Assembly (NCBI GenBank): GCA_963813065.1
Contig: CAWEXP010000009.1
Location: 1,931 to 65,930 of the forward strand
Direction of reading: 5' to 3'
DNA: 64,000 bases
Source of the DNA: Candidatus Kaiserbacteria bacterium
GTDB lineage: Bacteria > Patescibacteriota > Minisyncoccia > Phycocordibacterales > Phycocordibacteraceae
Part shown: positions 1 to 64,000 of the stretch, piece after piece
Numbering within the stretch: the stretch's first letter is position 1
Layout of the letters: each line of letters begins with the position of its first letter
Notes under the pieces: generated by a model
The model's input: the letters and a program-made list of their open reading frames with translations, nothing else
Told to the model about the DNA's origin: nothing
The model's database searches: none
Made by a program: the position numbers and the translations under genes

Positions 1-210
1 GCCGGTCTTGGTGCGGCCGCGGCCGGGATCGAGCACGGGTAACGTGGTCTCGTCGGCGAACAGTTTTGGCCGCTCCTTGAGCTTGTCGAGCAGGCGTTGG
101 GTTTCCTCCCGGCGTGGACCGTCTGGTTTTGAGGACCTGATGCTCGGATAGATCGGGCATGAATGGCGCAATGATCGTGTCCATGTCAAATACAAGCGGA
201 CACTATCTGG

Positions 211-435
211 ATGTCGGGCGGCAAGGAGGATGATGGAGCGGCGCCCGGGCGCAGGCGTCGATCCTGGACCCTGGACGCGAAGCGTCGGATCGTTGACGAG
301 AGTTTGGTGGAAGGCGCATCGATCGCTGAGGTGGCTCGTCGGCACGAGCTCAACGCCAACCTGCTGTTCGCATGGCGGCGGAAAATGGGCTTTGTGGAGC
401 CGATCCGGAATAGCCGGCGCCGATCTTGCCAGTGA
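211..435 (+). CDS. tnpA: IS66 family accessory protein TnpA (orfA)
   Basis: 74 aa ...SWTLDAKRRIVDESLVEGASIAEVARRHELNANLLFAWRRK..., a typical IS66 OrfA HTH. Confidence 0.6.
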   Translation: MSGGKEDDGAAPGRRRRSWTLDAKRRIVDESLVEGASIAEVARRHELNANLLFAWRRKMGFVEPIRNSRRRSCQ

Positions 436-583
436 CCCTCATCGCCTATGGAGGCGTCAGAAGAATCCGGATCCAGGTCGGGCGGCCAGATTGAGATCGT
501 GCTCGCGAGGGTGATCGGATCATGGTGTGGTCGGACGTTGAGACAGCGGCGTTGTCGCGAGTTTTGAAGGCGCTGTCACGGCG

Positions 584-932
584 ATGATCCCAATTCCGAG
601 CGGCGTTAGGGTATGGATTGCGACTGGTCATACCGACATGCGGCGCGGCATGCAGGGTCTGGCGCTTCAGGTTCAGGAGAGTTCTAAACCGCGATCCCCA
701 TGCCGGCGATCTTTATATCTTCCGAGGTCGTCGCGGCGATCTCGCCAAGATCCTCTGGCACGACGGGATCGGGCTGTCGCTATACGCCAAACGACTGGAC
801 CGCGGAAAGTTCATCTGGCCGTCGGCATCAGGCGCCGCGGTGTCGATCTCGGCGGCGCAGATGGCGTACATGCTCGAAGGGATCGATTGGCGAAATCCGC
901 AACTGACGTGGCGGCCCAAGAGCGCGGGTTGA
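584..932 (+). pseudogene. tnpB: IS66 family TnpB (orfB), frameshifted
   Basis: The N-terminal part MIPIPSGVRVWIATGHTDMRRGMQGLALQVQE reads in the 584 frame. The remainder (...LYIFRGRRGDLAKILWHDGIGLSLYAKRLDRGKF...) reads in the 618 frame. A 1-nt frame change lies near 680-700. Confidence 0.55.
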
Positions 933-1002
933 TGAGCGCGGGCCGAACCGCAAAAATATTGGAGACAGTGCGCATTTTAGGACGCGCCAAATCGCGCGAT
1001 TT

Positions 1003-2473
1003 GTGATTCACTTCGACGCATGGATGCCGCTCGCGCCGTTCTTGCCGCAAGAAAACGCCGCCCTGAAAGCGGCGTTGACCGTTGCGCAGAACAAGGGCCT
1101 AAAGTCGGCGGAGCTGGCGGTCGCGCGCGCGAAGGCGTCAGAAGACATGGCGCTGATCGCGCAGCAGGAGCTTCGGATTGCGAAACTGGAGCGCCAGGTC
1201 TATGGGCAGCGCTCGGAACGCTCGGCGCGCCTGATCGATCAACTGGCGCTCAGCTTCGAAGATCTGGAAGCCAGCGCCACGGAAGACGAGCTGGCGGCAG
1301 AAAAGGCCGTCGCCAGCACGACCACGGTGGCCGGATTTACGCGCAAGCGTCCCGAGCGCAATACATTCCCCGACCATCTTCCCCGCGAGCGCGTGGTGAT
1401 CGATCCGCCGACGGCGTGTGCGTGCTGTGGCGGCAATCGTCTGCGCAAACTTGGCGAGGACGTGACGTGCACGCTGGAATCCATCCCCCGTCAGTGGAAG
1501 GTGGTCGAGACGGTTCGGGAGAAGTTCACCTGTCGGGATTGCGAGAAGATCTCGCAAGCACCGGCACCGTTCCATGTCATCGCGCGGGGCTGGGCGGGGG
1601 CAAGCCTGCTGGCGATGATTGTGTTCGAGAAATTTGGTCAGCACCAGCCTTTGAACCGTCAGGCCGAGCGTTATGCGCTGGAAGGCGTGCCAATCGCGCT
1701 GTCGACCATGGCCGACGCGGTGGGCTCGGTCTGTACGGCGCTCGATCCGCTCCTTCGCCTTGTGGAAACTCATGTGATGGCGGCCGAGCGCCTACATGGT
1801 GACGATACGACCGTGCCGGTTTTGGCTGAGGGCAAGACCGATACTGGGCGATGCTGGATCTATGTTCGAGACGACCAGCCCTTTGGCGGCGTCGGGCCGC
1901 CTGCGGCGATGTTCTACTACTCACGCGATCGCCGGGGCGAGCATCCGCAGGCGCATCTGGCCGGATATGCCGGCATCCTGCAGGCGGACGCCTATGACGG
2001 CTACAACAAGCTCTATCTGGCGGACCGCCGGCCCGGCCCGATCCGGGAGGCGGCGTGTTGGGTGCATGCGCGGCGACCATTCTTCGCCATGGCGGATCTT
2101 GAGGAGAACGCTCGCCGCAAAGCCGCAGGCAAGAAGGAAATCCCTCTATCGCCGATCGCGATCGAGGTCGTGCGCCGCATCGACGCGCTGTTCGAGATCG
2201 AGCGGTCCATCAACGGCAAGAGCGCCGAGGAGCGTATAGCGGTCCGACAAAACTTGAGCCGGCCGCTGGTTGATGATCTTCGGGTCTATATGCGTGAGCA
2301 GGCCGCCGGGCTCTCGCGCGGGCATGACCTGGTCAAGGCCATCAATTACATGCTCAAGCGTTGGCCGGCCTTCACCTTGTTCCTTGAAGATGGCCGCGTT
2401 TGTCTCTCAAACAACGCCGCCGAGCGAGGTCTGCGCGGCATCGCACTTGGGAAGAAAATCATGGCTGTTCTAA
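1003..2473 (+). pseudogene. tnpC: IS66 family transposase TnpC, 3' end disrupted
   Basis: Coiled-coil N-terminus, a CxxC...C zinc motif and a DDE core are typical of IS66 transposase. The conserved tail GRKSWLF-stop is found only in the +1 frame at 2452-2473. The in-frame continuation to 2760 is not transposase-like. Confidence 0.6.
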
Positions 2474-2740
2474 GTCTTCGTCAACGGGATTGTAGTCGTC
2501 TGGTCGAAGGAGTTTTACGACACCTTCACCGACAGCGATGCCCTTGGCGGGCCGATACACCTCGGTGCCTTCGCCGACAAGCTGCACGTACACCACTCGG
2601 ATCTTTTGCTGCGAAGTCTGTCATCGCGCGCTCCAACGGCAGGTCAAAGCATATCCCAGTCGCACTTCAGATTCACGATCACGCCGTCTCTCCATCGCAC
2701 GAATGCGACGCTGTCTTGCCAGCCACGTCATGCGGCGGGC

Positions 2741-2800
2741 AGGCCCGATCCCAAACCTAACCCCGATCCCAAACCCAAACCTAACCCACTCCTACCCGCG
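2741..2800 (+). repeat. short tandem repeat (CCCGATCCCAAACC(C/T)AA units; encodes PNPDPKPKPNP)
   Basis: Direct visual repeat at ccgatcccaaacctaaccccgatcccaaacccaaacctaaccc. Confidence 0.4.
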
Positions 2801-3445
2801 ATTGCCAATCACCGCCCACAGCCAAATCCACGGCAACAGCACGACGACGCGCCACTCGCGCGTGATCGCGTACATCGCACGGAAATCAGAAACACATAGC
2901 TTAGAAGAACAAGATGCGCGCTCTTGTCGACCATGATCTTCGCGCCGCCCCAGACCGCGAAGCCGACCGAGGCGAGTCCGAGAGACAATTGCAAGATTCG
3001 CCACGGGCGCGCGAGATACAGAGAGAGCATCGCCGTCGGCAAGAGCACCAACAAGAAGCCAATCACTCCGAGCACCAAGCGCTCCAACCCGATGAAGCCG
3101 GTGGCGCTTTGTTTGCAAGACCGGGAGTCGACGAATGGGCGGCTTCTTTTTTTGGCTCACAGGTTATTCGTTACGGGCAGGCGTATCGGCGGGGGATTCG
3201 AACGTGGGGGCAATGTTGAAACCGTTTGGGGATCGAGCGCTCCAAGCAGCGAGTGCGCGAGAGCCGATGTCACGCGAACAGGTACAATTTGGCCGAGATC
3301 AACGCGCGATAATCGCGCTCCAAAGGGGACATCAATATGCACGATCTCGTTTCGCTCGCTGCGGCCCATCACGCGGCTTGGGGTTCGCGATAGACGCACG
3401 CCGCCTGGGCGTGATTCGCCTTCGATCAACACATGCGCGCTACTG

Positions 3446-3724
3446 TCAACGAGCGACTGCAGATGCGCCCTCTGTTGTTTGTCGGAATGCTTCAAAAGGC
3501 TGTGCGAGCCGCGATTCTTTGATTTGTTCGGGCACGTTATCGGGCAGGTTCTGGGCGGGGGTTTGCGGGCGAACCGAGTACTTGAACCCAAAGAGCGCGC
3601 TGAATCCCGCTTCGGCGACCAACGAGAGTGTCTGCGCGAAGTCGTCGTCGGTCTCTCCCGAAAAGCCGACGATCACGTCGGTCGAAATCGTGATGTCAGG
3701 GCACGCCGTCTTGAGCGCGCGCAC
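3446..3724 (-). pseudogene. internal fragment of MiaB/RimO-like radical-SAM methylthiotransferase
   Basis: The 92-aa stretch ...TDVIVGFSGETDDDFAQTLSLVAEAGFSALFGFKYSVRPQTPA... matches the C-terminal half of MiaB-family enzymes. There is no N-terminal radical-SAM region. Confidence 0.5.
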
Positions 3725-3754
3725 TCCGTTTAAAATTGTTCGCGCGTGTAGCGA

Positions 3755-4150
3755 CGGATCATGCGACGTAAAATGGCGTTCGAACCCGATTGCACCGGCA
3801 GCTCAGAAATCGCCTTCAAGATCGCGGCATCAATGGCTTTCCAGGCGGCGGCCGAGCGCGCGAAGCCCGTTATCCTCGAGCCGATTATGAAGGTCGAGGT
3901 CGTCGCGCCGGACCAGTTCATGGGCGACATCACCGGCAACATCTCGGGCAAGCGCGGCGCCATCGAGAGCATCGAAGAGCGGGGCATGAACAAGGCGATT
4001 CACGCCAAGGTGCCACTCTCTGAAATGTTCGGCTACACCACCACGCTCCGTTCGATGACCGAGGGCCGCGGCTCGATGACGATGGAATTCGACCACTACG
4101 AGACTGTGCCAAACAATGTGGCGGCGGACATCATTGCTTCGCGCAAATAA
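3755..4150 (+). pseudogene. fusA: 3'-terminal fragment of elongation factor G (fusA), last ~130 aa only
   Basis: ...SSEIAFKIAASMAFQAAAERAKPVILEPIMKVEVVAPDQFMGDITGNISGKRG...VPLSEMFGYTTTLRSMTEGRGS... is the EF-G domain IV/V C-terminus. A stop lies immediately upstream at 3749. The miaB fragment abuts on the opposite strand. Confidence 0.65.
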
Positions 4151-4235
4151 CTCATAAAAAATCGAACGCACGCGCGCTTGCCGGGGGCAAGCGCGCGTGC
4201 TAGTTTCCAGAGCGGAACATCAGTGGAGAAGGTCA

Positions 4236-4720
4236 ATGAATAAAGCCGAGCCGATTGCCGCTCTTGCGAAAAAGTTCTTACAAGACAAAAGAGGAGAACC
4301 CTGTTTGCCGATGAAGGTAGTCGGGGATTCAGATTCGAAATGCCCCTTGCAGGAAAGCGTCGCGATTGTTGGTTCAACTACGATGGCTTCCAGCTTGTCC
4401 AGTTCAGCGCCGTTATCGGATCGGCACTGGTGAATCAAGCCGACTTCAACTTTAGAGAAGCTCTCGCCACTGCGGGCGAACGAGATCCTTTCTTCGGAAC
4501 ATTGGTGCTCATCAATGGCAATTTAACCCACGTCTTGAGCTACAAGTTTTCGCATCGCCATGAACATATCGACGAAGTGCTCAAAGCACTCCTCGATCAA
4601 GGAGCGTTCGAAGATCTCTATCGCCTCGACCTCATTCATCAACTATCGTTCAGGGGCGATGAACCATCGTACATTGTCCAGATGGATTTCCGTTTTGGAT
4701 ATCCTCAAGGGCATGCATGA
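4236..4720 (+). CDS. hypothetical protein, probable frameshift near 4380
   Basis: A GGAGAAGG Shine-Dalgarno precedes the ATG at 4236. The frame 4236-4433 and the frame 4340-4720 look like one gene split by a 1-nt indel. GC is lower than in neighbours. A terminator follows. Confidence 0.3.
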
Positions 4721-4729
4721 CCCTTTACT

Positions 4730-4761
4730 CTGCCGCCGGCGCAATGCCGGCGGTTTTTTTA
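4730..4761 (+). terminator. intrinsic terminator (GCCGCCGGCGCAATGCCGGCGG + T7)
   Basis: GC-rich hairpin followed by a T-run. Confidence 0.6.
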
Positions 4762-4783
4762 TTGCAGTTGTCCCCGCGGGGTA

Positions 4784-4812
4784 TTGCATGCGCACAACTT
4801 ATTCGCTATAGT
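4784..4812 (+). promoter_or_regulatory. candidate sigma70 promoter for tuf (TTGCAT-17-TATAGT)
   Basis: -35 and -10 hexamers with a 17-nt spacer, ~70 nt upstream of the tuf ATG. Confidence 0.45.
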
Positions 4813-4884
4813 GCCCCTAACGCATTATCGCGTGGCTCGACTCGCGTCGGGATTTATTCGTGTCTTTATCCTAAATTATTCACC

Positions 4885-6084
<1,200 letters not shown>

Positions 6085-6095
6085 GTCTCAACACA

Positions 6096-6133
6096 CAAAA
6101 TGCAAGACGCGCGCCCCGTTGCGGGGCGCGCGT
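6096..6133 (+). terminator. intrinsic terminator after tuf
   Basis: aagacgcgcgccccgttgcggggcgcgcgtctt followed by a T-run. Confidence 0.7.
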
Positions 6134-6177
6134 CTTGCATTTTTTAGCCCCCTAGTGCATACTCGTGGATACGTTCT

Positions 6178-6573
6178 ATGACAGCGGCACTTACAGAAAA
6201 ACCGAAGGCGAAGCGCGTGGCGAAACCACGCGTGGCTAAGGTTGCTACTGCCGCCGCTCTCCCCGAGGAGCACAAGCTCCGCATCCGCGTTCGCGCCTAC
6301 GAACACAAGATTCTCGACGTCTCGGTCAAGCAGATTATGGATACCGCCGCTCGCTTCGACGCGAAAGTCGTTGGCCCGGTGCCACTCCCGACCGAGATCA
6401 AGCGCTGGACCGTCAATCGCTCCACTTTCGTCCACAAGGACGCGCGCGAGCAGTTCGAGATGCGCATCCACAAGCGCCTTATCGATATTTTGAATCCCTC
6501 GCCGAAAGTTATCGAGGCACTCACTAATTTGAATCTTCCTTCCGGCGTCACGATTGATGTGAAGATGGTTTAA
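6178..6573 (+). CDS. rpsJ: 30S ribosomal protein S10 with ~29-aa basic N-terminal extension
   Basis: ...LRIRVRAYEHKILDVSVKQIMDTAARFDAKVVGPVPLPTEIKRWTVNRSTFVHKDAREQFEMRIHKRLIDI... Confidence 0.9.
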   Translation: MTAALTEKPKAKRVAKPRVAKVATAAALPEEHKLRIRVRAYEHKILDVSVKQIMDTAARFDAKVVGPVPLPTEIKRWTVNRSTFVHKDAREQFEMRIHKRLIDILNPSPKVIEALTNLNLPSGVTIDVKMV

Positions 6574-6593
6574 CCTGAGCGCAGTCGAAGGTT

Positions 6594-6622
6594 CGACAAA
6601 CCGCCCGCAAGGGCGGCTTTGC
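6594..6622 (+). terminator. intrinsic terminator directly after rpsJ
   Basis: aaaccgcccgcaagggcggctttgctattt. Confidence 0.55.
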
Positions 6623-6669
6623 TATTTCCGAAATAGAGCGTACTGTCTCGGCAGGGAAGAGAGGCACAT

Positions 6670-6921
6670 ATGTTCAAACAGCTACAGGCACTATGCCAGT
6701 ACATGGTACGTCGGTGGCGCGAAATGCGTCTCAGACAGCTCGAGAAACGCTTCCAACAGCTGGAGTGGGATTATAACCACTGGAGCTGGATGCGAGACGG
6801 ATCCGGCGCACTCATTGATTGTTGCGACGAGCGTCGAGAGGTTTACAGAAGGCGTGTTCGACTCAGCGACCTTCTCGGTCTGCCGGCACCCCAGCCGATC
6901 GATAATCCATGGGCATTTTAA
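6670..6921 (+). CDS. hypothetical small protein (Trp/Arg-rich), lower GC
   Basis: 83-aa ORF between rpsJ and rplC, followed by the hairpin aaccgggccctcgtggcccggtttt. Confidence 0.3.
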   Translation: MFKQLQALCQYMVRRWREMRLRQLEKRFQQLEWDYNHWSWMRDGSGALIDCCDERREVYRRRVRLSDLLGLPAPQPIDNPWAF

Positions 6922-6976
6922 ACAACCGGGCCCTCGTGGCCCGGTTTTCCATGCTCCCATGATATAATCACCCGCA

Positions 6977-7291
6977 ATGAAGAAGGTGAAACACGCGAAA
7001 AAATACGAGCCAACACTCACCGACGTGCTCGAGGCGGTGCAGGTTGGCTTTGGGAAACATGATGAACGATTTGATTCGATGGATAGACGATTCGATACTA
7101 TAGAACAACGGCTCGATAATCACGACAGATTGCTCAAGTCTCTCCACGGGGGCCAGGAAAATCTGAAAGAGCAGGTGCAGGATATCAACCATCGCCTAAT
7201 CAAGACCCAAAACCGCGTCGAAGATATTGCCGACATTCTCGAGGTTGACCACGAGCGCCGCATCACGCGGCTCGAGAAGGCCCGCGCTTGA
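6977..7291 (+). CDS. hypothetical coiled-coil protein (paralog of 12049..12426)
   Basis: 104 aa MKKV...EPTLTDVLEAV...FD.MDRRFDTIEQRLDNHDR...HERRITRLEK. It shares N-terminal and heptad-like motifs with the ORF at 12049. GC is ~49%. Confidence 0.5.
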   Translation: MKKVKHAKKYEPTLTDVLEAVQVGFGKHDERFDSMDRRFDTIEQRLDNHDRLLKSLHGGQENLKEQVQDINHRLIKTQNRVEDIADILEVDHERRITRLEKARA

Positions 7292-7439
7292 TTTCTGCTC
7301 CGTTTGCATCTTTTAAGGCCATCGTGTAGAGTGCCCTCATCGCTACGAACCCCATGAGACAGCGAAGCTGGCTTTTACGGGGGTCCTATGGCAGAGGGTT
7401 TTTCTAACCCCGCGCCATTTGGCGCGATTTGCTTAAAAA

Positions 7440-8054
7440 ATGAAATTCATCTTGGCTCGGAAGGCGAACATGACCCGTATCTACGGGGAGGATGGTCGTG
7501 CGCTCGCAGGCACCATCCTCGTCGCCGCGCCGCTGACCGTGACGCAGGTCAAGTCGGTCGAGGGCAAGGACGGCTATGCCGCGCTCCAGGTTGGCGAGGG
7601 GACTCGTAAGACCAAGAACATCGGCAAGGCGGTCTTGGGCCACACCAAGGGCAGAGGCTATGCGGCGATTCGCGAGTTCCGCTCTGATGCCTCCGCAGAG
7701 GTTGGGAGCGAGATCAGGGTCGACGCCTTTGCGGTCGGCGATGTGGTCGAGATTTCCGGCTTGTCCAAGGGCAAGGGCTTCGCGGGCGTGGTCAAGCGCC
7801 ACGGCTTCCACGGCGGTCCGCGTAGCCACGGCCAGAAGCACTCCGAGCGCGAGCCAGGTTCGATTGGTGGCTCGAGCGGTCGCGCCGGTGGTCGCGTCGC
7901 GAAGGGTATGCGCATGGCCGGCCGCCTTGGTTCTGATCGCGTCACCGTCAAAAATCTGAAAGTGCTTGCGGTCGATGCAAGCACGAACGAGATCGTCATC
8001 TCCGGCGCGGTGCCGGGCAAGCGCGGCACGCTCCTCGAGATTGTCTCAAAATAA
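7440..8054 (+). CDS. rplC: 50S ribosomal protein L3
   Basis: 204 aa, typical L3 (…GKGFAGVVKRHGF.GGP.SHG…). Confidence 0.9.
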   Translation: MKFILARKANMTRIYGEDGRALAGTILVAAPLTVTQVKSVEGKDGYAALQVGEGTRKTKNIGKAVLGHTKGRGYAAIREFRSDASAEVGSEIRVDAFAVGDVVEISGLSKGKGFAGVVKRHGFHGGPRSHGQKHSEREPGSIGGSSGRAGGRVAKGMRMAGRLGSDRVTVKNLKVLAVDASTNEIVISGAVPGKRGTLLEIVSK

Positions 8055-8064
8055 TTTTCATACT

Positions 8065-8829
8065 ATGGCCAATGCAAAGAAAAAATTGAATAAGAAGCTC
8101 CGCAGTCACGGGAAGCCGAAGTCCGTCGTGACGCCAGGCAAGGAAAAGGCCGCCGTTGCGGGCCCGATTGAACTCGCCGTCTACTCGATGGCAGGGAAGA
8201 AGATTTCGACCATGACTCTTCCCGAGAACCTTTTCGGTGCCAAGTGGCGCCCGGATCTCGTGCACCAAGTGACGACCGCGATGCAGGCCAACTTGCGCCA
8301 GAACCGCGCTCACACCAAGGATCGCGCCGAGGTGTCTGGCGGCGGCAAGAAGCCCTGGAAGCAGAAGGGTACCGGCCAGGCACGTCATGGTTCCTCGCGT
8401 AGCCCAATCTGGCGCCACGGCGGTGTCACTTTCGGTCCGCGCTCGGAGCGTGACTACAGCGAGAAGATTAATAAGAAGATGCGCAACCAGGCGCTCATCT
8501 CGGTACTCTCGCAGAAAGCGAAAGATGGTGAGTTGATTCTTATCGACTCCTTCTCCTTCGAGGCACCGAAGACGGCCCTCGCCATCAAGGCGCTTGGTGC
8601 CATCGCGAAGGCGACCTCGCCCTCCTTGGCGACCAAGCGCGTCAACGCGGCCCTCATCGCCCTCGCCTCGCACTCGGCGAACACCATCAAGTCGTTCCAG
8701 AATATCGGGAGCGTCGCGACCGAGGAGGCACGCAACTTGAATCCGGTCGAGATTCTTTCGCACCGCTATCTCATCATCGAGAACCCGGAAGTCTCGTTCG
8801 CGACACTCTCCGCTCGCCTTAAGAAATAA
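8065..8829 (+). CDS. rplD: 50S ribosomal protein L4 with lysine-rich N-terminal extension
   Basis: MANAKKKLNKK...GGGKKPWKQKGTGQARHGS...; ATG at 8065. Confidence 0.9.
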   Translation: MANAKKKLNKKLRSHGKPKSVVTPGKEKAAVAGPIELAVYSMAGKKISTMTLPENLFGAKWRPDLVHQVTTAMQANLRQNRAHTKDRAEVSGGGKKPWKQKGTGQARHGSSRSPIWRHGGVTFGPRSERDYSEKINKKMRNQALISVLSQKAKDGELILIDSFSFEAPKTALAIKALGAIAKATSPSLATKRVNAALIALASHSANTIKSFQNIGSVATEEARNLNPVEILSHRYLIIENPEVSFATLSARLKK

Positions 8830-8831
8830 GT

Positions 8832-9203
8832 ATGGCTATTTTCTCAACCAAAAAAGAGAGCAAGAAAAAGGAAGCGGCCAAGAAGCCGATTAAGAACGCG
8901 CTCGCGAACAAGCACGCGGCCGGTATCGCGCACGAGGTGATCCAGGCGCCGTGGTTCTCGGAGAAGGCGATTCTCGGCACCGAGAAGGGCGTCTACGTCT
9001 TCGCGATTCCGCGCACGGCGACCAAGGCTGATGTCGCGGGCGCCATCAAGGAGCTCTATAAGGTCTCGCCGCGCAAGATTAACATCGTGAACCTCCCCGG
9101 CGCCCGCGTTTCTCAGCGCCGCCGCGCGGGCCACGCGACGCGCGCACGCCGCCGCAAGGCCTATGTCTACCTGAACTCGGGCGACACCATCAATCTCGCC
9201 TAA
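8832..9203 (+). CDS. rplW: 50S ribosomal protein L23
   Basis: 123 aa, uL23 fold with a basic C-terminal tail. Confidence 0.85.
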   Translation: MAIFSTKKESKKKEAAKKPIKNALANKHAAGIAHEVIQAPWFSEKAILGTEKGVYVFAIPRTATKADVAGAIKELYKVSPRKINIVNLPGARVSQRRRAGHATRARRRKAYVYLNSGDTINLA

Positions 9204-9212
9204 TATTTACTT

Positions 9213-10064
9213 ATGAAATCTTATCGCCCCACCACCAAGAGTCGCCGTAGCATGACCACGCTTCCGTACCGAGAGCTCCTCTCGGGCGATGCGCCGCACA
9301 AGCCTCTCATGAAAGTGCAGAAGCGCGAGGGCGGACGCAACAACTTCGGTCGCATCACGACGCGTCACCAGGGCGGCGGGCACAAGCGCCGCTTCCGCGA
9401 CGTTGATTTCTCGTACGATAAGAAAAATATTCCGGCCAAGATCGAGACGATCGAATACGATCCGTTCCGTTCCGCCTTCATCGCACTGGCGCTCTACGCC
9501 GATGGCTCGCGCCGTTATCACCTCGTGCCCAAGGGGATGCAGGTGGGTGATCGCTTCACGGTTGGCGAGGACGCGCCGATTATTTCGGGCAATCGCGTTC
9601 CGCTCGGCAAGATCCCGGTCGGTACGTTCATCTACAACATCGAGCTCCGCCCCGGCGCGGGCGCCATCCTCGTCCGTTCGGCCGGCAATTTCGCTGAAGT
9701 GGTCGCGCACGATGCGGGCTACGCGCAGGTCAAGCTCCCCTCGACCGAGATTCGCCGCGTCAGCGACCTCTGCTGGGCTTCGATTGGTGCGGTTGGCAAT
9801 GAGGAATACAATCTCGTCGTCATCGGCAAGGCTGGTCGCTCGCGTTGGCTCGGCATCCGCCCGACGGTGCGCGGTACCGCGATGAACCCTGTCGACCATC
9901 CGCACGGCGGCGGCGAAGGACGCCAGGGTCGCGGCCTCAAGCGCGCCAAGAGCATGTGGGGCAAGCCGACGGGCAAGGGGCAGAAGACCCGCACACCGAA
10001 GAAGTACAGCAACGTCTTCATCGTCTCGCGCCGCAAGGTTGGGAAACGAAACAAGAAAGCGTAA
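9213..10064 (+). CDS. rplB: 50S ribosomal protein L2
   Basis: 283 aa, ...GRNNFGRITTRHQGGGHKRRFR...MNPVDHPHGGGEGR... Confidence 0.95.
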   Translation: MKSYRPTTKSRRSMTTLPYRELLSGDAPHKPLMKVQKREGGRNNFGRITTRHQGGGHKRRFRDVDFSYDKKNIPAKIETIEYDPFRSAFIALALYADGSRRYHLVPKGMQVGDRFTVGEDAPIISGNRVPLGKIPVGTFIYNIELRPGAGAILVRSAGNFAEVVAHDAGYAQVKLPSTEIRRVSDLCWASIGAVGNEEYNLVVIGKAGRSRWLGIRPTVRGTAMNPVDHPHGGGEGRQGRGLKRAKSMWGKPTGKGQKTRTPKKYSNVFIVSRRKVGKRNKKA

Positions 10065-10069
10065 TTTCA

Positions 10070-10110
10070 CAAGAAAACCCCCGCGCGCCGTCTCGGCGCG
10101 CGGGGGTTTT
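10070..10110 (+). terminator. intrinsic terminator after rplB (interrupts the S10 operon)
   Basis: aaaacccccgcgcgccgtctcggcgcgcgggggtttt. Confidence 0.7.
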
Positions 10111-10171
10111 CGTTGCAGTTCTTGCATTCTTGCGTTAGGCTCTCGCAAGATGAAGCCATAAGGAGGCCGCA

Positions 10172-10729
10172 ATGAGTGACCATAAAGAGCCTGTAAACCC
10201 AAACTTGGTGCAGGTAGAATTCATTCTTGTTGACATACCTGCCAAGACAGGAATCGAGTCCGATATCCAAACGCTTGCACTCGAGCTGGCCGGCAGGTTG
10301 CCGAAGCTCGTGGTGCGGTTCTTCGATGAGCGGGGACTGGTGACGAAGCTGGTGCAAGACTATGAAGCTACGCAGTCAGCCTACGGAGTGACCATAATCG
10401 AACTGGGGAAGATGAGTTTTGGTGGTCGATTTGCAGTCTCTGAGCAACGCGATGTCGCTCGTCTTTCGCGGAAAATGGACGCACTACGAGGCCAAGCGCG
10501 CTCACTCACAGTCGGCATGTTGAGTAGTGTCACGAAAGGGTCTCGCAGAATCGCCATCGAAGATTCGCCCGATCGACCTTTGCGCATGGCAGTCGAGGCC
10601 GAGTTCGACCACCTGGTCACCACGGCCAAGAAGGCAAAAGATGTGTTCATTTTCGTCTTCAAACCGAACGATCTTCTTTCCGAGAAGAACGAAGCTGTTG
10701 TCAGTATGGTATTTAAGCTCCAGCTGTAG
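10172..10729 (+). CDS. hypothetical protein (island gene, lower GC)
   Basis: An AGGAGG Shine-Dalgarno lies 6 nt upstream. 185 aa. The gene ends in TAG followed by the hairpin CCCCGCTCTGGCGGGGATTTTATTT. Confidence 0.5.
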   Translation: MSDHKEPVNPNLVQVEFILVDIPAKTGIESDIQTLALELAGRLPKLVVRFFDERGLVTKLVQDYEATQSAYGVTIIELGKMSFGGRFAVSEQRDVARLSRKMDALRGQARSLTVGMLSSVTKGSRRIAIEDSPDRPLRMAVEAEFDHLVTTAKKAKDVFIFVFKPNDLLSEKNEAVVSMVFKLQL

Positions 10730-10815
10730 CCCTCTCCCCGCTCTGGCGGGGATTTTATTTGCCTGTAACATGTCCTTGTGGTATAAGATGGCCAGAGCAA
10801 CCGAAGGAGAAACCA

Positions 10816-11199
10816 GTGATTATTCTTGAAAAGATGTCTCGCAAAATCTCGTTCTCTGCGGGCAATCATTTCCGTCGCGCCAATTTTATCGAAGAAATTG
10901 GCGATAGCTCAATGGTGGTGTGCGTTTGGTCGCAGTGTTCATTATGGGATACAGGCGTCTTCCGTGTCAGGCATGTGCCTGTCGTCGACACGGGCGTTGA
11001 AGTGTTCCAGCGTGGTCAGCCGATTCTCGACATCACCCAACAAATCAAGGGATATGCTCCCGCGAGCCTCATCACACCTCTTGAGCACCTCACTACCAAT
11101 GTTTCCTTGTGGAAACTGAAAGTGAGTCTTGAATCATCGGTCCTCGATGCGGTTGGCAAGGTATCGTTCCCAGACTTTCTTAACATCGAGTTCGAATAA
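10816..11199 (+). CDS. hypothetical protein (island gene)
   Basis: A GTG start with a perfect AAGGAG Shine-Dalgarno 7 nt upstream. The ORF track's upstream TTG at 10759 is the less likely start. Terminator CCCCGCGCAATGCGGGGATTTTTATT follows. Confidence 0.4.
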   Translation: MIILEKMSRKISFSAGNHFRRANFIEEIGDSSMVVCVWSQCSLWDTGVFRVRHVPVVDTGVEVFQRGQPILDITQQIKGYAPASLITPLEHLTTNVSLWKLKVSLESSVLDAVGKVSFPDFLNIEFE

Positions 11200-11228
11200 C
11201 GTGCCTGCCCCGCGCAATGCGGGGATTT

Positions 11229-11996
11229 TTATTGTTGATACTGCGGTTGAAGAATGGTGCGAATCTGCGAGACCGGGATGCGGAGCGTCTGCGGGCCCGA
11301 GGAGTACGGCGCGACCTGGTAGGGAGCGAAGAGGATAATGAAATCCTTGTTGTCGAAGAAGAAATTCTGGAAATTAGCGGCTTCGGGCGTCGTGCCGGGG
11401 TTGATGAAGGTCGGGTCAGCGCTATCGCCGATGATGGCGGGGAGCATCTGCCGCGCGAGGGTCGAGAGTGTGCCCAGATAATCGGAACCGCTCAAGAAAA
11501 TATCGCTCAAGGCGAGTGCTTGTCCGGTCGAGGTGTCGAAGGTGAGGGTCGAGAAGCTCGTGTTGGGGTGCGCGCCGAGCGTATCTTCGTAGGTGGTGAA
11601 GATGTAGGAAACCGTGCGGGGCGAAGAAGCGATGAGGTAGGTAATCTGGAGCGATTCTTTGCTTCCTTTATCGAATCCCATCATCGAAATGTCGCGCAGT
11701 GAGAGATGGTCGAAGTTGCCCTGCGTCTTGAAGTCGCTAATAATCCCGCTGACGAGCGATTGGATCTTCGCAATGGCGGCGCGGTCGGCCGCGGCACCCG
11801 CAGTTTCAGCGAGCGGGGTCGAGGTCGGATAGTTGGCGGCAATGTCGTAGTACGGCGCGTGCTCGGTGTCGCCGCCCTCTGGAAGCGTGAGAACGACGGG
11901 CGCCGAGACTGGCGTCGGCTTCACTGCCGCGTAGAACACAATCCCCACCACAATCACGACCAGCACCGCGCCACCGATAATCAGTTCTTTTTTCAT
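11229..11996 (-). CDS. membrane-anchored DUF3298/DUF4163-like (RsiV/PdaC-type) protein
   Basis: An N-terminal TM helix, then ...YYDIAANYP...ITYLIASSPRTVSYIFTTYEDTLGAHPNTSFSTLTFD... Confidence 0.5.
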   Translation of the reverse strand: MKKELIIGGAVLVVIVVGIVFYAAVKPTPVSAPVVLTLPEGGDTEHAPYYDIAANYPTSTPLAETAGAAADRAAIAKIQSLVSGIISDFKTQGNFDHLSLRDISMMGFDKGSKESLQITYLIASSPRTVSYIFTTYEDTLGAHPNTSFSTLTFDTSTGQALALSDIFLSGSDYLGTLSTLARQMLPAIIGDSADPTFINPGTTPEAANFQNFFFDNKDFIILFAPYQVAPYSSGPQTLRIPVSQIRTILQPQYQQ

Positions 11997-12048
11997 GTGA
12001 ACAGTCTAGCAAATCGGGCGAATATGGGCGCGTGATAGAATAACGAGC

Positions 12049-12426
12049 ATGAAGAAGGTCACAAAATCGATCGCGATTAAGGAGCCCACCCTTACGGAGG
12101 TTCTCGCTGTTATGAATGAGCGTTTCGACGTGGCTGAATCTCGTATGGAAAATAGATTTGGTGACATTGAAATCCGCATCGACAAACGTTTCAATTCTTT
12201 GAATGAGCGCTCGAACGGAATCGACGCGCGACTTGGTGTTATTGAAAGGCGGGCTGGTAAAATTGAGAACACTCTCGGCGATATACAAGATGATTTGACT
12301 TCCGCACTTGCCGCCACCGATAACGATGGTTCTGCGATTTTGAATCACGAACACCGCATCGCGCACCTAGAGAAATTGAGCAATATTAAAATCGTTCCAC
12401 CCCGGCATCTCGTCGGTCTTGAATAG
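12049..12426 (+). CDS. hypothetical coiled-coil protein (paralog of 6977..7291)
   Basis: MKKV...KEPTLTEVLAVMNERFD...RFGDIEIRIDKRFNSL...HEHRIAHLEK. A bidirectional terminator with a GATTAC loop follows. Confidence 0.5.
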   Translation: MKKVTKSIAIKEPTLTEVLAVMNERFDVAESRMENRFGDIEIRIDKRFNSLNERSNGIDARLGVIERRAGKIENTLGDIQDDLTSALAATDNDGSAILNHEHRIAHLEKLSNIKIVPPRHLVGLE

Positions 12427-12458
12427 AAAAACCCCGCCGATTACGGCGGGGTATCGTC

Positions 12459-12776
12459 TTACTCTTCGTTTGGGTTATAACTGAGTAAACGACCTCTTCT
12501 GGTTTGCGTGTTGTAAGTGCCTTTCAGGTATAAGTATTCACGATTTTTATACCGCTCAAGGGACGGTGCATTGACCAGATGGCCGTTACATACGATTTCC
12601 CACGGCTCGCCCTCACCAGAGCCTCGCTTAACTATGTCGATGGTTAGACTGTAGACATATTCTCCATCTCCGCCGTGGAAATGGAATTTCTGGGGAACGC
12701 CCTGAGCGAGTCCTGGAATTAACAACCCCCATTGCGAAGGACCGTTCACAACGAGATAATTCACTCCATGGGCCAT
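12459..12776 (-). CDS. hypothetical protein
   Basis: 105-aa ORF convergent with the 12049 ORF. Confidence 0.35.
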   Translation of the reverse strand: MAHGVNYLVVNGPSQWGLLIPGLAQGVPQKFHFHGGDGEYVYSLTIDIVKRGSGEGEPWEIVCNGHLVNAPSLERYKNREYLYLKGTYNTQTRRGRLLSYNPNEE

Positions 12777-12860
12777 CCGACCCTCCTTTGATACATGATC
12801 TCCTCATCGGTGCGGAAATCGAACACCCTGACTCCTCGCGGAGCGACCTACCCATACAGA

Positions 12861-13923
12861 CGCGCATTCTCATATGAATCCGAACACTCGCGGTATTGTG
12901 CGTGCATGAAAAAAGAAACGTTGGAAGCAGCTGAGCACGAGCGAGCGGTCTGAGATTTCAATACTGAAGCGCAAGAAGTATTCGCTCCGTGCGATTGCTC
13001 GAGCTCTTGGCCGCAGTGTTTCCAGCATCTCGGAAGAGTTGAAGAGGAATCGAGTGCGAGGTTTGTATGATGTACAGAAGGCTGCACACAAGGCGTATGC
13101 ACGAAGAAAGTACGCGAAGTATCAAGGCATGAAGATCGTCGGGCATGCGGGTCTGCGTTCACTCGTGGAAGAGCTGTTGTATGACGACCAATCGCCCGAG
13201 AACATCGCCGGAAGAGTCCGGAAGTATGCCAAGCGTCTGCCGACCATCTCGAAAGACGGCGTGTACCGATTCATCAAAAGCGTGTATGGCCGGAGAATTG
13301 AGTCGCATCGGAACGCGCGAAAGCAGAAACGAAGAAAGTATCACCCGAGAGTCGCGGCTCTTTCAGAGCGAACCTTCATCGACAAACGGCCCAGGCATAT
13401 CAACGCTCGTTCGAGGAGCGGAGATGTCGAGGCTGACTTCATTGTCTCGGGCAAGACTGGCAGAGGCATCCTGCTCGTGGTGGTCGACCGGAAGCTCCGC
13501 GTCACGTTCATCGAACGCATTCTCGATGTGTCAGTGGCGAACGTGCACCGGGCATTCCTCCGCATTCAACAGAGATTCCCCGAGCTCCGCACCATCACCA
13601 CTGACAACGATATTTTGTTCCAGATCATCAGGCACTCGCCACTCTTCTGGGGGTGCGCATCTATTTCTGTCGGCCGTATCACTCCTGGGAGAAAGGAACG
13701 GTTGAGAATACAAACGGCGTCATACGCAAAGACATACCGAAAGGCGCAAACATTTCTCGCTATTCAAAGGCATTTATACAAAAGCTCGAGGACAAGCTGA
13801 ACCGGAGGATACTGAAATGCCTCCAATACAAAACTCCGGCGGAAGCATTAGCTGCGGTACGGAAACGAAAAAAGCGCCGAGGCGCATGAAATTCGAGTGT
13901 TCGGATTGAGCCCGTCGAGCGGG
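12861..13923 (+). mobile_element. IS30-family insertion sequence, copy 1 (1063 bp; 3-bp TSD AGA)
   Basis: Ends CGCGCATTCTCATATGAATCCGAACACTCG ... CGAGTGTTCGGATTGAGCCCGTCGAGCGGG share the inverted core AATCCGAACACTCG. The flanks are acAGA|IS|AGAta. The copy is identical to 40332-41395 except for a 1-bp deletion. Confidence 0.85.
12906..13889 (+). pseudogene. IS30 family transposase, copy 1 (extra 1-bp deletion at ~13618 splits the DDE domain)
   Basis: The HTH region ...KKKRWKQLSTSERSEISILKRKKYSLRAIARALGRSVSSISEELKRN... lies in the +1 frame relative to the ATG at 12906. The DDE region ...TTDNDILF follows. This copy reads ttccagatc where copy 2 reads ttccgagatc. Confidence 0.8.
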
Positions 13924-14016
13924 AGATAGGAATTGATTTCAATATACACCCTTATGCAAATCTGTCAAAGTTTTAAAATGGGCTAGGGATTCTCGGGCAA
14001 TTTGGATTTGCCCGAG

Positions 14017-14045
14017 TTGACGGCTGGGAGAGACTCGTGTATCTT
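14017..14045 (+). promoter_or_regulatory. candidate promoter (TTGACG-17-TATCTT) re-initiating transcription of rpsS and downstream genes after the IS30/island insertion
   Basis: -35/-10-like hexamers with 17-nt spacing, 36 nt upstream of rpsS. Confidence 0.35.
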
Positions 14046-14049
14046 GCCT

Positions 14050-14078
14050 CTATCCCGTTCGGCGGGATATTTATTTCA
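14050..14078 (+). promoter_or_regulatory. terminator-like hairpin in the rpsS leader (possible attenuator)
   Basis: CCCGTTCGGCGGGATATTTATTT lies between the candidate promoter and the rpsS ATG. It is the same motif family as the hairpins at 10733 and 11204. Confidence 0.35.
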
Positions 14079-14080
14079 CT

Positions 14081-14485
14081 ATGGCACGATCACTCAAGAA
14101 GGGACCCTACGTGGACGTCAAACTCCTCAAAAAGGTCCAAAAAGCTCAGTCCCGCACCGCGGGGGTGATTAAGACGTGGGCGCGCGGAAGCCGAATCAGC
14201 CCGGAAATGGTTGGTTTCACCTTCGGCGTCCACAACGGCAAGAGCCACATTGAGGTCCTCGTCTCTGAGGAGATGGTGGGGCATCGGCTCGGTGAATTCT
14301 CGCCGACCAAGAAGTTCATCCGCCACGGTGGCAAGATGCAGAAGGAGCTCGAACAGAAGCGCCAGGAGTCGGAGGTCGCCGCCGCCAAGGCCGCCTCTGC
14401 CGCTCCGCCGCTAAGAAATAATTTGTATGAAAGCGACTCTCGAAAGCCACAATCAGTCCCCGCGCAAGGTCCGCCTCGTGGCTGA
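14081..14485 (+). CDS. rpsS: 30S ribosomal protein S19; 3' boundary uncertain (reads 59 nt into rplV)
   Basis: [19 protein letters not shown]...[45 protein letters not shown]... The ORF runs ~40 aa past the usual S19 end to a TGA at 14483. Confidence 0.7.
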
Positions 14486-14744
14486 CCTCGTGAAAGGGAA
14501 GAAGGTCCCGGCGGCGCTCTCGGCGCTCGCGTTCCTCCCCAAGCGCGCGAGCGAGCCAGTCGCCAAGCTCATCAAGAGCGCGGCCGCTAATGCCAAGGAC
14601 AAGGGCGAGAACCCGAAGAGCTCACGATAGGTCAATCACCCGTCGAGAGCGCGGAAATGTCGAAGCGTTTCATGCCGCCACGCCTTCGGCCGCGCCTCGG
14701 CGATTCGCCACAAGAAGAGCCGCATTAAGGTCGTCCTCGCGTAA
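14427..14744 (+). pseudogene. rplV: 50S ribosomal protein L22 with an in-frame TAG at 14628-14630
   Basis: [27 protein letters not shown]...[55 protein letters not shown]. Homology to L22 continues in the same frame across the stop. Confidence 0.7.
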
Positions 14745-14749
14745 CTTCT

Positions 14750-15439
14750 ATGACTCACACCGTACATCCCTATGCGCACCGCCTCGGCATCATCCGCGAC
14801 TGGAAGAGCCGTTGGTTCGCCGCCGACAAGAAGAGCTACCGCGAGAATATCAAGGTAGACGCCGCACTCCGCGCCTTCCTCGAGAAGAAGCTCCACGGTA
14901 CCTACACCTCGGGTATCGACATCGAGCGCTCGGCGACCGAGCTCCGCGTGATCCTGGCCACCGCCCGCCCCGGCTCGTGATTGGTCGCTCGGGCGAGAAC
15001 GCCGCCGAGCTCCGCGCCGAGATCACTAAGGTCGCCCGCAAGGTGGCGCCTCTTGATCGCCGCACGGTGAAGTTCGATATCGTCGAAGTGCGCCAGCCGG
15101 AGACAGACGCGGCGGTCGTCGCGGCGATGGTCGCCGAAGGCCTTGAGAAGCGTATGCCCTTCCGCCGCGTGCTCAAGCAGACGGTCGAGAAAGTGAAGGC
15201 CGTCCGCGAGGTCGAGGGCGTGCGCATCACGATCAGTGGCCGCCTCGGCGGCGCCGAGATGTCGCGCAAAGAGGAAATCAAGCGCGGACGCATCCCGCTC
15301 CAGACCTTCCGTGCGGACATCGACTGGCCTATGGCAAAGCTCCAGCTCCGTACGCGTCATCGACATCAAGGTTTGGATTTACCGCGGCAATATCTTCGCC
15401 GAGAAGAAGGCGGCAAGCCCGAGCCTCTCGCGGGCCTAA
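14750..15439 (+). pseudogene. rpsC: 30S ribosomal protein S3 with at least two frameshifts
   Basis: The N-terminus MTHTVHPYAHRLGIIRDWKSRWFA...ILATARPG ends at 14980. The next segment LVIGRSGENAAELRAEITK...GRLGGAEMSRKEEIKRGRIPLQTFRADID reads in another frame; a 1-nt deletion occurs at ggc(c)tcgtg. The C-terminus VIDIKVWIYRGNIF is in a third frame. Confidence 0.75.
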
Positions 15440-15448
15440 TACATTGCT

Positions 15449-15861
15449 ATGCTTTTCCCTAAAAAGTAAAACACCGCAAGTGGCAGACTCAGCGCAAGAG
15501 CGCTAGCGTCTCGCGCGCCCGGACACGCGCGGTACCTCAGTCTCTTCGGCTCCTTCGGACTCAAGGCGCTCACTTCGGCGCGTGTCACGAGCAACCAGAT
15601 TAAGCGGCGCGCAAAGTGCTCACCCGCGCAGTGGCCAAGAGCGGCAAGCTCTGATCGCATCTTCCCGATCGCCCCGTCACGGCGAAGCCGGCGGAGGTGG
15701 GCATGGGTTCGGGCAAGGGCGACCCGAAGCTCTACGTCTGAGGTGCGCCAGGTCGCGTACTCTTTGAGATTGACGGTGTCAGCGAGGCGGTGGCCCGCGC
15801 ACACCTCATCCAGGCAGGGTCGAAAGTGCCCGTGAAGACGAGCATCGTCGTGCGCCGTTAA
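15449..15861 (+). pseudogene. rplP: 50S ribosomal protein L16 with at least 2-3 frameshifts and two in-frame TGA codons
   Basis: MLFPKK then a stop. VKHRK... is in another frame and ...LSLFGSFGLKALTSARVTSNQI in a third. The segment [63 protein letters not shown]...VKTSIVVRR follows. The first TGA aligns with the conserved Trp of uL16. Confidence 0.7.
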
Positions 15862-15893
15862 TTGCAGTATTTCAATATATATGGCAAAGAGAG

Positions 15894-16085
15894 ATGACAT
15901 GCATAAGAAGACAGATCAGGAACATGCGCGCACTCCTCGCGAGCGAGCGGGTGAATCTGCACAAACTCCGCTTCGAGGCGGCGGGTGCGCGCCCCAAGGA
16001 TTCGAGCGCGCCGCGCGTGGCACGGAAGCAGATCGCACGTATACTGACCGAACAGCGTTCGCGCGTCATCAAGGCCACAAAATAA
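15894..16085 (+). CDS. rpmC: 50S ribosomal protein L29
   Basis: ...NLHKLRFEAAGARPKDSSAPRVARKQIARILT... has the uL29 LRFQ...G...VRR.IAR..T pattern. AAGAGAG lies upstream of the ATG. Confidence 0.55.
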   Translation: MTCIRRQIRNMRALLASERVNLHKLRFEAAGARPKDSSAPRVARKQIARILTEQRSRVIKATK

Positions 16086-16087
16086 AT

Positions 16088-16351
16088 ATGGAAAACAAAA
16101 CCCCTCGTCCCCAATCGTTCACTGGCACCGTCGTCAAGACGGCGATGAAGGTACGGCCACCGTGCGCGTCGACCGCTCGTGAAGCATGCGAAGTACAAGA
16201 AGTATTTCGTTCGCTCCAAGAAGTACTCGTGCACGATGCGGGCAACACGGCGGCGGTGGGCGACAAGGTCACTATCGTTGCGACGCGCCCCATTTCGAAG
16301 TTGAAGCGCTTCGCGATTGCTTCAACGACGCTCAGCACCGGCAAAAAATAA
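16088..16351 (+). pseudogene. rpsQ: 30S ribosomal protein S17 with three 1-nt deletions
   Basis: Homologous segments in three frames: MENKTPRPQSFTGTVVKTAMK, GTATVRVDRS, VKHAKYKKYFVRSKKYS, and VHDAGNTAAVGDKVTIVATRPISKLKRF. Every shift goes in the same -1 direction. Confidence 0.65.
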
Positions 16352-16352
16352 T

Positions 16353-16730
16353 ATGTTGCAACCTCAATCAATCGTCATGGTGGCAGATAACTCCGGAGGG
16401 CAGATTGCCCGCATCTTCAAGGTGCCCGGAGGTTCTAAGCGCCGCTATGCTGCCATCGGCGATATCGTCGTCGTTTCGATCCAGACCGCTCAGCCGCGCA
16501 AGGCGGTGAAAAAGAAAGAGATTTACAAGGCGGTGGTCGTCCGTCAGGTCAAGCCGTTTGCCCGCAAAGACGGTTCCTACATTCGCTTCGACGAGAACGC
16601 CGTGGTGCTGATCGAGAAGCAGGGCAAGGAGATGGGCCCCAAGGGTAACCGCGTCTTCGGTCCCGTACCGCGCGAGCTCACCGACCGCGGCTGGCACAAC
16701 ATCGCCTCGATTGCTCCGGAAGTCGTCTAA
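16353..16730 (+). CDS. rplN: 50S ribosomal protein L14
   Basis: MLQPQSIVMVADNSGG...GPVPREL...; intact. Confidence 0.9.
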   Translation: MLQPQSIVMVADNSGGQIARIFKVPGGSKRRYAAIGDIVVVSIQTAQPRKAVKKKEIYKAVVVRQVKPFARKDGSYIRFDENAVVLIEKQGKEMGPKGNRVFGPVPRELTDRGWHNIASIAPEVV

Positions 16731-16740
16731 TATTTTTAGT

Positions 16741-16965
16741 ATGAAACTCCACGTTAAAAAAGGCGACACGGTGAAGATTCTTTCCGGCAAGGACAAGGGC
16801 AAGAAAGGTCTCGTTATGCGCGCTCTGCCTAAGGAAGGGAAGGTTGTTGTCGAGGGCATTGCACTCGTCAAGCGCCATCTGCGCAAGCAGGGCGGCCAAT
16901 CGGGACACATCGTCGAGCGACCCGCCGCTATCGACGCTTCGAATGTCGCAAAGATCGAGAAATAA
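16741..16965 (+). CDS. rplX: 50S ribosomal protein L24
   Basis: MKLHVKKGDTVKILSGKDKGKKG...VEGIALVKRH... Confidence 0.9.
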   Translation: MKLHVKKGDTVKILSGKDKGKKGLVMRALPKEGKVVVEGIALVKRHLRKQGGQSGHIVERPAAIDASNVAKIEK

Positions 16966-16968
16966 TTT

Positions 16969-17541
16969 ATGAACATCACCAAACAACGCCAGCAAACCGC
17001 CTACGATGCGCTCCGCGCAGACTTCGGCTACACCTCGCCGATGCAGTCGCCGCGCGTGTTGAAGGCCATTGTCTCCACCGGCGTCGGTAAGAAGCGCGAT
17101 AAGAAGCAGATCGAGCTCATCAGCGAGCGCCTTGCCCGCATCACGGGACAGAAGGCGGCACCGCGCTCGGCCAAGCTCTCCATTGCATCCTTCAAGGTCC
17201 GCCAGGGCGATACGGTTGGCCTCCAGGTCACGCTCCATGGCGCACGCATGTTCGACTTCCTCGACAAGCTCATCCACATCGCGCTCCCGCGCACGCGCGA
17301 CTTCCGCGGTATTGCGGCCTCGGCCATCGACGACATGGGCAATATTACGATTGGCATCAAGGAGAACACCATCTTCCCGGAGACCTCCGATGAAGACCTT
17401 AAAGATGTCTTCGGTCTCGCCATCACCATCGTCACCACGGCCAAGTCGAAGAACGAGGCCGATGCCTTCCTCCGCCACCTCGGCGTCCCGCTCCGCCCGC
17501 TCGAAGAGCCCAAGGTGAAAGTACGAGCGAAGAAAAAATAA
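16969..17541 (+). CDS. rplE: 50S ribosomal protein L5
   Basis: 190 aa uL5; intact. Confidence 0.9.
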   Translation: MNITKQRQQTAYDALRADFGYTSPMQSPRVLKAIVSTGVGKKRDKKQIELISERLARITGQKAAPRSAKLSIASFKVRQGDTVGLQVTLHGARMFDFLDKLIHIALPRTRDFRGIAASAIDDMGNITIGIKENTIFPETSDEDLKDVFGLAITIVTTAKSKNEADAFLRHLGVPLRPLEEPKVKVRAKKK

Positions 17542-17760
17542 TCTCGTTTTACAAAAATTGAAATGGCCCGTGCGAGCGCGGGTCATTTCGTTTGCATTGT
17601 AGTACACGACGTTCTCACGGAGGCGCGCTATGCACAGGCATCCACTAAATACTGCTATAGCAGAAAATAAAGGATAGTGCGTAAAAGGATGGGAAGTTGC
17701 GTTTCTGCCAAGTTCGGGGTATGGTCGCGGCAGACGAAACGCTTACGAGAGGTGAATTCG

Positions 17761-17922
17761 ATGAGCATCTTTTCTATTTTAGGAATTGCGGCCTTGGTAA
17801 TAGGTCTACTCACACATCAAACTCCAAGTACTCGTGCCATCATTCTTTCCGCGTGTCTCGTCTTCTTCGGTATTGGATTCTTCTGGCCATCATTCTTGAT
17901 GGTGCCACCATACTGGAATTAA
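17761..17922 (+). CDS. small hydrophobic protein (2 TM) inserted between rplE and rpsN
   Basis: A GAGGTG Shine-Dalgarno precedes MSIFSILGIAALVIGLLTHQTPSTRAIILSACLVFFGIGFFWPSFLMVPPYWN. It is flanked by hairpins at 17563-17590 and 17931-17957. Confidence 0.3.
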   Translation: MSIFSILGIAALVIGLLTHQTPSTRAIILSACLVFFGIGFFWPSFLMVPPYWN

Positions 17923-18034
17923 GGACATCAAACCCCGCTTCGGTGGGGTCTTTTTATAGGCAGGGGAGCGACGTTTGACGCCGGAAACCCTTGGTGATAC
18001 AGTGCTCGCACGCTCCTCGGAGCTTTTATTTTGT

Positions 18035-18304
18035 ATGGCAAAGAAATCCCAGATTGCACGGCAGGCAAAACGCGAGAAGCTCGTGGCGAAATTCGCTACT
18101 AAGCGCGCGGCTCTTAAGTCTGCCGGTGACTGGGATGGCCTGCAGGCGCTCCCGAAGAACTCTTCGCCGGTGCGGTTGAAGAATCGTTGCTCCGCGACCG
18201 GTCGTAGCCGCGGGTATATGCGCGCCTTTGGGCTCTCGCGCATCGAGTTCCGCGAGCTCGCACGCGCGGGCAAGATTCCGGGCGTGAAGAAGGCTTCTTG
18301 GTAA
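18035..18304 (+). CDS. rpsN: 30S ribosomal protein S14 (long form)
   Basis: [20 protein letters not shown]...[39 protein letters not shown]. Confidence 0.85.
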
Positions 18305-18318
18305 TTTTCGATACTGCT

Positions 18319-18723
18319 ATGACCACCGACAAAGTTGGCGATTTCATCATCCGTTTGCAGAATGCGAGCATGATTGGCCGCGCTACGACGAGCGCACCGT
18401 ATTCCAAGCACCTCGAATCCATCGCGCGCAAGCTGAAGGCGCTCGGCTTTGTGAGCGAGGTTGCGGTCGATGCTAAAGATGAAGCGGGCGTGAAGAAGAA
18501 TCTCATCGTCACCCTCGCGTACGATGCGCGCGGCAAGGCGAAGATTCACGGTGTGAAGCGCATCTCTAAGCCGGGTCGCCGCCTCTATGTCGGTCACACT
18601 GACGCCCACTCGGTCGAGGGTGGCACGGGCGCACGCATCATCTCGACGCCTTCCGGTATCTACTCGGATCGCGACGCGCGCTCCAAGCGTGTCGGTGGCG
18701 AGAACATGTTCGAAATTTGGTAA
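18319..18723 (+). CDS. rpsH: 30S ribosomal protein S8
   Basis: MTTDKVGDFIIRLQNASMIG...; the ORF-track start at 18298 is an extension. Confidence 0.9.
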   Translation: MTTDKVGDFIIRLQNASMIGRATTSAPYSKHLESIARKLKALGFVSEVAVDAKDEAGVKKNLIVTLAYDARGKAKIHGVKRISKPGRRLYVGHTDAHSVEGGTGARIISTPSGIYSDRDARSKRVGGENMFEIW

Positions 18724-18725
18724 CT

Positions 18726-19256
18726 ATGAGCCGCCTCGCTAAAAAACCGATTGCCGTAGGGAAAGCCCAAGTCTCCTTCTCGGGCGACACCTTGACCATC
18801 AAGGGTGCGAAGGCGACGCTGAACAAGCGCGTGCATCCGGCTATCGGCATCGAGGTCACGCCAGAAGGCGTCGTCATTTCTGCGAAGAATACGTCCCGCC
18901 TCGCCAAGGCTCTGACCGGCACCTTCGCCTCGCACGTCCGCAACATGCTCAAGGGCGTCGACACGCCGTTCGTCACCAAGCTCATTCTCGAAGGCGTCGG
19001 CTACAAGGTCGAGGTAAAAGGGAAGGAGCTCGTCTTCCAGGTCGGTAAGTCGCATGCAGTCAAGCTTGCCATTCCTGAGGAGGTCTCTGCGACCGCCGAG
19101 AAGAATCTCATCACCCTCACGGGCGCGGACAAAGAGGTCGTCGGCCAGTTCGCCGCGAACATCCGCCGCGTGAAGCCGCCGGAGCCGTATCTCGGCAAGG
19201 GCATTCGCTACGAGGGCGAAGTCATCCGCCGCAAGCAGGGCAAGAAGGCCGTCTAA
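18726..19256 (+). CDS. rplF: 50S ribosomal protein L6
   Basis: MSRLAKKPIAVGKAQVSFSGDTLTIKG... Confidence 0.9.
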   Translation: MSRLAKKPIAVGKAQVSFSGDTLTIKGAKATLNKRVHPAIGIEVTPEGVVISAKNTSRLAKALTGTFASHVRNMLKGVDTPFVTKLILEGVGYKVEVKGKELVFQVGKSHAVKLAIPEEVSATAEKNLITLTGADKEVVGQFAANIRRVKPPEPYLGKGIRYEGEVIRRKQGKKAV

Positions 19257-19265
19257 TATATTTTT

Positions 19266-19616
19266 ATGAATCGCGCATCCACCACCAAAGAAGGACTCCG
19301 CCAGCGCCGCCACGCGCGCGTTCGCGCACGCATCTCGGGCACGGCGACGCGCCCGCGCCTCGCGGTCTTCAAGAGCAATCGTTTCGTCTCGGTACAGCTC
19401 ATCGACGACGTTGCGGGGAAGACCCTCGCGGCCGCGCATGGTCGCGCGACCAAGGGCTCTCAGCTCGTGCAGGCCAAGGCGGTCGGTGCAGAAATTGCCG
19501 GAGCGGCGAAGAAGCTCGGCGTCACGACGGTCGTCTTCGATCGTGGTGGTTATCAATATGCCGCGCTTATCAAGGCGCTCGCCGATGAGGCGCGCGCGGG
19601 CGGTCTCGCTTTTTAA
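19266..19616 (+). CDS. rplR: 50S ribosomal protein L18
   Basis: ...RPRLAVFKSNRFVSVQLIDDVAGKTLAAA...VVFDRGGYQYAALIKALADEARAGGLAF. Confidence 0.9.
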   Translation: MNRASTTKEGLRQRRHARVRARISGTATRPRLAVFKSNRFVSVQLIDDVAGKTLAAAHGRATKGSQLVQAKAVGAEIAGAAKKLGVTTVVFDRGGYQYAALIKALADEARAGGLAF

Positions 19617-19621
19617 ATAGT

Positions 19622-20230
19622 ATGGAACCTACAAAAGACACACCGGAAATCATCGCGACGCCCGCTGTCGCTGAAGCTATGGCGGGCAAGCCGGCGGCGC
19701 GCCCGACCTTCAATCGTAATGCGCGCGGTTCGATTCGCGGACGATCACCGCACGGCCGCGGCTCCGCGGGCGGCCGTGCTCCCCGCGAGCGCAGTGAGTT
19801 CGACCAGGTGACTATCGACGCCCGCCGCGTGGCGCGCGTGATGGCCGGCGGTCGCCGTTTCAATTTCTCTATTGCGGTCGTTATCGGCGACAAGAAGGGT
19901 CGTGTGGGCGTCGGACTCGGCAAGGCCGCTGACACCGCACTCGCCATCGAGAAGGCAACCCGCGACGCGAAGAAGAATCTCATCACGGTCGCGCGCACCA
20001 AGAATAATTCCATCCCGCATGCGGTTGGCGCCAAGTATGCATCCTCGACCGTTGAGATTCGCCCCAGCCCGGGTCGCGGTCTCGTCGCGGGCTCGGCGAT
20101 GCGCACCGTGCTCGACGCGGCCGGCATCACCGATGTCGTGACCAAGATCAGCACGCGTTCGAAAAATAAGCTCACCATCGCGCGTGCCACCGTCGCCGCG
20201 CTCACGACGCCTCCGCTCCTAATTCCACTT
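19622..20230 (+). CDS. rpsE: 30S ribosomal protein S5; 3' end uncertain
   Basis: ...RVMAGGRRFNFSIAVVIGDKKGRVGVGLGKAADTALAIEKATRDAKKN...KLTIARATVAAL... The reading frame has no stop until 20419, inside rplO, so a terminal indel is likely. No L30 gene lies between rpsE and rplO. Confidence 0.75.
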
Positions 20231-20232
20231 TT

Positions 20233-20700
20233 ATGCAACTCAACTCTCTCGCCCCCCGCACCAAGAACTACAAGAGCACGGCCGTCGGCCGTGGCGGCAA
20301 GCGTGGCAAGACCTCGGGTCACGGTGGCAAGGGCCAGACCGCTCGCGCCGGCCACAAAATTCGCCCCGAGATGCGCGACATCATCAAGAAGCTCCCGAAG
20401 CGCCGCGGCTATGGCGTGAATCGTTCGCGCACCGTGCGTATCGATCGCGTCCACTACACCGTCGTCAATCTCGCCGACATCGAGAAGGCCTTCGACGCGG
20501 GCAGTTTCATCACTCCCGGCTCGCTGAGGGACAAGGGCCTCATTCGCGGCCGCACACCCTCGGTGAAGATCCTCGGCACGGGCGCGGTCTCGAAGGCATT
20601 CGTCGTCCGCAACTGCGCGCTCTCCGCCTCGGCGCGTTCTGCAATTCTCTCAGCAGGCGGCACCATTCATGGTGAGCAGAGTCGAACCATCAATGATTAA
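20233..20700 (+). CDS. rplO: 50S ribosomal protein L15
   Basis: MQLNSLAPRTKNYKSTAVGRGGKRGKTSGHGGKGQTARAG... Confidence 0.85.
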   Translation: MQLNSLAPRTKNYKSTAVGRGGKRGKTSGHGGKGQTARAGHKIRPEMRDIIKKLPKRRGYGVNRSRTVRIDRVHYTVVNLADIEKAFDAGSFITPGSLRDKGLIRGRTPSVKILGTGAVSKAFVVRNCALSASARSAILSAGGTIHGEQSRTIND

Positions 20701-21967
20701 CCAATTCATACATAAAGCACAGATCGCGTTCTCCGACGCGGAGATCCGCGCGCGTATCCTCTTCGTGCTCGGCGCGCTCGCCGTCTTCCGCTTCCTCGCG
20801 GCGGTGCCGATCCCGGGCGTCGACAAGAGTGCACTCGCCGCGTTCTTTGCGAGCAACCAATTCTTCGGCCTTTTGAATATTTTCTCGGGTGGCGGACTCT
20901 CGCGTCTCTCGATCGTGATCCTCGGTGTCGGGCCCTACATCACTGCATCTATCATCATGCAACTCGCGACCATCATCTTCCCTGGAGTGAAGAATGCGTA
21001 CTTCGAAGAGGGTGAGGCGGGTCGCGCCAAGTTTATTGGGTGGAGTCGCATGCTCACCATCCCCATCGCTATCCTGCAGGGCATCGCCTTCCTCGTCCTC
21101 CTCGAGAGCCAGGGCGTCATCGCGCACCTCGGTACCATCGCGCTCATCGCGAATATTGTGCTCGTGGCCGCGGGCTCTATGCTTCTCATGTGGGTTGGCG
21201 AGCTCGTGACCGAGTTTGGCATCGGCAACGGCGTCTCGCTCCTCATCTTCGCGGGCATCATGTCGGGCGTCCCGACCGCCATCTCGCAGACGCTCTTTGC
21301 CGCGTCAGCCGCGAACATTCCTGCGTACCTCGCCTTCCTCGTCCTCGCCTTTGCGATGGTCTATGCGGTGGTGGTGGTCTCAGATGCCGAACGCTCGATC
21401 CCCATCGCCTACGCGCGTGCGGTGCGCGGCTCGGCGATGAGTCAGGGTGCGGCAACCTATCTCCCGATTCGCCTCTTGCAGGCCGGTGTGATTCCTATCA
21501 TCTTCGCACTCTCGCTCCTCCTCTTGCCGCAGATGGGACTCACGGTGCTCTCGAGCTTGCACCTCTCCTTCGCCGCTTCGGCATCGCTCTGGTACACCGC
21601 CTTCCTCTCTGACCCGTGGAAATATGGGGCGGCCTACTTCGTGCTCGTCGTTCTCTTTACCTACTTCTATACCGCGGTCACCTTCGAGCCCTCGCGCGTC
21701 GCCGAGAATCTCCAGAAGACCGGCGCCTTCGTCCCCGGCGTGCGCCCGGGCAAAGAGACCGAGAGCTATATCGCGGGCGTGGTGAATCGTGTCACGCTCC
21801 CCGGCGCGCTCTTCCTCGGCCTCCTCGCGGTCGCACCATCAATCATCCAAGGATTGACGGGCATCACGACGCTCATCCTCGGCGGCACCGCGCTCCTCAT
21901 CGCGGTGCAGGTCGTCCTCGACCTCGCGCGCAAAATCGACGCGCAAGTTTCCCTCCGCGAGTACTAA
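20693..21967 (+). CDS. secY: preprotein translocase subunit SecY
   Basis: 10-TM protein with typical SecY segments; start at MINQFIHKAQ. Confidence 0.9.
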   Translation: MINQFIHKAQIAFSDAEIRARILFVLGALAVFRFLAAVPIPGVDKSALAAFFASNQFFGLLNIFSGGGLSRLSIVILGVGPYITASIIMQLATIIFPGVKNAYFEEGEAGRAKFIGWSRMLTIPIAILQGIAFLVLLESQGVIAHLGTIALIANIVLVAAGSMLLMWVGELVTEFGIGNGVSLLIFAGIMSGVPTAISQTLFAASAANIPAYLAFLVLAFAMVYAVVVVSDAERSIPIAYARAVRGSAMSQGAATYLPIRLLQAGVIPIIFALSLLLLPQMGLTVLSSLHLSFAASASLWYTAFLSDPWKYGAAYFVLVVLFTYFYTAVTFEPSRVAENLQKTGAFVPGVRPGKETESYIAGVVNRVTLPGALFLGLLAVAPSIIQGLTGITTLILGGTALLIAVQVVLDLARKIDAQVSLREY

Positions 21968-21983
21968 TTTCAGCAGTGCCAAA

Positions 21984-22016
21984 CAAGCCCGCGCCGATTA
22001 CGGCGCGGGCTTGTTT
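21984..22016 (+). terminator. intrinsic terminator after secY (GCGCCGATTACGGCGC stem-loop)
   Basis: aagcccgcgccgattacggcgcgggcttgttttt. Confidence 0.7.
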
Positions 22017-22077
22017 TTATTCTGCATATGTTGTACTCTATTCCCCAGAGCAATCTCGCTCATTGAAGGAGTGCGCG

Positions 22078-22899
22078 ATGCGCAGAGGCTATAACGACGT
22101 TGGCATCCTGTCCGACGACCATGGCCAAGTAATTGGCATTTGTTTTGGATGGGATCATACCGCCGAGCATGAGTGGGGTATCCGAGGAATCCTATCTGCC
22201 TTCGGGATTCCTGGAATGCCAGAACGGCGACCAGGAAATACTGTCGGTGATCTCATTGGCGCCGATACTCGTGCCGTAACGAAAGTCCCCGCTGAACTGA
22301 AATTGTTTGGGTTCAAGAAGGCGGCGTATCTTGTCTATAGTTCGGCGTTTGCGTGGCGAGATCCACCACCGGCGACCGAGAAAGAACTCGATCAACTTCT
22401 CGATCTAAGTTCTGTCGATGACGACAAAGAGATCGTAGCTAGTTGGAGCGGCGAAGATTTCGGCATCCGAATCAAGAACGGGTCTTCCAAGAAGGGGCTT
22501 ATCGTTCTTAGGCAAATCAATACGGCACTTCAGATCAAAGACGCTCTCATTTGTCTTGCGGGCCCTGGTGGCCCGTTCCGTAATCGCGGATTGCACATCC
22601 TCATCCATTCGCGGCTTCCTCAAGAAATGTTTACGCTTATGCATGACGCAGATGCAAGTTATCTGGATCTTACAGAAGCGGCCGTAAAAACCGGCATTCG
22701 TGCACGAGTCGACGCGGCGAAGAAAGGATATTTTGCCCTCTCTCCACGCTGGGTCGATGAGGAAGAAAAACCAAAGACGAAACACCCCGTTATTTTTTGG
22801 TTGAATCCCGAACAACAACATAGTAACAATTATGGGTGGTTCACGGTCGAAGAACTCGATCAATGGATTGCTGGTAAAGGACCGATACCGAAGAATTAA
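22078..22899 (+). CDS. hypothetical 273-aa protein inserted between secY and adk; lower GC (~50%)
   Basis: AAGGAG Shine-Dalgarno and its own terminator (22903-22930). No recognisable family. A clear compositional contrast with flanking genes. Confidence 0.5.
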   Translation: MRRGYNDVGILSDDHGQVIGICFGWDHTAEHEWGIRGILSAFGIPGMPERRPGNTVGDLIGADTRAVTKVPAELKLFGFKKAAYLVYSSAFAWRDPPPATEKELDQLLDLSSVDDDKEIVASWSGEDFGIRIKNGSSKKGLIVLRQINTALQIKDALICLAGPGGPFRNRGLHILIHSRLPQEMFTLMHDADASYLDLTEAAVKTGIRARVDAAKKGYFALSPRWVDEEEKPKTKHPVIFWLNPEQQHSNNYGWFTVEELDQWIAGKGPIPKN

Positions 22900-22962
22900 T
22901 ACAGTGCGCCGGCTATATCGCCGGCGCTTTTTCTATATGCCCCGCAGTGATACACTCGACAG

Positions 22963-23532
22963 ATGCAAGACACGCGCACCATATTCTTCGTCGGCAAGCC
23001 CGGATGCGGGAAGGGGACCCAGGCCGACCTCTTGAGCAAAGAGACCGGCTGGCCGGTCTTCGCCTCCGGCAAGCTCTTCCGCAACTTGGCCAAGGAAGAA
23101 ACGCCCCTTGGTCGCCGACTGCAGGAAGAAGTGAATGTACACGGACTACTCGGTCCCCACTGGCTCGCGATGTATCTCTACCTGAATTCTCTTTTTTCTA
23201 TCGCGCCAGGGCAAAGTGCCGTCTTTGATGGATTTAATAGGAAAATTCCTGAAGCGGAGCTCATCGTGGATTCTCTACGCTGGTTCAAGCGCGGCTTTAC
23301 CGTCATCAATATTGCGGTTTCAGATGAGGAAGTAAGAAAACGTATCGAATTACGTAAAGCAACCTCAGGGCGACTCGATGATATGAGTGTGGACGAACGA
23401 CTCGAGGAGTACGAGAAGTTCACTGAGCCAGCTATCGAAGTCTTCCGTAAGTCTGGTGCTTTGATCGAGATTAACGGCGAACAGACGCCGGAGAAAATCG
23501 CAGAGGATATTCGCGCGGCGCTCCAGGTATGA
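22963..23532 (+). CDS. adk: adenylate kinase (short form)
   Basis: GKPGCGKGTQ P-loop; 189 aa. Confidence 0.9.
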   Translation: MQDTRTIFFVGKPGCGKGTQADLLSKETGWPVFASGKLFRNLAKEETPLGRRLQEEVNVHGLLGPHWLAMYLYLNSLFSIAPGQSAVFDGFNRKIPEAELIVDSLRWFKRGFTVINIAVSDEEVRKRIELRKATSGRLDDMSVDERLEEYEKFTEPAIEVFRKSGALIEINGEQTPEKIAEDIRAALQV

Positions 23533-24296
23533 CCATCAGGAATCCAGAGCAGCGCGCGGCGCTCGTCGAGGGCGGCCGCCGACTCGGCGCTCTGCTCCAG
23601 GCTCTGCGAGAGAGGGTGGCGCCGGGCGTGACCGCCGAAGAGCTCGACGCCTTCGCCGAGGCGACGATTCGCGCAGGCGGCGACCTGCCCGCCTTCAAGG
23701 GCTACACGCCCGAGGGCGCGCGTCGGGCATATCCCGCGACGCTCTGTGTCTCGATTAACGACGAGGTCGTGCACGGCATCCCGAACGAAGAAAAAAAGAT
23801 TTTGAAACAAGGCGACATTGTCTCGCTCGACCTCGGGCTCACTCACGAGGGCATCATCGTCGATGCGGCAATCACCGTGCCGGTGGGGGCGGTGAGCGAG
23901 GAGAATATGAAGCTGATTCGCGCCTGCGACGAAGCCCTCCTTGCAGGTATCGCGGCCGCCCGAGTCGGCGGCCGCGTGGGCGACATCAGCAACGCGATTG
24001 AGAAGAGTTTTAAAAACACGAAGTTTTCCATCGTGAAGGATCTCGGCGGCCACGCCGTAGGCGATAGAGTCCACGAGGAGCCCTTTATCGCCAACTATGG
24101 CCACGCGGGCACGGGCGAGGAGCTCGTCGAGGGCATGGTACTCGCTCTCGAACCCATCGCCTCACTGGGCAAGGGCGCCATCATCCTCGCGCCCGATGGC
24201 TACACCTACCGCACCCGTGACGGCTCTCGCGCCGCGCATTCCGAGCACACCATTTTGATCGAGAAGGGCGGGGCACTCGTGGTGACTAAGGTATAA
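23529..24296 (+). CDS. map: type I methionine aminopeptidase
   Basis: ...VVHGIPNEE...DIVSLDLGLTHEGIIVDAAITVPVG...HAVGDRVHEEP...LALEPIA...; overlaps adk by 4 nt. Confidence 0.9.
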   Translation: MTIRNPEQRAALVEGGRRLGALLQALRERVAPGVTAEELDAFAEATIRAGGDLPAFKGYTPEGARRAYPATLCVSINDEVVHGIPNEEKKILKQGDIVSLDLGLTHEGIIVDAAITVPVGAVSEENMKLIRACDEALLAGIAAARVGGRVGDISNAIEKSFKNTKFSIVKDLGGHAVGDRVHEEPFIANYGHAGTGEELVEGMVLALEPIASLGKGAIILAPDGYTYRTRDGSRAAHSEHTILIEKGGALVVTKV

Positions 24297-24303
24297 TTTC
24301 GTT

Positions 24304-24882
24304 ATGAAACGCGTCATCCTCGTGCACGGATGGGGCGATTCACCGAAGAAGCACTGGATTCCGTGGCTTTCGAAAGAACTTGAGTCCAATGGCTTTGAGG
24401 TGATCGCACCGCAATTGCCGAACACGGAAGAGCCACACATAGAGGCCTGGGTTCCCGCGCTCGCGGCCGCGGTCGGTACGGCAGACGCGGACACGTACTT
24501 CGTCGGGCACTCGATGGGCTGCCAAACTATCGCACGCTACCTTGCGGGACTACCCGAGGGAGCAAAAGTCGGCGGGGTGGTGTATATCGCGGGCTTCTTC
24601 AAGCGCCTCACCAATCTCGAAGGCCCACCTGAGGAGGCACTCTGGGAATCGTGGCGAGCGACACCGATTGATTTCGAGAAGGTGCAGGCGCGTGCGCCGA
24701 AAAGCGTCGCAATTTTCTCTGACAACGATCCATTTGTGCCACTTGATAACCAAGACGATTTCCGCGATAAACTCGGTTCGAAAATCATTATTAAACACGA
24801 GCAAGGCCACTTCACCGAAAGTGTCAGATGTCTTGAACTCTCCGACGCCTTGGAGGCAATACTGAAACTTGCGTCCGCCTGA
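24304..24882 (+). CDS. alpha/beta hydrolase (YdeN/RBBP9-like serine hydrolase)
   Basis: ILVHGWGDSPKKHW...VGHSMGCQTIARYL... nucleophile elbow GHSMG. Confidence 0.65.
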   Translation: MKRVILVHGWGDSPKKHWIPWLSKELESNGFEVIAPQLPNTEEPHIEAWVPALAAAVGTADADTYFVGHSMGCQTIARYLAGLPEGAKVGGVVYIAGFFKRLTNLEGPPEEALWESWRATPIDFEKVQARAPKSVAIFSDNDPFVPLDNQDDFRDKLGSKIIIKHEQGHFTESVRCLELSDALEAILKLASA

Positions 24883-24948
24883 ATCGCGGCTATACTGCTC
24901 GCATACCTGCCGCAGGCTCCGCCAGCTGGCGGATTAATTTTTACCCTT

Positions 24949-25425
24949 ATGGCACATCCCAAAGAAGAGAAGACCCTTATCATCCTGAAGCCGGACGCGG
25001 TGCATCGCGGCCTCATGGGCGAAGTGATTAGCCGTTTCGAGAAGAAGGGGCTCAAGATTGTCGGCATGAAGATGATGCAACTTAAGGATGCGATTCTGGA
25101 CGCACACTATGCACACATCAAGGACAAGCCATTTTTTGCGGGCATTAAGGCGTATATGACTTCGGCGCCGGTTGTCGTTATGGCGCTCTCGGGCATCGGT
25201 GCCGTCGCGGCGACGCGGCTCATCGTCGGCCCGACCAAGGGCTACGAGGCATCTGCAGGCACCATCCGCGGTGACTTCTCGCTCTCGACACAATCCAACC
25301 TCGTCCACGCCTCCGACTCGGTCGAGAACGCGGCCATCGAAGTGGCACGTTTCTTCAAAGACGAAGAAATTCTTGACTACACGCGCAACGATTTCAATTA
25401 CATCAACGCCGAGGAAGTGTTCTAA
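24949..25425 (+). CDS. ndk: nucleoside diphosphate kinase
   Basis: ...TLIILKPDAVHRGLMGEVISRFEKKGLKIVGMKMM...NLVHASDS... Confidence 0.9.
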   Translation: MAHPKEEKTLIILKPDAVHRGLMGEVISRFEKKGLKIVGMKMMQLKDAILDAHYAHIKDKPFFAGIKAYMTSAPVVVMALSGIGAVAATRLIVGPTKGYEASAGTIRGDFSLSTQSNLVHASDSVENAAIEVARFFKDEEILDYTRNDFNYINAEEVF

Positions 25426-25593
25426 TGTTTTCTATCCACAGACCGCTCCGGGCGAGGAGGTATAATTGCTCTCGGAGTCGTTCCTTATAGAAGCAACTGC
25501 TTATATCTAGGGAGCTCTATATTCGCTTGTCCCTTGGGCCAAGCATGCGAGCACCCACTTTACATTTCCAGTTGCACCTTGGAACGACTCCAC

Positions 25594-25628
25594 GAAAAAT
25601 CCGCTCCTTAGAGGAGCGGATTTTTCGT
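25594..25628. terminator. bidirectional intrinsic terminator (perfect palindrome AAAAATCCGCTCC..GGAGCGGATTTTT)
   Basis: A symmetric hairpin with A/T runs on both sides. Confidence 0.65.
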
Positions 25629-25642
25629 GTCATACTGTCTCC

Positions 25643-27110
25643 ATGCGTTTAACTATGTGCGGCGGGGCAGGGACGGTCACCGGCTCGAATTTTTTGGTGA
25701 GTGAAGGCACCGCGAAGATGCTGGTCGATTGCGGCATCGAGCAAGGAGCCGATTTTTCTGTCGAAGAAATGTATGGGCCGTTCCCCTACGATCCGCGAGA
25801 CATTTCTGCGCTGGTCGTCACGCACGCGCATCTCGACCATGTCGGCCGGATACCGAAGTTGGTCAAAGAAGGTTTCAATAAAAAGATTTATTCCACGCCG
25901 CCGACCAAGGATTCTCGCCGAGCTCATCATGCGTGACTCGGCGGGCATCCTCGCCGACGAAGCGCGTCGGCTCGGTCGCCAGCCGCTCTACCAGGATTCA
26001 GACGTTGATGCGGCCCTGCGGCTCTGGGAGCCGCTTGAGTATCATGTCGAGCACGAAGTCGCCCCAGGTCTCTCAATCTACTTGCGCAATACCGGCCACA
26101 TCCTCGGCTCCGCGAGTGTGCGAATTAATTCGAGCGACCCGTCCGGTGGCCGGGCAGGCGGCACTGTGCTCGTGTTGACGGGCGACATTGGCAATTCGCC
26201 CTCGCCCCTCTTGCCCGATTGGGAGCCGGTTCCCGACGCCGATGCGCTCCTGATGGAGAGCACGTACGGCAATCGTTCGCACCCGCCACATGCAGAGCGC
26301 GTCGCTCAGCTCCACGATGTCTTAGAGAAGGCGATAGCAAAAAAGGGCGCAATTTTGATTCCTGCTTTCTCGCTCGAACGCACCCAGCTCATGCTCTACG
26401 AGCTCTCGAACTTCTTTGCCGATGGTTCTTTGCCCAAGGTCCCGGTCTTCCTCGATTCTCCGCTTGCGATTAGCGTCACCGAGATTTATGAGAAATATGG
26501 TCCGACGTATTTCAAAAAGGAGACCGAAGATGAGATGAAACGCGAGGGGAGCATTTTTAATTTCCCATTCCTCAAGAAAACAAAATCGCGGCAAGAATCA
26601 GAGGCGATTGCAGAAACGCCGAACCCGAAAATTATCATCGCGGGCGCGGGCATGAGTCATGGTGGCCGCATCGGTGCACACGAGATCAAGTATCTCCCCG
26701 ACCCGACGACGACGCTCGTTATCGTTGGGTACCAGGCGCCCGGCTCACCCGGCCGGCTCATCCAAGAAGGTGTTTCGAGTGTGCGCATCAACGGTCAACA
26801 GGTCGCGGCTAAGGCGCACGTCGAGAGCCTCGAGGGCTGGTCTGCGCACGCCGACCAAGATGAGCTCTTGAAGTTCGCTACAGCCGCACTTGCGCAAAAA
26901 AAGCCGAAGGCAATTTTTTGTGCGCTCGGCGAGCCCGCGGCCGAACGTTTCCTCGCCCAGCGCATCCACGACTATGCCAGCGGCAATGCCATCGTCCCCC
27001 TTGCGGGGCAGACGTGGGAGGTCAGCACAACGAAGCGTCAAGAAAATTTAAAAAGATTCAATATCAAAAAGATTGCGAAGATACCAAGCGCGATGCCGAG
27101 CCATTGTTGA
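25643..27110 (+). CDS. MBL-fold beta-CASP family hydrolase (RNA-processing nuclease-like); carries a 1-nt insertion near 25905
   Basis: HAHLDHVGRIP, ...KIYSTPPTKD | LAELIMRDSAG...; gat(t)ctcgcc restores the frame. beta-CASP motifs are downstream. Confidence 0.65.
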
Positions 27111-27376
27111 AGGAGGATTGGCTCTTTGAATACAATCGCGCCAATACTGACATTAAGGATGATAGTGAGAATGAGTACCACCGCCGAGGTTATGGCGAGG
27201 CCACCGGTCCGGATGACGAGCATGAAGCTCACCATCGTGAAAAGGTTGATGCCGAGCCCGATGTAGAACCAGTTGATCAGCCCACTCACGCCCCAGAGCT
27301 CCGCACACACGTCGCCGAGGGTGGAGAAGGTGAGGTTCGCTACCACGAACCCCACCAGCGCCCAATTTATTTTCAT
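27038..27376 (-). CDS. small 4-TM DMT/SMR-like transporter
   Basis: 112 aa, four hydrophobic helices. Confidence 0.5.
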   Translation of the reverse strand: MKINWALVGFVVANLTFSTLGDVCAELWGVSGLINWFYIGLGINLFTMVSFMLVIRTGGLAITSAVVLILTIILNVSIGAIVFKEPILLQQWLGIALGIFAIFLILNLFKFS

Positions 27377-27414
27377 ACTGGCAGTATAGCAAGCATTTAG
27401 GCTATACTTTAGGC

Positions 27415-27876
27415 ATGGGACATGAAGACCCGATTGAGTTCCGTGAGATATCGACAGGCGACGAGGCCACCTGCACAGAGATTGCGGGCCTCATTACGAA
27501 GTATTCGTGGTTCGCGGGGTATCCCGTCGACCCGTACAACGAGGTCAAAGAAGCCGAATATATCATCGGTGCATACGCGGGCGAGCGACTCGTCGGTTTC
27601 GCGACGGTCACTCGCAACGCGAGCCCAGACCAGGAGGGCAATGGCGAACTCTGGTTTGCTGATACGGTTGTCCTGCTCGAGTTCCGCCGCCGCGGCGTCC
27701 TCAAAGAGGTTTATCAACGGGCGATGACTTATCTGCTCGCGCAACCGGGCCGCATCTTCTCATGCACCGAGACCGCGGTTATGAGCGATTTCCTTATCGC
27801 CCGCGGTTGGAAAAAGGTTCGCGATACCAAGGACGAGTCGGGAGGAGAGTGCGAGGTGTACGAATTTCCTCGATGA
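27415..27876 (+). CDS. GNAT family N-acetyltransferase
   Basis: ...LVGFATVTRN...LEFRRRGVLKEVYQRA... acetyl-CoA binding motif. Confidence 0.65.
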   Translation: MGHEDPIEFREISTGDEATCTEIAGLITKYSWFAGYPVDPYNEVKEAEYIIGAYAGERLVGFATVTRNASPDQEGNGELWFADTVVLLEFRRRGVLKEVYQRAMTYLLAQPGRIFSCTETAVMSDFLIARGWKKVRDTKDESGGECEVYEFPR

Positions 27877-29069
27877 GCGCAATGAACTCGAGCGTTCGCC
27901 GTCTCCTCCTCTCGAATTCTTTTGAGATTATCGCTGGGCCCATCGGCAGTATCGGCAATCTCTTTCTCACTGCCTTCGTGTGGCGCGCGAGCGACTCCTT
28001 ACTCGCTGTTGCGTTATACTCGATCGGCAGTTTTGTGTGTCTGCCTATCGCGTTCTGGATTGATGGTCATCTTTTGAGGGTCTGGAACATCCGTCACATC
28101 TTCTGGCTCGGGGCGGCCTGTGCGGGTTTTGCCATGGCCGGAGTTATCTTTCTGGTGCTCAGTCCGGTCTGGTTCTTTGTATACGGCTGTCTCTACGGAC
28201 TCGGCTGGGGTATGTACTGGTCGAATCGTAATTATCTTGAGCTCCAAGAAACGGACGATGGCATACGCAACTACTACTTCGGCATTCTCTATACGCTCCA
28301 ACAACTAGCAGGAGTCGTGACTCCGTTTCTTGCCGGATGGTTTATCGTTCTTTCCGTGCAGTTCGGTCTGCTCTCATCCATTCATGCGTACTGGATACTC
28401 TTCCTCTTGGCGTTTGTGCTCATGCTGGCATCCGCTTTTGTCATCGCTGGCGGTGATTTTAAAACGGTCCCGCCCGCCCCAATTACCCGATTCACTCGCG
28501 GGAGTTGGTTCAACGAGCGGCGTCTCCTCAACATGGGAGGCGGTGCCGTCGACGGCGTCGGATTTCTCTCGGCGCTCATCATCTTGGTATTTCTTGGCAA
28601 CGAGGGCACGCTCGGCACTATTGTCGCCGTGGTCTCGATCGCAACCGCTTGCTCAATGTATGCATACGGAAGATTCGGCAATGGGCGCCATCGCTACGCG
28701 ACCATGATGGTGTGTGCCGCCATTTTCCTCGCCTGTGCGCTGACACTCGCGTTCGGCCCGCGCCCGCTCGGCGCCATTCTCTACACGCTCGTTGCCAGCA
28801 CAGCGACCAATTTTTATTTCCTCGTCTCGGCGCCGATCCTCCTGAATCTCTGCGATCGGGAAATGGCAGGGGATGCTCGCCAGCGCTACTCCCTCATTCT
28901 CGATAGCGAAGCATTCTTGAATTTTGGAAGAATTGTGTCGGTGCTGGTGGTGATAGGACTCGCCATTCTGGTGTCACCCACTGCAGGACTTATTGGTGGG
29001 GCCGTCTTCGGCGGAACGGCACTGCTTCTTGCGGTTGTGTGGGTGTCTGTGCGACGGCGAAGTGTATGA
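27873..29069 (+). CDS. MFS transporter
   Basis: 12 predicted TM segments; ATG at 27873 overlapping the GNAT stop. Confidence 0.65.
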   Translation: MSAMNSSVRRLLLSNSFEIIAGPIGSIGNLFLTAFVWRASDSLLAVALYSIGSFVCLPIAFWIDGHLLRVWNIRHIFWLGAACAGFAMAGVIFLVLSPVWFFVYGCLYGLGWGMYWSNRNYLELQETDDGIRNYYFGILYTLQQLAGVVTPFLAGWFIVLSVQFGLLSSIHAYWILFLLAFVLMLASAFVIAGGDFKTVPPAPITRFTRGSWFNERRLLNMGGGAVDGVGFLSALIILVFLGNEGTLGTIVAVVSIATACSMYAYGRFGNGRHRYATMMVCAAIFLACALTLAFGPRPLGAILYTLVASTATNFYFLVSAPILLNLCDREMAGDARQRYSLILDSEAFLNFGRIVSVLVVIGLAILVSPTAGLIGGAVFGGTALLLAVVWVSVRRRSV

Positions 29070-29419
29070 ATGCAACCGAACTCGAAAAAATAAAAAGTTT
29101 GTATGCGCAGACCGAGTACTGGCACGGTACGGGCCGCTACTGCTACGCCGAGGATGGTAGCGTCGTCGATATTTTGAAAGGCATTATCAAAGATGGTGGA
29201 CTTGTCCCGCACGAGGACGATTGGGATAGAAAAAGAGGGAAGATTCAATCTATATCAATGGCTCCAGCTCGCATGTATGCACGCCTCTACGCCTGCATGT
29301 ATATGCCAAATGGTGAGCGAATCGAAAATGAGTTCGGCTCACGTAATCTATGGGGCTACTACTTCTTCGGCACCGCAAAGGCTGTCGCGCTCATCGAGTA
29401 CCGGGAGCGCGAGGAGTAG
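29066..29419 (+). CDS. hypothetical protein
   Basis: ORF MNATELEKIKSLYAQTEYWHGTGRY... It overlaps an alternative minus-strand ORF, so coding strand is uncertain. Confidence 0.25.
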   Translation: MNATELEKIKSLYAQTEYWHGTGRYCYAEDGSVVDILKGIIKDGGLVPHEDDWDRKRGKIQSISMAPARMYARLYACMYMPNGERIENEFGSRNLWGYYFFGTAKAVALIEYREREE

Positions 29420-29660
29420 GGTGATGTCAAAGGTGGAGGTGAGGAGTCCGGCACTCGCGAAGGTGCCGGTGAGGCTCATGATGAGCACGGGTATCAGCGC
29501 TTCGCCGAAACCCCATCCCACCCAGCGGATGGTACGCATCCAGGCAATAAGACGTACCCCAGAAGGTAAAGAACGATCGCGACGCATGGTGAACAGTATA
29601 CCTTGCACCGCCATGCATTTCGGAGTAGGGTTTTGCAGGACGTAATCAAAGGAGCGCCTC

Positions 29661-30137
29661 ATGAGTCAAGAAGGGCCGATAGTAACTTTATATCTGGTCA
29701 ATCCCGTACCGATCAATCCGACGGTTACGAGCCAATCGGGCGACCGCATCGAACATCCGCTCTCATCGCTCGGCACGGCCGCAATGGATGACATTGCGCG
29801 ACGCATGCGTTTCGACGAGATCAAACCAGGATCAGTGACGCACGCGCCCAGCGTCGCCGCCACGCAAGCCGCTGTGCTTCTCTCTGCCGCGTTTGCAGTT
29901 CCCGCAGAAGAAACGGACGAGTTGTCGCCGCAGAAGGCGAACGAGACCGCCGATATTTTTTCTGCTCGGGTGCGAGGATTTCTCACGCAGTTTGTCGAAG
30001 AGCATCCGAGTGGCGAATTTGTACTTGTGGTCACGCGCGAGGTAATCGCGAAACTACATTCGATGTGGTATCCCGCATGCGCAAAGTTAATCCCGCTCTG
30101 GTTCGACAATGAACACGTGTTCGCGCTCTATGGATAA
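29661..30137 (+). CDS. hypothetical protein
   Basis: 158-aa ORF followed by a bidirectional terminator at 30145-30180. Confidence 0.3.
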   Translation: MSQEGPIVTLYLVNPVPINPTVTSQSGDRIEHPLSSLGTAAMDDIARRMRFDEIKPGSVTHAPSVAATQAAVLLSAAFAVPAEETDELSPQKANETADIFSARVRGFLTQFVEEHPSGEFVLVVTREVIAKLHSMWYPACAKLIPLWFDNEHVFALYG

Positions 30138-30195
30138 CATAAAAAAGCCCCGCCGCGGTTACGCGGCGGGATTTCTTTTTCCTCGCTCGAATTTT

Positions 30196-30543
30196 TTACG
30201 CGACCTTCTTTGCGATGCGCGTGAAGATCTCGGGATGCTCAGTGGCAAATTGCGCGAGCACCTTGCGGTCGAGGGCGAAACCGTTTTTCTTCAACTTCGC
30301 GATGAAGGTGGAGTACGACTGGTGGCCCTCAGCGCGTACCGCCGCGTTGAGACGGACAATCCAGAGCTGGCGGAAGTCGGTCTTCTTATTCTTGCGATGG
30401 TCAAACGCGTAGTGGCCAGCGTGGAGGAGTGCCTCGTGCGCGTAGCGCTCCTTCTTGGAGCGGAGACCGCGATAGCCCTTCGCTCGCGCGAGCGTATTTT
30501 TGCGGCGCTTCTGCGCCATCAGCCCTCCTTTAACTCGTGCCAT
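30196..30543 (-). CDS. rplT: 50S ribosomal protein L20
   Basis: MARVKGGLMAQKRRKNTLARAKGYRG... Confidence 0.9.
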   Translation of the reverse strand: MARVKGGLMAQKRRKNTLARAKGYRGLRSKKERYAHEALLHAGHYAFDHRKNKKTDFRQLWIVRLNAAVRAEGHQSYSTFIAKLKKNGFALDRKVLAQFATEHPEIFTRIAKKVA

Positions 30544-30566
30544 ATCAGATTAATTACAAAAATAAA

Positions 30567-30758
30567 TTACGCACCGGTGCCGGGGAGGAAGCGATTCCTG
30601 TTGCGTGCGGTCATGTGGAGCGTGACCGAGCGGCGCTTCTGGCTCCTCTTCGAGCCGCTCTGCTTCGCGTTGAAGTGGAGCTGGCCCGGCTTGCGCACCA
30701 TCAGCTTCCCATTGCGGGTAACGCGGATTCTCTTGGAATACGATTTGTTGGTTTTCAT
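30567..30758 (-). CDS. rpmI: 50S ribosomal protein L35
   Basis: MKTNKSYSKRIRVTRNGKLMVRKPGQLHFNAKQSGSKRSQKRR... Confidence 0.85.
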   Translation of the reverse strand: MKTNKSYSKRIRVTRNGKLMVRKPGQLHFNAKQSGSKRSQKRRSVTLHMTARNRNRFLPGTGA

Positions 30759-31357
30759 TTTGTTGGTTCGATTTTTTGCGGTGTCTCGCCTTTGGCGGAC
30801 TCCTTTTCGCGGCGGGCTTGGGTGACGGCATCGCGCTCAATGACACCCGCGTAGCCCTTGGGGCTCTTGGCGACCGGCTCCGCCATCTTATAGGCGTAGG
30901 GGATACGGAGCAAGAACTTCTCGAGGCGTCCCTTGAGGAACTCCTCGCTCATGCCCTTGTAGCGCCCCTTCAGGAAGAGTTCGGCGCGAACGCGATGCCC
31001 CTCGGCGAGCCATTCGGCCGCTTTCTTGGCCTTCAACGCCATGTCGTTGTCGCCGGTGCCGACCTTGATCTGCACCTCCTTGGTCTCGGAGATCTTGACC
31101 TTGGACTTGGCGACTTTCTCCTTCTTACTCCGCTCGTACTCGAATTTACCATAATCCGTGATCTTCGCAACCGGCGGGACGGCCGAGGGCGAGATCTCGA
31201 TAAGGTCGAGGCCGGCCGCCTTGGCCGCCGCGAGCGCCTCGGCGACCGAGAGCACACCCAGGTTCTCGCCAGCCGCACCAATCACGCGCAGTTCCTGCGC
31301 GCGAATCTCGTTATTAATGCGAAGCCGTTCGGTACTCAAGCTCCGGTAATGTAGCAC
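30755..31357 (-). CDS. infC: translation initiation factor IF-3 (non-ATG start likely)
   Basis: ...RINNEIRAQELRVIGAAGENLGVLSVAEALAAAKAAGLDLIEISP...KITDYGKFEYE...; start codon uncertain (GTG at 31357 or upstream). Confidence 0.8.
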   Translation of the reverse strand: MLHYRSLSTERLRINNEIRAQELRVIGAAGENLGVLSVAEALAAAKAAGLDLIEISPSAVPPVAKITDYGKFEYERSKKEKVAKSKVKISETKEVQIKVGTGDNDMALKAKKAAEWLAEGHRVRAELFLKGRYKGMSEEFLKGRLEKFLLRIPYAYKMAEPVAKSPKGYAGVIERDAVTQARREKESAKGETPQKIEPTK

Positions 31358-31412
31358 GAATCTGCGGTGTATGCTAGGTTTCCGGCAGGAAACCCGCACC
31401 TTGGAGAAACGA

Positions 31413-32186
31413 ATGGACGCGCATCCATATATCGGCCTTACCGGCTCCACGACCGACGACCACGTCTTCGCGGCGCTCGACGCCTTTCCGCCGAATCACC
31501 CGACACACTTGCTCATGCTCGGCTTCTTGCTGAGCAACAAGTCGGTGCGGGGCATACCGCTCAACCATCCTTGGGATAAGCGCACGCCCAAGCTCGACGA
31601 GCTCGGCGATTTACTCCGCCATGACACGCGTGTCATCAACATGGTGCACTATGCCCGCGGGAACGCGAGCGACGAAGAAGCATTCGCTGATTTGAAGTTG
31701 ATTATGCAGGAATGCGGACTCTGTCTCGACGGATTCCAGCTCAATGGGCCTCTTCCGAGCCCGTCACTGCTCCGTCGTTGTCGCGATTCATTTCCGCGTG
31801 CACCGCGCTTCGTCTTGCAGATCAATCGTAAGACACTCGACGACGCGGGCGGCACCATCGAAGCGGTGCTGGAAGAGCTCGAAGTGTACGAAGGCCTCGC
31901 GCACTATGTCCTCTTCGATATGAGCGGTGGGTTGGGGAGACTGCTCGACGTTGATCAGACGCTCAAGTTCCTTTCAGCATATCGCCAGAGTGGCCTCACC
32001 ATGCGTCCGGTCGTCGCCGGCGGCATCGGGCCTAAAACGCTTGATCTCCTTGTGCCGATTATCGCCGCATTCCCCGGCGTCTCGACCGACATGGAAGGTG
32101 CGTGCATGGGTAAGAACGGCGCGCTCTCGACGCGCAGGACCCGCACGGCCGTTGGTGACCTGAGCACGCTCTTCGCAAAAAAATAA
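31413..32186 (+). CDS. TIM-barrel protein, distant phosphoribosylanthranilate isomerase (TrpF)-like
   Basis: The C-terminal ...PVVAGGIGPKTLDLLVPIIAAFPGVSTDMEGAC... resembles the TrpF C-terminus. Weak call. Confidence 0.3.
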   Translation: MDAHPYIGLTGSTTDDHVFAALDAFPPNHPTHLLMLGFLLSNKSVRGIPLNHPWDKRTPKLDELGDLLRHDTRVINMVHYARGNASDEEAFADLKLIMQECGLCLDGFQLNGPLPSPSLLRRCRDSFPRAPRFVLQINRKTLDDAGGTIEAVLEELEVYEGLAHYVLFDMSGGLGRLLDVDQTLKFLSAYRQSGLTMRPVVAGGIGPKTLDLLVPIIAAFPGVSTDMEGACMGKNGALSTRRTRTAVGDLSTLFAKK

Positions 32187-32234
32187 ACCACACGCCCCCC
32201 ACTCGGGGGCGTTTTTATTAGGTATACTGGGGGC

Positions 32235-32726
32235 ATGCCTGAGCCGATGGAAATCGAGCGCAAGTATCTCGTACGCCCGCCCATTCCGCTCCAGAAGTTA
32301 GGAACTCATCGAGTGATTGATATCGAACAATTTTATCTCGCCTCGAACAAGCCGGAAGGGAAGCTCCGCTATCGCAAGTGCGTGGAGCGGGGCGGCGCCA
32401 CTTTTTTCAGTACGCTCAAACGGCCGGGACCGAATGCGCGAACACGCTTCGAGAGTGAGTCGCCCATCACCGCGGAAGAATACGCGCTCGGTACGCAGAC
32501 CATGGTTCCCGGTTCGCATCGGGTGCACAAACAGCGAATCGTTTTCACCTATGACGGCCAAGAATTTGAGCTCGACCAGTTCACCGAGCCGGCGCTCGAC
32601 TACCAGATACTCGAAATCGAACTCGACTCTGCAGACGAGGAGGTGCGGCTCCCGCCATTTCTCACCATTGTGCGCGAAGTGACGAGCGAAAAAGAATTTA
32701 GCAATTACAAACTTGCATTCCGCTAG
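32235..32726 (+). CDS. CYTH-domain protein (triphosphate tunnel metalloenzyme)
   Basis: N-terminal EIERKYLV motif (ExExK). Confidence 0.65.
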   Translation: MPEPMEIERKYLVRPPIPLQKLGTHRVIDIEQFYLASNKPEGKLRYRKCVERGGATFFSTLKRPGPNARTRFESESPITAEEYALGTQTMVPGSHRVHKQRIVFTYDGQEFELDQFTEPALDYQILEIELDSADEEVRLPPFLTIVREVTSEKEFSNYKLAFR

Positions 32727-33637
32727 TGCAGTTGGCTTGGCTCGGTCAATTTTATTTCCGCATTTCCCTGATAGGAAGAAATCATGCCAGTGACGGTGAT
32801 CGTTTTCCCGGCAAAGCGCGAGAGGTCGCCGAAACTTTTCACATTGTCGGCGAAGATGACGCCGGAGAAGGGGCACGTCTTATAACTTTTGCAGAAATCG
32901 AGAAAGACGGTGCCCGAGGAGCTCGTGTAGGCGTCGATGAGGACCCCGCGCACGGCGGCGTACTCGCCGACATGCGCGCTCGCCTGGGTGTAGTCGTAGG
33001 TGCCTTGTAAAACATTCGCGGCGGCGCCCTGCGCCGCCGCGGTAGTGCCTTTGTATGCAGAGAATAATTTTTGCAATATGCCCTCGTAGGTTGCGACCAT
33101 TGCGGGGTCAGTCCCGATCTCGAGGAGCTCATCATTCTCGGTCGTCGCCGAGCCAGTCCAGTTGTAGCTCCCGATCGCGTAGGCCGAGTCGGTGACAATC
33201 GCTTTAATATGCATGATGCCATTGGCGTCGGCGTGCTTCTCCGTTTCTACCGGGATACCGGCCGCAAGGAGTTCTTTCATAATCGGTTGGTCGTAGCTGT
33301 TGGCGCTTTCTCCGGCATCGACGAGTCCGCGCACCTCGACGCCGCGCGCTTTTGCCGTCACGAGTGCATCAGCGATATCTTTGAGCGTGAATTCGTAGAT
33401 CGCGAAATAAATGTGCGTCTTCGCTCCCGTGATGAGCGCGATGATTTCTTTATCATTCTGTTTTTGATCCAAACTATAGAGCACGCGCGTCGTGCCCGCG
33501 GCGGGCGCGGCGACATTTGCAGGAGGAATATTCGGCGCGGCGGGAGCCACACTGCTCTTGCCGAGTATGAATCCGGCGCTTCCCGCCGCCACTGCGAGCA
33601 CCAGCGCGGCCATTCCCCGTTTGAGTTGCGAGCTCAT
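32723..33637 (-). CDS. PLD-family (HKD) nuclease-like protein with N-terminal signal/anchor
   Basis: Signal/TM MAALVLAVAAGSAGFILG. The single HKD motif HIKAIVTDSAYAIGSYNWT is Nuc-like. A C-terminal extra domain is present. Confidence 0.65.
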   Translation of the reverse strand: MSSQLKRGMAALVLAVAAGSAGFILGKSSVAPAAPNIPPANVAAPAAGTTRVLYSLDQKQNDKEIIALITGAKTHIYFAIYEFTLKDIADALVTAKARGVEVRGLVDAGESANSYDQPIMKELLAAGIPVETEKHADANGIMHIKAIVTDSAYAIGSYNWTGSATTENDELLEIGTDPAMVATYEGILQKLFSAYKGTTAAAQGAAANVLQGTYDYTQASAHVGEYAAVRGVLIDAYTSSSGTVFLDFCKSYKTCPFSGVIFADNVKSFGDLSRFAGKTITVTGMISSYQGNAEIKLTEPSQLH

Positions 33638-33728
33638 TACTAAATAGTATACGGCATAAAATTAAAATAATTGACGACGAACTGCTTCGACGGTAGTCTG
33701 CCCGCAGATAGCCAGCGAGGAGAAACGC

Positions 33729-34139
33729 ATGGACCGAAAGATAACTGAAGTTTGTGAACAGTTGTTTCAACGGGCACTGAAAGAAGGCGTGTGGACCGCG
33801 AACGCCGATAACAGCGATAACGGTAATGGTCCGTATATTGGTGGTTGGCAGAAATATTTCACGTATGCCACACTCCAACAAAACGAGATCACCATCAAGG
33901 CAACGCGCACCAACTGGAGAACCTTCAATCTGAGCATCGACCGCGAAGGAACCAACTACCATATTGAAGTGTTCCAAGGTACGGAATGTATCTTCGCCGC
34001 TAAGCGCAAAGGATTCATGCGCACAAAAAGCTTTACCGGCTCCTCTGAACGCTTCGCGAGCCGGAGCGTCATACCCGAGACGGCTTGGCAGGTGACTGAG
34101 GGAACGCTTCCCGAACCACTACTCGTCGCATCCGTTTGA
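33729..34139 (+). CDS. hypothetical protein, tandem paralog A
   Basis: 136 aa, ~60% identical to the next gene. It has its own promoter-like region and a terminator (34150-34180). Confidence 0.5.
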   Translation: MDRKITEVCEQLFQRALKEGVWTANADNSDNGNGPYIGGWQKYFTYATLQQNEITIKATRTNWRTFNLSIDREGTNYHIEVFQGTECIFAAKRKGFMRTKSFTGSSERFASRSVIPETAWQVTEGTLPEPLLVASV

Positions 34140-34250
34140 TTCGACCCAACCCCGCCAATGGCGGGGTTTTCTTTGCCAGTGTGAAATACATTTGACAATG
34201 AACTGCCCGAAGCGTAGCCTGCGCACAGGTAACCAATCTGGGAGAAACTG

Positions 34251-34664
34251 ATGGACAACAAGATCGTTGACGCCTGTGAGCAACTGTATCAGCGAGCAAT
34301 GAAAGAAGGAGTGCGGACCACAAGCTCTGATGGCGACCGTGAAAGCGACGGTTCGTATGTGAGGGGTTGGCAGAAATATTTTACGTATGCCACGCTCCAG
34401 CAGGACGACAACGTCATCAAGGCCACACACGCCGATTGGAAGACATTTAACCTAAATTCTGATCGTGAAGGAACTAGCTTCCGTATCGAAGTTTCCAAGG
34501 GTACGGAAGTTGTCTTCGCTGCCGAGCGTGAAGGATTCTTACGGACAAACAATTTCTCAGGTTCCGACGAGCGGTTTGCGGGTCGAAGTGTAACGCCCGA
34601 GACGGCTTGGAAAGTAGTGCAAGGAACATTTCCTGAGCAATTGCTTATTGCGCCACCAGCCTGA
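34251..34664 (+). CDS. hypothetical protein, tandem paralog B
   Basis: 137 aa. The upstream 60 nt are conserved with paralog A. Terminator 34670-34700. Confidence 0.5.
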   Translation: MDNKIVDACEQLYQRAMKEGVRTTSSDGDRESDGSYVRGWQKYFTYATLQQDDNVIKATHADWKTFNLNSDREGTSFRIEVSKGTEVVFAAEREGFLRTNNFSGSDERFAGRSVTPETAWKVVQGTFPEQLLIAPPA

Positions 34665-34718
34665 TTCATTACGTCACCCCGCTCACAAAGCGGGGTTTTT
34701 GTTTGCTATGCTAGTGGC

Positions 34719-35441
34719 ATGGCACTCGTATTCGATATTGAAACGGTAGGGGAAGAATGGGATGCGCTCGACGAGCCCACGCAAGGCGCGCTCACGCGGT
34801 GGATTAAACGCGAAAGCAAGACGGAGGAGGAATATACAGTCGCGCTCGCCGACATGCAACTCGGGCTCGGCCTCTCGCCCTTGACCGGGAGCATCGTCGC
34901 GATTGGCGTCTACGACACGGAGAAGAAAAAGGGCGCCGTGTACTTTTCTGCGCCCGACAAGAAAATAAAAGAGAGCGAGATTGAATATCCCGAGCAGGGC
35001 AGGGCAGTCATCAAATATAAAGCGATGGAAGAAAAGGAGATGCTCGAAAACTTTTGGCAGGGTGCGAAAGGCTACGAAGAATTCGTCACCTACAATGGTC
35101 GCGGTTTCGATGCGCCCTTCCTCGCCATCCGCTCGATTGCGCATCACGTGAAGCCGACGCGCGATCTCCTCGCCGGTCGCTACCTCTACCAGCAGAGAGG
35201 CTGTCTGCACATCGACCTCCAGGACCAGCTCACCTTCTACGGCGCGTGGAATAAAAAGCCCTCGCTCCACCTCTTCTGCCGCGCCTTCGGCATACCGAGC
35301 CCCAAGGCCTCGGGCACCACGGGCGACGACGTCGCGCTCCTCTACCAGGAGAAAAAATATCTCGAGATTGCGACCTATAACGCCGGTGACCTTTTCGCCA
35401 CCGCGGCGCTTTACGAGCGATGGAAGGAGAGTGTACGGTAG
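34719..35441 (+). CDS. predicted 3'-5' exonuclease of the PolB-exonuclease-like (RNase H-fold) family
   Basis: Exo I motif FDIET. ...YNGRGFDAPFL... and ...YNAGDLFATAALYERW... match Exo II/III. Confidence 0.6.
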   Translation: MALVFDIETVGEEWDALDEPTQGALTRWIKRESKTEEEYTVALADMQLGLGLSPLTGSIVAIGVYDTEKKKGAVYFSAPDKKIKESEIEYPEQGRAVIKYKAMEEKEMLENFWQGAKGYEEFVTYNGRGFDAPFLAIRSIAHHVKPTRDLLAGRYLYQQRGCLHIDLQDQLTFYGAWNKKPSLHLFCRAFGIPSPKASGTTGDDVALLYQEKKYLEIATYNAGDLFATAALYERWKESVR

Positions 35442-35516
35442 TCTCGCCCCGGGGAATCCTTTTTCGGGGGTTATCCCCACCAGCGCAATTTTCTAGAAGC
35501 GGTAGAGTAGTGGGAT

Positions 35517-36050
35517 ATGAAAATACTTGCCATTTCGGGGAGCTTGAGAAAGGACTCGTTTAATAGCGCATTGGTGCGGGCATTGGCGCAATTGGCGCCC
35601 GCGGGCGTGGAGGTTGAGCAGGCAGAGATTGGCAATTTGCCACTCTACAATACCGATCTCGAGGCTGCATTCCCGGCCGAGGCGACGGCGCTGAAGCAGA
35701 AGATAGAATCTGCCGACCGAATCATTTTTGTGACACCGGAGTATAACCGCTCGATTTCTGGAGTGTTGAAGAACGCCATCGACTGGGCGAGCCGCCCGTG
35801 GGGCAAAAATTCTTTTGCCGGCAAGGTGGCACTCATCGCAGGTGTCTCGGTAGGGAAGACGGGCACTGCGCTCGCGCAGGCGCACTTGAAGGACATTTTG
35901 CTCTATCTCGATATGAAAGTGTTGGGGCAACCCGAGCTCTATCTCGGCCCTGCCTCGGCAATCTTCGATGAGCACGGCATGATTAAAGAAGAGTCGACGA
36001 AGGAGTTGCTGAGTAAAGCTATCGCGACGCTGGTCGCTCACGCGGCATAG
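35517..36050 (+). CDS. NAD(P)H-dependent FMN reductase
   Basis: MKILAISGSLRKDSFNSAL...FVTPEYNRSISGVLKNAIDWASRP... Confidence 0.8.
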   Translation: MKILAISGSLRKDSFNSALVRALAQLAPAGVEVEQAEIGNLPLYNTDLEAAFPAEATALKQKIESADRIIFVTPEYNRSISGVLKNAIDWASRPWGKNSFAGKVALIAGVSVGKTGTALAQAHLKDILLYLDMKVLGQPELYLGPASAIFDEHGMIKEESTKELLSKAIATLVAHAA

Positions 36051-36157
36051 TTCCTGCGAACGGTACGCAATTTCTTTGCTAAGAAATTGCTCAGTCCTCA
36101 CGCCGTCGCGTTGCGGAGCCCGTTCTCGGAACTATGCCGTGTTCGCGAGTTACACTG
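36042..36157 (+). ncRNA. copy 1 of a ~115-nt structured repeat (candidate small RNA / 3'-UTR element); overlaps the fre stop codon
   Basis: ~80% identical to 46714-46828. Two hairpins, GCAATTTCTT-TGCT-AAGAAATTGC and ACGC-CGTC-GCGT, are maintained in the other copy by compensatory substitutions. Confidence 0.5.
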
Positions 36158-36180
36158 CGCGATTATGATAAGGTGTAACT

Positions 36181-36648
36181 ATGAATCGCGAACGGGATCT
36201 GCTCTGGTTTTTTGATCTCGCGCTCGTGTTGAAGATCGTCAACGGCGCGCTCGAGATGCTCGGCGCGTTCTTGATACTCGTCGTGCCGCCCATGTTTATT
36301 GTGCGGATTATCGAGATTGCGACCGCTGGTGAACTGGCGAACGATCCTGATGACTTCGTCGCGACGCACCTGCGCTCTGCGGCACAGACGTTCGCTGTCC
36401 ATACGCATTTCCTCATCGCGATTTATCTCATTCTCCACGGCGCCATCAAGATAGCGCTCGTGCTCGGCATCTTCGCGAAGAAACGCATCGCGTATCCGCT
36501 CTTCATGCTGGCGCTCGGCATCTTTGGCAGTTACGAGGCATATCTGGGGATAACGCGGCATGAGAATTTGCTTGGGGTGCTCGCCGTTTTCGACTGCATG
36601 TTGCTGGTCCTCACGCTCTACGAGTATCGTCGCCGTCTGGTATACTAA
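36181..36648 (+). CDS. DUF2127-like integral membrane protein
   Basis: 4-5 hydrophobic helices. The antisense ORF 36163-36687 is rejected. Confidence 0.45.
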   Translation: MNRERDLLWFFDLALVLKIVNGALEMLGAFLILVVPPMFIVRIIEIATAGELANDPDDFVATHLRSAAQTFAVHTHFLIAIYLILHGAIKIALVLGIFAKKRIAYPLFMLALGIFGSYEAYLGITRHENLLGVLAVFDCMLLVLTLYEYRRRLVY

Positions 36649-36674
36649 ACATATTATCCGTAGCATATGTTGAT

Positions 36675-36953
36675 ATGAGAAACGCATGGTTGTGGGTGCT
36701 CGCGGTGCTGGTTCTGCTCGCGCTCGCCGGAGGGTATTGGTATATGCAGATGAGTCAGGGCGCAGGAGCGAACACCGAGCCAGCTACGGCTGTGTCGACC
36801 ACGACACCTGATCAGAGCGCGGCAACGAACGTGACTCCCGCCGCCGCACTTTCGGCGCGTGACAATTCAGATGCGTCGCTCAACACGGACCTAGGCGACA
36901 TTAACAGCCAGATGACCGGTCTCGCCTCTGACTCGCAGGCGGCCGCGCAATAA
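36675..36953 (+). CDS. small exported/anchored protein
   Basis: N-terminal TM/signal, then a low-complexity Ala/Thr/Ser-rich region. Confidence 0.3.
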   Translation: MRNAWLWVLAVLVLLALAGGYWYMQMSQGAGANTEPATAVSTTTPDQSAATNVTPAAALSARDNSDASLNTDLGDINSQMTGLASDSQAAAQ

Positions 36954-36957
36954 TCCT

Positions 36958-37777
36958 ATGAAGCACTTCAATTCTTCGCTCATCGCGAGCATCGTCGCTG
37001 GGCTCGTACTCGCAACGCCTGTCTTTGCGCAGTCGGTCACGGCGACCGCCTCGGTTACCAGTGGCACGATGATGCCCGTCGGTGTCAGCGCACGCGCCGC
37101 GCGTCTCGCCTCCACCACGGCCGCGCGCGCGGTCCTCGCAGAGAGCGCGCTCGCGAAGGCAATCGCAAATGCGAACCAGCAAATCGAGATGCGTGTTGCG
37201 AGCCTCAATCAGCTCGGCACGCGTATCCAAGCGATGGCGCACCTTACCGCCGACGAGAAAACGTCTATCGCTGGCATTATCTCGGGCGACCTCTCCTCGC
37301 TTGGTGATCTGCAAGCCAAGATCGATAGCGACGCGACTTCGAGCGTGAAGGCCGACATTCAATCGATTACCAAGGGCGAGCGCATCTATATGCTCGTCGA
37401 ACCACAGACCAACATTCTCGCGGCCGCCGATCGCGCCGCGTCGATTGGCGACATGCTGACTGCGCTCGCAGGGAAAATCGAGACGCGTTTGAGCGCGACA
37501 CCGAATGCGACGGCATCCTCGCTTCTCGCCGACCTCCAGGCGAAGGTCGCAGATGCCCAGACACAGGCCTCCGCCGCAATCTCTGAGACCTCGACGCCTC
37601 CAGCCGGACAACGGCAATACGACCATCGCCGCGAGCAACACTTCTGCGTTGAAGGATGCGCGGAGCAAAATTAAAACCGCACAAGCCGACTTACAGGCCG
37701 CCGACAAAGATGCGAGCGGCGTCGTGAAGGCGCTCAAGGGTTCTGCCAGTGCCAGTGCAACCACGACCGTACAATAA
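36958..37777 (+). CDS. secreted Ala/Thr-rich protein, frameshift near 37605
   Basis: Signal peptide MKHFNSSLIASIVAGLVLATPVFA. The C-terminus continues in another frame (…QPDNGNTTIAASNTSALKDARSKIKTAQADLQ…). Confidence 0.4.
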
Positions 37778-37831
37778 TTACCAAACAAAAACACCGCGCG
37801 GCCGGAGGCCGCGCGGTGTTTTTCGTGCTCG

Positions 37832-38131
37832 TTATTTCGTGCTCGGTGCACCTGCCGCTGTGTTCGTTACGGTCGGCGGAATCATCTGGGTGCGCATGAC
37901 GCCGGTGTCGCCGGAATACATGACACCGCCGCCCCACCCCTGACTTTGCATCATGCGATAGCCCTCGTGCATACCGCCGCCGATGGTCGCGCGGATTTCG
38001 CCGAACTCGAAGCCGCACCAGAAGATGAAGAGCGCGATGACCACGGCAGTCAGGCCGCGTATCGCGCGGTGGTGATGCCACTGGCACTTCCCGTCGCACT
38101 TCATTCCATTCTCACCGTTGTTCATGTCCAT
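37832..38131 (-). CDS. small Cys/His-containing membrane protein divergent from the sigma factor
   Basis: 99 aa with CDGKCQWHHH and a TM helix. A terminator lies at 37790-37830. Confidence 0.3.
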   Translation of the reverse strand: MDMNNGENGMKCDGKCQWHHHRAIRGLTAVVIALFIFWCGFEFGEIRATIGGGMHEGYRMMQSQGWGGGVMYSGDTGVMRTQMIPPTVTNTAAGAPSTK

Positions 38132-38231
38132 AGGAGTTCAAAAAGGATTAAGGCGAGCTGGCTCGCTTACTCAATACTACCCCATAGACGAATGTTTGTT
38201 TCAAGGATTGCGTAGTAAGATAGGCGGACCT

Positions 38232-38801
38232 ATGCCAGGGGAATTCACCGACGAGCAAATAGTCCGCCGTACGCTCGCCAACAAGGACGAGTTTGCGCTT
38301 CTTATCGAGCGATACGAGGCCAAGTTGAATCGCTATCTCCAGCGCCTCGGCCTCGCTCTGCCCGAGGATAGGGAAGATGTCTTGCAGAACGCGTTCATCA
38401 AGGCCTACAAAAATCTGAACAGCTTCGACCCCGATCTCTCGTTCTCGTCGTGGATCTATCGTATCGCGCACAACGAGGCGATGAGCTTCTTCCGCTCGCG
38501 ACAGGCGCGGCCGCAAGTCACCCTCTCTGAGGATTCGGAAAGTCTGCTTACGGAGCTTCGCGACGATTCAGCGGATACGGCGGCACTCTCGGAGCTCCGG
38601 CTCTCGAGCGCCGAGCTCGCGAAAGCCTTTGCGACGCTTGAACCGAAGTATCGCGATGTGCTGACTCTCCGCTTCTTCGAGGAACGCTCCTACACTGACA
38701 TGTCTGATATCCTACAAGTGCCGGTGGGGACCGTTTCAACCATGATTCATCGGGCCAAGAAAGCGCTCCGCTCTGCACTGCCAAAACATTTCATGCCATG
38801 A
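38232..38801 (+). CDS. ECF-type RNA polymerase sigma factor
   Basis: Regions 2 and 4: ...LQNAFIKAYKNLNSFDP...SSWIYRIAHNEAMSFFR... and ...VLTLRFFEERSYTDMSDILQVPVGTVSTMIHRAKKAL... Confidence 0.8.
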   Translation: MPGEFTDEQIVRRTLANKDEFALLIERYEAKLNRYLQRLGLALPEDREDVLQNAFIKAYKNLNSFDPDLSFSSWIYRIAHNEAMSFFRSRQARPQVTLSEDSESLLTELRDDSADTAALSELRLSSAELAKAFATLEPKYRDVLTLRFFEERSYTDMSDILQVPVGTVSTMIHRAKKALRSALPKHFMP

Positions 38802-39652
38802 CCGACCATTTTCACGAACAGAACATAATTCCCGACCCGCTCGCGCGGCGCGTGCTTGACCGTATCGACGCCGAGAAGGTCGCGCCGCGTCCGCGGTGGG
38901 AATTCGTCGGCGAGAATTATTTGTTCTGGAGCCTCGGCGCGCTCGCGGTGGTGCTCGGCGCATTCGCGTTCTCGGCCGCGCTCTTCGAGGTAACGAACGC
39001 GAGTTGGACATTGTATGCGGCGACGCACTCCAGCTTCATCGCCTTTTTTCTCTCGGTTGCGCCATTCCTCTGGGCCCTCGTGCTCGTGGTCTTCATCGGC
39101 ATCGGCTACGCGAACATTCGCCACACGAAGCGCGGCTATCGTTACTCGCTCGCCGTCATTGCGCTCGGCGCGGTGCTTACCTCGATAACACTCGGCACGG
39201 CGCTCTATGCGAGCGGGTGGGGTGGGGCAGTTGAGGAATCAATCGGCGACCACCCGCCCTTCTATCGACCGATTATGGTTGCAGAGCGCAATTGGTGGGA
39301 GGCGCCGGCACAAGGCGTTCTCGCGGGCGAGGTGCTCTCGGTGGCGAGCGATACTTCCTCGTTCGTGGTGAAAGATTTTTCCGGCACCATTCGCATTATT
39401 GACGCCGACGACCTGCGTGCACCTGACCTGCGGGAGCTTATCGTCGGCGCAACGGTGAGGATTATTGGTGCACCAGCGTCCGCGACGAGCACCGAGCACC
39501 TGTTCCACGCCTGTTTCGTCTTCCCCTGGAATGCGGACCAAGAAGTGGTCGTCCCACCTCCGGCGGGCGAAAGAAGTCCTGCTCCGGAGCGTAGTGATGA
39601 GTGTAAGGGCATCCGCCCTTACGGAGCGCTCCATGCGCTTCATGGAGAATAG
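38798..39652 (+). CDS. putative membrane anti-sigma factor
   Basis: Overlaps the sigma stop (ATGA). Has TM helices and a C-terminal extracytoplasmic domain. Confidence 0.5.
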   Translation: MTDHFHEQNIIPDPLARRVLDRIDAEKVAPRPRWEFVGENYLFWSLGALAVVLGAFAFSAALFEVTNASWTLYAATHSSFIAFFLSVAPFLWALVLVVFIGIGYANIRHTKRGYRYSLAVIALGAVLTSITLGTALYASGWGGAVEESIGDHPPFYRPIMVAERNWWEAPAQGVLAGEVLSVASDTSSFVVKDFSGTIRIIDADDLRAPDLRELIVGATVRIIGAPASATSTEHLFHACFVFPWNADQEVVVPPPAGERSPAPERSDECKGIRPYGALHALHGE

Positions 39653-39729
39653 TTAGGTTTTTACCTTGCTAGGGGCGATGCGCCGTTGCGAGCCGGTGCG
39701 TCGCCCTCTCCGTACCTGCTTTCTTTGCT

Positions 39730-40086
39730 ATGCTTAAATCTATGGTAAAAACGATATCACTCATCTTTGGCGTCATCCTGGCACTCCTCGGACTCCTGGG
39801 GTTCGTCAGTAACCCGCTCATTGGGGTGAACGCCATCTTTGCCACTGATGCGGTGCACAACGGTATCTATCTCCTCGTCGGCCTCGCGCTCCTCGGCGCC
39901 GGACGCTGGGCCAGCCCACGCGCTACGAGCCTCTGGCTCAAGAGCATCGGCATTTTTATATTTCTGCTGGGATTTATTTCGACGAACACCAACGCCGGCT
40001 GGCTCAATATTGCGCTCGGATTTGGCATCTTCTCGGCAAGCTATTGGCGGACTGATTCGGTACCCGTCAACGCGCGTGTGTCTTGA
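39730..40086 (+). CDS. small 4-TM membrane protein (DUF4383-like)
   Basis: 118 aa, hydrophobic. Confidence 0.4.
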   Translation: MLKSMVKTISLIFGVILALLGLLGFVSNPLIGVNAIFATDAVHNGIYLLVGLALLGAGRWASPRATSLWLKSIGIFIFLLGFISTNTNAGWLNIALGFGIFSASYWRTDSVPVNARVS

Positions 40087-40331
40087 GTAGTGCCGCGAAT
40101 TGTTCCTGCACTTTCTGTAATTTCGGCGCAATGATCACCTGGCAGTAGCCCTGGTTCTGGTTTTTCTCGTAGAAGTCGCGGTGGTATGCCTCGGCGGGGT
40201 AGAACTTCGTGAGTGGTGCAACCTCAGTAGCGATGGGCGCGCCCGTTTTCGCCGAAGCGTTGAGGCCGGCAATGAAATTCTCTGCAGAGTGTTTCTGCGC
40301 CTCAGAGGTATAGAGAATCAGCGAGCGATAC
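40082..40331 (-). pseudogene. msrA: msrA 3' half (split by IS30 copy 2)
   Basis: ...YRSLILYTSEAQKHSAENFIAGLNASAKTGAPIATEVAPLTKFYPAEAYHRDFYEKNQNQGYC... resumes directly after the IS end. Confidence 0.8.
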
Positions 40332-41395
40332 CCCGCTCGACGGGCTCAATCCGAACACTCGAATTTCATGCGCCTCGGCGCTTTTTTCGTTTCCGTACCG
40401 CAGCTAATGCTTCCGCCGGAGTTTTGTATTGGAGGCATTTCAGTATCCTCCGGTTCAGCTTGTCCTCGAGCTTTTGTATAAATGCCTTTGAATAGCGAGA
40501 AATGTTTGCGCCTTTCGGTATGTCTTTGCGTATGACGCCGTTTGTATTCTCAACCGTTCCTTTCTCCCAGGAGTGATACGGCCGACAGAAATAGATGCGC
40601 ACCCCCAGAAGAGTGGCGAGTGCCTGATGATCTCGGAACAAAATATCGTTGTCAGTGGTGATGGTGCGGAGCTCGGGGAATCTCTGTTGAATGCGGAGGA
40701 ATGCCCGGTGCACGTTCGCCACTGACACATCGAGAATGCGTTCGATGAACGTGACGCGGAGCTTCCGGTCGACCACCACGAGCAGGATGCCTCTGCCAGT
40801 CTTGCCCGAGACAATGAAGTCAGCCTCGACATCTCCGCTCCTCGAACGAGCGTTGATATGCCTGGGCCGTTTGTCGATGAAGGTTCGCTCTGAAAGAGCC
40901 GCGACTCTCGGGTGATACTTTCTTCGTTTCTGCTTTCGCGCGTTCCGATGCGACTCAATTCTCCGGCCATACACGCTTTTGATGAATCGGTACACGCCGT
41001 CTTTCGAGATGGTCGGCAGACGCTTGGCATACTTCCGGACTCTTCCGGCGATGTTCTCGGGCGATTGGTCGTCATACAACAGCTCTTCCACGAGTGAACG
41101 CAGACCCGCATGCCCGACGATCTTCATGCCTTGATACTTCGCGTACTTTCTTCGTGCATACGCCTTGTGTGCAGCCTTCTGTACATCATACAAACCTCGC
41201 ACTCGATTCCTCTTCAACTCTTCCGAGATGCTGGAAACACTGCGGCCAAGAGCTCGAGCAATCGCACGGAGCGAATACTTCTTGCGCTTCAGTATTGAAA
41301 TCTCAGACCGCTCGCTCGTGCTCAGCTGCTTCCAACGTTTCTTTTTTCATGCACGCACAATACCGCGAGTGTTCGGATTCATATGAGAATGCGCG
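40332..41395 (-). mobile_element. IS30-family insertion sequence, copy 2 (1064 bp; 3-bp TSD GTA), inserted in msrA
   Basis: Identical to copy 1 apart from one base. The flanks ...gagGTA|IS|GTAtcgc reconstruct the msrA codons G-T-E-Y-R-S. Confidence 0.9.
40366..41349 (-). CDS. IS30 family transposase, copy 2 (HTH in +1 frame after an A6 tract; 283-aa DDE ORF intact)
   Basis: The ORF 40366-41217 is intact, including ...TTDNDILFRDHQALATLLGVRIYFCRPYHSWEKGTVENTNGVIRKD... The N-terminal HTH lies upstream in the +1 frame relative to the ATG at 41349. Confidence 0.8.
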
Positions 41396-41679
41396 TACTC
41401 GGTACCCGTGTCGGGGCCCTGGCGATTGACCTGCGTCGCATCATGCGACCCGAAGAAGACCGTGAGCAGATTGGTATAGCTAATCTGGTTGGGGTCGAAC
41501 TCAACTTTGATGACCTCGGCGTGGCCCGTGCGGCCGCTCGCGACCCGTTCGTACGTCGGCGCTTCACTCGTACCGCCCGCGTATCCCGGCTCAACGCTCT
41601 CGATACCTCGCAACATTTTAAAAACAGCTTCTGTGCACCAGAAGCACCCACTCCCGAAAACGGCTGTTTCTGTGTTCAT
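41396..41679 (-). pseudogene. msrA: msrA 5' half (fused to the IS30 terminus)
   Basis: MNTETAVFGSGCFWCTEAVF...GHAEVIKVEFDP...NRQGPDTGTEY, then IS-derived AHSHMNPNTRGIVRA-stop. Confidence 0.8.
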
Positions 41680-41728
41680 GCACGTATCGTAGCAAATAAA
41701 AAACGGGCCCCGTGGGGCCCGTCGAAGG

Positions 41729-42487
41729 TTATGTGTGGTGAGCATCTGGTAGAGATTGCATAAGATCAGCGAAGGAACCGCCATCTTCTTCATCATTCCA
41801 GTCGAGGAGTGCGGCGGCCGTGAGTTGCATGGCCGTGTCGCTCCCGCCGCGCCGGAAGAGCCACTTCACCGCGTCGGACATCTCAATGCCACTGTCATGG
41901 AAAAGGCATCCGATGCCCTGAAAGAAATGACGATCCAGATAGTCGTCCAGGAGTGGACCACCAACAACCGTTTCGATCTTGTCGAACACGCGTCCTTCGG
42001 CATCGTCTCCGAAGCCAGAGGTGAGTGCATGCCGCACTAATTCGTGGCGCATCTCGAGCGAGGATTTTTCTTCGGCAAAGTCGAGTGCGAATTCAAGCGC
42101 GTCACGCCAGTCCCGCATCAATGCTTCATCGAACGCAACGGCATAAATAATCGCGTCGGCATCGAGTTCGGAGAGATACGACGCGAGCTCGAACGCTTTT
42201 GCATCGTCGCCGCCATCGCCGAACACCTCGTAGAATGCCCGTGCGGCTTCCGAGAGTTTGTCCGGGTTGAAGTCATCGCGCGACCAGTCGCCGACTTCCA
42301 TGACCAGCTCTGTGATGCGCTCCTCGAGCATGGCGAAGTGCGCCTGCATTTCGTCGAAATACGCGGTGTCGCTTTTCGAGAGAGGGCCGGCGATTCGTTC
42401 GAGTCGCTGGCGCTGTACCTCAGTCAGGTGATACCGCTGTTTTGCTTCGGCGAGCACGACGGCGTCGAACATGTTTCTATCGAACAT
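41729..42487 (-). CDS. hypothetical acidic protein
   Basis: 252-aa ORF. A terminator lies at 41700-41725 on this strand. Confidence 0.4.
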   Translation of the reverse strand: MFDRNMFDAVVLAEAKQRYHLTEVQRQRLERIAGPLSKSDTAYFDEMQAHFAMLEERITELVMEVGDWSRDDFNPDKLSEAARAFYEVFGDGGDDAKAFELASYLSELDADAIIYAVAFDEALMRDWRDALEFALDFAEEKSSLEMRHELVRHALTSGFGDDAEGRVFDKIETVVGGPLLDDYLDRHFFQGIGCLFHDSGIEMSDAVKWLFRRGGSDTAMQLTAAALLDWNDEEDGGSFADLMQSLPDAHHT

Positions 42488-42565
42488 CGGGGTCTCCTTT
42501 GGAACCGTTCGTTCTGGGCAGGACTATAGCTCAATACCAGCCGACTGTCATGCTAGACTGGTGGC

Positions 42566-42856
42566 ATGTTTGGCGATCGGCCCCGCGTCACCCCTACCGA
42601 ATGGAAGGAGTACGTCCGACCACATTTGAGCAATCAGGGACTTACCGACCACCAGCTCGACCGGCTCGAGAGTCTGTTCGAGCAGAGTTTCCAGGCCAAT
42701 CCCTCAATTCCCGACTGGAAGCCGGGCATCGACCAGGCCGCGCTGGATCAAACCATGCAGTATCTTCGCGCACACAAGGAGGAATCGCTGTTTGACGATC
42801 ATCAGCTCGACCTCGTGCAGGCTGAGCTCTTGAAGTACATCAGTATTGCGACGTAG
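42566..42856 (+). CDS. hypothetical protein
   Basis: 96-aa ORF. Confidence 0.3.
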   Translation: MFGDRPRVTPTEWKEYVRPHLSNQGLTDHQLDRLESLFEQSFQANPSIPDWKPGIDQAALDQTMQYLRAHKEESLFDDHQLDLVQAELLKYISIAT

Positions 42857-43228
42857 TTATTTCTTCTCTTCTTTTTCGAAGTCGAGACAGACCGAATTGA
42901 TGCAGTAACGTTTGCCGCCCTTCTCGCGCGGACCGTCATCGAAGACATGGCCCAGGTGCCCACCACAATTCTTGCAGTAGACTTCGGTGCGCATGCCGTC
43001 GTGGTCGAGGCGCGTGCCGACGTGCGCGGCGACCGCCGGGTCAGTGAATGAAGGCCAGCCCGTGCCAGAATCGAATTTTGCTGAAGAATCGAAAAGTACC
43101 GTACCGCATTGCTTACAGCGATACACGCCCGCCTCATGATTGTCGAGGTATGCGCCCGAGAAGGGCGCCTCCGTCCCGCCCTCGACCAGCACTGCGCGCT
43201 CTTCTGGGGTGAGTTCTTTCATGTCCAA
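42857..43228 (-). CDS. msrB: peptide-methionine (R)-S-oxide reductase MsrB
   Basis: CxxC...CxxC zinc site and the RYCINS active site. Confidence 0.85.
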   Translation of the reverse strand: MDMKELTPEERAVLVEGGTEAPFSGAYLDNHEAGVYRCKQCGTVLFDSSAKFDSGTGWPSFTDPAVAAHVGTRLDHDGMRTEVYCKNCGGHLGHVFDDGPREKGGKRYCINSVCLDFEKEEKK

Positions 43229-43273
43229 ATTATATCATTTGCGCCTTAAGCGCTCGGCGGGTAGGATAGAGGT

Positions 43274-43708
43274 ATGAAACGAATTGGTGTGGTGCTGATA
43301 CTCGTGTGCGCATTCCTCGGGCTCGCCGATTCTGTCTATCTCACCCAGAACGAAGTCGCGGGGACGCCGCTGCTCTGCAATATCCAACATCTCACCGGCT
43401 GTAACATCGTCGCGCAGAGTGCCTATTCTTATATGTTCGGCGTTCCGACCGCCGAGTACGGACTTATCTTCTACGGTCTGCTCTTCGTGCTCGCGGCCGT
43501 GGAGTTGGCCGTCTTCAACTGGCTCTTGCGTCGTGTTCTGCAGGTGATGGCGATTGGCGGCGTCACCTTCTCGCTCTACAGCGTTCTCCTGCAATTTTTC
43601 GTCATTCACGCACTCTGTATCTACTGCCTCGCCTCGGCCGTACTCGCGCTTCTCGTTTTCATTTTCGCCTGCTTCATCGAGCCGCTCCCTCCGCCACAGC
43701 GAACCTAG
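43274..43708 (+). CDS. vitamin K epoxide reductase (VKOR) family protein
   Basis: 4 TM with a CIYC active-site motif. Confidence 0.6.
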   Translation: MKRIGVVLILVCAFLGLADSVYLTQNEVAGTPLLCNIQHLTGCNIVAQSAYSYMFGVPTAEYGLIFYGLLFVLAAVELAVFNWLLRRVLQVMAIGGVTFSLYSVLLQFFVIHALCIYCLASAVLALLVFIFACFIEPLPPPQRT

Positions 43709-43710
43709 CC

Positions 43711-44880
43711 ATGCGCCTTTCATTACTCATCCTACTCGCCGCGCTTGCACTGCCGGGGAGCGCTTTTGCGGCGACTGCGCACGAGGCGACCTTCCTCGCG
43801 GGGCGTTCGCTCTTCATCGCGAGCTCGTCGCCCGCAAATGAATACCTTGCAGGCGCGACCATCACCGTCACGGGAGCAACCAAGGGTGATCTCACTGCGC
43901 TCGGTGGCACCAACACCATCGCCGCGCCGGTCGGTGGTGACCTGCTCGTGCTCGGCGGCTCCGCAACACTCCGTTCAACAGTCGCGGGTGATGTGCGCGC
44001 AATTGCGGGTACATTCTCTGCCGAGCAATCAATCGCGGGCGACCTGGTGGTGCTCGCGGGTTCGGTGCAGGCGGCGGGGCACGTTGGCGGGAGTATCTTC
44101 ATCGCCGGCTCAACCGTGTCGCTCACGGGCGGCGCAGGAGGGCCAGTGACCATTTACGGCAATACCGTCACGCTCGGTGGAACTTTTGCTGGTGATGTCA
44201 CCATCGTTTCGAGTGGTGCAGTCTCGCTCGAGTCCGGCACGCACATCAAGGGCAATTTCTCGTACTCAGCATCAGAGGCGGCGCAGGTGCCTGCTGATGC
44301 GACGATTAGTGGAACGATTACCTACCAGGGCTCCTCGAATCTCCCGACTTCGAGCGAGGCCCATGCGCTGGCGCTCGCGAGTGTCGGCGTTTTCCTCCTC
44401 ACCCGCATCATCGCGTCGCTCATTCTCGCGGGTCTCTTGGCCGGCCTCTTCCCGCGACTCGCGATTGACCTCACGCGCCGCGCCGCGCGGGGCAGTGCGC
44501 GTTCGATTCTCCTCACCACGCTCCTCGGCTTTGCCGTACTCGTCGCAACACCCGCGCTGATCCTCCTGTTCTCGATCAGTTTCGTCGGATTCGGCGTCGC
44601 ACTTCTCGTGCTCATTGTCTACGCACTCCTCGTTCTTTTGGCACTAGTCTACGCCGGCATACTGATTGGTGCGCTCGGTGCGTGGCGCTTCGCACGTCGC
44701 GAGACGGTCATCTGGCGTGACGGTGTCCTCGGGATGCTCGTGCTTTCGCTCCTCCTCCTCATCCCCATTCTGGGTGTTGTCCTCCTCGCATTCCTCGCAA
44801 CCTTCGCGGCCGGGGCACTCGTCCTACAATTTTTCCACGTCGCTTTTCCCCAAGAACCAGAAACGGCCGAATTGCTATAA
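43711..44880 (+). CDS. secreted repetitive (bactofilin-like GD-repeat) protein with C-terminal multi-TM domain
   Basis: Signal peptide, then repeated ...GGD..V.G... units, then hydrophobic C-terminal helices. Confidence 0.4.
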   Translation: MRLSLLILLAALALPGSAFAATAHEATFLAGRSLFIASSSPANEYLAGATITVTGATKGDLTALGGTNTIAAPVGGDLLVLGGSATLRSTVAGDVRAIAGTFSAEQSIAGDLVVLAGSVQAAGHVGGSIFIAGSTVSLTGGAGGPVTIYGNTVTLGGTFAGDVTIVSSGAVSLESGTHIKGNFSYSASEAAQVPADATISGTITYQGSSNLPTSSEAHALALASVGVFLLTRIIASLILAGLLAGLFPRLAIDLTRRAARGSARSILLTTLLGFAVLVATPALILLFSISFVGFGVALLVLIVYALLVLLALVYAGILIGALGAWRFARRETVIWRDGVLGMLVLSLLLLIPILGVVLLAFLATFAAGALVLQFFHVAFPQEPETAELL

Positions 44881-44887
44881 TTCCACT

Positions 44888-45358
44888 ATGACTATTCCAT
44901 CCGTTGGTACCGCCGCTCCTGCGTTTACGCTCCCTGACCAGGATGGCAAAGAGCACACGCTTGCCGATTATCGGGGAAAATGGGTTTTGCTCTATTTCTA
45001 CCCCAAGGACGATACTCCTGGTTGCACCATAGAAGCCTGCACCATCCGTGATCAGTTCAAAGATTTCAAAACGATTGGCGCGGTCGTGCTCGGCGTCTCG
45101 ACTGACTCGGTCGCGAGCCACAAGAAGTTCGCGAGCGCCTACGAGCTCCCCTTCACTCTCCTCGCAGACGTACACAAAGAAGTCGTGGGGAAGTACGGCG
45201 TCTTCGGCGAGAAGAAGTTTATGGGCCGCACCTACATGGGCACCGCACGCACGTCATTTCTGATTGATCCCAAAGGCACCGTCGCAAAAGTGTACGAGCA
45301 CGTGAAGCCGGAGAAACACGCCGCCGAGGTCATTGCGGATTTGAAAGCATTGTCATGA
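44888..45358 (+). CDS. bcp: thiol peroxidase / peroxiredoxin Bcp
   Basis: ...VLLYFYPKDDTPGCTIEAC... Confidence 0.8.
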   Translation: MTIPSVGTAAPAFTLPDQDGKEHTLADYRGKWVLLYFYPKDDTPGCTIEACTIRDQFKDFKTIGAVVLGVSTDSVASHKKFASAYELPFTLLADVHKEVVGKYGVFGEKKFMGRTYMGTARTSFLIDPKGTVAKVYEHVKPEKHAAEVIADLKALS

Positions 45359-46020
45359 CGCTATCGCTCGCAGAGCGGAAAGCACGCCCTACTTCGCTAA
45401 AGCTACGTAGGGCAAGGGCGAAGAAAATTGTCGCATACCTGAAGAAGACGTACCCGGTGCCCAAGAGCGAATTGCGGTACTCGACGCCCCTGCAATTCCT
45501 CGTGGCGGTGATGCTCTCGGCGCAATGTACCGACAAGACGGTGAATCGCGTCACGGAAAAACTCTGGAAGAAATACAAAACGGCGAAAGACTTTGCAAAG
45601 GCCAAGCCCGCTGTTTTCCAGAAAGAAATTTCGAGTATCACTTTTTTCCGCAACAAGACGAAAGCGATTATCAGTACCGCCAAAATCATTCAAAATGATT
45701 TTGGCGGTACGGTTCCACATACTGAAGCCGAGCTCGTCACTCTGCCTGGTGTCGGCTACAAGACCGCGCACGTCGTGCTCGGCGAGCTCTATGGCATCTG
45801 GGAGGGCATCGCGACCGACACGCACGTCAAGCGATTCGCGAAACGTTTTGACCTAACCGACAACGACGACCTTAAAAAGATTTCCAAAGACTTGGAGGTG
45901 CTTATACCGAAAAAAGACTGGAAATACGTCAACAACGGCCTTGTCCTCTACGGCCGCTACGTCTGTCCGGCCCGCCCGCATGATTGCTCTAGGCATCCGC
46001 TGACGCTGGCGGTACGATAG
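45355..46020 (+). CDS. nth: endonuclease III (HhH-GPD, 4Fe-4S)
   Basis: ...LVAVMLSAQCTDKTVN...LPGVGYKTAHVVL...DTHVKR...C.ARPHDC... It contains a 28-bp repeat at 45387-45414 in its N-terminal tail. Confidence 0.8.
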   Translation: MTLSLAERKARPTSLKLRRARAKKIVAYLKKTYPVPKSELRYSTPLQFLVAVMLSAQCTDKTVNRVTEKLWKKYKTAKDFAKAKPAVFQKEISSITFFRNKTKAIISTAKIIQNDFGGTVPHTEAELVTLPGVGYKTAHVVLGELYGIWEGIATDTHVKRFAKRFDLTDNDDLKKISKDLEVLIPKKDWKYVNNGLVLYGRYVCPARPHDCSRHPLTLAVR

Positions 46021-46024
46021 CGGC

Positions 46025-46709
46025 ATGCAAAAGGTCGCCGTATTCGACATCGACGGAACCGTCTTCCGCTCCTCGCTTCTGATTGAACTGGTCGAGCGGC
46101 TGGTGAAAGAAGGTGTGTTCCCACCCGAGACGCGTGCCGCGTATGAGGTCGAGCGCGTGCGTTGGCTCGACCGGAAGGGCGACTACCCGAGCTATATCAA
46201 TAAGGTCGTACAAGTTTTTGCAAAACAACTGAAAGGCGTGCCCTACGAGACGGTCGCGGACATTGCGGGCGAGGTGATTGAAGAGCAGAAGGACCGCGTC
46301 TATCGCTACACCCGCGACCTGATTCGCGAAGTGAAAAAGAAAAAATATTTCCTGCTCGCCATCTCGCACTCGCCCAAGTTTATTGCCGATGGCTTCTGTC
46401 ACGAGCAAGGGTTCGACAAGGTCTACGGCACCTTCTACTCGACCGGCCCCTCGGGCAACTTCACCGGCCTGATGGAGGATGAAGCGTTAATAAAAAATAA
46501 AGCGGCGGTACTCACGCGCGCGGTGCGGAAGGAGAGCCTGACACTCGAAGGCTCGATTGGCGTTGGTGACACCGAGAGCGACATCGGTATGCTCGATCTC
46601 GTCGAGCGTCCGATTTGTTTCAATCCGAATCAAGAACTCTACACGCATGCGAAGTCGTCGCGGATGGGAAGTGGTGGTGGAACGAAAAGATGTTATCTAC
46701 CAAATCTGA
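46025..46709 (+). CDS. HAD-superfamily phosphatase, frameshift near 46660
   Basis: FDIDGTVF DxDxT motif. The C-terminus continues in another frame (...RRGWEVVVERKDVIYQI-stop at 46707-46709). Confidence 0.55.
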
Positions 46710-47685
46710 GAAGCTGCGGCATATTTCTCGAAGGGTACGCGATTTTTCTGCTGAAAAATCGCTCAGTCCTCGTGCCAGTCGCACTGCGGAGCCCCTTCTC
46801 GCAACATGCCGCACCTTCTCGAACACTGTCTGGAGATTTTGGCGCGCACAGGGCCGTCATGATTTGCCGTGGAGGAAGACCAAAGACCCGTACCGAATTC
46901 TGGTGTCAGAAGTGATGCTCCAACAGACCCAAGTCGAGCGCGTGGTGCCGTTTTATCACCATTTCATAAAACAGTTCCCGACGGCGAAAAAGTTGGCGCG
47001 AGCACCGCTCGCAGATGTGTTGAAAAGTTGGCAAGGGCTCGGTTACAATCGTCGCGCGAAGATGTTGCACGAGGCGGCGCAAGAATTATCGAGGTTAAAC
47101 CTCGATATAACAAGGTCGAACCTTGTTGCGACGCTGGAAAAATTGCCTGGGGTAGGGCCGTACACGGCGCGCGCGGTGGCGGCGTTTGCCTACAATCAGG
47201 ACGTCGTTTTTGTTGAGACGAATATCCGGACGGCGATTTTGCACCATTTTTTTCCACGCGAGGCAGAAATGTCCCCGGCTCAGGGTGCTCCGGCCGCTAG
47301 GCCAATTCAACCCTTCGCCAAGGACATTTTTGCCTCGCGCGTTGACGACGCGCAGATTTCAACAGTCCTCGAAAAACTTTTGCCGAAAGGGAAGTCGCGC
47401 GAATGGTACAGCGCGCTGATGGACTATGGTGCACATTTAAAAAAGTCCGGTATACAAGTAAATGCAAAAAGTTCGCATTATATAAAACAATCGCGGTTTT
47501 CTGGCTCGAAGAGGGAAGCGCGTGGCGCGATCTTGAAGGAGCTGGCGCATGGCTCGCGGAGTGAGTCGCGCGTACTCGGGCTTCTCGGCCCCGACCGCGT
47601 CCCGCAGATGAGAGAAGCGCTCGCGGCGCTCCTCGCCGAGCAGTTGGTACAAAAAAACGGCAAGGTCTTCACCTTGCCGCGTTGA
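46690..47685 (+). CDS. A/G-specific adenine glycosylase-like (MutY / HhH-GPD) protein; start uncertain
   Basis: ...LPWRKTKDPYRILVSEVMLQQTQVERVVPFYHHFIKQFPT...LGYNRRAKMLHEAAQ...LPGVGPYTARAV... The ORF as read spans the repeat element. The true start may be downstream of it. Confidence 0.6.
   Translation: MLSTKSEKLRHISRRVRDFSAEKSLSPRASRTAEPLLATCRTFSNTVWRFWRAQGRHDLPWRKTKDPYRILVSEVMLQQTQVERVVPFYHHFIKQFPTAKKLARAPLADVLKSWQGLGYNRRAKMLHEAAQELSRLNLDITRSNLVATLEKLPGVGPYTARAVAAFAYNQDVVFVETNIRTAILHHFFPREAEMSPAQGAPAARPIQPFAKDIFASRVDDAQISTVLEKLLPKGKSREWYSALMDYGAHLKKSGIQVNAKSSHYIKQSRFSGSKREARGAILKELAHGSRSESRVLGLLGPDRVPQMREALAALLAEQLVQKNGKVFTLPR
46714..46828 (+). ncRNA. copy 2 of the ~115-nt structured repeat, 3' of the HAD gene
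   Basis: GCGATTTTTC-TGCT-GAAAAATCGC and GTGC-CAGTC-GCAC hairpins, with covarying pairs relative to copy 1. Confidence 0.5.
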
Positions 47686-47982
47686 CCGCTTTTGCGCGCA
47701 GTCCTTTCGTCCGATGCATACGGATGAATGCGCGCGATTTGAACGGTGCTGGTTTCGAGCCGTGTCCGCCACAGTCGGTACGTTTCTTGAACCATGTTTT
47801 GACTGGTGTGCCAGGAACGGGCCGAAGCAAGGTTCCCGATCCAGTACAACGCTTGCAGATTGCCATCGTTCCCTCACGAATTTTTACCTCGCCTTCTCTT
47901 ATTAGATTACCATTTTATACATAAATCACAACCCCCGCGGCTCTGCCACGGGGGTTGTGTTCGATTTTTAATTTCTTTTCAT

Positions 47983-49956
47983 CTACATCCCGATCAAGAC
48001 GGGGATTACCATCGGCGCTTTGTTGGTGCGCTGGAAGAGGAATCCGGCGACGACATCGGTGAGATTATTTTTCACGTAGTCGAGGTCGATCGGATTCATG
48101 TTGTGCGTCGAATCCTCGATCGTTTTCTTGATCAGCACGCGCGCCTCGTTGAGGAGCATCTGTGATTCACGCAGATAGATGAATCCGCGGCTGATAATGT
48201 CCGGCGACTTGCGGAGCTTGCCGGTCTTAAGGTTGACCGAGGCGATGATGACGAACATGCCATCCTTGGCGAGCGCTTGGCGGTCGCGGATGACCACCTC
48301 CTGCAGGCCGCCGATGGTGAAGCCGTCGACGACGAGCGGAGAATTCGGCACGCGCTGTTTGTGGACGTGCAGTTTCTCGCCCGCTTCGATGTCGACCACG
48401 GTGCCGTTGTCGCCCATGATGATCGTGTCCTTCGGGCGGCCCGATTGCTCGACTGCCTTCGCGTGGCAGGCGGTCATGGAGCGGAAGCCGTAGCTCGGCA
48501 TGAAGTATTTCGCGTTCACCTGCTTGTTGAACCAGACGAGTTCGCCCGTGTTGGCGTGTCCGGTCGAGTGGACGTCGCTCGAGCGGTAGTGGATGAGCGT
48601 GACATTCTGGCGGTAGAGATTGTCCTTCAATTTCTGGACGTTCAGCTCGTTGCCCGGAATCACCGACGAGGAGAGCACCACCGTATCACGCTCGCCGAGC
48701 GTGATGAACTTGTGCTGTTTCGTTGCGATGCGCATCAGCGCGGCGAATTCCTCACCCTGTGCGCCGGTGGAGATGATGACAATCTTGTCCGGTGAATAAT
48801 CACTCATCGCCTGCGCGGGGATGATGGTGCCTTTCTCGATTTTCAAGAGGCCCGTCTTCTCGGCAATTTCGATGTTGGTGCGGATCGAGCGGCCCTCGGT
48901 GACGACTTTCTTGCCGTACTTCTCGGCGCTCTGGATGATGTGCACCATGCGCTCGAACTGCGAGGCGAAGGTGCCGATAATCAGGCGGCCTTTCACCGTC
49001 TTGATAATCTCTTCGAGCGTTTCATGGACACGGCGCTCGGGAATCGAGAAGCCGTCTTTGTCTGCGTTGGTCGAGTCGGCAACGAAGAACAGATTTTTGT
49101 CCTTGCCGAGCTCGCCCCAGACCTTTTGCTCCTTCTCGCTCGCGATGCCGTTGTCGTGATCGAGCTTGAGGTCGCCGGTGATGACGACATTGCCCTGTGG
49201 TGTCTCGACCGAGATACCCATCGAGTCGGGAATCGAGTGCGTGACCGGGAAGAACTTCACTTTCGTGTGACCGATGGTCACCGACTGGCCGACTTCGACG
49301 ACTTTAATATCGAGCGGAGGCAGGTCGGGATATTCCTCCTGGCGGCGCTGGATCATCAGGCTCGTCAGATTCTGTGTGTAGATCGGCGGATTGCCGAAAC
49401 GCGGGAGCAGGAAGGGGATACCGCCGATGTGGTCGAGGTGGCCGTGCGTGATAATCACCGCGCGGACGCGCTCTTTATTTTTCTCGAGATAGGCGGTGTT
49501 GGGGAGAATGTAGTCAACGCCTGCGGTCGAGCCGTCTTCAGAGACGAACTGGAAGCCGGCGTCGAAGACGAGAATATCGCCATTCGCCTCGACGGCGAGC
49601 ATGTTGCGGCCGACCTCTTCGATGCCGCCGAGCGGAATGATGCGGACGGTCTCCGGTGCGGGGAGCTCGGGATAGTAGTCGGCGGACGGTACGTCGCGGC
49701 GCGGATTGGCACCCGGGCGGCGCAAGATGCGCTGGATGCGACGCGTGGCGCCACCGGGGCGACCGGCACCGCGGTCACTCCGCGGGCCGCGCGGTGCTCC
49801 ACTGCCGTGGTGTGGCGGTCGCGTGCCGCGATGCGGCGGACGTGCGCCAAAGCCCTGCCTATCGGCAGACAGGGGACGCCGATCCTCGCGCGGAGGATAC
49901 GGTCGTGAACTGGGGGCGGGGCTTGGGGCCGGCGCCGGTGCTGATGCGTGATTCAT
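47983..49956 (-). CDS. rnj: ribonuclease J with ~100-aa Arg/Gly/Pro-rich N-terminal extension
   Basis: ...IPLGGIEEVGRNMLAVE...ITHGHLDHIGGIP... MBL/beta-CASP/C-terminal domains are present. ATG at 49956 (MNHASAPAPAPSPAPSS...RPPHRGTRPPHHGSGAPRGPRSDRGAGRPGG...). Confidence 0.85.
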   Translation of the reverse strand: MNHASAPAPAPSPAPSSRPYPPREDRRPLSADRQGFGARPPHRGTRPPHHGSGAPRGPRSDRGAGRPGGATRRIQRILRRPGANPRRDVPSADYYPELPAPETVRIIPLGGIEEVGRNMLAVEANGDILVFDAGFQFVSEDGSTAGVDYILPNTAYLEKNKERVRAVIITHGHLDHIGGIPFLLPRFGNPPIYTQNLTSLMIQRRQEEYPDLPPLDIKVVEVGQSVTIGHTKVKFFPVTHSIPDSMGISVETPQGNVVITGDLKLDHDNGIASEKEQKVWGELGKDKNLFFVADSTNADKDGFSIPERRVHETLEEIIKTVKGRLIIGTFASQFERMVHIIQSAEKYGKKVVTEGRSIRTNIEIAEKTGLLKIEKGTIIPAQAMSDYSPDKIVIISTGAQGEEFAALMRIATKQHKFITLGERDTVVLSSSVIPGNELNVQKLKDNLYRQNVTLIHYRSSDVHSTGHANTGELVWFNKQVNAKYFMPSYGFRSMTACHAKAVEQSGRPKDTIIMGDNGTVVDIEAGEKLHVHKQRVPNSPLVVDGFTIGGLQEVVIRDRQALAKDGMFVIIASVNLKTGKLRKSPDIISRGFIYLRESQMLLNEARVLIKKTIEDSTHNMNPIDLDYVKNNLTDVVAGFLFQRTNKAPMVIPVLIGM

Positions 49957-50020
49957 ATATCGATTGGTTAGTTTCGGGCTTATAAATTGATAAAATAATT
50001 TGAAACCCGTACGTAAATAG

Positions 50021-51751
50021 TTATCGGTTCTTACTTTCAAAAATAGGCCAGACGCGATCGGTGACCAAGTACCAATCTGCAACGGTCGCGAAACGGTCGG
50101 CAGGCGTCGTGATCTGCGGAAGCTCGACCCCGCCGAGATTCTTCGGCACTGCGTAGACGAAGTCCGGTGCGTGCGTGAAGGCGGCGGGGTAGTCGGCCGA
50201 GACGGCGTCCTCAATCTTCTGCAGAGTCTCGACACGTTGAGTGGGATCAATTGCGCCCCGCGCCGCTTCGAGGAGGGTGTCGACATTTTTGTTGGCGTAG
50301 AGCGCGATGTTGAGGCCCGGGTCATTTCGCTCTTGCGAATCCCAGAAGGCGTAGAGGTCCTGATCGCGACCGATCACTTCGCCGAAGAGGAGTGCATCAT
50401 ACTTACGCGGTCGAATGACGTTCTGATTCAGGTCGCCGGGCTCGTAGAGCTCAATGTCGGTCGGGATGCCGAGCTGTTCCCAGTCGTGTTTAACCGCGCT
50501 CGCGACCGCCTTCAACTCGGGCACGTTCGACGTCTTAATCGTGATGTTCGTGAGCGATTGTTTCGCGGATGCATTTTTCCAGACATGTGCGTCGCCGTCG
50601 TAGCTCCAGCCCGCCGCTTCAAGGATGCCTGCGGCCGTCGCGGTCGGATTGGCGAGGGTGGGAATGGGTGTCTGCGCGACGCCACCGCCCGGAGGAATAG
50701 GCCCGATGATGGGCGTCGCGTAGCCGCCGAGCGCATTCTGGACGATGTGATCGCGGTCGATTGCGAGCGAGAGTGCCTTGCGCACCGGGAGCGAAGCAAA
50801 GACTTGGTCCTGGTTCGGATTGAAGAAGACGCCGAAGACGCGTGCGTAGGGCGCCGTGAGCACGTTTGAGGCTGGTGTGCCGTAGGCGCTCTCGATGGTG
50901 CCGTTCGTGAGCGCCTGGGCGAGGTCGTCATTGCCGGTGTAGAAGAGGAACTCCATCCCGTCGAGGTACGGACGTCCGAGCACGTAGCGATTATTCTCAG
51001 CAAGCGAGACACTCTGGATGAGGCCCGATGCATCAAGCGACACGCTCCGCACCGTGAAGGGCCCAGCGCCCACCGGACTCGTCTCGAGGGTCGAGAAAGG
51101 GAACTCCTCGTCGGAGACATTCTTCCAGAGGTGCGCCGGCAAGATGCCGAGCGTGGTCACTTCGAGGAAGGGCGCATACGCCTTGGGCAGAGTGAATTGC
51201 ACCGTCTGTGCATTGAGCGCCGTCGCCACCACACCCGACCAGTCCGCATACTCCGGGCTCTTCAACGCCGGATCTTCGGCTTTGTCGACGGTGAAGACGA
51301 CATCGTCGGCGGTCACGGGCGTTCCATCCGAGAACAGCACATCTTTTTTTAAGGTAAACGTATAGGTTTTCCCATCCGGCGAGAGTACGTAGTGGTCGGC
51401 AAGTATCGGTACGAGCGATCCGTCACTGGAGATCCCCATGAGTCCCGCGTAGGCGAGTGCGGAGAGGTCACGATCAGAATCAGAGATGGCAAGGAGCGGG
51501 TTGATGAAGCGTGGCGAACCAATCTCGCCCTCAACCAACGTACCGCCGTAGCTGGGGACGGTGACGAGGAGCGAATCCTCAAGTGCGTAGAGGCCCAAGA
51601 GGGCGGAGAAGCCGACGAGCACCGCAAGCACCCAGAAGATGACGCGGTCACCTGGCGAGAGCGCGGCGATGCGCTCCTCAAGCCGTACGAGTGCGCGAAT
51701 CGAGCGCGTCTCCTTGAGCCGCTCCAGCAAACGCGTAAATCGGTCGTTCAT
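50021..51751 (-). CDS. ABC transporter substrate-binding protein, family 5 (peptide/nickel)
   Basis: 576 aa with an N-terminal anchor and a SBP_bac_5-like core. Confidence 0.75.
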   Translation of the reverse strand: MNDRFTRLLERLKETRSIRALVRLEERIAALSPGDRVIFWVLAVLVGFSALLGLYALEDSLLVTVPSYGGTLVEGEIGSPRFINPLLAISDSDRDLSALAYAGLMGISSDGSLVPILADHYVLSPDGKTYTFTLKKDVLFSDGTPVTADDVVFTVDKAEDPALKSPEYADWSGVVATALNAQTVQFTLPKAYAPFLEVTTLGILPAHLWKNVSDEEFPFSTLETSPVGAGPFTVRSVSLDASGLIQSVSLAENNRYVLGRPYLDGMEFLFYTGNDDLAQALTNGTIESAYGTPASNVLTAPYARVFGVFFNPNQDQVFASLPVRKALSLAIDRDHIVQNALGGYATPIIGPIPPGGGVAQTPIPTLANPTATAAGILEAAGWSYDGDAHVWKNASAKQSLTNITIKTSNVPELKAVASAVKHDWEQLGIPTDIELYEPGDLNQNVIRPRKYDALLFGEVIGRDQDLYAFWDSQERNDPGLNIALYANKNVDTLLEAARGAIDPTQRVETLQKIEDAVSADYPAAFTHAPDFVYAVPKNLGGVELPQITTPADRFATVADWYLVTDRVWPIFESKNR

Positions 51752-51987
51752 TATCCTTGCAGAAGGAAGTTCGCGACTGCGGCAAGCACGAGGAGAACGG
51801 CAATTGCGATCGTCGCGTTGAAAAGAAATTTCTCGGCGCCTCTGCGCTTGTAAAAGGTCGACGCGAAATTATCGCCTCCGAATGCTCCCCCCAGTGTCGC
51901 GCCGCGCTGTTGGAGCGCGATGCCGGCAATGAGCAGGAGAGAGAGGATGATGATCGCGTACGGCAGTGCCGGTACGAGTGCCTCCAT
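51751..51987 (-). CDS. secG: preprotein translocase subunit SecG
   Basis: MEALVPALPYAIIILSLLLIAGIALQQRGATLGGAFGG... two TM helices with a Gly-rich loop. Confidence 0.55.
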   Translation of the reverse strand: MEALVPALPYAIIILSLLLIAGIALQQRGATLGGAFGGDNFASTFYKRRGAEKFLFNATIAIAVLLVLAAVANFLLQG

Positions 51988-52076
51988 CTGTAATGGCAAG
52001 ACTACCACGGTCGAATAATCTCTGCAAACCGAGGCGGGGATAAAATAAAAACCGGCGCGGAGACCGCGCCGGCTGA

Positions 52077-52334
52077 CTAATTTGGAGCAACTGCTCGATA
52101 TGCACCGATGAGGCACCCGACGACCATGCCGAAGATTGCGAGTAGGACGTACTCACGGCCGACGCTGTGCACGACGGCCAGCAGGACGGCGAAGATGATG
52201 ATCATGCTGAGCGCCAACCCACGGAGGATTTTCGCGATATCTGCCGCGACAATCCACTGACCGAGATAGAACGTTGCAAAGCCAGCGATAAGCGCGGCGA
52301 TGACCAATACCGAAACTACGTATCCAATGACCAT
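52077..52334 (-). CDS. small membrane protein
   Basis: 85 aa, two hydrophobic helices. Confidence 0.3.
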   Translation of the reverse strand: MVIGYVVSVLVIAALIAGFATFYLGQWIVAADIAKILRGLALSMIIIFAVLLAVVHSVGREYVLLAIFGMVVGCLIGAYRAVAPN

Positions 52335-52469
52335 GACTTTCCCTTTCCAGAACGCCGAATTAAACTTACCATAAGTATTTCAGACTGTCAAACCTCGTGA
52401 GCTTGCCTCGGTTCAATAATTTCCTTATACTCAATCCACCCGTTCGATTATTCATTTATATAAAGCAAT

Positions 52470-52772
52470 ATGGCAAAGAAGATTCCTATTACGCCCTTGG
52501 GCGACCGGATTGTGGTCCAGCCTGCGGAAAAAGAAGGCGAGAAGAAGCTCGCTTCGGGTATCATCATTCCCGACACGGCGAATAAGGAGAAGCCTGCGAA
52601 AGGTACGGTAGTCGCCGTTGGCGCGGGGAAATATGAAGACGGCAAGCGTGTGCCCATGACCGTGAAAGTGGGTGACCAGGTGTTGTTCTCCAAATATGGA
52701 TTCGACGAGGTGAAGGTCGGTGGCGAGGAATATTACATTCTCTCGGAGTCGAGCGTATTGGCGGTTATTTAA
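52470..52772 (+). CDS. groES: co-chaperonin GroES
   Basis: [37 protein letters not shown]... Confidence 0.95.
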
Positions 52773-52777
52773 TCTAG

Positions 52778-54418
<1,641 letters not shown>

Positions 54419-54649
54419 TTGTTTTACAGAAAAAAGACGCTCTTGTGCAAGGGGCGTCTTTTTCTTTCTGTGCGTGCTAGATTTCTCCTTGGAACGCCCC
54501 GGGAGGTTCCCATGCGCCTCGTTCGAAACTACATTCTGTATTCAGCTTGGATTGTGCTTGGTCTCGTCTTTCTCCTCGTCGCCTTTCTGCCGGCCATGTA
54601 TATCCTATTCATGCTGTAGTCCTAACCGCCGCGAGTACGCGGCGGTTTT

Positions 54650-55402
54650 TTATTCCACCGTTTCGTTGAAGGAGACTACCTCCCAGCCACGTTTTTTATT
54701 CCAGAAATGCCACGGATGATATTCGACAATCGAGATGCCGCCATTGTCGGAGGTATTGAAAAACGAGAGCTTCACATAGTCTGCAGAGTGGAGCGCGCGA
54801 CGGTACTGCATATACGCGAGCAACATTTTAAGAAACGCATGATGCGTCACGACGCACGTGTGGCGCGTGCCGTTGTGCGCAAGATAGCGGAGGCATTTCT
54901 GTGCGCGGCGCGCGAGGTCAAGGAAATTTTCTTCGTCGCGGTGGCGGTAGTCGTCGGCATGATACGCGAGATCCATCTCGTCGATGATGTGCATCACCTC
55001 AGGATCATGCGTTGATTTCCCCAGCACATCGCTCGGATTCCGGCGTTCGGCGAGGAGTGGGGAATAACGAATCGACGCATGTACATGCGTGCGGATAATC
55101 TCGGCGGTTTCTCGTGCGCGCTCGTAGGGGCTCGCGAGGATGCGCTCAATACCGAAGGGCGCGAGTGCGGTACCGACGCGCTCCGCCTGCTCTTTTCCTT
55201 TTTCGCTCAGGCCGCCCTCCGGCCCTTGTTTGCGGTGCGCCACATTCAGCAAGGTCTCGCCGTGGCGGACGAGGTAGAAACGCTTCGGGCGCATGCGGAG
55301 CACGATGAGCCATACGACCAGTATCGCGAGGATGGCGAGGCCGACCTCGCGCGTGAAGAAAGGCGCGAGTGCATAGCGGATGAGTTCAGGAGTCGTGGGC
55401 AT
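54650..55402 (-). CDS. membrane-anchored histidine phosphatase (phosphoglycerate mutase family)
   Basis: N-terminal TM, then FYLVRHGETLLN (RHG motif). Confidence 0.65.
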   Translation of the reverse strand: MPTTPELIRYALAPFFTREVGLAILAILVVWLIVLRMRPKRFYLVRHGETLLNVAHRKQGPEGGLSEKGKEQAERVGTALAPFGIERILASPYERARETAEIIRTHVHASIRYSPLLAERRNPSDVLGKSTHDPEVMHIIDEMDLAYHADDYRHRDEENFLDLARRAQKCLRYLAHNGTRHTCVVTHHAFLKMLLAYMQYRRALHSADYVKLSFFNTSDNGGISIVEYHPWHFWNKKRGWEVVSFNETVE

Positions 55403-55427
55403 GGAGCGGATATAGTATACTCGCCCT

Positions 55428-56936
55428 ATGATGTCGCTGAAACATTTTGCGCGTGCGTATTGGAAATATATTCTGCTTGCGGTGGTGGTTGTGGGTGTTG
55501 GCGGGTATTTCTTTTTTGGTTCTAGCCAATCACTCGGGGCGACGATGACCATTGCACCCGCAGACTTCCCGACGCAGGTCGCCGTCTCGGGGACCGTTAA
55601 GGCCGCCGAGAATGTGGCACTCGGCTTCGCGGCGAGTGGACGCGTCTCGGGCGTGTATGCGGCCGTGGGTGCGCATGTTTCTGCCGGCGATCTCCTTGCG
55701 ACGGTCGAGAATGGCGATATCGCGGCCGGTGTCGCGGGTAAGCAGGCGGCCGTTGCAGAAGCGCAAGCCAATCTCGACTCGCTCCTTGCCGGGACGCGCC
55801 CCGAGCAACTCGCCGTCGCTTCGACCTCGGTCGCGAGCGCACAGTCCGCATTAGTAAATGCGCTCCAGAGTGCCTACACCGCGAGCGATGCCGCCGTGCA
55901 CAACACCGTCGATGCTTTTTTCACCAACCCACGCGTCGCTCCGAAGCTCGCGTTTACGGTTTCTAATGCAACGTTGAAAACAACCGTCGAGAACGATCGC
56001 TCTACAGTCGAGACCGTGCTCTCGAACTGGGCGCTCGCGAACGCAAATCTCTCGAATGCGAATGTCGATGCGTCTGCACCGACCGGGCAGACCGCGCTCA
56101 CCCAAGTGATCGCACTTCTCGCCGATGCCAACAGTGCATTGAATCAGGCGGTGCCCGACCAGACCACGTCGTCGGCAACCCTCGCGGGCTATGCCACGGC
56201 GCTCGCCACGGCACGTGCCAATGTGAATGGCGCCGCGAGTACGGTGACCGCCGATCAGTCGGCGCTCGCCAGCGCAGAAAAGAATTTTGCACTGCTCCAG
56301 GCCGGCGCGACCGCGAATGATATCGCCGCCGCGCGTGCCGCGGTGGCCGCCGCCGAAGCAGATGTGGCGAATACCCAAGCCGCACTCGCCAAGACCCAGG
56401 TTCGCGCGCCCTTCTCGGGCACGGTGACGCAGATGGATGCGAAGGTGGGCGAAGTTATCTCACCCTCCGATTCGCAAATCTCTCTCCAGAGCGATGGCGT
56501 CTTCGAGATCGAGACGTATGTGCCCGAAGTTTCAATCGCTGGTGTTCTCCCGGGTGATTCTGCGAGCACAACGCTCGATGCGTATGGCACCAGCGTCATC
56601 TTCCCAACGAAGGTCGTCTCGGTCGATCCTGCCGAGACGGTGAAAGATGGTGTGCCGACCTACAAGACAACACTCACCTTCCTCTCTGCTGATCCGCGTA
56701 TCCGGAGCGGCATGACAGCCAACGTGGCTATCACCACCAGCACGCTCCGTGATGCTATTGTCATCCCCGCGGCCGCCGTCGGTATGAAAAATGGTCAACC
56801 CTATGTCTCGATACTCGCGGGAGGGAAGGTGATGGCGCGAACGGTCTCGACCGGCGTTTCTCCCTCCCTCGGCGAGACCGAGATTACGAATGGCCTCTCG
56901 GCAGGCGACGTCATTCTGCTCGCGCCGACTCCCTAA
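55428..56936 (+). CDS. efflux transporter periplasmic adaptor subunit (HlyD/MacA-like)
   Basis: N-terminal TM, a long Ala-rich coiled coil, and a C-terminal beta-barrel/MPD. Confidence 0.75.
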   Translation: MMSLKHFARAYWKYILLAVVVVGVGGYFFFGSSQSLGATMTIAPADFPTQVAVSGTVKAAENVALGFAASGRVSGVYAAVGAHVSAGDLLATVENGDIAAGVAGKQAAVAEAQANLDSLLAGTRPEQLAVASTSVASAQSALVNALQSAYTASDAAVHNTVDAFFTNPRVAPKLAFTVSNATLKTTVENDRSTVETVLSNWALANANLSNANVDASAPTGQTALTQVIALLADANSALNQAVPDQTTSSATLAGYATALATARANVNGAASTVTADQSALASAEKNFALLQAGATANDIAAARAAVAAAEADVANTQAALAKTQVRAPFSGTVTQMDAKVGEVISPSDSQISLQSDGVFEIETYVPEVSIAGVLPGDSASTTLDAYGTSVIFPTKVVSVDPAETVKDGVPTYKTTLTFLSADPRIRSGMTANVAITTSTLRDAIVIPAAAVGMKNGQPYVSILAGGKVMARTVSTGVSPSLGETEITNGLSAGDVILLAPTP

Positions 56937-56939
56937 CGC

Positions 56940-58199
56940 ATGTTCTCGGAGCTGAATCTACGCGTCGGATTCTATCTCGCTCTACGACAGATTCGTCGCG
57001 CGAGCGTCTGGACGACCGCACTCATCGTCTTCGTGATGCTCCTCACGTTTCTTAATCTCGTGGTAGTCACCGGACTCTTGGTCGGCATCGTTGTCGGCAT
57101 CTCGGATCAGTATCGCGATCAGGAAACGGGCGACGTCGTCGTCTCGGCACTCGATACCAAGGATTACATCCAGAACAGCCCGCAAGTCATCGCGTTTATT
57201 CGCTCACTCCCGGGCGTCGAGAAATATAGTGCGCGTTATATCGCGGGCGGCACCCTCGAGGCTAATTATCTGACGCGCACGGATATGAACGAGAAACCGA
57301 ATCAGACCGGCGCGACCATCGACGGCATTGATCCGGTGGCCGAGAATCAATTCTCGAATCTCGCCAGCTTCGTGAAAGAGGGGAGCTATCTCGCGCCCGG
57401 CGACTATGATGAAGTCCTGCTCGGGAGCCAACTCATCGATCGCTACTCCTTCGGCAAAGAGCCCGGGCTGACCCCGCTTGAAAATGTCTATCCGGGCACG
57501 AAGATTCGGCTGACGATTAATGGTTCGACGCGCGAGGTGACCGTGAAGGGCATCATCAGTGTGCCGGCGAACTCACCACTTGCGGCGCGCGCTTTCATGC
57601 CCGCGGCCGAAGTGCGCTCGCTCATGGGCCGTACCGACTACGATGTGAACGAGATTGGCATCTTGCTCACGCCGGGCACCGACCCCGCAGGCTTCCGCGA
57701 TTTGCTCGTGAAGAGTGGCATTGGTGCTGACGCGCTGGTGCAGACCTTCGCCGAGGCGACACCAAACGGCGTGGTCGATATCGAGAACACCTTCGGCGAG
57801 ATCGGCAATGCCATCGGCTCGGTCGGCCTCATCGTCGCCTCAATCACGATTTTCATCGTCATCTTCATCAACGCGATTACGCGCCGCAAGTTTATCGGCA
57901 TCTTGCAGGGCATCGGTATCTCGGGCGAGGCCATCGAGATCGCCTATGTCTTCCAATCACTCTTCTATGCGGCGCTCGGCTCGGGCGTTGGGCTTTTGAT
58001 TCTGTATGGATTCCTTGTGCCCTATATTGGCGCGCACCCGATTGTCTTGCCGATCAGTAACGCCATCATTGTCGCACCGGTGGCGGACACGGCGGTGCGG
58101 GTGCTCCTGCTCGTTATCGCCACCGTCATCGCCGGGTACCTGCCTGCGCGGATGATTGTGCGCAAGAATACGCTCGACTCAATTCTCGGTCGTTCCTAA
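56940..58199 (+). CDS. ABC transporter permease (FtsX/MacB-like)
   Basis: 419 aa with a large periplasmic loop and 4 TM. Confidence 0.75.
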   Translation: MFSELNLRVGFYLALRQIRRASVWTTALIVFVMLLTFLNLVVVTGLLVGIVVGISDQYRDQETGDVVVSALDTKDYIQNSPQVIAFIRSLPGVEKYSARYIAGGTLEANYLTRTDMNEKPNQTGATIDGIDPVAENQFSNLASFVKEGSYLAPGDYDEVLLGSQLIDRYSFGKEPGLTPLENVYPGTKIRLTINGSTREVTVKGIISVPANSPLAARAFMPAAEVRSLMGRTDYDVNEIGILLTPGTDPAGFRDLLVKSGIGADALVQTFAEATPNGVVDIENTFGEIGNAIGSVGLIVASITIFIVIFINAITRRKFIGILQGIGISGEAIEIAYVFQSLFYAALGSGVGLLILYGFLVPYIGAHPIVLPISNAIIVAPVADTAVRVLLLVIATVIAGYLPARMIVRKNTLDSILGRS

Positions 58200-58203
58200 T
58201 CCC

Positions 58204-58878
58204 ATGATTGATGTAAAAAATTTGGTAAAGACGTTCAAGGATGGTCCGCGCGAGACGCGCGTGCTGAAGGGCATCAATTTCAAAGTCGAGGATGGCGAGT
58301 TCGTCGCCATCATGGGCCGTTCGGGCGCGGGCAAGAGCACCTTTATGTACCAAATGTCGCTTCTCGACGAGCCGACCAGCGGCGAAATTCATATCAATGG
58401 TATCGAGGCGCACACCATGACGAGTCGCGAGAAAATGCATCTCCGCCTCACCGAGTTCGGCTACGTCTTCCAGGATTATGCGCTCCTGCCCGAGTTGACC
58501 GCGCTCGAGAACGTCGTCGTGCCACTTCTCATGCAAGGACTCTCGGTGAGCCACGCCGAGGCGGAGGCGGGGAAGGCGCTCGGCCGCGTCGGACTCGAGG
58601 GTCGCCTCGACAATCTCCCGAGCCAGCTCTCGGGCGGCGAACAACAGCGCGTCTCGATTGCGCGCGCCGTTGCCCACAACCCCTCGGTCCTTTTCGCCGA
58701 CGAACCGACCGCAAACCTCGATCGCGAATCCTCGGGCACCGTCATGCAACTTTTCAAAAATCTCCACGACGCGGGGCAGACCATCATCATGGTAACGCAC
58801 GAAGAAGAGTACGCGCGCCTCGCGAGTCGGCTGGTCAAGCTCGACGACGGCAATATCGTTTCAGAAGAGAAGTTATAA
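58204..58878 (+). CDS. ABC transporter ATP-binding protein (MacB/LolD-like)
   Basis: Walker A GRSGAGKST, signature LSGGEQQR, Walker B LFADEPT. Confidence 0.85.
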   Translation: MIDVKNLVKTFKDGPRETRVLKGINFKVEDGEFVAIMGRSGAGKSTFMYQMSLLDEPTSGEIHINGIEAHTMTSREKMHLRLTEFGYVFQDYALLPELTALENVVVPLLMQGLSVSHAEAEAGKALGRVGLEGRLDNLPSQLSGGEQQRVSIARAVAHNPSVLFADEPTANLDRESSGTVMQLFKNLHDAGQTIIMVTHEEEYARLASRLVKLDDGNIVSEEKL

Positions 58879-58885
58879 TAGAGCG

Positions 58886-59059
58886 ATGAGTAGCAAAGCG
58901 TGGGTCTGGGGCGGAGCGGCAATCGGCTCGACCGTCGGGAGTATCCTGCCGTACTTCTGGAACGGCGACTGGTTCTCCTATTCACTCTGGGGCACCATCG
59001 GCGCCATAGTCGGGATTTGGTGTGGCTTCAAACTCGCGAAGGCGACCGGAGCATTCTGA
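58886..59059 (+). CDS. 57-aa glycine-zipper small membrane protein
   Basis: MSSKAWVWGGAAIGSTVGSILPYFWNGDWFSYSLWGTIGAIVGIWCGFKLAKATGAF. Below the ORF-track cut-off. A terminator at 59080-59110 follows. Confidence 0.3.
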   Translation: MSSKAWVWGGAAIGSTVGSILPYFWNGDWFSYSLWGTIGAIVGIWCGFKLAKATGAF

Positions 59060-59117
59060 CTGAATACAAAACACCCGCGGCGGTACTCCGCCGCGGGTGT
59101 TTTTTGATTGAATCTAA

Positions 59118-59507
59118 TTACCCGATGAATCCGCTGTAGGCGAGGTAGGCACCGACCACGAACACGATGATGCCGATCAGCGACCAGAGCTTCTCGATCA
59201 TCTCGGCTCGGTAGAGGCCGCGCAGTCCGGCCGGAGGGACGAGGAGGAAGGCCGCACCTTTCACCACCATCGCCCAACCGATGAGGGTGACCACGAAGGC
59301 GAGCACACCGGCGTTCCAAATATTGTGGGTCAGCACGACGACGAGACCGAGGAAGAGCGTCACGAACCCGGTCATCATCAGGGTGCCACGATGTTCGAGC
59401 AGGTCGTGCGTGGCCTGCTTCATCATGTTTCGGTTAATCAGCATCGCGAGGCCGAGGGCACCATAGAGAAAGCCGAAGATTTCTGCGTAGAAATAAGTAA
59501 GTGGCAT
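59118..59507 (-). CDS. integral membrane protein
   Basis: 4 TM; start probably MPLTYFYAEIF. Confidence 0.35.
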   Translation of the reverse strand: MPLTYFYAEIFGFLYGALGLAMLINRNMMKQATHDLLEHRGTLMMTGFVTLFLGLVVVLTHNIWNAGVLAFVVTLIGWAMVVKGAAFLLVPPAGLRGLYRAEMIEKLWSLIGIIVFVVGAYLAYSGFIG

Positions 59508-59578
59508 AGGGGGGAATAGGTGTATAAGCGAACCCAGATAGTATAGAACAAAAAACTTTGATACAGTGCCTTGGCACT

Positions 59579-59667
59579 GGAGGGGTCGCATAGAGGCCTA
59601 GTGCGGCGGGTTGCTAACTCGCTATACGGGTTAAACCGTATCGAGGGTTCGAATCCCTCCCCCTCCG
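59579..59667 (+). tRNA. tRNA-Ser (anticodon GCU), CCA not encoded
   Basis: Acceptor GGAGGGG/CCCCTCC. Anticodon loop TTGCTAA. Long variable arm TATACGGGTTAAACCGTATC. T-arm GAGGG-TTCGAAT-CCCTC. Confidence 0.85.
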
Positions 59668-59736
59668 CCCGTACTTGCTTTTATCTATATACTGTGGTAT
59701 CGTCTCCTTCAGGAAAGTTTCAGAGGAGAAAAAGTC

Positions 59737-60325
59737 ATGTGCACGGTCGTAGGAAAAGATGCCGCCATCGCGGTCTCGATTGACGATTTGCAAACGTTCG
59801 GTTGTCCGTACTGCGGCTACCGTTCGGGCTATACGCCAATTTCTGGCTATGGCACAGCGGTGTGGGTGTGCGGAGAATGCGGAAAGACCTCGTGTGTGCT
59901 CGCAAAGGGTCTCGAAGTCTCCCGCATCAGCTTCGGCAGTCCGCCAGTCTACCCGAAACTCGTCGAACATCCGCGCAAAGGAATCCCCGCGCACGGCGCA
60001 CTCGACACGAGGCCCGAGCATGGAGAATTTTTCCGTCCACGAGAGATTGGGAGCGGCGTTACGCCTGGCTGTTTCGTTTGTGGCGGCCCTGAGCGCTTGT
60101 ACACCGATATGGCCGGGTTCGTGCAGTGCAAGGACGCGGGCGAACGCGTGGTCAAGCTCTTTGAGCACGGCGCGTGGCTCGACTATCGCGAGTACGAGCC
60201 CGACCGCGTGCAGGTCAAGATTGGCGCATGCGATACGCACGTGCCGAATCTCAAGCGTCTTGTACGAGCTCGTGCGGGACGCCGTCATCACGCCAGAACT
60301 CATCAAAGAAGCTCAAGAAACATAA
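59737..60325 (+). CDS. multi-CxxC zinc-ribbon protein; frameshift near 60250
   Basis: CPYCGY...CGECGKTSC...CFVCGG... The last ~25 aa (…LYELVRDAVITPELIKEAQET-stop at 60325) are in another frame. Terminator at 60335. Confidence 0.4.
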
Positions 60326-60382
60326 GAGTAACGCGCCCGGATTCGTCCGGGCGCTTTTTATATCCGGTGCTATAGTTCCCGC

Positions 60383-61468
60383 ATGGACATCGCTCACTCG
60401 CTCTACAAAGCCGCCAAGCCGCTTATTTATATGACCGATCCGGAGATGGCGCACGAGGCGATGCTCTTCGCCGGCGAGCTCTCGGGCTCGACACTACTTA
60501 CGCGCGCAGTCATCGCGAGCATGTATCGCTATCGCGGAGAGGATATTTCGAAAGTAGTCGATGGAGTGAAATACGAGACGCCCGTGCTCCTCTCCGCTGG
60601 GTTCGACCCGAACGGCCGCCTCACGCGCGTAATGCGCGATATGTCCTTCGGTGGCGAAGAGATCGGCTCGACAACGGCGTATCCCTGCATTGGGAACCCC
60701 AAGCCGCGCATGACGCGCTTGCCCAAGAACGAGAGCATCATCGTCTACAAGGGCCTGCGCAATCACGGCGTCGACACGCTGATTAAGAAATTACAGAGGA
60801 CGAAGAGCGCGCCGGGCTACGTGCTCGGCATCTCGATTGCACTCACCAATTATCGCAAGGAGAGTTGTGCGACGATCGAGGGCGCGATCGAGGATTACGT
60901 CATCTCATTTAAAAAATTGAACGAGGCAAAAGTGGGCGATTACTACACGCTCAATATTTCTTGCCCCAACACCAACGGCGGCGTCGAGGAGATGTTGCAA
61001 GAGCCGGAGAATTTCGAAAAACTGCTCGTCGCGATTAAAAAAATCCCGAGCACCCAGCCGCTCTATATCAAGATGCCGATTAACCTAACGATGGACCACT
61101 TCGATGCGCTTCTCGACGTCGCGGATAAAAATGGTGTCGACGGCGTCATCTGCGGCAACCTTAATAAAAACTGGGACGAACTCGACGATCGGAGCGAAGC
61201 GCCCAAAGCGTGGCGTGGCGGCCTCTCGGGCAAGCCCTGCTGGGCGCGCTCGACCGCACTCGTGCGTCACACGCGCGAGAAATATGGAAAGCGGTTTACG
61301 ATTATCGGCACGGGCGGCATCCTCTCGCCCGAGGACGCGATGGAAAAATTCCGCGCGGGCGCCGACCTCGTGCAGATGATTTCCGGCATGATTTTCGATT
61401 CGCCTTCAATCATGAAGCACATCTGCGAACGGTACGCAAAAGAGCGTCCAGGTTATACTCACCCGTAA
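60383..61468 (+). CDS. pyrD: dihydroorotate dehydrogenase (quinone; class 2)
   Basis: 361 aa with ...GFDPNG...NISCPNT...IIGTGGI... Confidence 0.85.
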   Translation: MDIAHSLYKAAKPLIYMTDPEMAHEAMLFAGELSGSTLLTRAVIASMYRYRGEDISKVVDGVKYETPVLLSAGFDPNGRLTRVMRDMSFGGEEIGSTTAYPCIGNPKPRMTRLPKNESIIVYKGLRNHGVDTLIKKLQRTKSAPGYVLGISIALTNYRKESCATIEGAIEDYVISFKKLNEAKVGDYYTLNISCPNTNGGVEEMLQEPENFEKLLVAIKKIPSTQPLYIKMPINLTMDHFDALLDVADKNGVDGVICGNLNKNWDELDDRSEAPKAWRGGLSGKPCWARSTALVRHTREKYGKRFTIIGTGGILSPEDAMEKFRAGADLVQMISGMIFDSPSIMKHICERYAKERPGYTHP

Positions 61469-61471
61469 CGT

Positions 61472-61822
61472 ATGAATCCCGAAGCCCATAAAATTATTCC
61501 CGAGACCGTCGCAGATGCGGCAGTGCTCTATGAGGGCAAAGTATTTCAGGGAACTACACACGGGCACGCCCTCGGCAAATTGCTTGAATATCTAAAAGGT
61601 GCGGATCCAGATTTATATACCAAGGTTGGTGGAGAGGAGTATGGGCTCGTCGAGGAGCTCGAACACCGTTCGCCGGGTACTTATGACTTCGAAGGATTTG
61701 TTACTAGTACCGGTCGATACATCAATCGAACCGAGGCAAATACCATCGCCGAAAGGAATGGTCAGCGCATCGGCTGGAAGCCTCCCGGTAGTGATTTGTA
61801 TTCGGAAGAACTAAGAGGCTAG
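61472..61822 (+). CDS. hypothetical protein
   Basis: 116-aa ORF translationally coupled to pyrD. Confidence 0.35.
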   Translation: MNPEAHKIIPETVADAAVLYEGKVFQGTTHGHALGKLLEYLKGADPDLYTKVGGEEYGLVEELEHRSPGTYDFEGFVTSTGRYINRTEANTIAERNGQRIGWKPPGSDLYSEELRG

Positions 61823-61862
61823 ATTTTTATATAAAAAAGGACACCCGAGGGTGTCCGTGTCG

Positions 61863-62366
61863 TTAGTGTTTGTTGTCGGCGATAATTTGCGACGCCGCTT
61901 TGAGAATCGCGGTGGTCGAGGAATAGTCCACGACATCGCGAATGATTTTTGTGCCCCTTCGCGCATGTTCTCGCCCGACGATGGTGTGTTCAAGATTGCG
62001 GAACTCGTCATTCTTGAAGATCCAGTCTGGCTCGGTGAGTTTCGCCACGAGGCCGAAGTCCTCAACGCTGTTGATGATGCATGAGAATGTTACCTGCTTG
62101 AGCGCGTCGACGATCGCGACACGACGCGAGTCGTAGATTACGGGGCGTCCCTCGCCCTTATGCGCACGCACCAGCTCGTCCGAGTCGACGCCGACGATGA
62201 GCACGTCGCACCACCGCTGACATTTGATGAGATAGTCGAGATGCAGGCAGTGGAATAGGTCGAAGGAGCCGGAGGTGAGACCGATAGTCTGATTTTTCTC
62301 TTGAGTTTGCTTGAGATAGGACTGAACCACCTCGACCGAAGTCGATTCTTTCAGATCAAAGAGCAT
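61863..62366 (-). CDS. cytidylyltransferase-like nucleotidyltransferase (HxGH family)
   Basis: TSGSFDLFHCLHLDYL (HxGH-type motif) ... ISST-like region. Confidence 0.6.
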   Translation of the reverse strand: MLFDLKESTSVEVVQSYLKQTQEKNQTIGLTSGSFDLFHCLHLDYLIKCQRWCDVLIVGVDSDELVRAHKGEGRPVIYDSRRVAIVDALKQVTFSCIINSVEDFGLVAKLTEPDWIFKNDEFRNLEHTIVGREHARRGTKIIRDVVDYSSTTAILKAASQIIADNKH

Positions 62367-62404
62367 TATCGTTTCCTCCAGAAACCGCCAGAGTTATACC
62401 ATGC

Positions 62405-63067
62405 TTAGTGCGCCCAGGCAATTGCGAGGACATTTTGTGCTCCCGCAGATTTGAGCGCAGAACACGCCGAGGCGAGTGTCGCGCCGGTGGTAACGACGTC
62501 GTCGCAGACAATGTAGGTATGCTCGGCCCCACTTCGCTCTTCGAGCCTTGTCGGGCATTGGAAGGCGCCGCGCATGTTGCTCAAGCGTTCTCGGCGGGGG
62601 AGCGAGACTTGGGATGTGGTTTCTCTTGTGCGCACTAACAAATTGGGGCTCGTGATTATTTTAACGTCTGTTGTCCCTACTTCGCTAAAGCTACGTAGGG
62701 CACGGCGCGTCACTTCTTCGACCTGATTGAATCCGCGCTCACGTCGCCGCTCTTTCCCTAGTGGCACCGGCACGAGTACGATGTTGGGTTTCGTAAACCC
62801 TACATTCTCGCTTACGAGCTCATGCAGATATTCGGCGAGTGCCGAAGCGAGAAGCATAAATGCTTTCTCGTTGCCGTGATATTTTGCCTCGTGGATTGCC
62901 GCGCGGACGGAATCGTCGGGGAAGGGTAGGAGTGCGGTTACGATGAGGCCGCCCCCGCCGACGATTTCCGGCGCGAGGAGTGCGAGGAAGTCGTCGGGCG
63001 AGCAATCGCGCACTCTTTTTTCATCGGCGCGGGTGGGGAAAAGCAGTTCGAACAGGCGAGCGAGCAT
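62405..63067 (-). CDS. comF: ComF-family phosphoribosyltransferase-like competence protein
   Basis: ...RGFNQVEE... and the PRTase motif YIVCDDVVTTGATL. It contains the 28-bp repeat at 62675-62702. Confidence 0.75.
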   Translation of the reverse strand: MLARLFELLFPTRADEKRVRDCSPDDFLALLAPEIVGGGGLIVTALLPFPDDSVRAAIHEAKYHGNEKAFMLLASALAEYLHELVSENVGFTKPNIVLVPVPLGKERRRERGFNQVEEVTRRALRSFSEVGTTDVKIITSPNLLVRTRETTSQVSLPRRERLSNMRGAFQCPTRLEERSGAEHTYIVCDDVVTTGATLASACSALKSAGAQNVLAIAWAH

Positions 63068-63086
63068 TGGACGTAGTATACTGTCG

Positions 63087-64000
63087 GCATGTCACTGTTC
63101 GGAAATCTCTTCGGTGCAAAAAAGGGCGGCAGTGTACTCGGCGTGGACATCGGCTCCTCGTCCTTGAAGGTCGTGCAATTGAAAAAGCAGGGTGGCAAAG
63201 CGGTGCTCGAGACCTATGGCGAACTCTCGCTCGGTCCCTACGGCGGCGGCAAGGTGGGGCAGGCGACGAATCTTGCACCCGAGCAGATTGCCGAGACCTT
63301 GAAGGATCTCTTGCGCGAAGCGAAGGTGACGACCGCCAACTGCGGCGTCTCGATTCCGTATGCGCGCTCGCTCCTCACGCTTGTTGATCTCCCGCGCCGC
63401 AAGGATCCGGCGGAGCAGAAGACGATCATCGAGCTCGAAGCGCGTAAATTTATTCCCGTGCCAATCGAGGAAGTCCAGCTCGACTGGTTCCTGGTGCCTG
63501 ATGCGGCGCCGGGCAAGCAGGATCCGCAGGATACTGAGAAAGTGAAAGTGCTGATTGTCGCGGTCCACAACGACGAACTCAAGCTCCTCGAGAGCGTCAT
63601 GAAAAATGCGAATCTTGCCGCCAGTTTTTATGAAATCGAAATTTTCAGCACCATCCGCGCGGTGATCGACGAGCCCGTGAAGCCGGTGATGGTGCTCGAC
63701 ATTGGTGCGGCCTCGACCAAGGCGTACATCGTCGAACGCGGCGTCGTCGCGCTCTCGCACGCCATCGCGGTCGGGAGTCAGGACATCACGCGCGCCATCG
63801 CCGCCTCAGGCAACCTCACGCTCGAACGCGCCGAAGCACTGAAGAAGGAAGAAGGCTTGGGCGAAGACGGTGAGCGTTCGGCGCTCGAGCAGGTCTTCAA
63901 TCGCATCTTCACCGAGGCGCGGCGCGTGGTGACCGAGTTCGAGACTGCCAATAACAAATCGATTACCTCGATTGTGCTCACTGGCGGTGGCGGGGTGACG
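63087..64000 (+). CDS. pilM: type IV pilus assembly protein PilM (3' partial, runs off window)
   Basis: MSLFGN...GVDIGSSSLKVVQL...VLDIGAASTKAYIVERG... actin-like ATPase. Confidence 0.75.

Follow-up and report, generated by a model that had tools for sequence, protein, structure and literature searches.

An inverted pair of independently inserted IS30-family elements in a Kaiserbacteria-like genome, and an out-of-frame transposase start that probably calls for programmed slippage

Results

Two copies of one element bracket ribosomal and housekeeping genes

The window, a 64,000-nt stretch of a Candidatus Kaiserbacteria contig, carries two IS30-family insertion sequences in inverted orientation: copy 1 at 12861..13923 on the plus strand (1063 bp) and copy 2 at 40332..41395 on the minus strand (1064 bp, catalytic part intact). 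A repeat search returned a single inverted pair, which it listed in two arms (12860-13621 with 40635-41396 at 100% identity, and 13613-13923 with 40332-40642 at 99% identity); the copies lie 26,408 nt apart. The original prediction of two near-identical, inverted copies is thereby borne out, and both represent a single 1,064-bp element. It had also proposed aligning 12861-13923 with the reverse complement of 40332-41395 and had put the divergence at one nucleotide. The global alignment (1063 vs 1064 nt) does contain exactly one difference, but this is a 1-nt indel and not a substitution: between positions 13621 and 13622 copy 1 is short of a G, reading TTCC-AGATC where copy 2 reads TTCCGAGATC.

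This deletion shifts the transposase frame of copy 1 after codon ~239, between the catalytic residues D233 and E267, and taken at face value would kill the copy. Since the window holds the same kind of lesion elsewhere, with rplV, rpsC, rplP and rpsQ frame-broken in the sequence as given and essential ribosomal genes missing single bases at seven or more clustered positions, the missing G may be a consensus error, and single-base differences in this window should not be over-read. An independent, read-based Logan contig (L081, run ERR11630400, 1066 nt), which begins exactly at the left end of the IS and stops at the IS boundaries, equals copy 2 over 1064/1064 nt. It gives read backing to the A6 run described below, whereas the copy 1 deletion has no such backing. 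The insertions are likely to be recent, as had been proposed, given that a single base separates the copies and that neither half of the disrupted msrA gene has decayed, although the differing base itself is unreliable as a clock.

The bracketed segment (13927..40328, 26.4 kb) contains the ribosomal and housekeeping genes expected from the first reading, in the order rpsS-rplV-rpsC-rplP-rpmC-rpsQ-rplN-rplX-rplE-...-rplF-rplR-...-rplO-secY-adk-map-ndk, together with a beta-CASP RNase, rplT/rpmI and others. This interior carries on the S10/spc/secY operon order started upstream by rpsJ-rplB and is not mobile cargo. Copy 1 sits in a non-coding stretch, 157 bp ahead of rpsS, within a 4-kb non-ribosomal island that already parts rplB from rpsS. 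A promoter-like site (TTGACG-17-TATCTT, 14017..14045, plus strand) lies between copy 1 and rpsS (14081), suggesting that rpsS expression need not rely on upstream read-through. Repaired ribosomal protein S3 shares 90% and 84% identity with S3 proteins of Patescibacteria/Kaiserbacteria, and by this marker the host is a Kaiserbacteria-like member of the Patescibacteria.

Insertion sites and element ends

Copy 2 inactivates msrA, leaving a 5' part (MNTETAV...GTEY, 41396..41679) and a 3' part (RSLILY...KTHAR and stop, 40067..40331), both on the minus strand, one within the bracket and one outside it. Excision of copy 2 together with one GTA rejoins ...QGPDTGTEY/RSLILYTSEAQ... into an open MsrA that matches Pfam PMSR over profile positions 1-153/153 (205 bits) and also TIGR00401. 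The frame is regained only on removal of exactly 3 bp besides the IS, and the full-length profile match after in silico excision confirms that the gene was split cleanly.

The 3-bp target-site duplications (TSDs) claimed for each copy can be read directly at the junctions. Copy 1 is flanked by AGA at 12858..12860 and 13924..13926 (...ACAGA/IS/AGATAGG), and copy 2 by TAC on the plus strand at 40329..40331 and 41396..41398, that is, GTA in the orientation of the IS (...GAGTA/IS/GTATCGC). Beyond these direct repeats the flanks of the two copies are unrelated. The imperfect terminal inverted repeats (IRs) span 30 bp, with the left end of copy 1 at 12861..12890 (plus strand) and its right end at 13894-13923. 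The left IR consists of a CgCGC tip, 11 asymmetric nucleotides and the perfect core AATCCGAACACTCG at 12877-12890; overall the two ends agree at about 19-20/30 positions, sharing the inner 14-bp core perfectly and a CnCGC tip, and the outer 16 nt differ systematically between left and right. This end geometry is kept in more than 60 relatives. [quoted passage not shown] Relatives on long contigs (L010, L012, L014 and L015) have a 3-bp TSD and the same end geometry; a matching TSD is absent in some relatives on short contigs, for which chimeric assembly is a possible cause.

Family assignment of the transposase

IS30 transposases combine an N-terminal helix-turn-helix (HTH) with a DDE (rve-type) core whose catalytic residues are spaced by about 55 and 33 residues. 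The transposase studied here covers positions 1-264/267 of the IS30 profile NF033563 with a score of 185.7 bits (cutoff 80), with HTH_38 at residues 5-48 (55.6 bits), rve at residues 176-260 (27.7 bits, below the Pfam cutoff of 32.6) and a DDE triad, assigned by motif, at D177/D233/E267; the IS481 and IS21 models score far under their cutoffs. Element length (1,064 bp), IRs and TSD fall within the ranges used to define the family (1.0-1.7 kb, 20-30 bp and 2-3 bp, respectively). On these profile and domain matches the element is an IS30-family insertion sequence, in agreement with the initial assignment. It resembles E. coli IS30, ISApl1, IS1655 and IS4351 in its size of ~1.06 kb, HTH_38, DDE core and profile match, as well as in imperfect IRs of ~30 bp and a 3-bp TSD. 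It differs from them in IRs that are perfect in a 14-bp subterminal core only, in a transposase gene that lacks an in-frame start and needs +1 or -1 on an A-run in codons 2-4, and in its distribution: the nearest relatives are without exception from metagenome-assembled genomes of the candidate phyla radiation (CPR), and the lineage is confined almost entirely to Patescibacteria.

An out-of-frame start conserved across the lineage

An IS30 element is expected to carry one long transposase ORF that takes up most of its length. Neither copy has an ATG, GTG or TTG in the transposase frame before the HTH, although that frame is open for 326 codons. The sole ATG, displaced by one base from that frame, leads straight into an A6 run (12906..12914, plus strand, in copy 1; 41342..41350, minus strand, in copy 2, with the same slip-prone start). 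Translation from the ATG of copy 1 would end after 15 codons; its transposase frame (+1) begins at 12910, just past an overlapping TGA. The transposase frame of copy 2 (40366..41346, minus strand) runs uninterrupted from the codon following the equivalent TGA to its stop, and dropping one A yields an intact protein of 327 aa. A -10-like hexamer, TATTGT, lies 6 nt upstream of the ATG in copy 1 (12894..12899, plus strand) and at the equivalent place in copy 2 (41357-41362, minus strand). The IS had been called clearly active in this genome; since the transposase frame is without a start codon in both copies, activity is plausible only through a recoding on which the whole lineage seems to rely.

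We surveyed 102 unique start regions of the CPR clade, with 33 non-CPR relatives as outgroup. An ATG with an out-of-frame A-run occurs in 95/102 (58 need +1 and 37 need -1); a further four are in frame and three are unclear. Downstream ORFs of at least 300 codons are found in 105/108. The outgroup, by comparison, has an in-frame ATG in 30/33 and no run of A>=5 in 28/33. In-frame starts in the clade are rarer than the one-third expected (binomial P = 5e-13). Clustering at 70% identity gave 47 clusters, 21 of them pure +1, 18 pure -1, 3 in-frame, 4 mixed and 1 unclassifiable, and at 95% identity just 1/99 clusters was mixed. The relatives L082-L084, at 80-87% amino acid identity, show ATG+A6 arranged as in the window; most relatives have A7-A8, so that the A6 of the window is shorter than most. 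Two near-identical elements differ in run length (L017, A8, out of frame; L137, A7, in frame), which indicates that DNA-level switching exists too. Peptides encoded in the zero frame vary from 4 to 75 codons and are unconserved, and database calls for these transposases start at an internal TTG or ATG (253-319 aa). As judged from this survey, the out-of-frame start is the normal, conserved design of the whole lineage, and the transposase probably needs a programmed slip.

Among the upstream sequences of 93 elements, 60 place TAnnnT precisely at -12..-7 relative to the ATG; TG at -15/-14 is common, and an SD-like motif occurs in only four. The window's own box (TATTGT, without TG) is weak. The first A-run begins at +4 in 67/95 elements and by +9 in all of them.

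Discussion

The ends and flanks of the two copies argue for two independent insertions, each of which generated its own 3-bp TSD. A composite transposon, in which both copies and the interior moved as a 28.5-kb unit, is conceivable since IS30-family compound transposons exist (ISApl1/Tn6330; bioRxiv 10.1101/2023.06.07.543989) and the segment is bracketed by two full copies. Such a unit is nevertheless highly improbable here, given a matched TSD on each copy, outer flanks of AGA and TAC, msrA halves on opposite sides of copy 2 and an interior that extends the gene order begun by rpsJ-rplB; the original prediction had likewise preferred independent insertions. It had also specified that a shared identical flank would point to an assembly duplication. 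The window does contain local consensus errors, and an IS repeat breaks short-read graphs, as the ends of L081 illustrate; but with flanks that differ wholly at all four junctions, two distinct clean TSDs and an msrA broken at an exact point and rebuilt with single-base precision, we give a single IS locus duplicated or misjoined by the assembler almost no credence. An inverted pair with 99.9-100% identity over 1 kb and 26.4 kb between its members resembles other inverted IS pairs that serve as inversion substrates, and the segment from rpsS through secY and adk could in principle be inverted by homologous recombination, as suggested. In this pair each copy retains its own TSD and the operon order is native; since the TSDs match on each copy and rpsS and its neighbours are co-oriented with rpsJ-rplB, no net inversion appears to have taken place so far.

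We regard it as likely that the best explanation of the locus combines independent insertion of the IS30 pair, a lineage-wide out-of-frame start and slippage on a leaderless mRNA. The more specific model, which we put forward tentatively, is that of a CPR-specific IS30 branch in which stuttering of RNA polymerase on an A-run, at +4 of a leaderless mRNA, would be a precondition for making the transposase. The -10 box 6 nt before the ATG would direct a leaderless transcript with the predicted start AUGAAAAAA, and RNA polymerase would slip within the A run at a stage when the RNA-DNA hybrid has not yet reached its full length. Transcripts that had lost one A or gained two, a minority of the total, would then encode the in-frame 327-aa transposase, and the scarcity of such transcripts would keep transposition rare. 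The sequences themselves establish the anatomy, the family membership, the independent insertions and the conservation of the out-of-frame start across the lineage; the transcription start, the assignment of the slip to RNA polymerase and not to the ribosome or to DNA, and the activity of the element are predictions. Mixed +1 and -1 shifts among orthologues are a criterion for transcriptional realignment over ribosomal frameshifting (PMC3711429), and both directions occur here (58 and 37 elements), with the homopolymer conserved in 95/102 elements whose ORFs are otherwise intact. The A6 of the window falls short of the about 8-9 A/T or more associated with slippage during elongation. Because A6-A8 is short for elongation, which favours about 9, and short A/T tracts are enough at initiation, near the start site (PMC12709180), we place the putative slip at initiation.

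Correction by the ribosome, with tRNA-Lys slipping +1 or -1 on AAA AAA codons right after initiation, would make use of the same A-run: it falls in codons 2-4, where tRNA-Lys re-pairs perfectly both ways, and poly-A heptamers are classical shift sites (PMC3711429). The direction of shift is, however, normally conserved among frameshifting orthologues, and here the two classes are intermixed; no conserved downstream or SD-like stimulator was found in the elements, and the X_XXY_YYZ phase is not kept. RNA polymerase is favoured over the ribosome because +1 and -1 are mixed among orthologues (PMC3711429), and the ribosomal version seems to us doubtful. If, instead, the length of the A-run shifted by slipped-strand mispairing, most copies would be OFF and rare ON cells would transpose; L017 and L137, in effect one element with two run lengths, fit such phase variation, as do the four in-frame members of the 102. 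Yet a single mixed cluster among 99 at 95% identity, the OFF state of both fresh window copies and of L081, the retention of exactly A6 in relatives diverged to 80-87%, and the shortness of A6-A8 for frequent replication slippage make it unlikely. It is also rather improbable that the copies are defective relics, inactivated by their start and by the copy 1 deletion and moved by an intact copy elsewhere. Neither has an in-frame start, and copy 1 is frameshifted within the DDE region, but the same 'defect' recurs in 95/102 relatives with ORFs of 300 or more codons intact in 105/108, in-frame starts are far rarer than chance, the copies are identical with intact TSDs, and the copy 1 deletion resembles the consensus errors of the window.

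Slippage by RNA polymerase, the reading we prefer, has partial precedents in two systems. Programmed transcriptional realignment in the IS630, IS3 and IS5 families (for example, Roseiflexus IS630) shares an A-run conserved at the point where the frame changes, orthologues that need +1 or -1, and a presumed throttle on the transposase. In those families slippage fuses a DNA-binding orfA to orfB deep in the transcript, on runs usually of at least 8-9, whereas here the upstream 'ORF' is only Met-Lys-Lys, there is no second protein, and a run of A6-A8 would sit at +4 of the predicted leaderless mRNA. Reiterative initiation (pyrBI, codBA, upp and pyrG, and the productive form described genome-wide) involves a homopolymer in the first transcribed nucleotides, as the predicted transcript would; there, short tracts are enough owing to the limited length of the early RNA-DNA hybrid (PMC12709180). 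The known cases have tracts at +1 to +3, add their bases to 5' leaders and leave reading frames unchanged (PMC12709180), so that a frame-setting version would be new; in the present elements the tract would come after an AUG at the very 5' end of the mRNA and would determine the frame, from a start site that is predicted from the -10 consensus only. A review lists frameshift use in the IS1, IS3, IS5 and IS630 families only (PMC5009743), and we found no literature report of leaderless mRNA with programmed slippage in the IS30 family.

The IS pair itself is routine: two recent insertions, one knockout and a potential inversion substrate close to ribosomal operons in a tiny CPR genome. The notable part is the design of the element: about 100 diverged relatives, all of them from Patescibacteria, keep an intact transposase frame that has no start codon and lies one base off an ATG and A-run. 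If the slippage is programmed, it would account for gene callers systematically truncating or mis-starting these transposases in CPR genomes, and the IS30 family would join the recoding mobile elements, as the first recoding reported there. It would also be the first reiterative or early-transcript slippage to set a protein frame from the second codon, on a leaderless transcript, and would provide these elements with a built-in throttle on transposition, possibly one that is sensitive to ATP/NTP.

Two recent insertions bracket ribosomal and housekeeping genes

The pair noted at 12861-41395 is genuine but unremarkable: two recent, independent IS30-family insertions, one of which inactivates msrA. 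A repeat finder returned a single inverted pair in the window, in two arms (12860-13621/40635-41396 at 100% identity and 13613-13923/40332-40642 at 99%), with the two IS copies separated by 26,408 nt. Global alignment of copy 1 (12861-13923, plus strand) with the reverse complement of copy 2 (40332-41395, minus strand) revealed one difference between sequences of 1063 and 1064 nt, a 1-nt indel that reads TTCC-AGATC in copy 1 and TTCCGAGATC in copy 2. Copy 1 is flanked on both sides by AGA and copy 2 by GTA in the IS orientation (TAC on the plus strand). In addition, a 1066-nt Logan contig (L081, run ERR11630400) matches copy 2 at 1064/1064 nt and begins exactly at the left end of the IS, the ending pattern expected of a repeat with several genomic contexts in a k-mer assembly. 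The repeat finder, alignment, flanks and Logan contig bear out the original prediction of a near-identical inverted pair, and comparison of the junctions bears out its separate 3-bp duplications. The 'single nucleotide' difference holds in number, but it is an indel and possibly an artefact.

Copy 2 was also correctly described as splitting msrA cleanly: removing it in silico with one GTA joins ...QGPDTGTEY in frame to RSLILYTSEAQ..., and the rebuilt MsrA spans Pfam PMSR at 1-153/153 (205 bits) and scores 180 bits against TIGR00401. One half of msrA lies within the bracket and the other outside. Together with a separate duplication for each copy and differing outer flanks (AGA versus TAC), this excludes a composite transposon, as originally argued, and establishes two separate insertions in situ. 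An assembly duplication, for which a shared identical flank was sought, is likewise excluded by the individual duplications and outer flanks; apart from the two different 3-bp direct repeats, the sequences at all four junctions are unrelated. Each copy keeps its own repeat pair, so the copies cannot have undergone an odd number of inversions between them since insertion. Evidence for an empty site or an inverted isomer was also sought, and none of the contigs reached spans either junction. Recombination across 1 kb of inverted identity is possible, so that the proposed inversion of the rpsS-secY-adk segment is conceivable, but with the duplications still paired it is a potential outcome only.

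The gene order agrees with the prediction of ribosomal and housekeeping genes between the copies (rpsS...rplE, rplF, rplR, rplO, secY, adk, map, ndk, a beta-CASP nuclease, rplT and others), all co-oriented with rpsJ-rplB. Upstream, tuf (4717-6084) is followed by a run of rpsJ, rplC, rplD, rplW and rplB (the last at 9213-10064), and rpsS starts at 14081. Between rplB and rpsS, a non-ribosomal island of approximately 4 kb (10065-14080) interrupts the S10 operon. Its content includes two ORFs without family; a DUF3298 protein (11229-11996, minus strand), a coiled-coil ORF (12049-12426) and a 105-aa ORF (12459-12776, minus strand) lie within it. Copy 1 sits in this island, 157 bp upstream of rpsS, with a promoter-like site (14017-14045) between it and rpsS. 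The island already interrupts the operon, and therefore copy 1 did not split it.

Several other features of the locus were recorded. A strong promoter-like TTGACA-16-TATATT on the minus strand (13941-13968, 11/12) is now directed towards the right end of copy 1. Without the insertion, its distance upstream of the minus-strand ORF 12459-12776 would have been about 100 nt, and copy 1 may thus have cut off this ORF from its predicted promoter. The coiled-coil ORF has a small paralogue at 6977-7291 (34% identity, E = 5e-9), and both lie inside the ribosomal-protein cluster, one between rpsJ and rplC and the other just before copy 1. Tandem paralogues within the bracketed segment (33729-34139 and 34251-34664) share 62% identity over 134 aa. 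An IS66-family element (TnpB fragment 584-1006, TnpC 1003-2760) is followed closely by only the C-terminal piece of EF-G (EFG_C, 3761-4150) and then tuf, and fusA appears truncated or frame-broken at this place. At a distance of 1.5 kb from the split msrA lies an intact msrB (SelR, 42857-43228, minus strand), which leaves the R-specific methionine sulfoxide reductase alone at this locus.

The one-base difference and consensus quality

If real, the base missing from copy 1 causes a frameshift after codon ~239, in the interval from D233 to E267, and the copy would lose its catalytic function. The nearby ribosomal genes bear on its status. Within a stretch of 61-62% GC (14427-16350), rplV, rpsC, rplP and rpsQ are each spread over two or three frames. 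As encoded, rplV (L22) covers profile positions 3-62/104, and with two frame changes it covers 4-103/104 (103.6 bits). Against a 90%-identical homologue, rpsC (S3) aligns at residues 1-75 in frame 2, 74-200 in frame 1 and 204-221 in frame 2; rplP (L16) and rpsQ (S17) are split likewise, rplP with an apparent in-frame stop in addition. Wherever a junction could be reconstructed by eye, the lesion is a one-base deletion in a short G or C run, and the pieces are otherwise highly conserved, at about 90% identity to the nearest homologue; the repaired S3 shares 90% identity with one NCBI protein and 84% with an S3 of Candidatus Kaiserbacteria. Such clustered indels in essential genes look like consensus error and not decay into pseudogenes. 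In another part of the window, a read-based contig (L164) matches at 2129/2130 positions without gaps; L164 and L081 are the only other contigs from the apparent source sample. Because the difference in copy 1 is a deletion relative to read-supported sequence, and repeats are difficult to polish, artefact and real mutation are left about evenly balanced, and the two copies may in fact be identical.

An IS30 element without an in-frame start

Once one A is removed from its start region, the element encodes a 327-aa product that scores 185.7 bits against the IS30 equivalog NF033563 (cutoff 80), with HTH_38 at residues 5-48, an rve-type core at residues 176-260 and catalytic residues placeable at D177, D233 and E267. 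The IS ends are 30-bp imperfect inverted repeats. Each has a short tip shared by both ends (CnCGC), then about 11 nt in which left and right ends differ, and a perfect 14-bp core, AATCCGAACACTCG. In the window the 15-nt IR core is confined to the four IS ends (4 matches versus 0.3 expected). Over 60 relatives have this arrangement of tip, asymmetric part and core, and relatives at 76-82% nucleotide identity have the termini CGCG(C/A)ATTC... and ...GTCG(A/G)GCGGG in common with the element. Four relatives on long contigs have clean 3-bp duplications (L010, GTT; L012, CAA; L014, AAA; L015, AAC). On the ~1-2 kb contigs of close relatives (L083, L084, L001, L086) matching 3 bp were looked for and not found, probably because these are chimeric repeat contigs. 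Length, inverted repeats, duplication size and transposase therefore all fit the IS30 family, and the element is a member on each feature tested except a single uninterrupted ORF with its own start. Among species-representative genomes, its nearest relatives reach 49-64% identity, and nearly all of them are in Patescibacteria MAGs. Exact searches for P0010, S19, the L22 fragment and L14 gave no match.

Each copy has a single candidate ATG (copy 1, 12906; copy 2, 41350), which precedes A6 and leads into a frame of 15 codons before a stop. Offset from it by one base, the HTH-DDE frame begins directly after a TGA overlapping the ATG, and between this stop and the HTH neither copy has an ATG, GTG or TTG in the transposase frame. 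If one A is lost or two are gained, the result is MKKKRWKQLSTSER... and the intact 327-aa protein. The original description of the IS as 'clearly active' is tempered accordingly, since neither copy has a start codon in its transposase frame.

The A6 is present in L081, and relatives at 87, 81 and 80% amino acid identity from three other, independent assemblies have the identical ATG and A6 arrangement, which rules out a sequencing error in the run or a private mutation. An alternative code with TGA as sense (code 4 or 25) was rejected: SecY, GroEL-size ORFs, EF-Tu and others are full length under table 11, and the upstream in-frame stops of relatives needing a -1 correction are TAA, TAG and TGA alike. 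A hidden in-frame start was also rejected. In relatives at 80-87% the Leu codon of 'HLS' is TTG, which explains the 319 aa given by callers, whereas the window has CTG, and the Lys-rich residues upstream are conserved in the transposase frame. Database protein calls of relatives (P0001-P0040) start at an internal TTG, GTG or ATG (253-319 aa), and some at an upstream ATG or GTG that is in frame by chance ('MHEK...'), so that public annotations systematically give the family a wrong start.

The out-of-frame start across the lineage

We surveyed 163 related loci from genomes and metagenomes, locating the transposase frame by tblastn, and separated a candidate phyla radiation (CPR) clade (at least 49% identity, 102 unique start regions) from an outgroup (34-43%, mostly non-CPR, 33 unique start regions). 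An out-of-frame ATG with an A-run was found in 95 CPR regions (58 needing a +1 and 37 a -1 correction), with an in-frame ATG in 4 and 3 other or unclear; the corresponding outgroup counts were 1, 30 and 2, and a run of at least five A was absent from 28 of the 33. None of the 95 has an in-frame ATG; the sole in-frame alternatives are stray GTG or TTG codons upstream in three of them. Run length varies with the class, elements needing +1 having mainly A8, A7 or A6 and those needing -1 mainly A7. Clustering at 70% identity gave 47 clusters (21 purely +1, 18 purely -1, 3 in-frame, 4 mixed and 1 unclassifiable), and the in-frame fraction is far below the one third expected under free run-length drift (P = 5e-13). 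The downstream ORF is intact, with at least 300 codons, in 105/108 elements, and the ATG-frame peptides are unconserved (4-75 codons). Judged from these sequence patterns, the intact ORFs, the in-frame deficit and the unconserved peptides argue that the out-of-frame start is a selected, lineage-wide feature of a CPR-specific IS30 lineage.

A probable slip-dependent start and its alternatives

Aligned on the ATG, the clade has a -10-like hexamer at exactly -12 to -7 (T-12 in 65/89, A-11 in 79/89 and T-7 in 71/89 elements), often preceded by TG at -15/-14, and an SD-like motif in only 4/93 elements. A -35 box for sigma-70 was considered in the left end and rejected, because its spacing to the -10 is only 12-14 nt, and the extended -10 alone is relied on. 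The position of the -10-like box places the canonical start site at the A of the ATG, implying a leaderless mRNA predicted to begin AUGAAAAAA. In 67/95 elements the A-run starts at +4, and in none of the 95 does it start later than +9. In our preferred mechanism, RNA polymerase would slip on this run in the early transcript, and a minority of in-frame mRNAs would keep the transposase scarce.

The occurrence of both shift directions, together with a short and early run, leads us to prefer slippage by RNA polymerase. With ribosomal frameshifting the direction is constant among orthologues, while transposases relying on transcriptional realignment occur in +1 and -1 versions (PMC3711429), so that correction of the frame by ribosomal slipping of tRNA-Lys, which would normally have a fixed direction, appears unlikely. 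Elongation slippage favours runs of ~9, whereas at initiation, with its short hybrid, far shorter A/T tracts are enough (PMC12709180). Phase variation of the A-run at the DNA level seems slightly less likely still. Run length can vary in DNA, as two loci with the same IS and identical upstream sequence differ in this way (L017, A8 and out of frame, from a Portnoybacteria MAG; L137, A7 and in frame, from a 27.7-kb metagenome contig). However, mixed clusters make up just 1/99 at 95% identity, and both fresh copies in the window are in the 'off' state, which counts against frequent switching.

According to a comprehensive review, frameshifting is used in the IS1, IS3, IS5 and IS630 families only (PMC5009743). 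A search of the accessible literature found no paper on slippage or frameshifting in IS30, or on CPR IS30 elements. Unlike IS3- or IS630-type recoding, the CPR IS30 element has no orfA product, its shift falls at codons 2-4, and its run is short and beside the predicted start site; unlike known reiterative initiation, the added or lost bases would set the reading frame. A conserved start that is probably programmed and slip-dependent is common to the CPR-specific IS30 lineage. The interest of this locus lies inside the element, probably in this programmed start, and not in the IS pair itself.

Follow-up and report, generated by a model that had tools for sequence, protein, structure and literature searches.

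A start codon out of frame with its transposase beside a conserved A-run in an IS30-family insertion sequence of Patescibacteria, and its probable use as a slip site

The window, the 64,000-nucleotide stretch of DNA analysed here, comes from a Patescibacteria (CPR) genome and contains an IS30-family insertion sequence of 1064 bp in two copies, with the following features.

12861-13923, + strand: IS30-family element copy 1, 1063 bp
12858-12860 and 13924-13926: 3-bp target duplication of copy 1, AGA
12861-12890, + strand: left inverted repeat (IRL) of copy 1
12894-12899, + strand: -10-like hexamer TATTGT, 6 nt 5' of the ATG (copy 2, 41362-41357), with a predicted transcription start site at A 12906
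12906-12908, + strand: conserved ATG, out of frame with the transposase open reading frame (ORF) (copy 2, 41350-41348)
12909-12914, + strand: run of six A's (A6), the proposed slip site, followed by G at 12915 (copy 2, 41347-41342)
12906-12953, + strand: zero-frame short ORF of 15 codons, MKKETLEAAEHERAV, then TGA at 12951-12953
12910-13621, + strand: N-terminal part of the copy 1 transposase, from HTH_38 to the second catalytic D
13623-13889, + strand: C-terminal part of the copy 1 transposase, with WEKGTVEN, in a frame displaced by a missing G
13894-13923, + strand: right inverted repeat (IRR) of copy 1
40332-41395, - strand: IS30-family element copy 2, 1064 bp, within msrA
41396-41398 and 40329-40331: 3-bp target duplication of copy 2, GTA
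40366-41346, - strand: copy 2 transposase frame, uninterrupted, 326 codons plus stop, KKKRWKQ...RKRKKRRGA

The limits of copy 1 were set by the limits of the repeats and a comparison of the flanks, with which Logan contig L167 concurs; this contig of 1066 bp, from a separate assembly, represents the same element and has the same left end. The inverted repeats are imperfect and 30 bp long in both copies. In copy 1, the IRL is identical to the IRR, which was located by comparing the ends, at 19 of 30 positions and includes a 14-bp perfect core, AATCCGAACACTCG; the core GAATCCGAACAC is seen again in relatives. Copy 2 has recently inserted into msrA, the N-terminal part of which was recognised at its flank, and the rejoined flanks read GTEY followed directly by RSLILY. 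The sole difference between the two copies is a single G, which is absent from copy 1 between 13621 and 13622 and present in copy 2 (40634) and in L167, so that the DDE domain of copy 1 is split by a second frameshift just past the second catalytic D. The statement of the first-pass annotation that the copies are identical thus holds for the start region, which is the same in both, and fails at this G. Near copy 1, the essential genes rplV and rpsC also look frameshifted by apparent single-base indels.

Members of the IS30 family (ISfinder) are about 1.0-1.7 kb long and have terminal inverted repeats and target duplications of 2-3 bp, and the element agrees with them in all of these. The HTH and DDE domains, which had been assigned to the +1 frame, were recovered there by profile searches: Pfam PF13936 (HTH_38) matched residues 5-48 of this frame with 55.6 bits (cutoff 27), and NCBIfam NF033563 (transpos_IS30) matched it with an E value of 1.3e-54 and 185.7 bits (cutoff 80). 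The Pfam rve profile reached 27.7 bits on the transposase, below its cutoff of 32.6. The catalytic triad of the IS30 family has the spacing D..D(33)E, and a hand count in copy 2 gave 33 residues from the first D of TTDND to the E of GTVEN.

At the 5' end, the sequence is as the first-pass annotation described it, with an ATG at 12906 followed by A6-G and a frame that ends after 15 codons; the ATG of copy 2, which had been put at 41349, occupies 41350-41348. The HTH frame, encoding KKKRWKQLSTSERSEISILKRKKYSLRAIARALGRSVSSISEELKRN, begins at 12910, which is +1 relative to the ATG, and is opened by the TGA at 12907-12909, which overlaps the ATG itself (ATGA). From this stop on, the HTH frame in the start region of copy 1 has no ATG, GTG or TTG upstream of TTG 13039. 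The ATG at 12906 had also been called the only one; a second ATG, at 12874 within the IRL, lies in the HTH frame and was rejected as a start because it runs into the TGA at 12907 (MNPNTRGIVRA, stop, KKKRW). Removal of one A restores MKKKRWKQ from ATG 12906, as had been pointed out, but other repairs work too: two additional A's give MKKKKRWKQ from the same ATG, and one additional A brings GTG 12902 into frame and gives MHEKKKRWKQ, which resembles the called N termini of some relatives. GTG 12902 was likewise set aside as a start, being in frame only with a run of A7, and an in-frame GTG or TTG was found in just a few relatives.

The element was compared with a clade sample of 100 distinct relatives sharing at least 44% amino acid identity with the transposase, the named hosts of which are nearly all Patescibacteria metagenome-assembled genomes. 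Among the GTDB representative genomes the best match had 64% amino acid identity, which leaves the source genome outside this set; exact searches with the product P0010 called in the window and with the rpsC fragment gave no match. The codon by the A-run is identifiable as ATG in all 100, and a run of A5-A8 follows it at a distance of 0-9 nt (mostly 0-5) in all 100, kept at saturated dS. In about 96 of the 100, the ATG before the run lies in another frame than the transposase ORF, which is otherwise intact, and the usual IS30 organisation of a single ORF with an in-frame start is therefore absent from these as it is from the window element. The shift required is +1 in 56 members and -1 in 40, and the remaining 4 are in frame, with an intact ORF in only 2; relative to a one-in-three expectation, the excess of out-of-frame members has a binomial p of 1e-12. 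By contrast, 33 of 34 more distant IS30-family elements used as an outgroup have their transposase in one ORF with an in-frame ATG, which bears out the earlier remark that IS30 transposases are normally single-frame. An in-frame start is an organisational feature of the IS30 family and not a criterion of homology.

Runs of at least seven A's occur in about 90% of the out-of-frame members, and most relatives carry A7-A8, for which the clade has a strong preference. The zero-frame ORFs of the relatives have 4-75 codons (median 19.5), while the downstream ORF is intact, with 316-346 amino acids, in 94 elements. The transposase ORF is under strong purifying selection, with a median dN/dS of about 0.11 and synonymous sites saturated in 4320 of 4371 pairs, which marks the elements as functional. 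Immediately 3' of the run, the nucleotides that vary are those at third codon positions of the HTH frame (the KKFSHLSKSE segment), and no in-frame start was found in the clade between the frame-opening stop and this segment, which together indicate that the HTH frame must be entered at the A-run. The called products of these elements often begin at an internal TTG or ATG (a 319-amino-acid 'MSASER...' and truncated products of 253-308 amino acids) or inside the inverted repeat, and the annotated N termini of these transposases are thus likely to be wrong in many cases.

A putative promoter element lies at a fixed distance from the ATG. Among the relatives, a -10-type box, TAnAAT, is located at -12 to -7, exactly 6 nt 5' of the ATG, and often after TG (TGnTAnAAT, -15 to -7). 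When 104 relatives were aligned on the ATG, the frequencies were 0.75 for T at -12, 0.88 for A at -11, 0.68 for A at -9, 0.58 for A at -8 and 0.81 for T at -7, and those of the TG extension were 0.69 for T at -15 and 0.56 for G at -14. The box in the window, TATTGT, is a weak match and has no TG extension. A consensus promoter scan returned no -35/-10 promoter at the predicted site, and the assignment of the -10 box is based on the family-wide, position-specific motif and not on that scan. The stretch from -6 to -1 in the relatives is A-rich, without a purine-rich Shine-Dalgarno-like consensus. From the spacing between the box and the ATG, the mRNA is predicted to be leaderless, with the 5' end AUG-A(n) and transcription starting at the A of the ATG. 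A leaderless mRNA requires a 5' AUG, and the presence of an ATG in every clade element, together with the lack of a Shine-Dalgarno sequence, fits such a predicted message. With transcription starting at the predicted A, the A-tract would occupy positions +4 to +9; in the known systems, reiterative initiation works on tracts starting at +1 to +3, and this one would start at +4.

These elements most likely make transposase only upon the gain or loss of one or two A's in the run. In the mechanism that we propose, the start codon would be placed out of frame by design, on a transcript with neither a leader nor a Shine-Dalgarno sequence. The templated message would yield a peptide of 15 residues and then stop, so that the product of the short ORF, MKKETLEAAEHERAV, would be the default in the absence of a slip, and the full-length transposase with HTH_38 and DDE domains would come solely from a minority of messages in which the length of the A-run is altered. 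In the window element, one A fewer (MKKKRWKQ...) or two more (MKKKKRWKQ...) would give the transposase. The change in length would most probably arise from slippage or reiterative synthesis by RNA polymerase on the A:T hybrid in the initial ten nucleotides of the transcript, and the outcome would be a built-in throttle, with transposase and hence transposition kept low.

On balance, and judging from sequence, it seems somewhat probable that RNA-polymerase slippage in the A-run produces a minority of in-frame transcripts and so keeps the transposase low. A programmed slip in the run that regulates the transposase, as envisaged in the first-pass annotation, gains support from the layout shared by 96 of 100 relatives under purifying selection at saturated dS. 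A slippery homopolymer is kept at the frame junction across diverged homologues, as in transcriptional realignment. Moreover, the occurrence of both +1 and -1 arrangements in one transposase family is described as a signature of transcriptional realignment and not of ribosomal frameshifting (PMC3711429), and the mixed directions of the clade (56 versus 40) therefore speak more for slippage by the polymerase than for a dedicated +1 shift by the ribosome. Productive reiterative initiation is promoted by A/T tracts at transcript starts (PMC12709180), and in IS1447 seven A's are enough for slippage (PMC6211511). The A6 of the window counts against slippage in two respects, as no slipped product was detectable in IS1447 with six A's or fewer (PMC6211511) and slippage in the elongation phase is usually said to require about nine A's (PMC1088944). 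The weak -10 box of the window, the negative consensus promoter scan, the predicted tract start at +4 and the change of tract length between the relatives L134 and L017 also speak against it. A pair of functional products, with an OrfA regulator and an OrfAB transposase, is not found here, where the zero-frame product has 15 residues. A broader proposal, which we put forward tentatively as a possibility, is that an IS30-family clade almost confined to Patescibacteria (CPR) depends on obligatory frame-setting by reiterative initiation, in which non-templated A's would be gained or lost among the ten nucleotides at the 5' end of a leaderless mRNA.

Sequence alone is unable to tell polymerase slippage from ribosomal slippage on the A-run. 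In the latter case, tRNA-Lys would slip +1 or -1 at codons 2-3, or the ribosome would slide on the A tract, perhaps aided by the fact that, at this early stage of elongation, neither upstream mRNA nor an E-site tRNA is present. A-runs, including those of the A_AAA_AAG type, are classic ribosomal shift sites (PMC3711429, PMC6211511), the AAA AAA G of the window lets tRNA-Lys re-pair on AAG in the +1 frame, and six A's are enough for the ribosome and marginal for the polymerase (PMC6211511). However, known ribosomal cases keep their direction among orthologues (PMC3711429), whereas the direction varies within this clade, and the preference of the clade for A7-A8 corresponds to polymerase thresholds. 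In addition, no downstream stimulatory structure was detected (z = -1.05), Rfam gave no match, and the zero frame by the run has neither a stop nor an obviously slow codon. A ribosomal shift is thus considered rather unlikely.

DNA-level phase variation would involve no recoding, since copies would normally be OFF and rare replication slippage would generate ON copies that transpose. Contingency loci usually carry their homopolymer at the 5' end of the gene (PMC3711429), tract lengths differ across the clade, and the relatives L134 (A7, in frame) and L017 (A8, +1), otherwise identical (dS 0, dN 0.001), indicate that a DNA-level change of tract length is possible. At phase-variable loci both ON and OFF states are common, but only 4 of the 100 clade members (4%) are in frame, against one third expected if the tract switches freely, and this pair is the one polymorphic case found. 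Frame class and exact tract length are conserved at dS 0.6-1.4; below a dS of 1.5, 18 pairs agree and 4 differ, and the window element has the same frame class and tract length as L081 at a dS of 1.35. Furthermore, A6 is found in both window copies and in the collapsed Logan contig although copy 2 is recent, and phase variation would require either that each copy returned to A6 independently or that an unseen ON copy supplied the transposase in trans. The recent insertion of copy 2 and the A6 of both copies suggest instead that the element moved with its out-of-frame tract kept, although a third, in-frame copy working in trans may also account for the mobility of copy 2. Phase variation is accordingly regarded as quite improbable.

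The copies could also be dead or decaying, in which case the frameshift would be an inactivating mutation and movement would depend on another intact copy. The second frameshift in the catalytic domain of copy 1 is in line with decay; moreover, just 64 kb of the genome is in view, and the 253-amino-acid product of copy 2 is recorded for two contigs, of which the longest measures 137.9 kb. In copy 2 the downstream ORF is nevertheless whole, with 326 codons, and the retention of the out-of-frame state in a clade with a dN/dS of about 0.11 at saturated dS is incompatible with long-dead genes, which makes this explanation highly unlikely.

A sequencing or assembly error, with a true run of A5, or of A7 read from GTG 12902, would leave an ordinary single ORF. 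The apparent indels in rplV and rpsC, at most 1.5 kb from copy 1, indicate that the window sequence is not by itself fully trustworthy; copy 1 lacks a G found in copy 2 and L167, and the run is A7 in three relatives. Nevertheless, A6 was also recovered in L167, the Logan contig assembled independently for this element, and an out-of-frame start was seen in 96 of the 100 clade members, which come from many projects. In the close relatives, with which the first-pass annotation had suggested comparing the tract, ATG-A6-G with the same +1 arrangement occurs in L161 (87% amino acid identity), L162 (86%), L164 (80%) and L081 (78-81%), all from other datasets, whereas L163, L165 and L166 have A7. A homopolymer miscall shared by both copies, also raised earlier, is therefore very unlikely. 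Finally, a start elsewhere, either at a non-canonical in-frame codon or at ATG 12874 if TGA 12907 were read through or reassigned, is scarcely credible even though ATG 12874 is in the HTH frame and the product P0018 was called from an equivalent codon (TTG) within its own inverted repeat, because TAA or TAG closes the frame of relatives as often as TGA does, no in-frame near-cognate codon is conserved among them, and the predicted transcript begins 3' of 12874. An alternative genetic code or TGA read-through was rejected, as the TAA and TAG stops of the relatives leave TGA recoding without explanatory power and TGA also terminates other long ORFs of the window.

To our knowledge, recoding at A-runs limits transposase in IS1, IS3, IS5 and IS630, always at an internal junction of two ORFs. 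Slippage at the window run would apply the same principle in a family regarded as single-ORF, with the slip site adjoining the start codon of a message predicted to be leaderless. If this is true, the IS30 family would have its first described recoding system, the site of which would be among very few located directly after an initiator codon, with no OrfA-type product, and programmed slippage would gain a layout not catalogued before. Such a system would also offer a natural test case for slippage by polymerase or ribosome in the first nucleotides or codons of a leaderless mRNA, and an insight into gene expression in organisms nearly untouched by experiment. The literature search yielded no report of IS30-family recoding, whether by slippage, frameshifting or realignment, and nothing relevant on IS30 in CPR or on leaderless mRNA in Patescibacteria. 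IS30 is not named among the families in the main texts and two supplementary files of PMC3711429 and PMC1088944.

The window element resembles E. coli IS30 and other IS30-family members in its length of about 1.06 kb, its HTH_38 and DDE (transpos_IS30) domains, its 3-bp target duplication and its inverted repeats, and differs from typical members in the out-of-frame position of its start. Reiterative transcription at initiation is, as far as we know, described as altering the length of the leader or releasing the transcript, and in no case as setting the coding frame. It is similar to the proposed slippage in that a homopolymer in the initially transcribed region is put to regulatory use and the RNA gains extra nucleotides in its 5' part (pyrBI, codBA, upp and pyrG; PMC12709180), with the difference that the known tracts lie at or just past the start site, whereas the window tract is at +4 from a predicted start. 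The -1 ribosomal frameshifting of IS1 and IS3 (IS911) at A_AAA_AAC/G shares with the window an A6G-type sequence and a transposase that needs a frameshift. In those elements the direction is fixed at -1, with downstream stimulators and OrfA and OrfAB products, whereas the direction varies in the window clade and the window copy needs +1.

Endosymbiont genomes contain ancient frameshifts in poly(A) tracts, which are usually regarded as tolerated decay and not as a designed throttle. The affected genes are likewise out of frame and retained by selection, since slippage on the A-tract puts part of their products back in frame (Wernegreen et al. 2010, cited in PMC12709180); they are, however, host genes with internal tracts of about ten A's, in contrast to the start-adjacent run of a transposase. 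IS630 and clusters of the IS5/IS3 type are alike in having conserved poly-A slip sites with +1 and -1 in one family, but those sites are internal and join two ORFs, whereas that of the window element adjoins the start codon (Antonov et al. 2013, PMC3711429; Baranov et al. 2005, PMC1088944). In IS1447 and its relatives, which belong to the IS3 family, an A-run in the transposase gene likewise allows the polymerase to slip in both directions with one productive outcome, and low-level transposase results (PMC6211511). There, the run lies between orfA and orfB, the products are OrfA and OrfAB, and an RNA hairpin adjoins the run (PMC6211511). The window element, by contrast, belongs to a different IS family, has no detected structure and would give an unshifted peptide of 15 residues of no evident function, and its run forms codons 2-3, directly behind the start codon, of an mRNA predicted to be leaderless.

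Two copies of one insertion element lie in the window, and its profile matches, helix-turn-helix (HTH) type, size, ends, target duplication and D(33)E spacing place it in the IS30 family. Its termini are 30-bp imperfect inverted repeats with a perfect 14-bp core.

Features of the two element copies in the window
12861-13923, + strand: copy 1 of the IS30-family element, with a 3-bp target duplication, AGA
12894-12899, + strand: -10-like box TATTGT, followed by the 6-nt spacer gcgtgc
12906-12908, + strand: ATG start codon of copy 1, read from the window sequence
12909-12914, + strand: A6 run adjoining the ATG, followed by G
40332-41395, - strand: copy 2 of the element, with a 3-bp target duplication, GTA
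41350-41348, - strand: ATG of copy 2, in a start region identical in sequence to that of copy 1

Translation from the ATG at 12906 gives MKKETLEAAEHERAV in the zero frame and ends at TGA 12951-12953, and the frame coding KKKRWKQLSTSERSEISILKRKKYSLRAIARALGRSVSSISEELKRN begins at 12910. The stop that opens this HTH frame, TGA 12907-12909, overlaps the ATG, and a frame scan of copy 1 found no ATG, GTG or TTG in it upstream of TTG 13039, well beyond the helix-turn-helix. The element has a single A6 run, followed by GAAA. When one A is deleted, the resulting 327-aa product matches Pfam HTH_38 at 55.6 bits and NCBIfam transpos_IS30 at 185.7 bits (cutoff 80) in profile searches. The first-pass annotation had described an ATG-A6-G start out of frame with the transposase, and the sequence at both copies bears this out, although the copy 2 ATG had been placed one base off, at 41349. 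Its placement of the DDE domain in the +1 frame holds fully for copy 2; in copy 1 the catalytic domain is broken. The sole difference between the copies is a G absent from copy 1 between 13621 and 13622 (G at 40634 in copy 2, context ttccGagatc), which splits the DDE domain directly after the second catalytic D. This G is present in copy 2 and in the independent Logan contig L167, and its loss from copy 1 is either a private inactivating mutation or an assembly error.

Copy 2 interrupts msrA, and taking the element out rejoins GTEY to RSLILY. In this region (40329-41796, minus strand), the truncated msrA frame continues into copy 2 in register with the transposase and terminates at TGA 41349-41347, the stop overlapping the ATG, which thereby also prevents genes outside the element from reading through in frame. 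Around copy 1, the normally adjacent rplB (9213-10061) and rpsS (from 14081) are separated by about 4 kb (10062-14080), leaving the ribosomal-protein operon interrupted; the gap is filled by copy 1 and by ORFs at 10172-12776 on both strands, which had no NCBIfam match. The host belongs to the Patescibacteria (CPR); Paceibacterota and Kaiserbacteria MAGs encode L2 proteins 84-89% identical to its own.

Relatives were drawn from species-representative genomes and JGI metagenomes, and the 5' ends of 100 distinct elements (amino acid identity of at least 44%) were tabulated after anchoring on the conserved motif L-S-x-S-E-R. An ATG with an A-run requires a +1 shift to reach the transposase frame in 56 elements and a -1 shift in 40; only 4 are in frame, 2 of them with an intact ORF, against an expectation of one third (p = 1e-12). 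In the 96 out-of-frame elements an A5-A8 run lies 0-9 nt (mostly 0-5) after the ATG, and it has at least seven A's in about 90% of them. Where hosts are named, they are almost always Patescibacteria MAGs. By comparison, an in-frame ATG lies 15-27 nt upstream of the motif in 33 of 34 more distant IS30-family relatives, which come from Elusimicrobia, Proteobacteria, FCPU426, Bacteroidota and other groups and mostly lack an A-run. Many clade members carry paired A-runs 1-4 nt apart (A8-C-A6, A6-C-A8, A5-TC-A8 and A6-TTT-A7, for example in L091, L121, L094 and L085), and in these the frame could be recovered if either run changed in length. Among the homologous database proteins P0001-P0036, gene callers have dealt variously with the lack of an in-frame start: some called products start with the Leu codon of HLS (319-aa 'MSASER...' forms), and others at internal Met codons (253-308 aa), at a GTG or, in P0018, at a TTG within the inverted repeat; annotated N-termini of such transposases are unreliable.

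The out-of-frame state is retained in elements under purifying selection. The downstream ORF is complete, with 300 codons or more, in 94 elements; synonymous sites are saturated in 4320 of 4371 pairs, and the median dN/dS of the 49 informative pairs is 0.11. Frame class, and usually exact tract length, is kept at dS 0.6-1.4; below dS 1.5, 18 pairs agree and 4 differ. The window element and JGI contig L081, for example, both have ATG-A6-G at dS 1.35. Variation just downstream of the run sits at third positions of HTH-frame codons (KKFSHLSKSE), which indicates that translation must already be in the HTH frame there. By these patterns, the out-of-frame elements are not decaying. The stop upstream of the HTH frame is TAA or TAG in some relatives and TGA in others, which rules out TGA reassignment.

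Alignment of 104 elements on the ATG revealed a conserved upstream motif (T-12 0.75, A-11 0.88, A-9 0.68, A-8 0.58 and T-7 0.81, with T-15 0.69 and G-14 0.56 upstream of these). The motif is read as an extended -10 box, canonically spaced from a predicted transcription start at the A of the ATG. The stretch from -6 to -1 is A-rich, with no purine-rich Shine-Dalgarno-like consensus. The spacing from box to ATG is fixed, and that from box to inverted-repeat core varies visibly between elements. From the extended -10 box and its fixed spacing we infer a leaderless mRNA beginning AUG-A(n). Leaderless initiation requires a 5'-terminal AUG, and the codon identified beside the run is ATG in all 100 clade elements, which fits such an mRNA. 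A simple consensus scan found no -35/-10 promoter at the predicted position. Several outgroup elements (e.g., L047, L039, L078, L073 and L033) also have -10-like hexamers 6-9 nt upstream of the in-frame ATG; very short or absent leaders may thus be common in this part of the family and ancestral, with the A-run and frame offset derived.

Apart from the A-run beside the AUG, the +1 and -1 classes share no element, and RNA polymerase slippage on this run, within the first ten nucleotides of the transcript, would best explain the layout. In the window element, one A fewer would give MKKKRWKQ... and two more MKKKKRWKQ..., and the transposase would be made only from the minority of transcripts with an altered run. 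Reiterative initiation is known from tracts starting at +1 to +3, whereas the window tract starts at the predicted +4, which counts against polymerase slippage. So does its length, since six A's gave no product in IS1447, where seven are enough and slippage by the polymerase reaches about 16% in either direction (PMC6211511). On the other hand, productive reiterative initiation is promoted by A/T tracts where transcripts start (PMC12709180). A serious alternative is slippage of the ribosome at codons 2-3. Structure prediction and an Rfam search found no stimulatory RNA structure for it, and the required direction is mixed within the clade. In ribosomal frameshifting the direction is conserved among orthologues, and mixed directions in a single transposase family are the published signature of transcriptional realignment (PMC3711429); polymerase slippage is therefore favored. 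The programmed slip in the A-run preferred by the first-pass annotation is supported and extended by the clade-wide layout and selection; the sequence data would fit a slip of either the polymerase or the ribosome.

Phase variation of the A-run at the DNA level would be another route to an in-frame copy. L134 (Ga0100398_1000807; first run A7, in frame) and L017 (PFOG01000082.1, a Portnoybacteria MAG; A8, out of frame), the only near-identical pair in the set with differing tract length, otherwise match almost completely (dS 0, dN 0.001), which is evidence that tract length can also change in DNA. However, in-frame copies are rare, tract lengths are stable, and A6 is shared by copy 1, the collapsed Logan contig and copy 2, although copy 2 inserted recently.

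Around copy 1 the assembly has flaws, so the window alone cannot settle the A count. The essential genes rplV (L22) and rpsC (S3) (14427-15440, 0.5-1.5 kb downstream) are each scattered over several frames, and each changes frame at least twice; at least one of the breaks, near 14975, resembles a missing C in a CC pair, and rpsS (14081-14485) has a C-terminal extension of about 40 aa. These irregularities suggest single-base indel errors in this stretch. Even so, the shared homopolymer miscall that had been offered as an alternative is very unlikely, given A6 both in the 1066-bp Logan contig L167 from run ERR11630400, which begins exactly at the left end of the element, carries two additional bases at the right end and is 100% identical to copy 2, and in relatives with ATG-A6-G in the same frame relation (L161, L162, L164 and L081, with 87%, 86%, 80% and 78-81% amino acid identity). 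In L163, L165 and L166 the run is A7, so that this ATG is out of frame in the opposite direction.

The window element departs from the single-ORF organization of the IS30 family, and no link between IS30 and slippage or frameshifting was found in the literature searched, whose coverage was incomplete. In the reading proposed here from sequence, it would work like the programmed-realignment elements of the IS3 (IS1447), IS630 and IS5 type. However, their slip site is the orfA/orfB junction and here it is the start codon, and the window element and its relatives have no OrfA-like product, their zero-frame ORFs spanning 4-75 codons. The arrangement would be a new variation on an already known control, and it is conserved in a clade of insertion sequences from CPR bacteria.

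Follow-up and report, generated by a model that had tools for sequence, protein, structure and literature searches.

The rpsS-rpsQ segment of the S10/spc ribosomal protein cluster (14081..16351) raises the question of how six essential genes can appear broken while their operon neighbours are intact. The initial annotation of the window (the whole 64-kb stretch of DNA analysed) had noted a concentration of frameshifts and stop codons in this block, immediately downstream of an IS30-family element, and had offered two explanations: a low-coverage, error-prone patch of the assembly, or a decaying copy with a functional duplicate elsewhere, possibly generated by IS30. The evidence favours the former. 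The lesions are very probably errors of the consensus sequence, not biological mutations, with no gene decay involved, and the block can be regarded with high confidence as a normal, functional part of the single S10/spc cluster that this tiny, uncultured Kaiserbacteria-like bacterium (Paceibacterota, CPR) would carry.

Lesions were mapped by frameshift-aware protein-to-DNA alignment against the orthologs of three relatives, L161 (GCA_936414265.1), L001 and L009, and, in a second mapping, by alignment against profiles of 85-153 orthologs per gene, with local base-by-base repair. L161, with 85-90% protein and about 75% DNA identity, is the nearest relative identified; no near-identical reference for the window was found by comparison of L5 to genome contigs, comparison of corrected S3 to metagenome contigs, a search of 5.8 billion proteins or exact-protein look-ups of L14, GroEL and L2. 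At this level of DNA identity, the true bases at the lesions are deduced from protein conservation. Direct DNA alignment to L161, although also consulted for the patch, gives too much noise to list indels exactly, with many compensating gap pairs in the flanks too; thus, the catalogue relies on the protein- and profile-guided alignments. These define an indel-dense patch (14405..16230, plus strand) in which 21-26 indels of 1-2 nt are distributed over rpsS, rplV, rpsC, rplP, rpmC and rpsQ between 14408 and 16227 (1.82 kb). Deletions outnumber insertions by about 4:1, and the density is one indel per 70-90 nt (about 1.2-1.4 per 100 nt). The indels occur in bursts (14616-14678, 15325-15354, 15467-15748, 15923-15956 and 16151-16227) that are separated by clean stretches of 200-350 nt. 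Neither indels longer than 2 nt nor truncations are found in the six genes, and almost no substitutions accompany the indels. The initial annotation placed this concentration correctly but underestimated the number of lesions, and rpmC is also struck.

As given, none of the six genes has an uninterrupted frame, and each requires from 1 to about 10 indel corrections (all lie on the plus strand). In rpsS (S19, 14081..14421), the loss of 1 nt at about 14405-14408 puts the native TAA (14419-14421) out of frame and extends the ORF to 14485, which is the 59-nt run into rplV that had been reported. The rplV gene (L22, 14427..14744) has four indels, of which two are deletions (about 14616 and 14630) and two are insertions (about 14641 and 14678); their repair brings back the conserved SITVESA and MPRAFGRAS stretches. 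The TAG at 14628-14630, originally taken for an in-frame stop of L22, is read only owing to the first of these deletions and is out of the true frame. Three 1-nt deletions map to rpsC (S3, 14750..15439) at about 14975, 15325 and 15354, in line with the two or more frameshifts first described; an additional insertion/deletion pair (15342/15346) in the profile alignment is probably an alignment artefact. The rplP gene (L16, 15449..15861) is missing about 9-10 bases, including single deletions at 15467, 15505, 15543 and 15602, three bases within 15 nt around a 'TGA' at 15652 (15652-15668; repair gives W-I-R-I-F-P-D) and three bases around a 'TGA' at 15739 (15739-15748; repair gives Y-V-F-E-V-R-P). 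The frameshifts of L16 had, thus, been recognized but undercounted, and both TGA codons, previously listed as lesions in their own right, are by-products of the neighbouring deletions. At least one net frameshift is present in rpmC (L29, 15881..16085) at 15923-15926, and possibly four events, although up to three further ones (to 15956) are doubtful. The rpsQ gene (S17, 16088..16351) carries 1-nt deletions at 16151, 16177 and 16227, exactly the three same-direction losses noted at the outset.

The apparent in-frame TAG and TGA codons of rplV and rplP are, therefore, a consequence of closely spaced indels. Reassignment of UGA or UAG as sense codons was considered and rejected, as each apparent stop vanishes on repair of the adjacent indels and the relatives have W or F codons at these positions. 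Expression despite the indels, by programmed ribosomal frameshifting, transcriptional slippage or RNA editing, is a further means by which the genes could remain functional, and slippage at long poly(A) tracts does rescue frameshifted genes in insect endosymbionts. Nothing specific in the block speaks for such recoding, which would have to operate at 21-26 independent sites within 1.8 kb that share no common motif and of which several are outside any run, while all relatives (85-153 per gene) have uninterrupted frames for the six proteins. With the slippery motif missing, this explanation is effectively refuted and is given next to no credence. The lesion contexts, inspected by eye, also reveal no shared motif of the type expected from methylation-related systematic error. 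Many of the events could reflect a run of 2-4 nt that became longer or shorter; however, the short run is usually one of several equally good repairs, and a match to a neighbouring base would arise by chance in about 44% of cases. The deletions at 13622, 15602 and 16151 are outside homopolymers, and a pure homopolymer-error model, upheld only in part, is too simple.

The intact state of the neighbouring ribosomal genes, as initially claimed, is borne out by the same method. The 17 flanking genes (EF-Tu, L3, L4, L23, L2 and L14 through MAP; 12.7 kb) include one clear frameshift, at the 3' end of S5 (20203-20216), and two doubtful compensated indel pairs in the profile alignments. Upstream, rplB (L2, 9213..10064, plus strand) is intact and 89% identical to its L161 ortholog; downstream, the patch boundary is sharp, with rplN (L14, 16353..16730, plus strand) the first intact gene and the sequence clean from there onward. 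Elsewhere, isolated frameshifts are apparent in IS66 tnpB (about 670), IS66 tnpC (about 2455), a beta-CASP/MBL gene (about 25915) and a HAD gene (about 46660). These were identified by inspection of single genes, which replaced a GC3-based frame scan of the whole window that was too noisy for background frameshift counts. The contig outside the patch has roughly one indel per 8-13 kb, in agreement with the background of one per ~8 kb that had been proposed. The flanks contain no more than 3 events in 12.7 kb; at this rate, a stretch of 1.82 kb should have about 0.4, compared to at least 21 observed (Poisson P < 1e-25). The resulting enrichment of about 60-180-fold supersedes the earlier figure of about 30-fold.

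Upstream of the patch, the gap between rplB and rpsS (10172..12859; examined by gene tables and tblastn) contains a hypothetical gene (10172-10729), a DUF3298/RsiV-like gene on the minus strand (11229-11996, 74.5% identical to the L161 ortholog) and two small ORFs (12049-12426, plus strand; 12459-12776, minus strand). The hypothetical and DUF3298 genes are common to L161 and L001; thus, this portion of the island is an ancestral trait of the lineage, not cargo of the IS30. The IS30-family element itself is present in two copies 27 kb apart. Copy 1 (12860..13923, plus strand) is 158 nt upstream of rpsS and is flanked by a 2-bp target duplication (AG), while copy 2 (40332..41396, minus strand) is inserted in msrA with a 2-bp duplication (GT). 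The 1065-bp element, the DDE transposase and the 2-bp target duplications are those of the IS30 family, and NF033563 (IS30; cutoff 80) gives the transposase of copy 2 a score of 176.5 bits. Removal of copy 2 and one GT from msrA gives back an uninterrupted reading frame. The IS30 is recently active and has truly disrupted msrA. Self-BLAST aligns the two copies over 1065 nt at 99.9% identity, and the only gap is a base missing from copy 1 at 13622, which splits the transposase ORF. This lesion in the adjacent element had been missed by the initial annotation. An A6 run near the start of the element (12909-12918, with a matching site in copy 2) may mark either a systematic error common to both copies or a real frame break.

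The proximity of an IS end to clustered, deletion-biased lesions, one of them within the IS, could be accounted for by a real but defective molecule: for example, an error-prone repair tract (DinB-type -1 frameshifts) that arose beside the IS30 in a dead or minority cell and is represented by one read that the assembler followed. In its lesion density, the patch is indeed near what one molecule or one read would show. At about 1.3%, however, this density is indistinguishable from raw long-read error, and it is orders of magnitude over known polymerase error rates. Bursts separated by clean gaps of 200-350 nt are likewise typical of read error. Such a molecule would have lost six essential genes simultaneously, and nothing in the sequence demands this origin, which is judged to be highly unlikely.

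That the block is inactivated and decaying, with a functional duplicate elsewhere (perhaps IS30-made) supplying the six proteins, is the second of the explanations offered initially. The lesions are undeniably present in the sequence, and the block adjoins a recently active IS30 of which two near-identical copies exist (1-nt difference) and which has inactivated msrA. Decay would be expected to leave signs of relaxed selection, and these were sought in the block, as raised amino-acid divergence or loss of third-position bias compared to the intact flanks, and not found. The amino-acid difference to L161 is 15.7% for the block versus 17.6% for the flanks, and the differences at codon positions 1/2/3 are 0.119/0.101/0.444 versus 0.143/0.095/0.433. 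Among columns with at least 97% conservation across the 85-153 orthologs, the block has 6 mismatches in 204 and the flanks 4 in 943. Of the six, four are at frameshift junctions, the fifth, R to H in rpmC (15960), falls where the indel calls are doubtful and the sixth, L to V, is conservative, leaving at most 2 of 204 conserved columns with substitutions beyond the junctions. Base substitutions outnumber indels by about 10:1 in mutation-accumulation data of E. coli; at least 21 neutral indels should, thus, bring 100-200 substitutions in 1.8 kb, dozens of them at conserved columns. The mixed spectrum of a decaying gene (substitutions, stop mutations and indels of varied length) is also not seen, as the lesions are limited to indels of 1-2 nt without truncation.

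The anatomy of the block similarly argues against a decaying duplicate. The gene order (L3-L4-L23-L2-(insert)-S19-L22-S3-L16-L29-S17-L14-L24-L5...) matches that of L161 and is the canonical S10/spc order, with the block in its canonical position between intact rplB and rplN. Starts, stops and the short intergenic spacers of the block do not differ from those of L161, L001 and L009. The repaired rpsS, rplV, rpsC, rplP, rpmC and rpsQ frames would be about 113, 105, 229, 140, 68 and 87 aa long. Once the indels are corrected, each of the six proteins matches its bacterial NCBIfam equivalog HMM over full length, at or above the curated cutoff: S19 with TIGR01050 (119.3 bits; cutoff 89.35), L22 with TIGR01044 (90.9; 73.65), S3 with TIGR01009 (213.4; 114.5), L16 with TIGR01164 (122.8; 76.85), S17 with TIGR03635 (92.3; 88.7) and L29 with TIGR00012, the last being borderline at 22.6 bits, exactly the cutoff. 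No second copy of the rpsS-rpsQ block is detected within the 64-kb window by self-BLAST, and duplicated ribosomal protein operons are not known from CPR genomes with a size of about 1 Mb. Gene decay with a functional duplicate elsewhere, perhaps IS30-made, is very unlikely.

Consensus error, by contrast, is supported by the evidence. The indels are short and deletion-biased and lack matching substitutions; like indels occur elsewhere in the contig, in other single-copy genes (S5, beta-CASP/MBL and HAD) and in IS66, and the two IS30 copies differ by an indel only. Consensus indels of Nanopore assemblies are known to fragment genes, to depend on coverage (about 40x is needed) and to persist where read alignment is unreliable (PMC9262707, PMC8812927, PMC12007338). 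We infer that an under-polished or low-coverage long-read patch of about 1.8 kb, possibly starting at 13622 inside the IS30, is represented at roughly single-read accuracy, mostly with dropped bases; the defect is almost certainly an artefact. The likeliest cause would be a stretch left essentially unpolished by the long-read assembler or polisher, perhaps with too few usable reads. Candidate reasons for the local failure include: (i) a local drop in coverage, (ii) reads diverted to, or mixed with, the near-identical sequence of a co-occurring strain and (iii) a join, beside the IS30 repeat, supported by a few reads at most. The long-read platform and the cause of the local failure are both deduced, whereas the type and count of the lesions, the undiminished constraint and the error-proneness of the contig are directly observed. 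The start of the window has further irregularities. Its first 3.8 kb looks chimeric, with a truncated IS66 (DNA 88.6% identical to a Methylovirgula plasmid) that adjoins an EF-G gene reduced to its last 116 residues. The IS66, a miaB fragment and the EF-G fragment are joined here at about 2471 and about 3750-3800. This IS66/EF-G mosaic points to a low-quality or chimeric long-read metagenome assembly, and the patch together with the truncated EF-G and the alphaproteobacterial IS66 suggests a contig in need of re-polishing and of a check for chimeric joins.

The main value of the finding is as a quality flag. As given, the contig would receive six ribosomal 'pseudogenes' in annotation, and the uncorrected patch would lower completeness estimates based on ribosomal markers, harm ribosomal protein phylogenies and prompt false claims of gene decay for a CPR genome. 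It is very improbable that the indels are real, either as a freshly inactivated copy of six essential genes or as a hypermutated repair tract beside the IS30 insertion. True lesions would imply a second functional rpsS-rpsQ block or a novel means of tolerating or repairing the damage. An ultra-small genome would hardly be expected to harbour duplicated, decaying ribosomal operons, and these find no support here.

Among known systems, the patch is most readily compared to the indel errors of long-read (Nanopore/PacBio CLR) assemblies and MAGs, with which it shares deletion-biased indels of 1-2 nt (PMC9262707, PMC12007338, PMC8812927). The false frameshifts and premature stops in otherwise conserved genes and the isolated cases along the same contig are also alike; the patch differs in being far more concentrated (about 100-fold above the contig background in 1.8 kb) and in having several indels outside homopolymers. 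True pseudogene decay is exemplified by IS-rich, host-restricted bacteria such as Mycobacterium leprae and Sodalis. The window resembles these in that frameshifted genes reside beside a recently active IS and that an IS30 interrupts msrA. The block is, however, free of the substitution excess, large deletions and relaxed codon-position pattern of decay, and its lesions strike six ribosomal protein genes that are essential, single-copy and placed between intact operon neighbours. The S10/spc cluster of Kaiserbacteria/Paceibacterota (L161, L001 and L009) has gene order, spacing and 85-90% protein identity in common with the window, and L161 and L001 have the same extra genes between rplB and rpsS (the hypothetical gene and the opposite-strand DUF3298 gene). 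Compared to these relatives, in which the frames are uninterrupted, the window alone adds the two small ORFs, the IS30 and the indel patch.

The region is an S10/spc ribosomal-protein cluster and belongs to a Kaiserbacteria-like bacterium of the Paceibacterota (CPR), with an L5 protein that is 83-86% identical to those of Kaiserbacteria/Paceibacterota MAGs. The closest relative found is a locus on CAKYMO010000087.1 of GCA_936414265.1 (L161), the S3 of which is 90% identical to the repaired S3 of the window. The cluster is ordered L3, L4, L23 and L2 (9213-10064), followed by a 4-kb insert (10172-13923), then S19, L22, S3, L16, L29, S17, L14 (16353-16730), L24, L5, S14 and S8, and finally L6, L18, S5, L15, SecY, an extra ORF, Adk and MAP.

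The six genes directly after the insert (rpsS-rplV-rpsC-rplP-rpmC-rpsQ; 14081-16351, plus strand) are each split across two to three frames, as seen by three-frame translation and tblastn. Lesions were mapped with a purpose-written frameshift-aware protein-to-DNA aligner, using the orthologs of L161 and two further relatives (L001 and L009) as queries, and in a second run using position-specific profiles of 85-153 orthologs per gene. The profile run returned 26 events between 14408 and 16227 (S19, 1; L22, 4; S3, 5; L16, 9; L29, 4; S17, 3), which include ~21 1-nt deletions (one being a 2-nt loss) and ~5 1-nt insertions. Inspection casts doubt on an S3 pair (15342/15346) and on three of the four L29 calls, so the defensible range is 21-26 events. 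In 17 flanking genes (EF-Tu, L3, L4, L23, L2 and L14 through MAP; 12.7 kb) put through the identical procedure, a single frameshift was clear, with 1 nt inserted 15 nt ahead of the S5 stop (20203-20216); two compensated pairs were also called but are doubtful. Thus, the concentration of lesions reported in the initial annotation is real, at about 60-180-fold (Poisson probability below 1e-25 by our own arithmetic), and the count exceeds the figure given there.

The S19 ORF does run 59 nt into rplV, the cause being one base lost at about 14405-14408, the repair of which yields ...AAKK-TAA at 14419-14421 as in relatives. The in-frame TAG of L22 and both TGA codons of L16 are present, but are read only through adjacent indels: around 15652, three deletions in 15 nt convert W-I-R-I-F-P-D to L-stop-S-H-L-P-D, and around 15739-15748, the loss of three bases converts Y-V-F-E-V-R-P to Y-V-stop-G-A-P. 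Repair of the indels removes these stops, which excludes reassignment of stop codons. Recoding is excluded in practice, with more than 20 sites needed that share no motif.

Four independent properties of the sequence (selection, conserved columns, lesion spectrum and repairability) argue for errors rather than mutations. Compared codon by codon with L161, the block differs at 15.7% of amino acids and the flanks at 17.6%, and the differences per codon position are 0.119/0.101/0.444 and 0.143/0.095/0.433, respectively; purifying selection has acted equally on the block and on its intact neighbors up to the present. At columns at least 97% conserved among relatives, mismatches number 6 of 204 in the block and 4 of 943 in the flanks. 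Frameshift junctions account for four of the six, three of them in the 15652 cluster (W to stop, R to H, F to gap) and one at the L29 junction; a fifth is an L29 R to H change at 15960 within a stretch of doubtful indels, and the sixth is a conservative L to V. Mutation accumulation in bacteria yields about ten base substitutions for every indel; therefore, at least 20 neutral indels would be accompanied by 100-200 substitutions in 1.8 kb, with dozens at these conserved columns. All lesions in the block are 1-2 nt in size. Larger deletions and truncations are absent there, and start codons, stop codons and short intergenic spacers are undamaged and match L161 near-exactly. Single-base insertion or deletion repairs give six proteins with end-to-end matches to bacterial equivalog HMMs at or above the curated cutoffs.

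These tests bear on the two explanations offered in the initial annotation. True pseudogenes, decaying while a functional duplicate resides elsewhere, are unlikely: the selection tests and the lesion spectrum speak against them, as does the canonical location of the block, and no second rpsS-rpsQ block occurs within the 64-kb window. The alternative of an assembly artifact is strongly favored by all four tests and is very probably correct. A real but defective single molecule, e.g., an error-prone repair tract beside the adjacent IS, would look identical to read error and requires an implausible mutation density.

The patch spans 1.8 kb (possibly 2.6 kb if an event at 13622 is counted) at about 1.2-1.4 indels per 100 nt, which are deletion-biased and arranged in bursts with 200-350 nt clean between them, in genes that are otherwise normal. 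As an assembly artifact, the patch may stand at roughly single-read accuracy, with few usable reads available to the polisher due to (i) a local drop in coverage, (ii) a near-identical contig of another strain that drew reads away or had its reads mixed in, or (iii) a join beside the IS30 repeat with very few supporting reads. A simple homopolymer-error model is only partly supported: lengthening or shortening of a 2-4-nt run would account for many events, but not for those at 13622, 15602 and 16151. Chance compatibility with a neighboring base is also high. Nanopore consensus is known to keep gene-fragmenting indels, to need ~40x coverage for near-finished accuracy and to retain errors where read alignment is unreliable (PMC9262707, PMC8812927, PMC12007338).

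Two IS30-family elements serve as an internal control: copy 1 (12860-13923; 1065 bp), which adjoins the block, and copy 2 (40332-41396) on the opposite strand. Their sole difference is a base absent at 13622 in copy 1, which splits its transposase ORF, whereas that of copy 2 is uninterrupted and scores 176.5 bits against the IS30 equivalog model. The insertions are genuine, since 2-bp target duplications (AG, GT) flank both copies and in silico excision of copy 2 restores the frame of the msrA it interrupts (41347-41796, with the remainder below 40331); on the same grounds, this IS30 has been active in the lineage in recent times. A recent pair with a frame-breaking 1-nt deletion on the patch side is the expected product of a local drop in consensus accuracy. 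Both copies also carry an A6 run after the ATG (ATGAAAAAAG; 12909-12920 and near 41340, minus strand), after which the helix-turn-helix part of the transposase proceeds in the +1 frame, and M-K-K-K-R-W... would need A5. Either both copies share a systematic homopolymer error here, or the start of the transposase has a real frame break or recoding site.

The contig is error-prone in general, beyond the block. Isolated frameshifts occur in a beta-CASP/MBL-fold hydrolase gene (about 25915; 110 N-terminal codons in a different frame), a HAD-family gene (about 46660; final ~20 codons), the S5 3' end (20203-20216; the ORF overruns 187 nt into L15) and IS66 tnpB/tnpC, in agreement with the earlier estimate of background indels. 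Those of S5, MBL and HAD, otherwise normal single-copy genes, look like background consensus errors. Positions 1-4150 are a mosaic of an IS66 (tnpB about 584-1006, tnpC 1003 to about 2471) with internal frameshifts, which shares 88.6% DNA identity with a copy on a plasmid of Methylovirgula (alphaproteobacterial) and ends abruptly at 2471, a miaB-like fragment (3446-3724, minus strand) and the last 116 codons of EF-G (3800-4147), which by contrast is complete in L161 with S7 ahead. This resembles a chimeric join, and the probable cause is either such a join or genuine truncation of an essential gene by an IS. The lesions of the block represent no biological feature, and are of use as a warning about the quality of the contig.

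The rplB-rpsS insert is in part not IS30 cargo: a hypothetical gene (10172-10729) and a DUF3298/RsiV-like gene (11229-11996, minus strand) are common to L161 and L001 at the same site. The rpsS leader (13960-14080), with IS30 copy 1 directly upstream, aligns with L161 and holds a promoter-like site (TTGACG-17-TATCTT; 14017-14045) and, just ahead of the rpsS start, a terminator-like hairpin and T-run (14051-14078). The hairpin lies inside a 27-nt insertion relative to L161 and could be a leader/attenuator or an insertion remnant. Inserted in the cluster are two small ORFs that are coiled-coil-like and paralogous to each other (34% identity, E = 5e-9), one between S10 and L3 (6977-7291) and the other in the rplB-rpsS gap (12049-12426). 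An ORF of ~285 aa (MRRGYNDVGILSDDHGQV...; about 22040-22899) between secY and adk, which are adjacent in L161, is another lineage-specific insertion. In this Kaiserbacteria clade, the conserved hypothetical and DUF3298/RsiV-like genes separate rplB from rpsS within the S10 operon (window, 10172-12005; L161, 7547-9168; L001, 5720-7020). Other relatives have different inserts at this junction, e.g., a transposase in L013, and L009 has no insert; the rplB-rpsS junction resembles a hot spot for insertion.

What the first reader, a model, noticed from the sequence alone, without database searches (positions are those of the whole stretch)
36042..46828. ~115-nt repeat (two copies) with hairpins preserved by compensatory substitutions: candidate structured RNA or MITE-like element
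36042-36157 and 46714-46828 are ~80% identical and co-oriented. Each lies within 25 nt downstream of a + strand gene, and copy 1 supplies fre's TAG. Hairpin 1 is GCAATTTCTT/AAGAAATTGC in copy 1 and GCGATTTTTC/GAAAAATCGC in copy 2. Three positions change on one arm and are matched by changes on the other. Hairpin 2 is ACGC-cgtc-GCGT versus GTGC-cagtc-GCAC, again fully compensatory. The shared single-stranded stretches GCTCAGTCCTC and TGCGGAGCCC are invariant. Covariation of this kind is a hallmark of a selected RNA secondary structure. Unpaired stretches seem unusually conserved for a simple terminator.
Basis: seen in the sequence. Interest (0 to 1): 0.85.

Follow-up and report, generated by a model that had tools for sequence, protein, structure and literature searches.

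The report
In-frame palindromic mobile repeat of CPR bacteria
The two ~110-nt repeats are real copies of an undescribed palindromic repeat family of Paceibacteria (candidate phyla radiation) that sits between genes and also in-frame inside essential genes, much like the "protein-coding palindromes" of Rickettsia, so its compensatory changes do not by themselves show a functional RNA.

Summary
Each copy (36040-36142 and 46708-46820) folds into a three-way junction.

The family is absent from Rfam. An exact-pattern scan found it in 34 loci of Paceibacterota, Kaiserbacteria, Adlerbacteria and related MAGs. In those loci the core is near-invariant, though that is partly forced by the search pattern. 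The outer arms differ completely between copies yet stay paired.

About half of the copies lie in-frame inside conserved genes with the ORF kept open. Hosts include DnaE, a class I tRNA synthetase, TsaD, RecG, ParB, an M50 peptidase, a SpoU methylase and ApbE. Window copy 2 is a 111-nt in-frame insertion in the 5' end of mutY. Copy 1 is a ~99-nt insertion in the last codons of an FMN reductase gene.

Orthologous sites in related genomes are empty, filled, inverted or reduced to a core-less palindrome. This points to a mobile, DNA-level palindromic element, closest to Rickettsia RPEs. Its architecture is reversed relative to a MITE: conserved centre, variable arms.

A selected RNA remains possible but is unproven.

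The parts
36040..36142 (+). The better-folding 'RC' polarity is the minus strand. Relative to orthologous spacers the inserted block is about 36042-36140 (~99 nt).
   Evidence: Sequence. Fold -62 kcal/mol, z -6.1. CM 99.5 bits at 36033-36149 on the minus strand; this copy was in the model's seed alignment. The FMN reductase-DUF2127 spacers in L056 and L058 lack it, and the native C-terminus plus stop seen in L074 (CGC GTT GCG TAG TTA CAA) survives after the element as GTT CGC GAG TTA CAC at 36141 onward.
36040..36063 (+). Copy 1, 5' arm of the outer stem. It contains the codons GCG GCA TAG that now end the FMN reductase ORF.
   Evidence: MFE structure; ORF 35517-36050; PF03358.
36067..36090 (+). 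Copy 1, hairpin 1 (10 bp, loop TGCT).
   Evidence: Covariation at 6 of 10 pairs across 27 family members.
36095..36117 (+). Copy 1, hairpin 2 domain (TCC...GGA closing ACGC-cgtc-GCGT), flanked by the conserved junction strands GCTCAGTCCTC and TGCGGAGCCC.
   Evidence: All 4 pairs of hairpin 2 show double changes in the family.
36120..36142 (+). Copy 1, 3' arm of the outer stem.
46708..46820 (+). Copy 2, whole palindromic element. The inserted block relative to empty orthologous sites is 46710-46820 (111 nt = 37 codons). It is translated in-frame (FWD frame 3, ...VRDFSAEKSLSPRASRTAEP...) within the 5' end of mutY.
   Evidence: Sequence. Fold z -4.9, minus strand z -7.3. CM 105.1 bits; this copy was in the model's seed alignment. 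Translation. Empty sites L112, L100 and L062 read MSYTSFRNTVWRYYRVHGRH across the junction.
46739..46762 (+). Copy 2, hairpin 1 (GCGATTTTTC tgct GAAAAATCGC).
46767..46790 (+). Copy 2, hairpin 2 domain (GTGC-cagtc-GCAC).
35517..36050 (+). Host gene of copy 1: NADPH-dependent FMN reductase. Its last two codons and stop come from the element.
   Evidence: PF03358, E 3e-45. Comparison with L074, L044 and L048.
46690..47685 (+). Host gene of copy 2: a MutY-like HhH-GPD glycosylase. Its conserved ATG overlaps the end of the HAD gene, and the element follows codon 6-8.
   Evidence: PF00730; translation; orthologous starts in L112, L100 and L062.
46025..46709 (+). HAD-family hydrolase upstream of copy 2. 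The conserved C-terminus RGWEVVVERKDVIYQI* is in the +1 frame, which implies a 1-nt insertion near 46650-46662.
   Evidence: PF12710 on aa 5-190. Nucleotide comparison with L112.

Best explanation
The two repeats are copies of a non-autonomous, mobile palindromic DNA element family of Paceibacteria (CPR).

**Anatomy.** Each element is about 100-145 nt. It has a central three-way-junction core (hairpin 1, hairpin 2 and conserved junction strands). Two long complementary arms close the core. The arms are part of the element but diverge quickly.

**Where it sits.** Copies occupy intergenic spacers, gene ends and internal loops of conserved proteins.
- Inside genes, only copies whose length is a multiple of three and whose frame has no stop codon persist.
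- Those copies are simply translated as a 30-50 residue hydrophilic insert.
- This is the same situation as the Rickettsia palindromic elements.

**What is shown.**
- The structure and its covariation.
- Multi-copy, lineage-restricted distribution.
- In-frame occupancy of at least 11 different host genes.
- Presence/absence polymorphism at three orthologous sites.
- Whole-element inversion at one site, and a core-less perfect palindrome at the same site.
- Strand asymmetry of wobble and purine-purine mismatches.

**What is inferred.**
- The conserved core is the recognition module for an unidentified trans-acting enzyme. That enzyme would act on a single-stranded fold of the 'RC' polarity (ssDNA, or possibly RNA).
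- Arm complementarity is kept by a requirement for the hairpin, by templated quasi-palindrome correction during replication, or by both. This would also explain why arms sometimes extend into host flanking sequence.
For: **Family and structure.**
- 34 of 35 pattern hits are CPR MAGs, several per genome.
- The core is conserved while the arms are unrelated between copies but paired: 658 Watson-Crick pairs out of 729 aligned arm positions.
- 38 of 44 pairs carry compensatory changes, with 0 of 500 shuffles reaching the observed values.

**In-frame genic copies.**
- The ORF stays open across the element in DnaE (L006, L033, L034, L037, L038, L119, L120), a class I aaRS (L004) and TsaD (L008).
- The same holds for the M50 peptidase (L002), SpoU methylase (L009), SAM methyltransferase (L013), ParB (L020), RecG (L029), ApbE (L028) and window mutY.
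- Hairpin-1 covariation changes the peptide drastically (RFFSRKIA versus QIPSKESV). Selection is therefore on the nucleic acid, not the peptide.

**Turnover at orthologous sites.**
- In the DnaE loop, many close homologues carry only 13 aa (GSDFTVVGEKKDA). Others carry 44-63 aa element-derived inserts in three different frames, or 26-28 aa remnants.
- L036 is empty whereas L006 and L037 carry +102 nt.
- The HAD/mutY junction is empty in L112, L100 and L062. It is filled in the window and, by a divergent family member, in L061. L050 holds a degenerate copy.
- The FMN reductase-DUF2127 spacer is empty in L056 and L058.

**DNA-level rearrangements.**
- The L119 insert is the reverse complement of the L120 insert at the same site, arms included.
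- L121 has a perfect 22-bp core-less palindrome at that site.

**Lineage restriction.** The model found only three more hits, all weak, in the roughly 640 kb of Nth-syntenic Paceibacteria metagenome contigs L039-L118.

**Not a terminator or known RNA.** No T-tract, no promoter-like site on the folding strand, no Rfam family.

**Precedent.** RPEs are ~150 bp and about half are in-frame in unrelated genes (PMC10969869).
Against: - No transposase or other mobilising enzyme was identified.
- The only IS in the window is an IS30-family element, and its terminal repeats are unrelated to the arms.
- No consistent target-site duplication or target motif emerged from the three filled/empty comparisons.
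- The conserved-centre, variable-arm architecture is the reverse of a transposase-recognised MITE.
- Junction strands stay conserved in orthologous copies whose arms have diverged (DnaE set; L018, L021 and L030). That looks like in-situ purifying selection, which a purely selfish element does not predict. However, most copies were ascertained with a pattern that demanded those junction strands.
- The G.U and purine-purine strand asymmetry (33 versus 10; 83 versus 19) would also fit a functional RNA.
- Recurrent occupancy of the same sites could reflect in-situ evolution of one old insertion rather than repeated insertion.
Confidence: 0.6

Rival explanations
1. A functional structured RNA. This could be a cis-acting mRNA element (stability, RNase III processing, translational pausing or protein binding) or an independently transcribed small RNA. 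Its three-way-junction core would be selected for host benefit, and the outer stem would be a sequence-free closing helix (P1).
For: - Strong covariation in all three helices, with conserved unpaired junction strands.
- G.U wobbles and tandem G.A loops concentrate on one polarity, in both genic and non-genic copies.
- That polarity is the sense strand in about 12 of 14 genic loci.
- The RC polarity folds better in most copies.
- Orthologous copies keep the core while the arms change by compensatory substitutions.
Against: - Intergenic copies lie in either orientation. Five of six loci with co-directional neighbours place the folding strand antisense, including window copy 1. Window copy 2, which is genic, also has it antisense.
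- No promoter-like site lies on that strand in the window, and there is no terminator tail.
- The element flips in situ with both alleles retained.
- It is absent from most related genomes and from orthologous sites, so it is dispensable.
- No Rfam family matches, even at E<=10.
- G.T and G.A are also the most tolerated mismatches in ssDNA hairpins (own knowledge), so the asymmetry does not single out RNA.
Confidence: 0.2
2. A host-beneficial DNA structural signal. The element would be a strand-specific single-stranded DNA fold or cruciform used in replication, priming or recombination, in the manner of ssi/PAS signals or attC-like recombination sites. It would be dispersed around the chromosome rather than being selfish.
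For: - Strand-asymmetric fold independent of the transcription direction.
- Conserved core.
- Both window copies share the same orientation on the chromosome.
- DNA-level inversion and palindrome dynamics.
Against: - Patchy distribution and dispensability at orthologous sites.
- Placing such a signal inside essential coding regions would be an odd solution.
- No associated integrase or primase context was seen.
- Orientation relative to replication could not be tested on these fragments.
Confidence: 0.1
3. An intron-like, bypassed or otherwise removed intervening sequence. The outer stem would bring the ends together so that the element is excised from the mRNA (for example endonuclease plus ligase) or skipped by the ribosome.
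For: - The outer stem juxtaposes the two ends of the insert.
- Insertions lie in conserved essential genes at conserved positions, as with inteins and introns.
- There is a strong sense-orientation bias in genes.
Against: - Every genic copy examined (at least 17) keeps the host frame, with length a multiple of three and no stop through about 50 nt of otherwise unconstrained arm sequence. A removed sequence would not need this.
- No gene was found split by a copy.
- Degenerate derivatives remain in-frame.
- No ribozyme or intron family matches.
Confidence: 0.04

Closest known systems
Rickettsia palindromic elements (RPE; Ogata et al. 2000, 2002, as summarised in PMC10969869 and PMC3184786)
   Same: - Palindromic repeats of about 100-150 nt, multi-copy in a small reduced genome.
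- Roughly half the copies are inserted in-frame in unrelated housekeeping genes and are read through as an extra peptide.
- Other copies are intergenic or fused to gene ends.
- No known transposase.
   Different: - Different lineage (Paceibacteria/CPR, not Rickettsia). I could not compare it with RPE sequences, because none are held in the tools.
- Here the conserved part is a central three-way junction and the arms are hypervariable.
- The encoded peptide is not conserved across hairpin variants.
- In-situ inversion and core-less remnants are documented.
Classical bacterial MITEs (for example Correia/NEMIS, RUP, Nezha)
   Same: Small, non-autonomous and multi-copy. They fold into long stem-loops, show empty and filled orthologous sites, and occasionally fuse with ORFs.
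   Different: MITEs are defined by terminal inverted repeats conserved among copies and matching a parent IS, plus target-site duplications. Here the termini differ between copies, no parent IS was found, and target-site duplications are unclear.
REP / REPIN elements mobilised by RAYT (Y1 HUH) transposases, and IS200/IS605-derived palindrome-associated elements
   Same: Hairpin-forming repeats whose activity depends on a strand-specific single-stranded fold rather than on double-stranded termini. No target-site duplication is expected.
   Different: REP units are 20-40 nt with a conserved GTAG or CGTC head and are extragenic. No RAYT or TnpA gene was seen in the sequence available. The three-way-junction core has no counterpart.
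Integron attC sites
   Same: Structure is conserved while sequence is variable. Only one strand folds into the recombinogenic hairpin, and the sites lie immediately downstream of ORFs.
   Different: attC conserves its ends (R''/R' boxes) and varies in the centre, which is the opposite of this element. There is no cassette array or IntI context, and attC sites are not found in-frame inside genes.
Quasi-palindrome templated mutagenesis (intramolecular template switching; own knowledge of work by Ripley and by Lovett)
   Same: It would keep two arms complementary without selection. It can also extend a palindrome into flanking DNA, as seen at the DnaE site (host TCCGGCGC..GGC mirrored at the far end) and at window copy 2 (host GAGAAG mirrored by CTTCTC).
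   Different: This is a mutational process, not an element family. It does not explain the conserved unpaired junction strands.

Membership tests
MITE | Terminal inverted repeats conserved between copies, matching those of an autonomous IS | tested here: not met
   Arms are complementary within a copy but unrelated between copies, even within one genome (STC_91: L005, L006 x2, L021). The only IS in the window is an IS30-family element with the TIR AATCCGAACACTCG, which is unrelated.
MITE | Target-site duplication flanking each copy | tested here: inconclusive
   Three filled/empty comparisons were made. Window copy 2 is compatible with a 2-3 nt GAA duplication. The DnaE site and copy 1 show none that is clear. 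A recurrent CG(A/G)AG near both arm ends may be an internal loop rather than a duplication.
MITE | Small, non-coding for a transposase, multi-copy, with empty and filled orthologous sites | tested here: met
Rickettsia palindromic elements (RPE-like 'protein-coding palindromes') | Palindromic repeat of about 100-150 bp inserted in-frame in unrelated protein-coding genes, with the ORF preserved | tested here: met
   At least 11 different host genes were confirmed by Pfam or homology, and all are read through.
Rickettsia palindromic elements (RPE-like 'protein-coding palindromes') | Sequence homology to an RPE family; occurrence in Rickettsia | not testable with these tools
   No RPE reference sequences are available in the tools. 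The hosts here are CPR MAGs, so at most this is an analogue, not a member.
Rickettsia palindromic elements (RPE-like 'protein-coding palindromes') | Each family encodes a conserved peptide | tested here: not met
   Only the junction-encoded parts (GAPQ.D..RTE, YP) are constant. The hairpin-encoded residues change with covariation, and three different frames are used.
Known structured RNA family (Rfam 15) | Match to a curated covariance model | tested here: not met
   There is no hit at gathering thresholds in the window apart from one tRNA. At E<=10, only sub-threshold matches (10-19 bits against gathering scores of 40-80) to three miRNA-precursor models and one sRNA model (sbcD) appear.
Intrinsic (Rho-independent) terminator | GC-rich hairpin followed by a T-tract, oriented with the upstream gene | tested here: not met
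   No terminator-like site at either copy. Copies occur inside ORFs and in both orientations.
REP / REPIN-RAYT | 20-40 nt extragenic palindromes with a GTAG/CGTC head, with a RAYT gene in the genome | not tested
   The size and intragenic location do not fit by inspection. I did not screen for a conserved GTAG/CGTC head. RAYT presence could not be checked on fragmentary loci.
Integron attC | Conserved R''/R' end boxes, variable centre, cassette/IntI context | tested here: not met
   The conservation pattern is inverted: centre conserved, ends variable. The sequences were not scanned for R''/R' boxes. No integrase is next to the window copies among the ORFs scanned.
Self-splicing intron, self-cleaving ribozyme or translational bypass element | Removed from the message, so no need for frame or ORF continuity; catalytic core motifs | tested here: not met
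   Frame and ORF are preserved in all genic copies. No ribozyme or intron model matches. Actual removal was not testable without RNA data.

The most novel reading that the evidence does not exclude
The conserved three-way-junction core could be an active nucleic-acid module. It might be a recognition or catalytic structure on a single strand of fixed polarity that drives a previously undescribed hairpin-mediated mobility system in CPR bacteria. Under this reading, insertion, in-situ inversion and templated arm synthesis that copies host flanks would all stem from it. Alternatively, it could be a dispersed regulatory RNA embedded in the mRNAs of essential genes (dnaE, ileS, tsaD, recG, parB) that coordinates them.
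Probability: 0.2. Interest if true: 0.85.

Novelty: new variant of a known kind. Interest (0 to 1): 0.62.

Why it matters
- **A second case of protein-coding palindromes.** In-frame palindromic repeats inside housekeeping genes are best documented in Rickettsia; the title of Ogata et al. 2002, cited in PMC10969869, calls them unique to that genus. A structurally distinct, independent case in the ultra-small genomes of CPR bacteria suggests a general outcome of genome reduction combined with palindromic selfish DNA.
- **A caution for covariation-based RNA discovery.** In palindromic repeats, compensatory changes can arise from DNA-level hairpin maintenance.
- **Consequences for annotation of CPR MAGs.** The element causes spurious ORF extensions, displaced starts and stops, and 30-50 aa "CPR-specific inserts" in DnaE, tRNA synthetases and other proteins.
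- **A tractable system.** The unusual conserved-centre, variable-arm design and the observed in-situ inversion give a way to search for a new mobilisation mechanism.

Tried and rejected
1. **Rfam.** Searches at gathering thresholds and at E<=10 found no family. Only sub-threshold matches (three miRNA-precursor models and sbcD) appeared.
2. **Peptide-profile search.** A 45-column profile of the inserted peptide gave only 3 tiny hits against 5.8 billion proteins, too few to list host proteins.
3. **Viral contig scan.** The core pattern gave 3 hits that are one identical, unrelated coding sequence. They lack hairpin 1 and the covariance model does not hit them, so they are chance matches.
4. **L023 (Polaromonas).** This pattern hit is a chance match. 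It scores 18 bits and lacks the family architecture.
5. **Arms as inverted duplications of host flanks.** I considered that this might explain all arm variability, and rejected it as a general rule. The two window copies share related arms (GCGGCATA...), so arms travel with the element. Host-flank mirroring is seen only at the outermost 6-11 nt of two copies.
6. **Hammerhead, twister, hairpin or pistol ribozyme cores.** By inspection there is no CUGANGA/GAAA arrangement or similar, and there are no Rfam hits.
7. **IS30 element as the autonomous partner.** Its terminal repeats are unrelated to the arms. A shared 7-mer, CGAACAC, next to both copies is within chance expectation.
8. **Target motif or target-site duplication.** No consistent result from three site comparisons.
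9. **Literature.** Four full-text searches found no description of such elements in CPR/Patescibacteria.

Full report
**1. The observation**

Copy 1 (about 36040-36142) and copy 2 (about 46708-46820) are co-oriented on the + strand. They are 77-81% identical.

In each copy a long helix encloses both hairpins, so each copy folds into a three-way junction:
- Copy 1: 36040-36063 pairs with 36120-36142.
- Copy 2: 46708-46735 pairs with 46793-46820.
- The + strand folds give -62.0 kcal/mol (z -6.1) and -51.9 kcal/mol (z -4.9).
- The minus strand folds as well or better, at z -6.5 and -7.3.

Rfam 15 has no matching family at gathering thresholds or at E<=10.

**2. A family in CPR bacteria**

An exact-pattern scan of 185,579 species genomes used GCTCAGTCCTC-N6-20-TGCGGAGCCC.
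- It returned 35 loci. Of these, 34 come from Paceibacterota, Kaiserbacteria, Adlerbacteria, Nomurabacteria and Minisyncoccia, from Patescibacteria-group or unclassified MAGs, or from MAGs labelled Saccharibacteria.
- There are often several loci per genome.
- The remaining locus, from Polaromonas, is a chance hit.

The aligned copies share a near-invariant core, GGGTAC-hairpin1-GCTCAGTCCTC-hairpin2-TGCGGAGCCCC. The 20-30 nt arms on either side have unrelated sequences in different copies, even within one genome. Within each copy they are almost perfectly complementary: 658 Watson-Crick pairs out of 729 aligned positions.

I tested the three helices on a 27-sequence alignment:
- 78% of cells are paired.
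- 38 of 44 pairs show changes on both sides.
- No shuffle out of 500 reached the observed values.
- Sliding the partners dropped pairing to about 45%.

A covariance model built from this alignment recovered all known copies and found three more in the same loci. It found only the two copies in the 64-kb window; those two were in its seed alignment.

Much of the junction-strand invariance is imposed by the search pattern. Copies found without that pattern have variant cores but the same architecture:
- CCCCGCAG in L006 and L003.
- CUCUCGCAG and GAGAGCGAG in L119 and L120.
- CGCUGACUCUC in L061.

**3. Many copies are inside genes, in-frame**

About half of the copies lie inside long ORFs of conserved proteins, and the ORF is never broken. 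Hosts confirmed by Pfam or by homology are:
- DnaE, in seven genomes
- a class I tRNA synthetase
- TsaD
- an M50 (RseP-like) peptidase
- a SpoU methylase
- a SAM methyltransferase
- ParB
- RecG
- ApbE

It does so in one frame, giving GAPQRDGARTEQ(F/I)SSKK(I/S)AYPE.

Other frames also occur:
- A second RC frame appears in L008 and among the DnaE variants.
- One forward frame (...VRDFSAEKSLSPRA...) appears in L013, L119, L061 and window copy 2.
- The fourth open frame is hydrophobic (GYAIFLLKNRSVL...). It occurs only in ORF extensions that appear spurious: L019 and L032 and the frameshifted window HAD ORF.

Hairpin covariation rewrites the peptide (RFFSRKIA versus QIPSKESV). The constraint is therefore on nucleic-acid pairing, not on the protein.

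Frame and stop-freedom are preserved through about 50 nt of otherwise free arm sequence in every genic copy. This indicates translation. It argues against an intron or a bypassed gap.

**4. The two window copies in this light**

*Copy 2.*
- Orthologous HAD-mutY junctions in L112, L100 and L062 are empty. There mutY starts at an ATG inside the last codons of the HAD gene and reads MSYTSFRNTVWRYYRVHGRH.
- The window has the same ATG at 46690. A 111-nt block (46710-46820, 37 codons) follows directly after the HAD stop. Then comes TFSNTVWRFWRAQGRHDLPWR.
- Copy 2 is therefore an in-frame insertion in the 5' end of mutY.
- L061 carries a divergent family member at the same place, also in-frame. L050 holds a degenerate copy. 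L086 and L051 hold a different ~200-nt multi-hairpin palindrome.

*Copy 1.*
- The FMN reductase-DUF2127 spacers in L056 and L058 lack the element.
- The native C-terminal codons and stop, seen in L074 as CGC GTT GCG TAG TTA CAA, are still recognisable after the element at 36141 onward (GTT CGC GAG TTA CAC).
- Copy 1 is therefore a ~99-nt insertion into the last codons of the gene, and it now provides Ala-Ala-stop.

*Signals.* Neither copy has a terminator T-tract. No promoter-like site lies on the minus strand near either copy.

**5. Turnover and DNA-level dynamics**

A protein search with the DnaE region gave an unbiased view of one site, between FTVV and IRFGLSSIK.
- Many close homologues have the 13-aa state GSDFTVVGEKKDA.
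- Others carry 44-63 aa inserts that are recognisably element-derived: intact, expanded in hairpin 2, frame-shifted or degenerate.
- Some carry 26-28 aa remnants.

At nucleotide level:
- L036 is empty where L006 and L037 carry +102 nt.
- The whole L119 insert, arms included, is the reverse complement of the L120 insert at the same site. The arms are asymmetric, so the inversion is visible. Both alleles keep dnaE open.
- L121 has a perfect 22-bp palindrome with a 4-nt loop and no core at that site.

In the roughly 640 kb of Nth-syntenic contigs from related Paceibacteria (L039-L118), the model found only three new hits, all weak. The element is therefore lineage-restricted and dispensable.

Together these results show insertion or loss, inversion and core deletion. 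This is the behaviour of mobile palindromic DNA.

**6. Which strand folds?**

Mismatches in the helices are strongly asymmetric between the strands.
- On the RC polarity there are 33 G.U-type pairs, against 10 on the other strand.
- There are 83 purine-purine oppositions against 19 pyrimidine-pyrimidine. Examples are the recurrent GGA/GGA and GAA/GAA internal loops.
- The asymmetry holds in genic and in non-genic copies alike.
- The cells counted are not independent events, because the copies share ancestry.

The RC polarity also folds better in L119, where it is antisense to dnaE.

Intergenic copies occur in either orientation relative to their neighbours:
- Five loci with co-directional neighbours have the RC strand antisense, and one has it sense.
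- Four loci lie between convergent genes.
- One locus lies between divergent genes.

The folded molecule therefore has a fixed polarity that does not track host transcription. This fits a single-stranded DNA intermediate at least as well as an RNA.

**7. Unexplained details**

- The outermost part of one arm is sometimes complementary to host flanking sequence.
  - At the DnaE site, the host TCCGGCGC..GGC, which is also present in the empty allele L036, is mirrored at the far end of the insert.
  - At window copy 2, the host (T)GAGAAG is mirrored by CTTCTC.
- This would fit palindrome extension by intramolecular template switching. That process would also keep the arms complementary without selection.
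- It is not general, because the two window copies share related inner arms (GCGGCATA...).
- No consistent target-site duplication or target motif emerged.
- No mobilising enzyme was found. The IS30-family element at 40348-41379 has unrelated terminal repeats.

**8. Comparison with known systems**

- The closest analogue is the Rickettsia palindromic element. It is ~150 bp, and about half of its copies are in-frame in unrelated genes (PMC10969869; PMC3184786).
- This family works like an RPE but is not a member of that family. The lineage differs, the peptide is not conserved, and the architecture is conserved-centre with variable arms.
- It fails the MITE definition, because its terminal inverted repeats are not conserved between copies.
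- It fails the attC, terminator, intron/ribozyme and Rfam tests.
- REP/RAYT membership was not formally tested; the size and intragenic location do not fit by inspection.
- Four full-text searches found no description of such elements in CPR bacteria.

**9. Verdict**

The finding is real and worthwhile, but its headline inference needs revision. Covariation here demonstrates a conserved hairpin architecture of a mobile palindromic element that is translated when it sits in genes. It does not demonstrate a functional RNA.

I rate it a new variant of a known kind, with moderate to high interest. About 20% of the probability remains on a truly new mechanism or a functional RNA.

Noticed in passing
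window 46640-46709: The HAD hydrolase gene appears frameshifted. Relative to L112 (AAG CGT CGC GGC TGG), the window has one extra base (AAG TCG TCG CGG A TGG). The conserved C-terminus RGWEVVVERKDVIYQI* is therefore in the +1 frame, and the mechanical ORF 46025-46915 reads on through the element into mutY. This could be an assembly error, a pseudogene or a real shift.
   Followed up: partly
window 40348-41379: An IS30-family insertion sequence lies between the two copies. The transposase ORF is 40366-41217 on the minus strand (NF033563, 176 bits). It has perfect 14-bp terminal inverted repeats, AATCCGAACACTCG, at 40348-40361 and 41366-41379. It is unrelated to the element arms. A 7-mer, CGAACAC, also occurs next to both copies, probably by chance.
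   Followed up: partly
window 45387-45417 and 62675-62705: A second, shorter palindromic repeat occurs twice at 97% identity (CCCTACTTCGCTAAAGCTACGTAGGGCA). The first copy lies inside the N-terminal coding region of the endonuclease III gene (45355-46020). Many Nth homologues align only from about residue 18. This may be another in-frame palindromic insertion family.
   Followed up: no
L086 about 2575-2790 and L051 about 2308-2520: A different ~200-nt multi-hairpin palindromic element occupies the same HAD/mutY junction as window copy 2. Its outer pairs are GAAGCCAGCC...GGCTGGCTTC, with nested hairpins. L114 has yet another ~150-nt filler at that junction. The junction looks like a hot spot for palindromic DNA.
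   Followed up: no
L121 about 975-1035: A perfect 22-bp palindrome with a 4-nt loop and no core (CCGACTTGGAGGTTGAACCTCC AAGT GGAGGTTCAACCTCCAAGTCGG) is translated inside dnaE at the element's usual site. Its perfection suggests recent formation or active arm-to-arm correction.
   Followed up: partly
L017 414-586 and L033 990-1117: Two copies carry extra sequence inside the core. L017 has a 57-nt insert between the junction strand and hairpin 1. In L033, hairpin 1 is preceded by an additional GC-rich hairpin (ATCCGCCAGCTGGCGGAT). P0005 and P0024 show expansions of hairpin 2 in DnaE. These may be nested insertions or helix expansions.
   Followed up: no
L004 135-3557 (minus strand): The class I tRNA synthetase that hosts an element also contains a histidine-phosphatase (PF00300) domain inserted at aa 470-636, splitting the catalytic domain. 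This is an unusual fusion or insertion.
   Followed up: no
L037 1-1358: In this Hainich contig, the dnaE reading frame that carries the element is called as only 328 aa. It starts about 115 nt upstream of the insertion and has an unrelated minus-strand gene upstream. This could be a split or truncated dnaE, or a misassembly.
   Followed up: no
window 59579-59667: The only Rfam hit in the window is an 89-nt tRNA with a long variable arm (51 bits).
   Followed up: no
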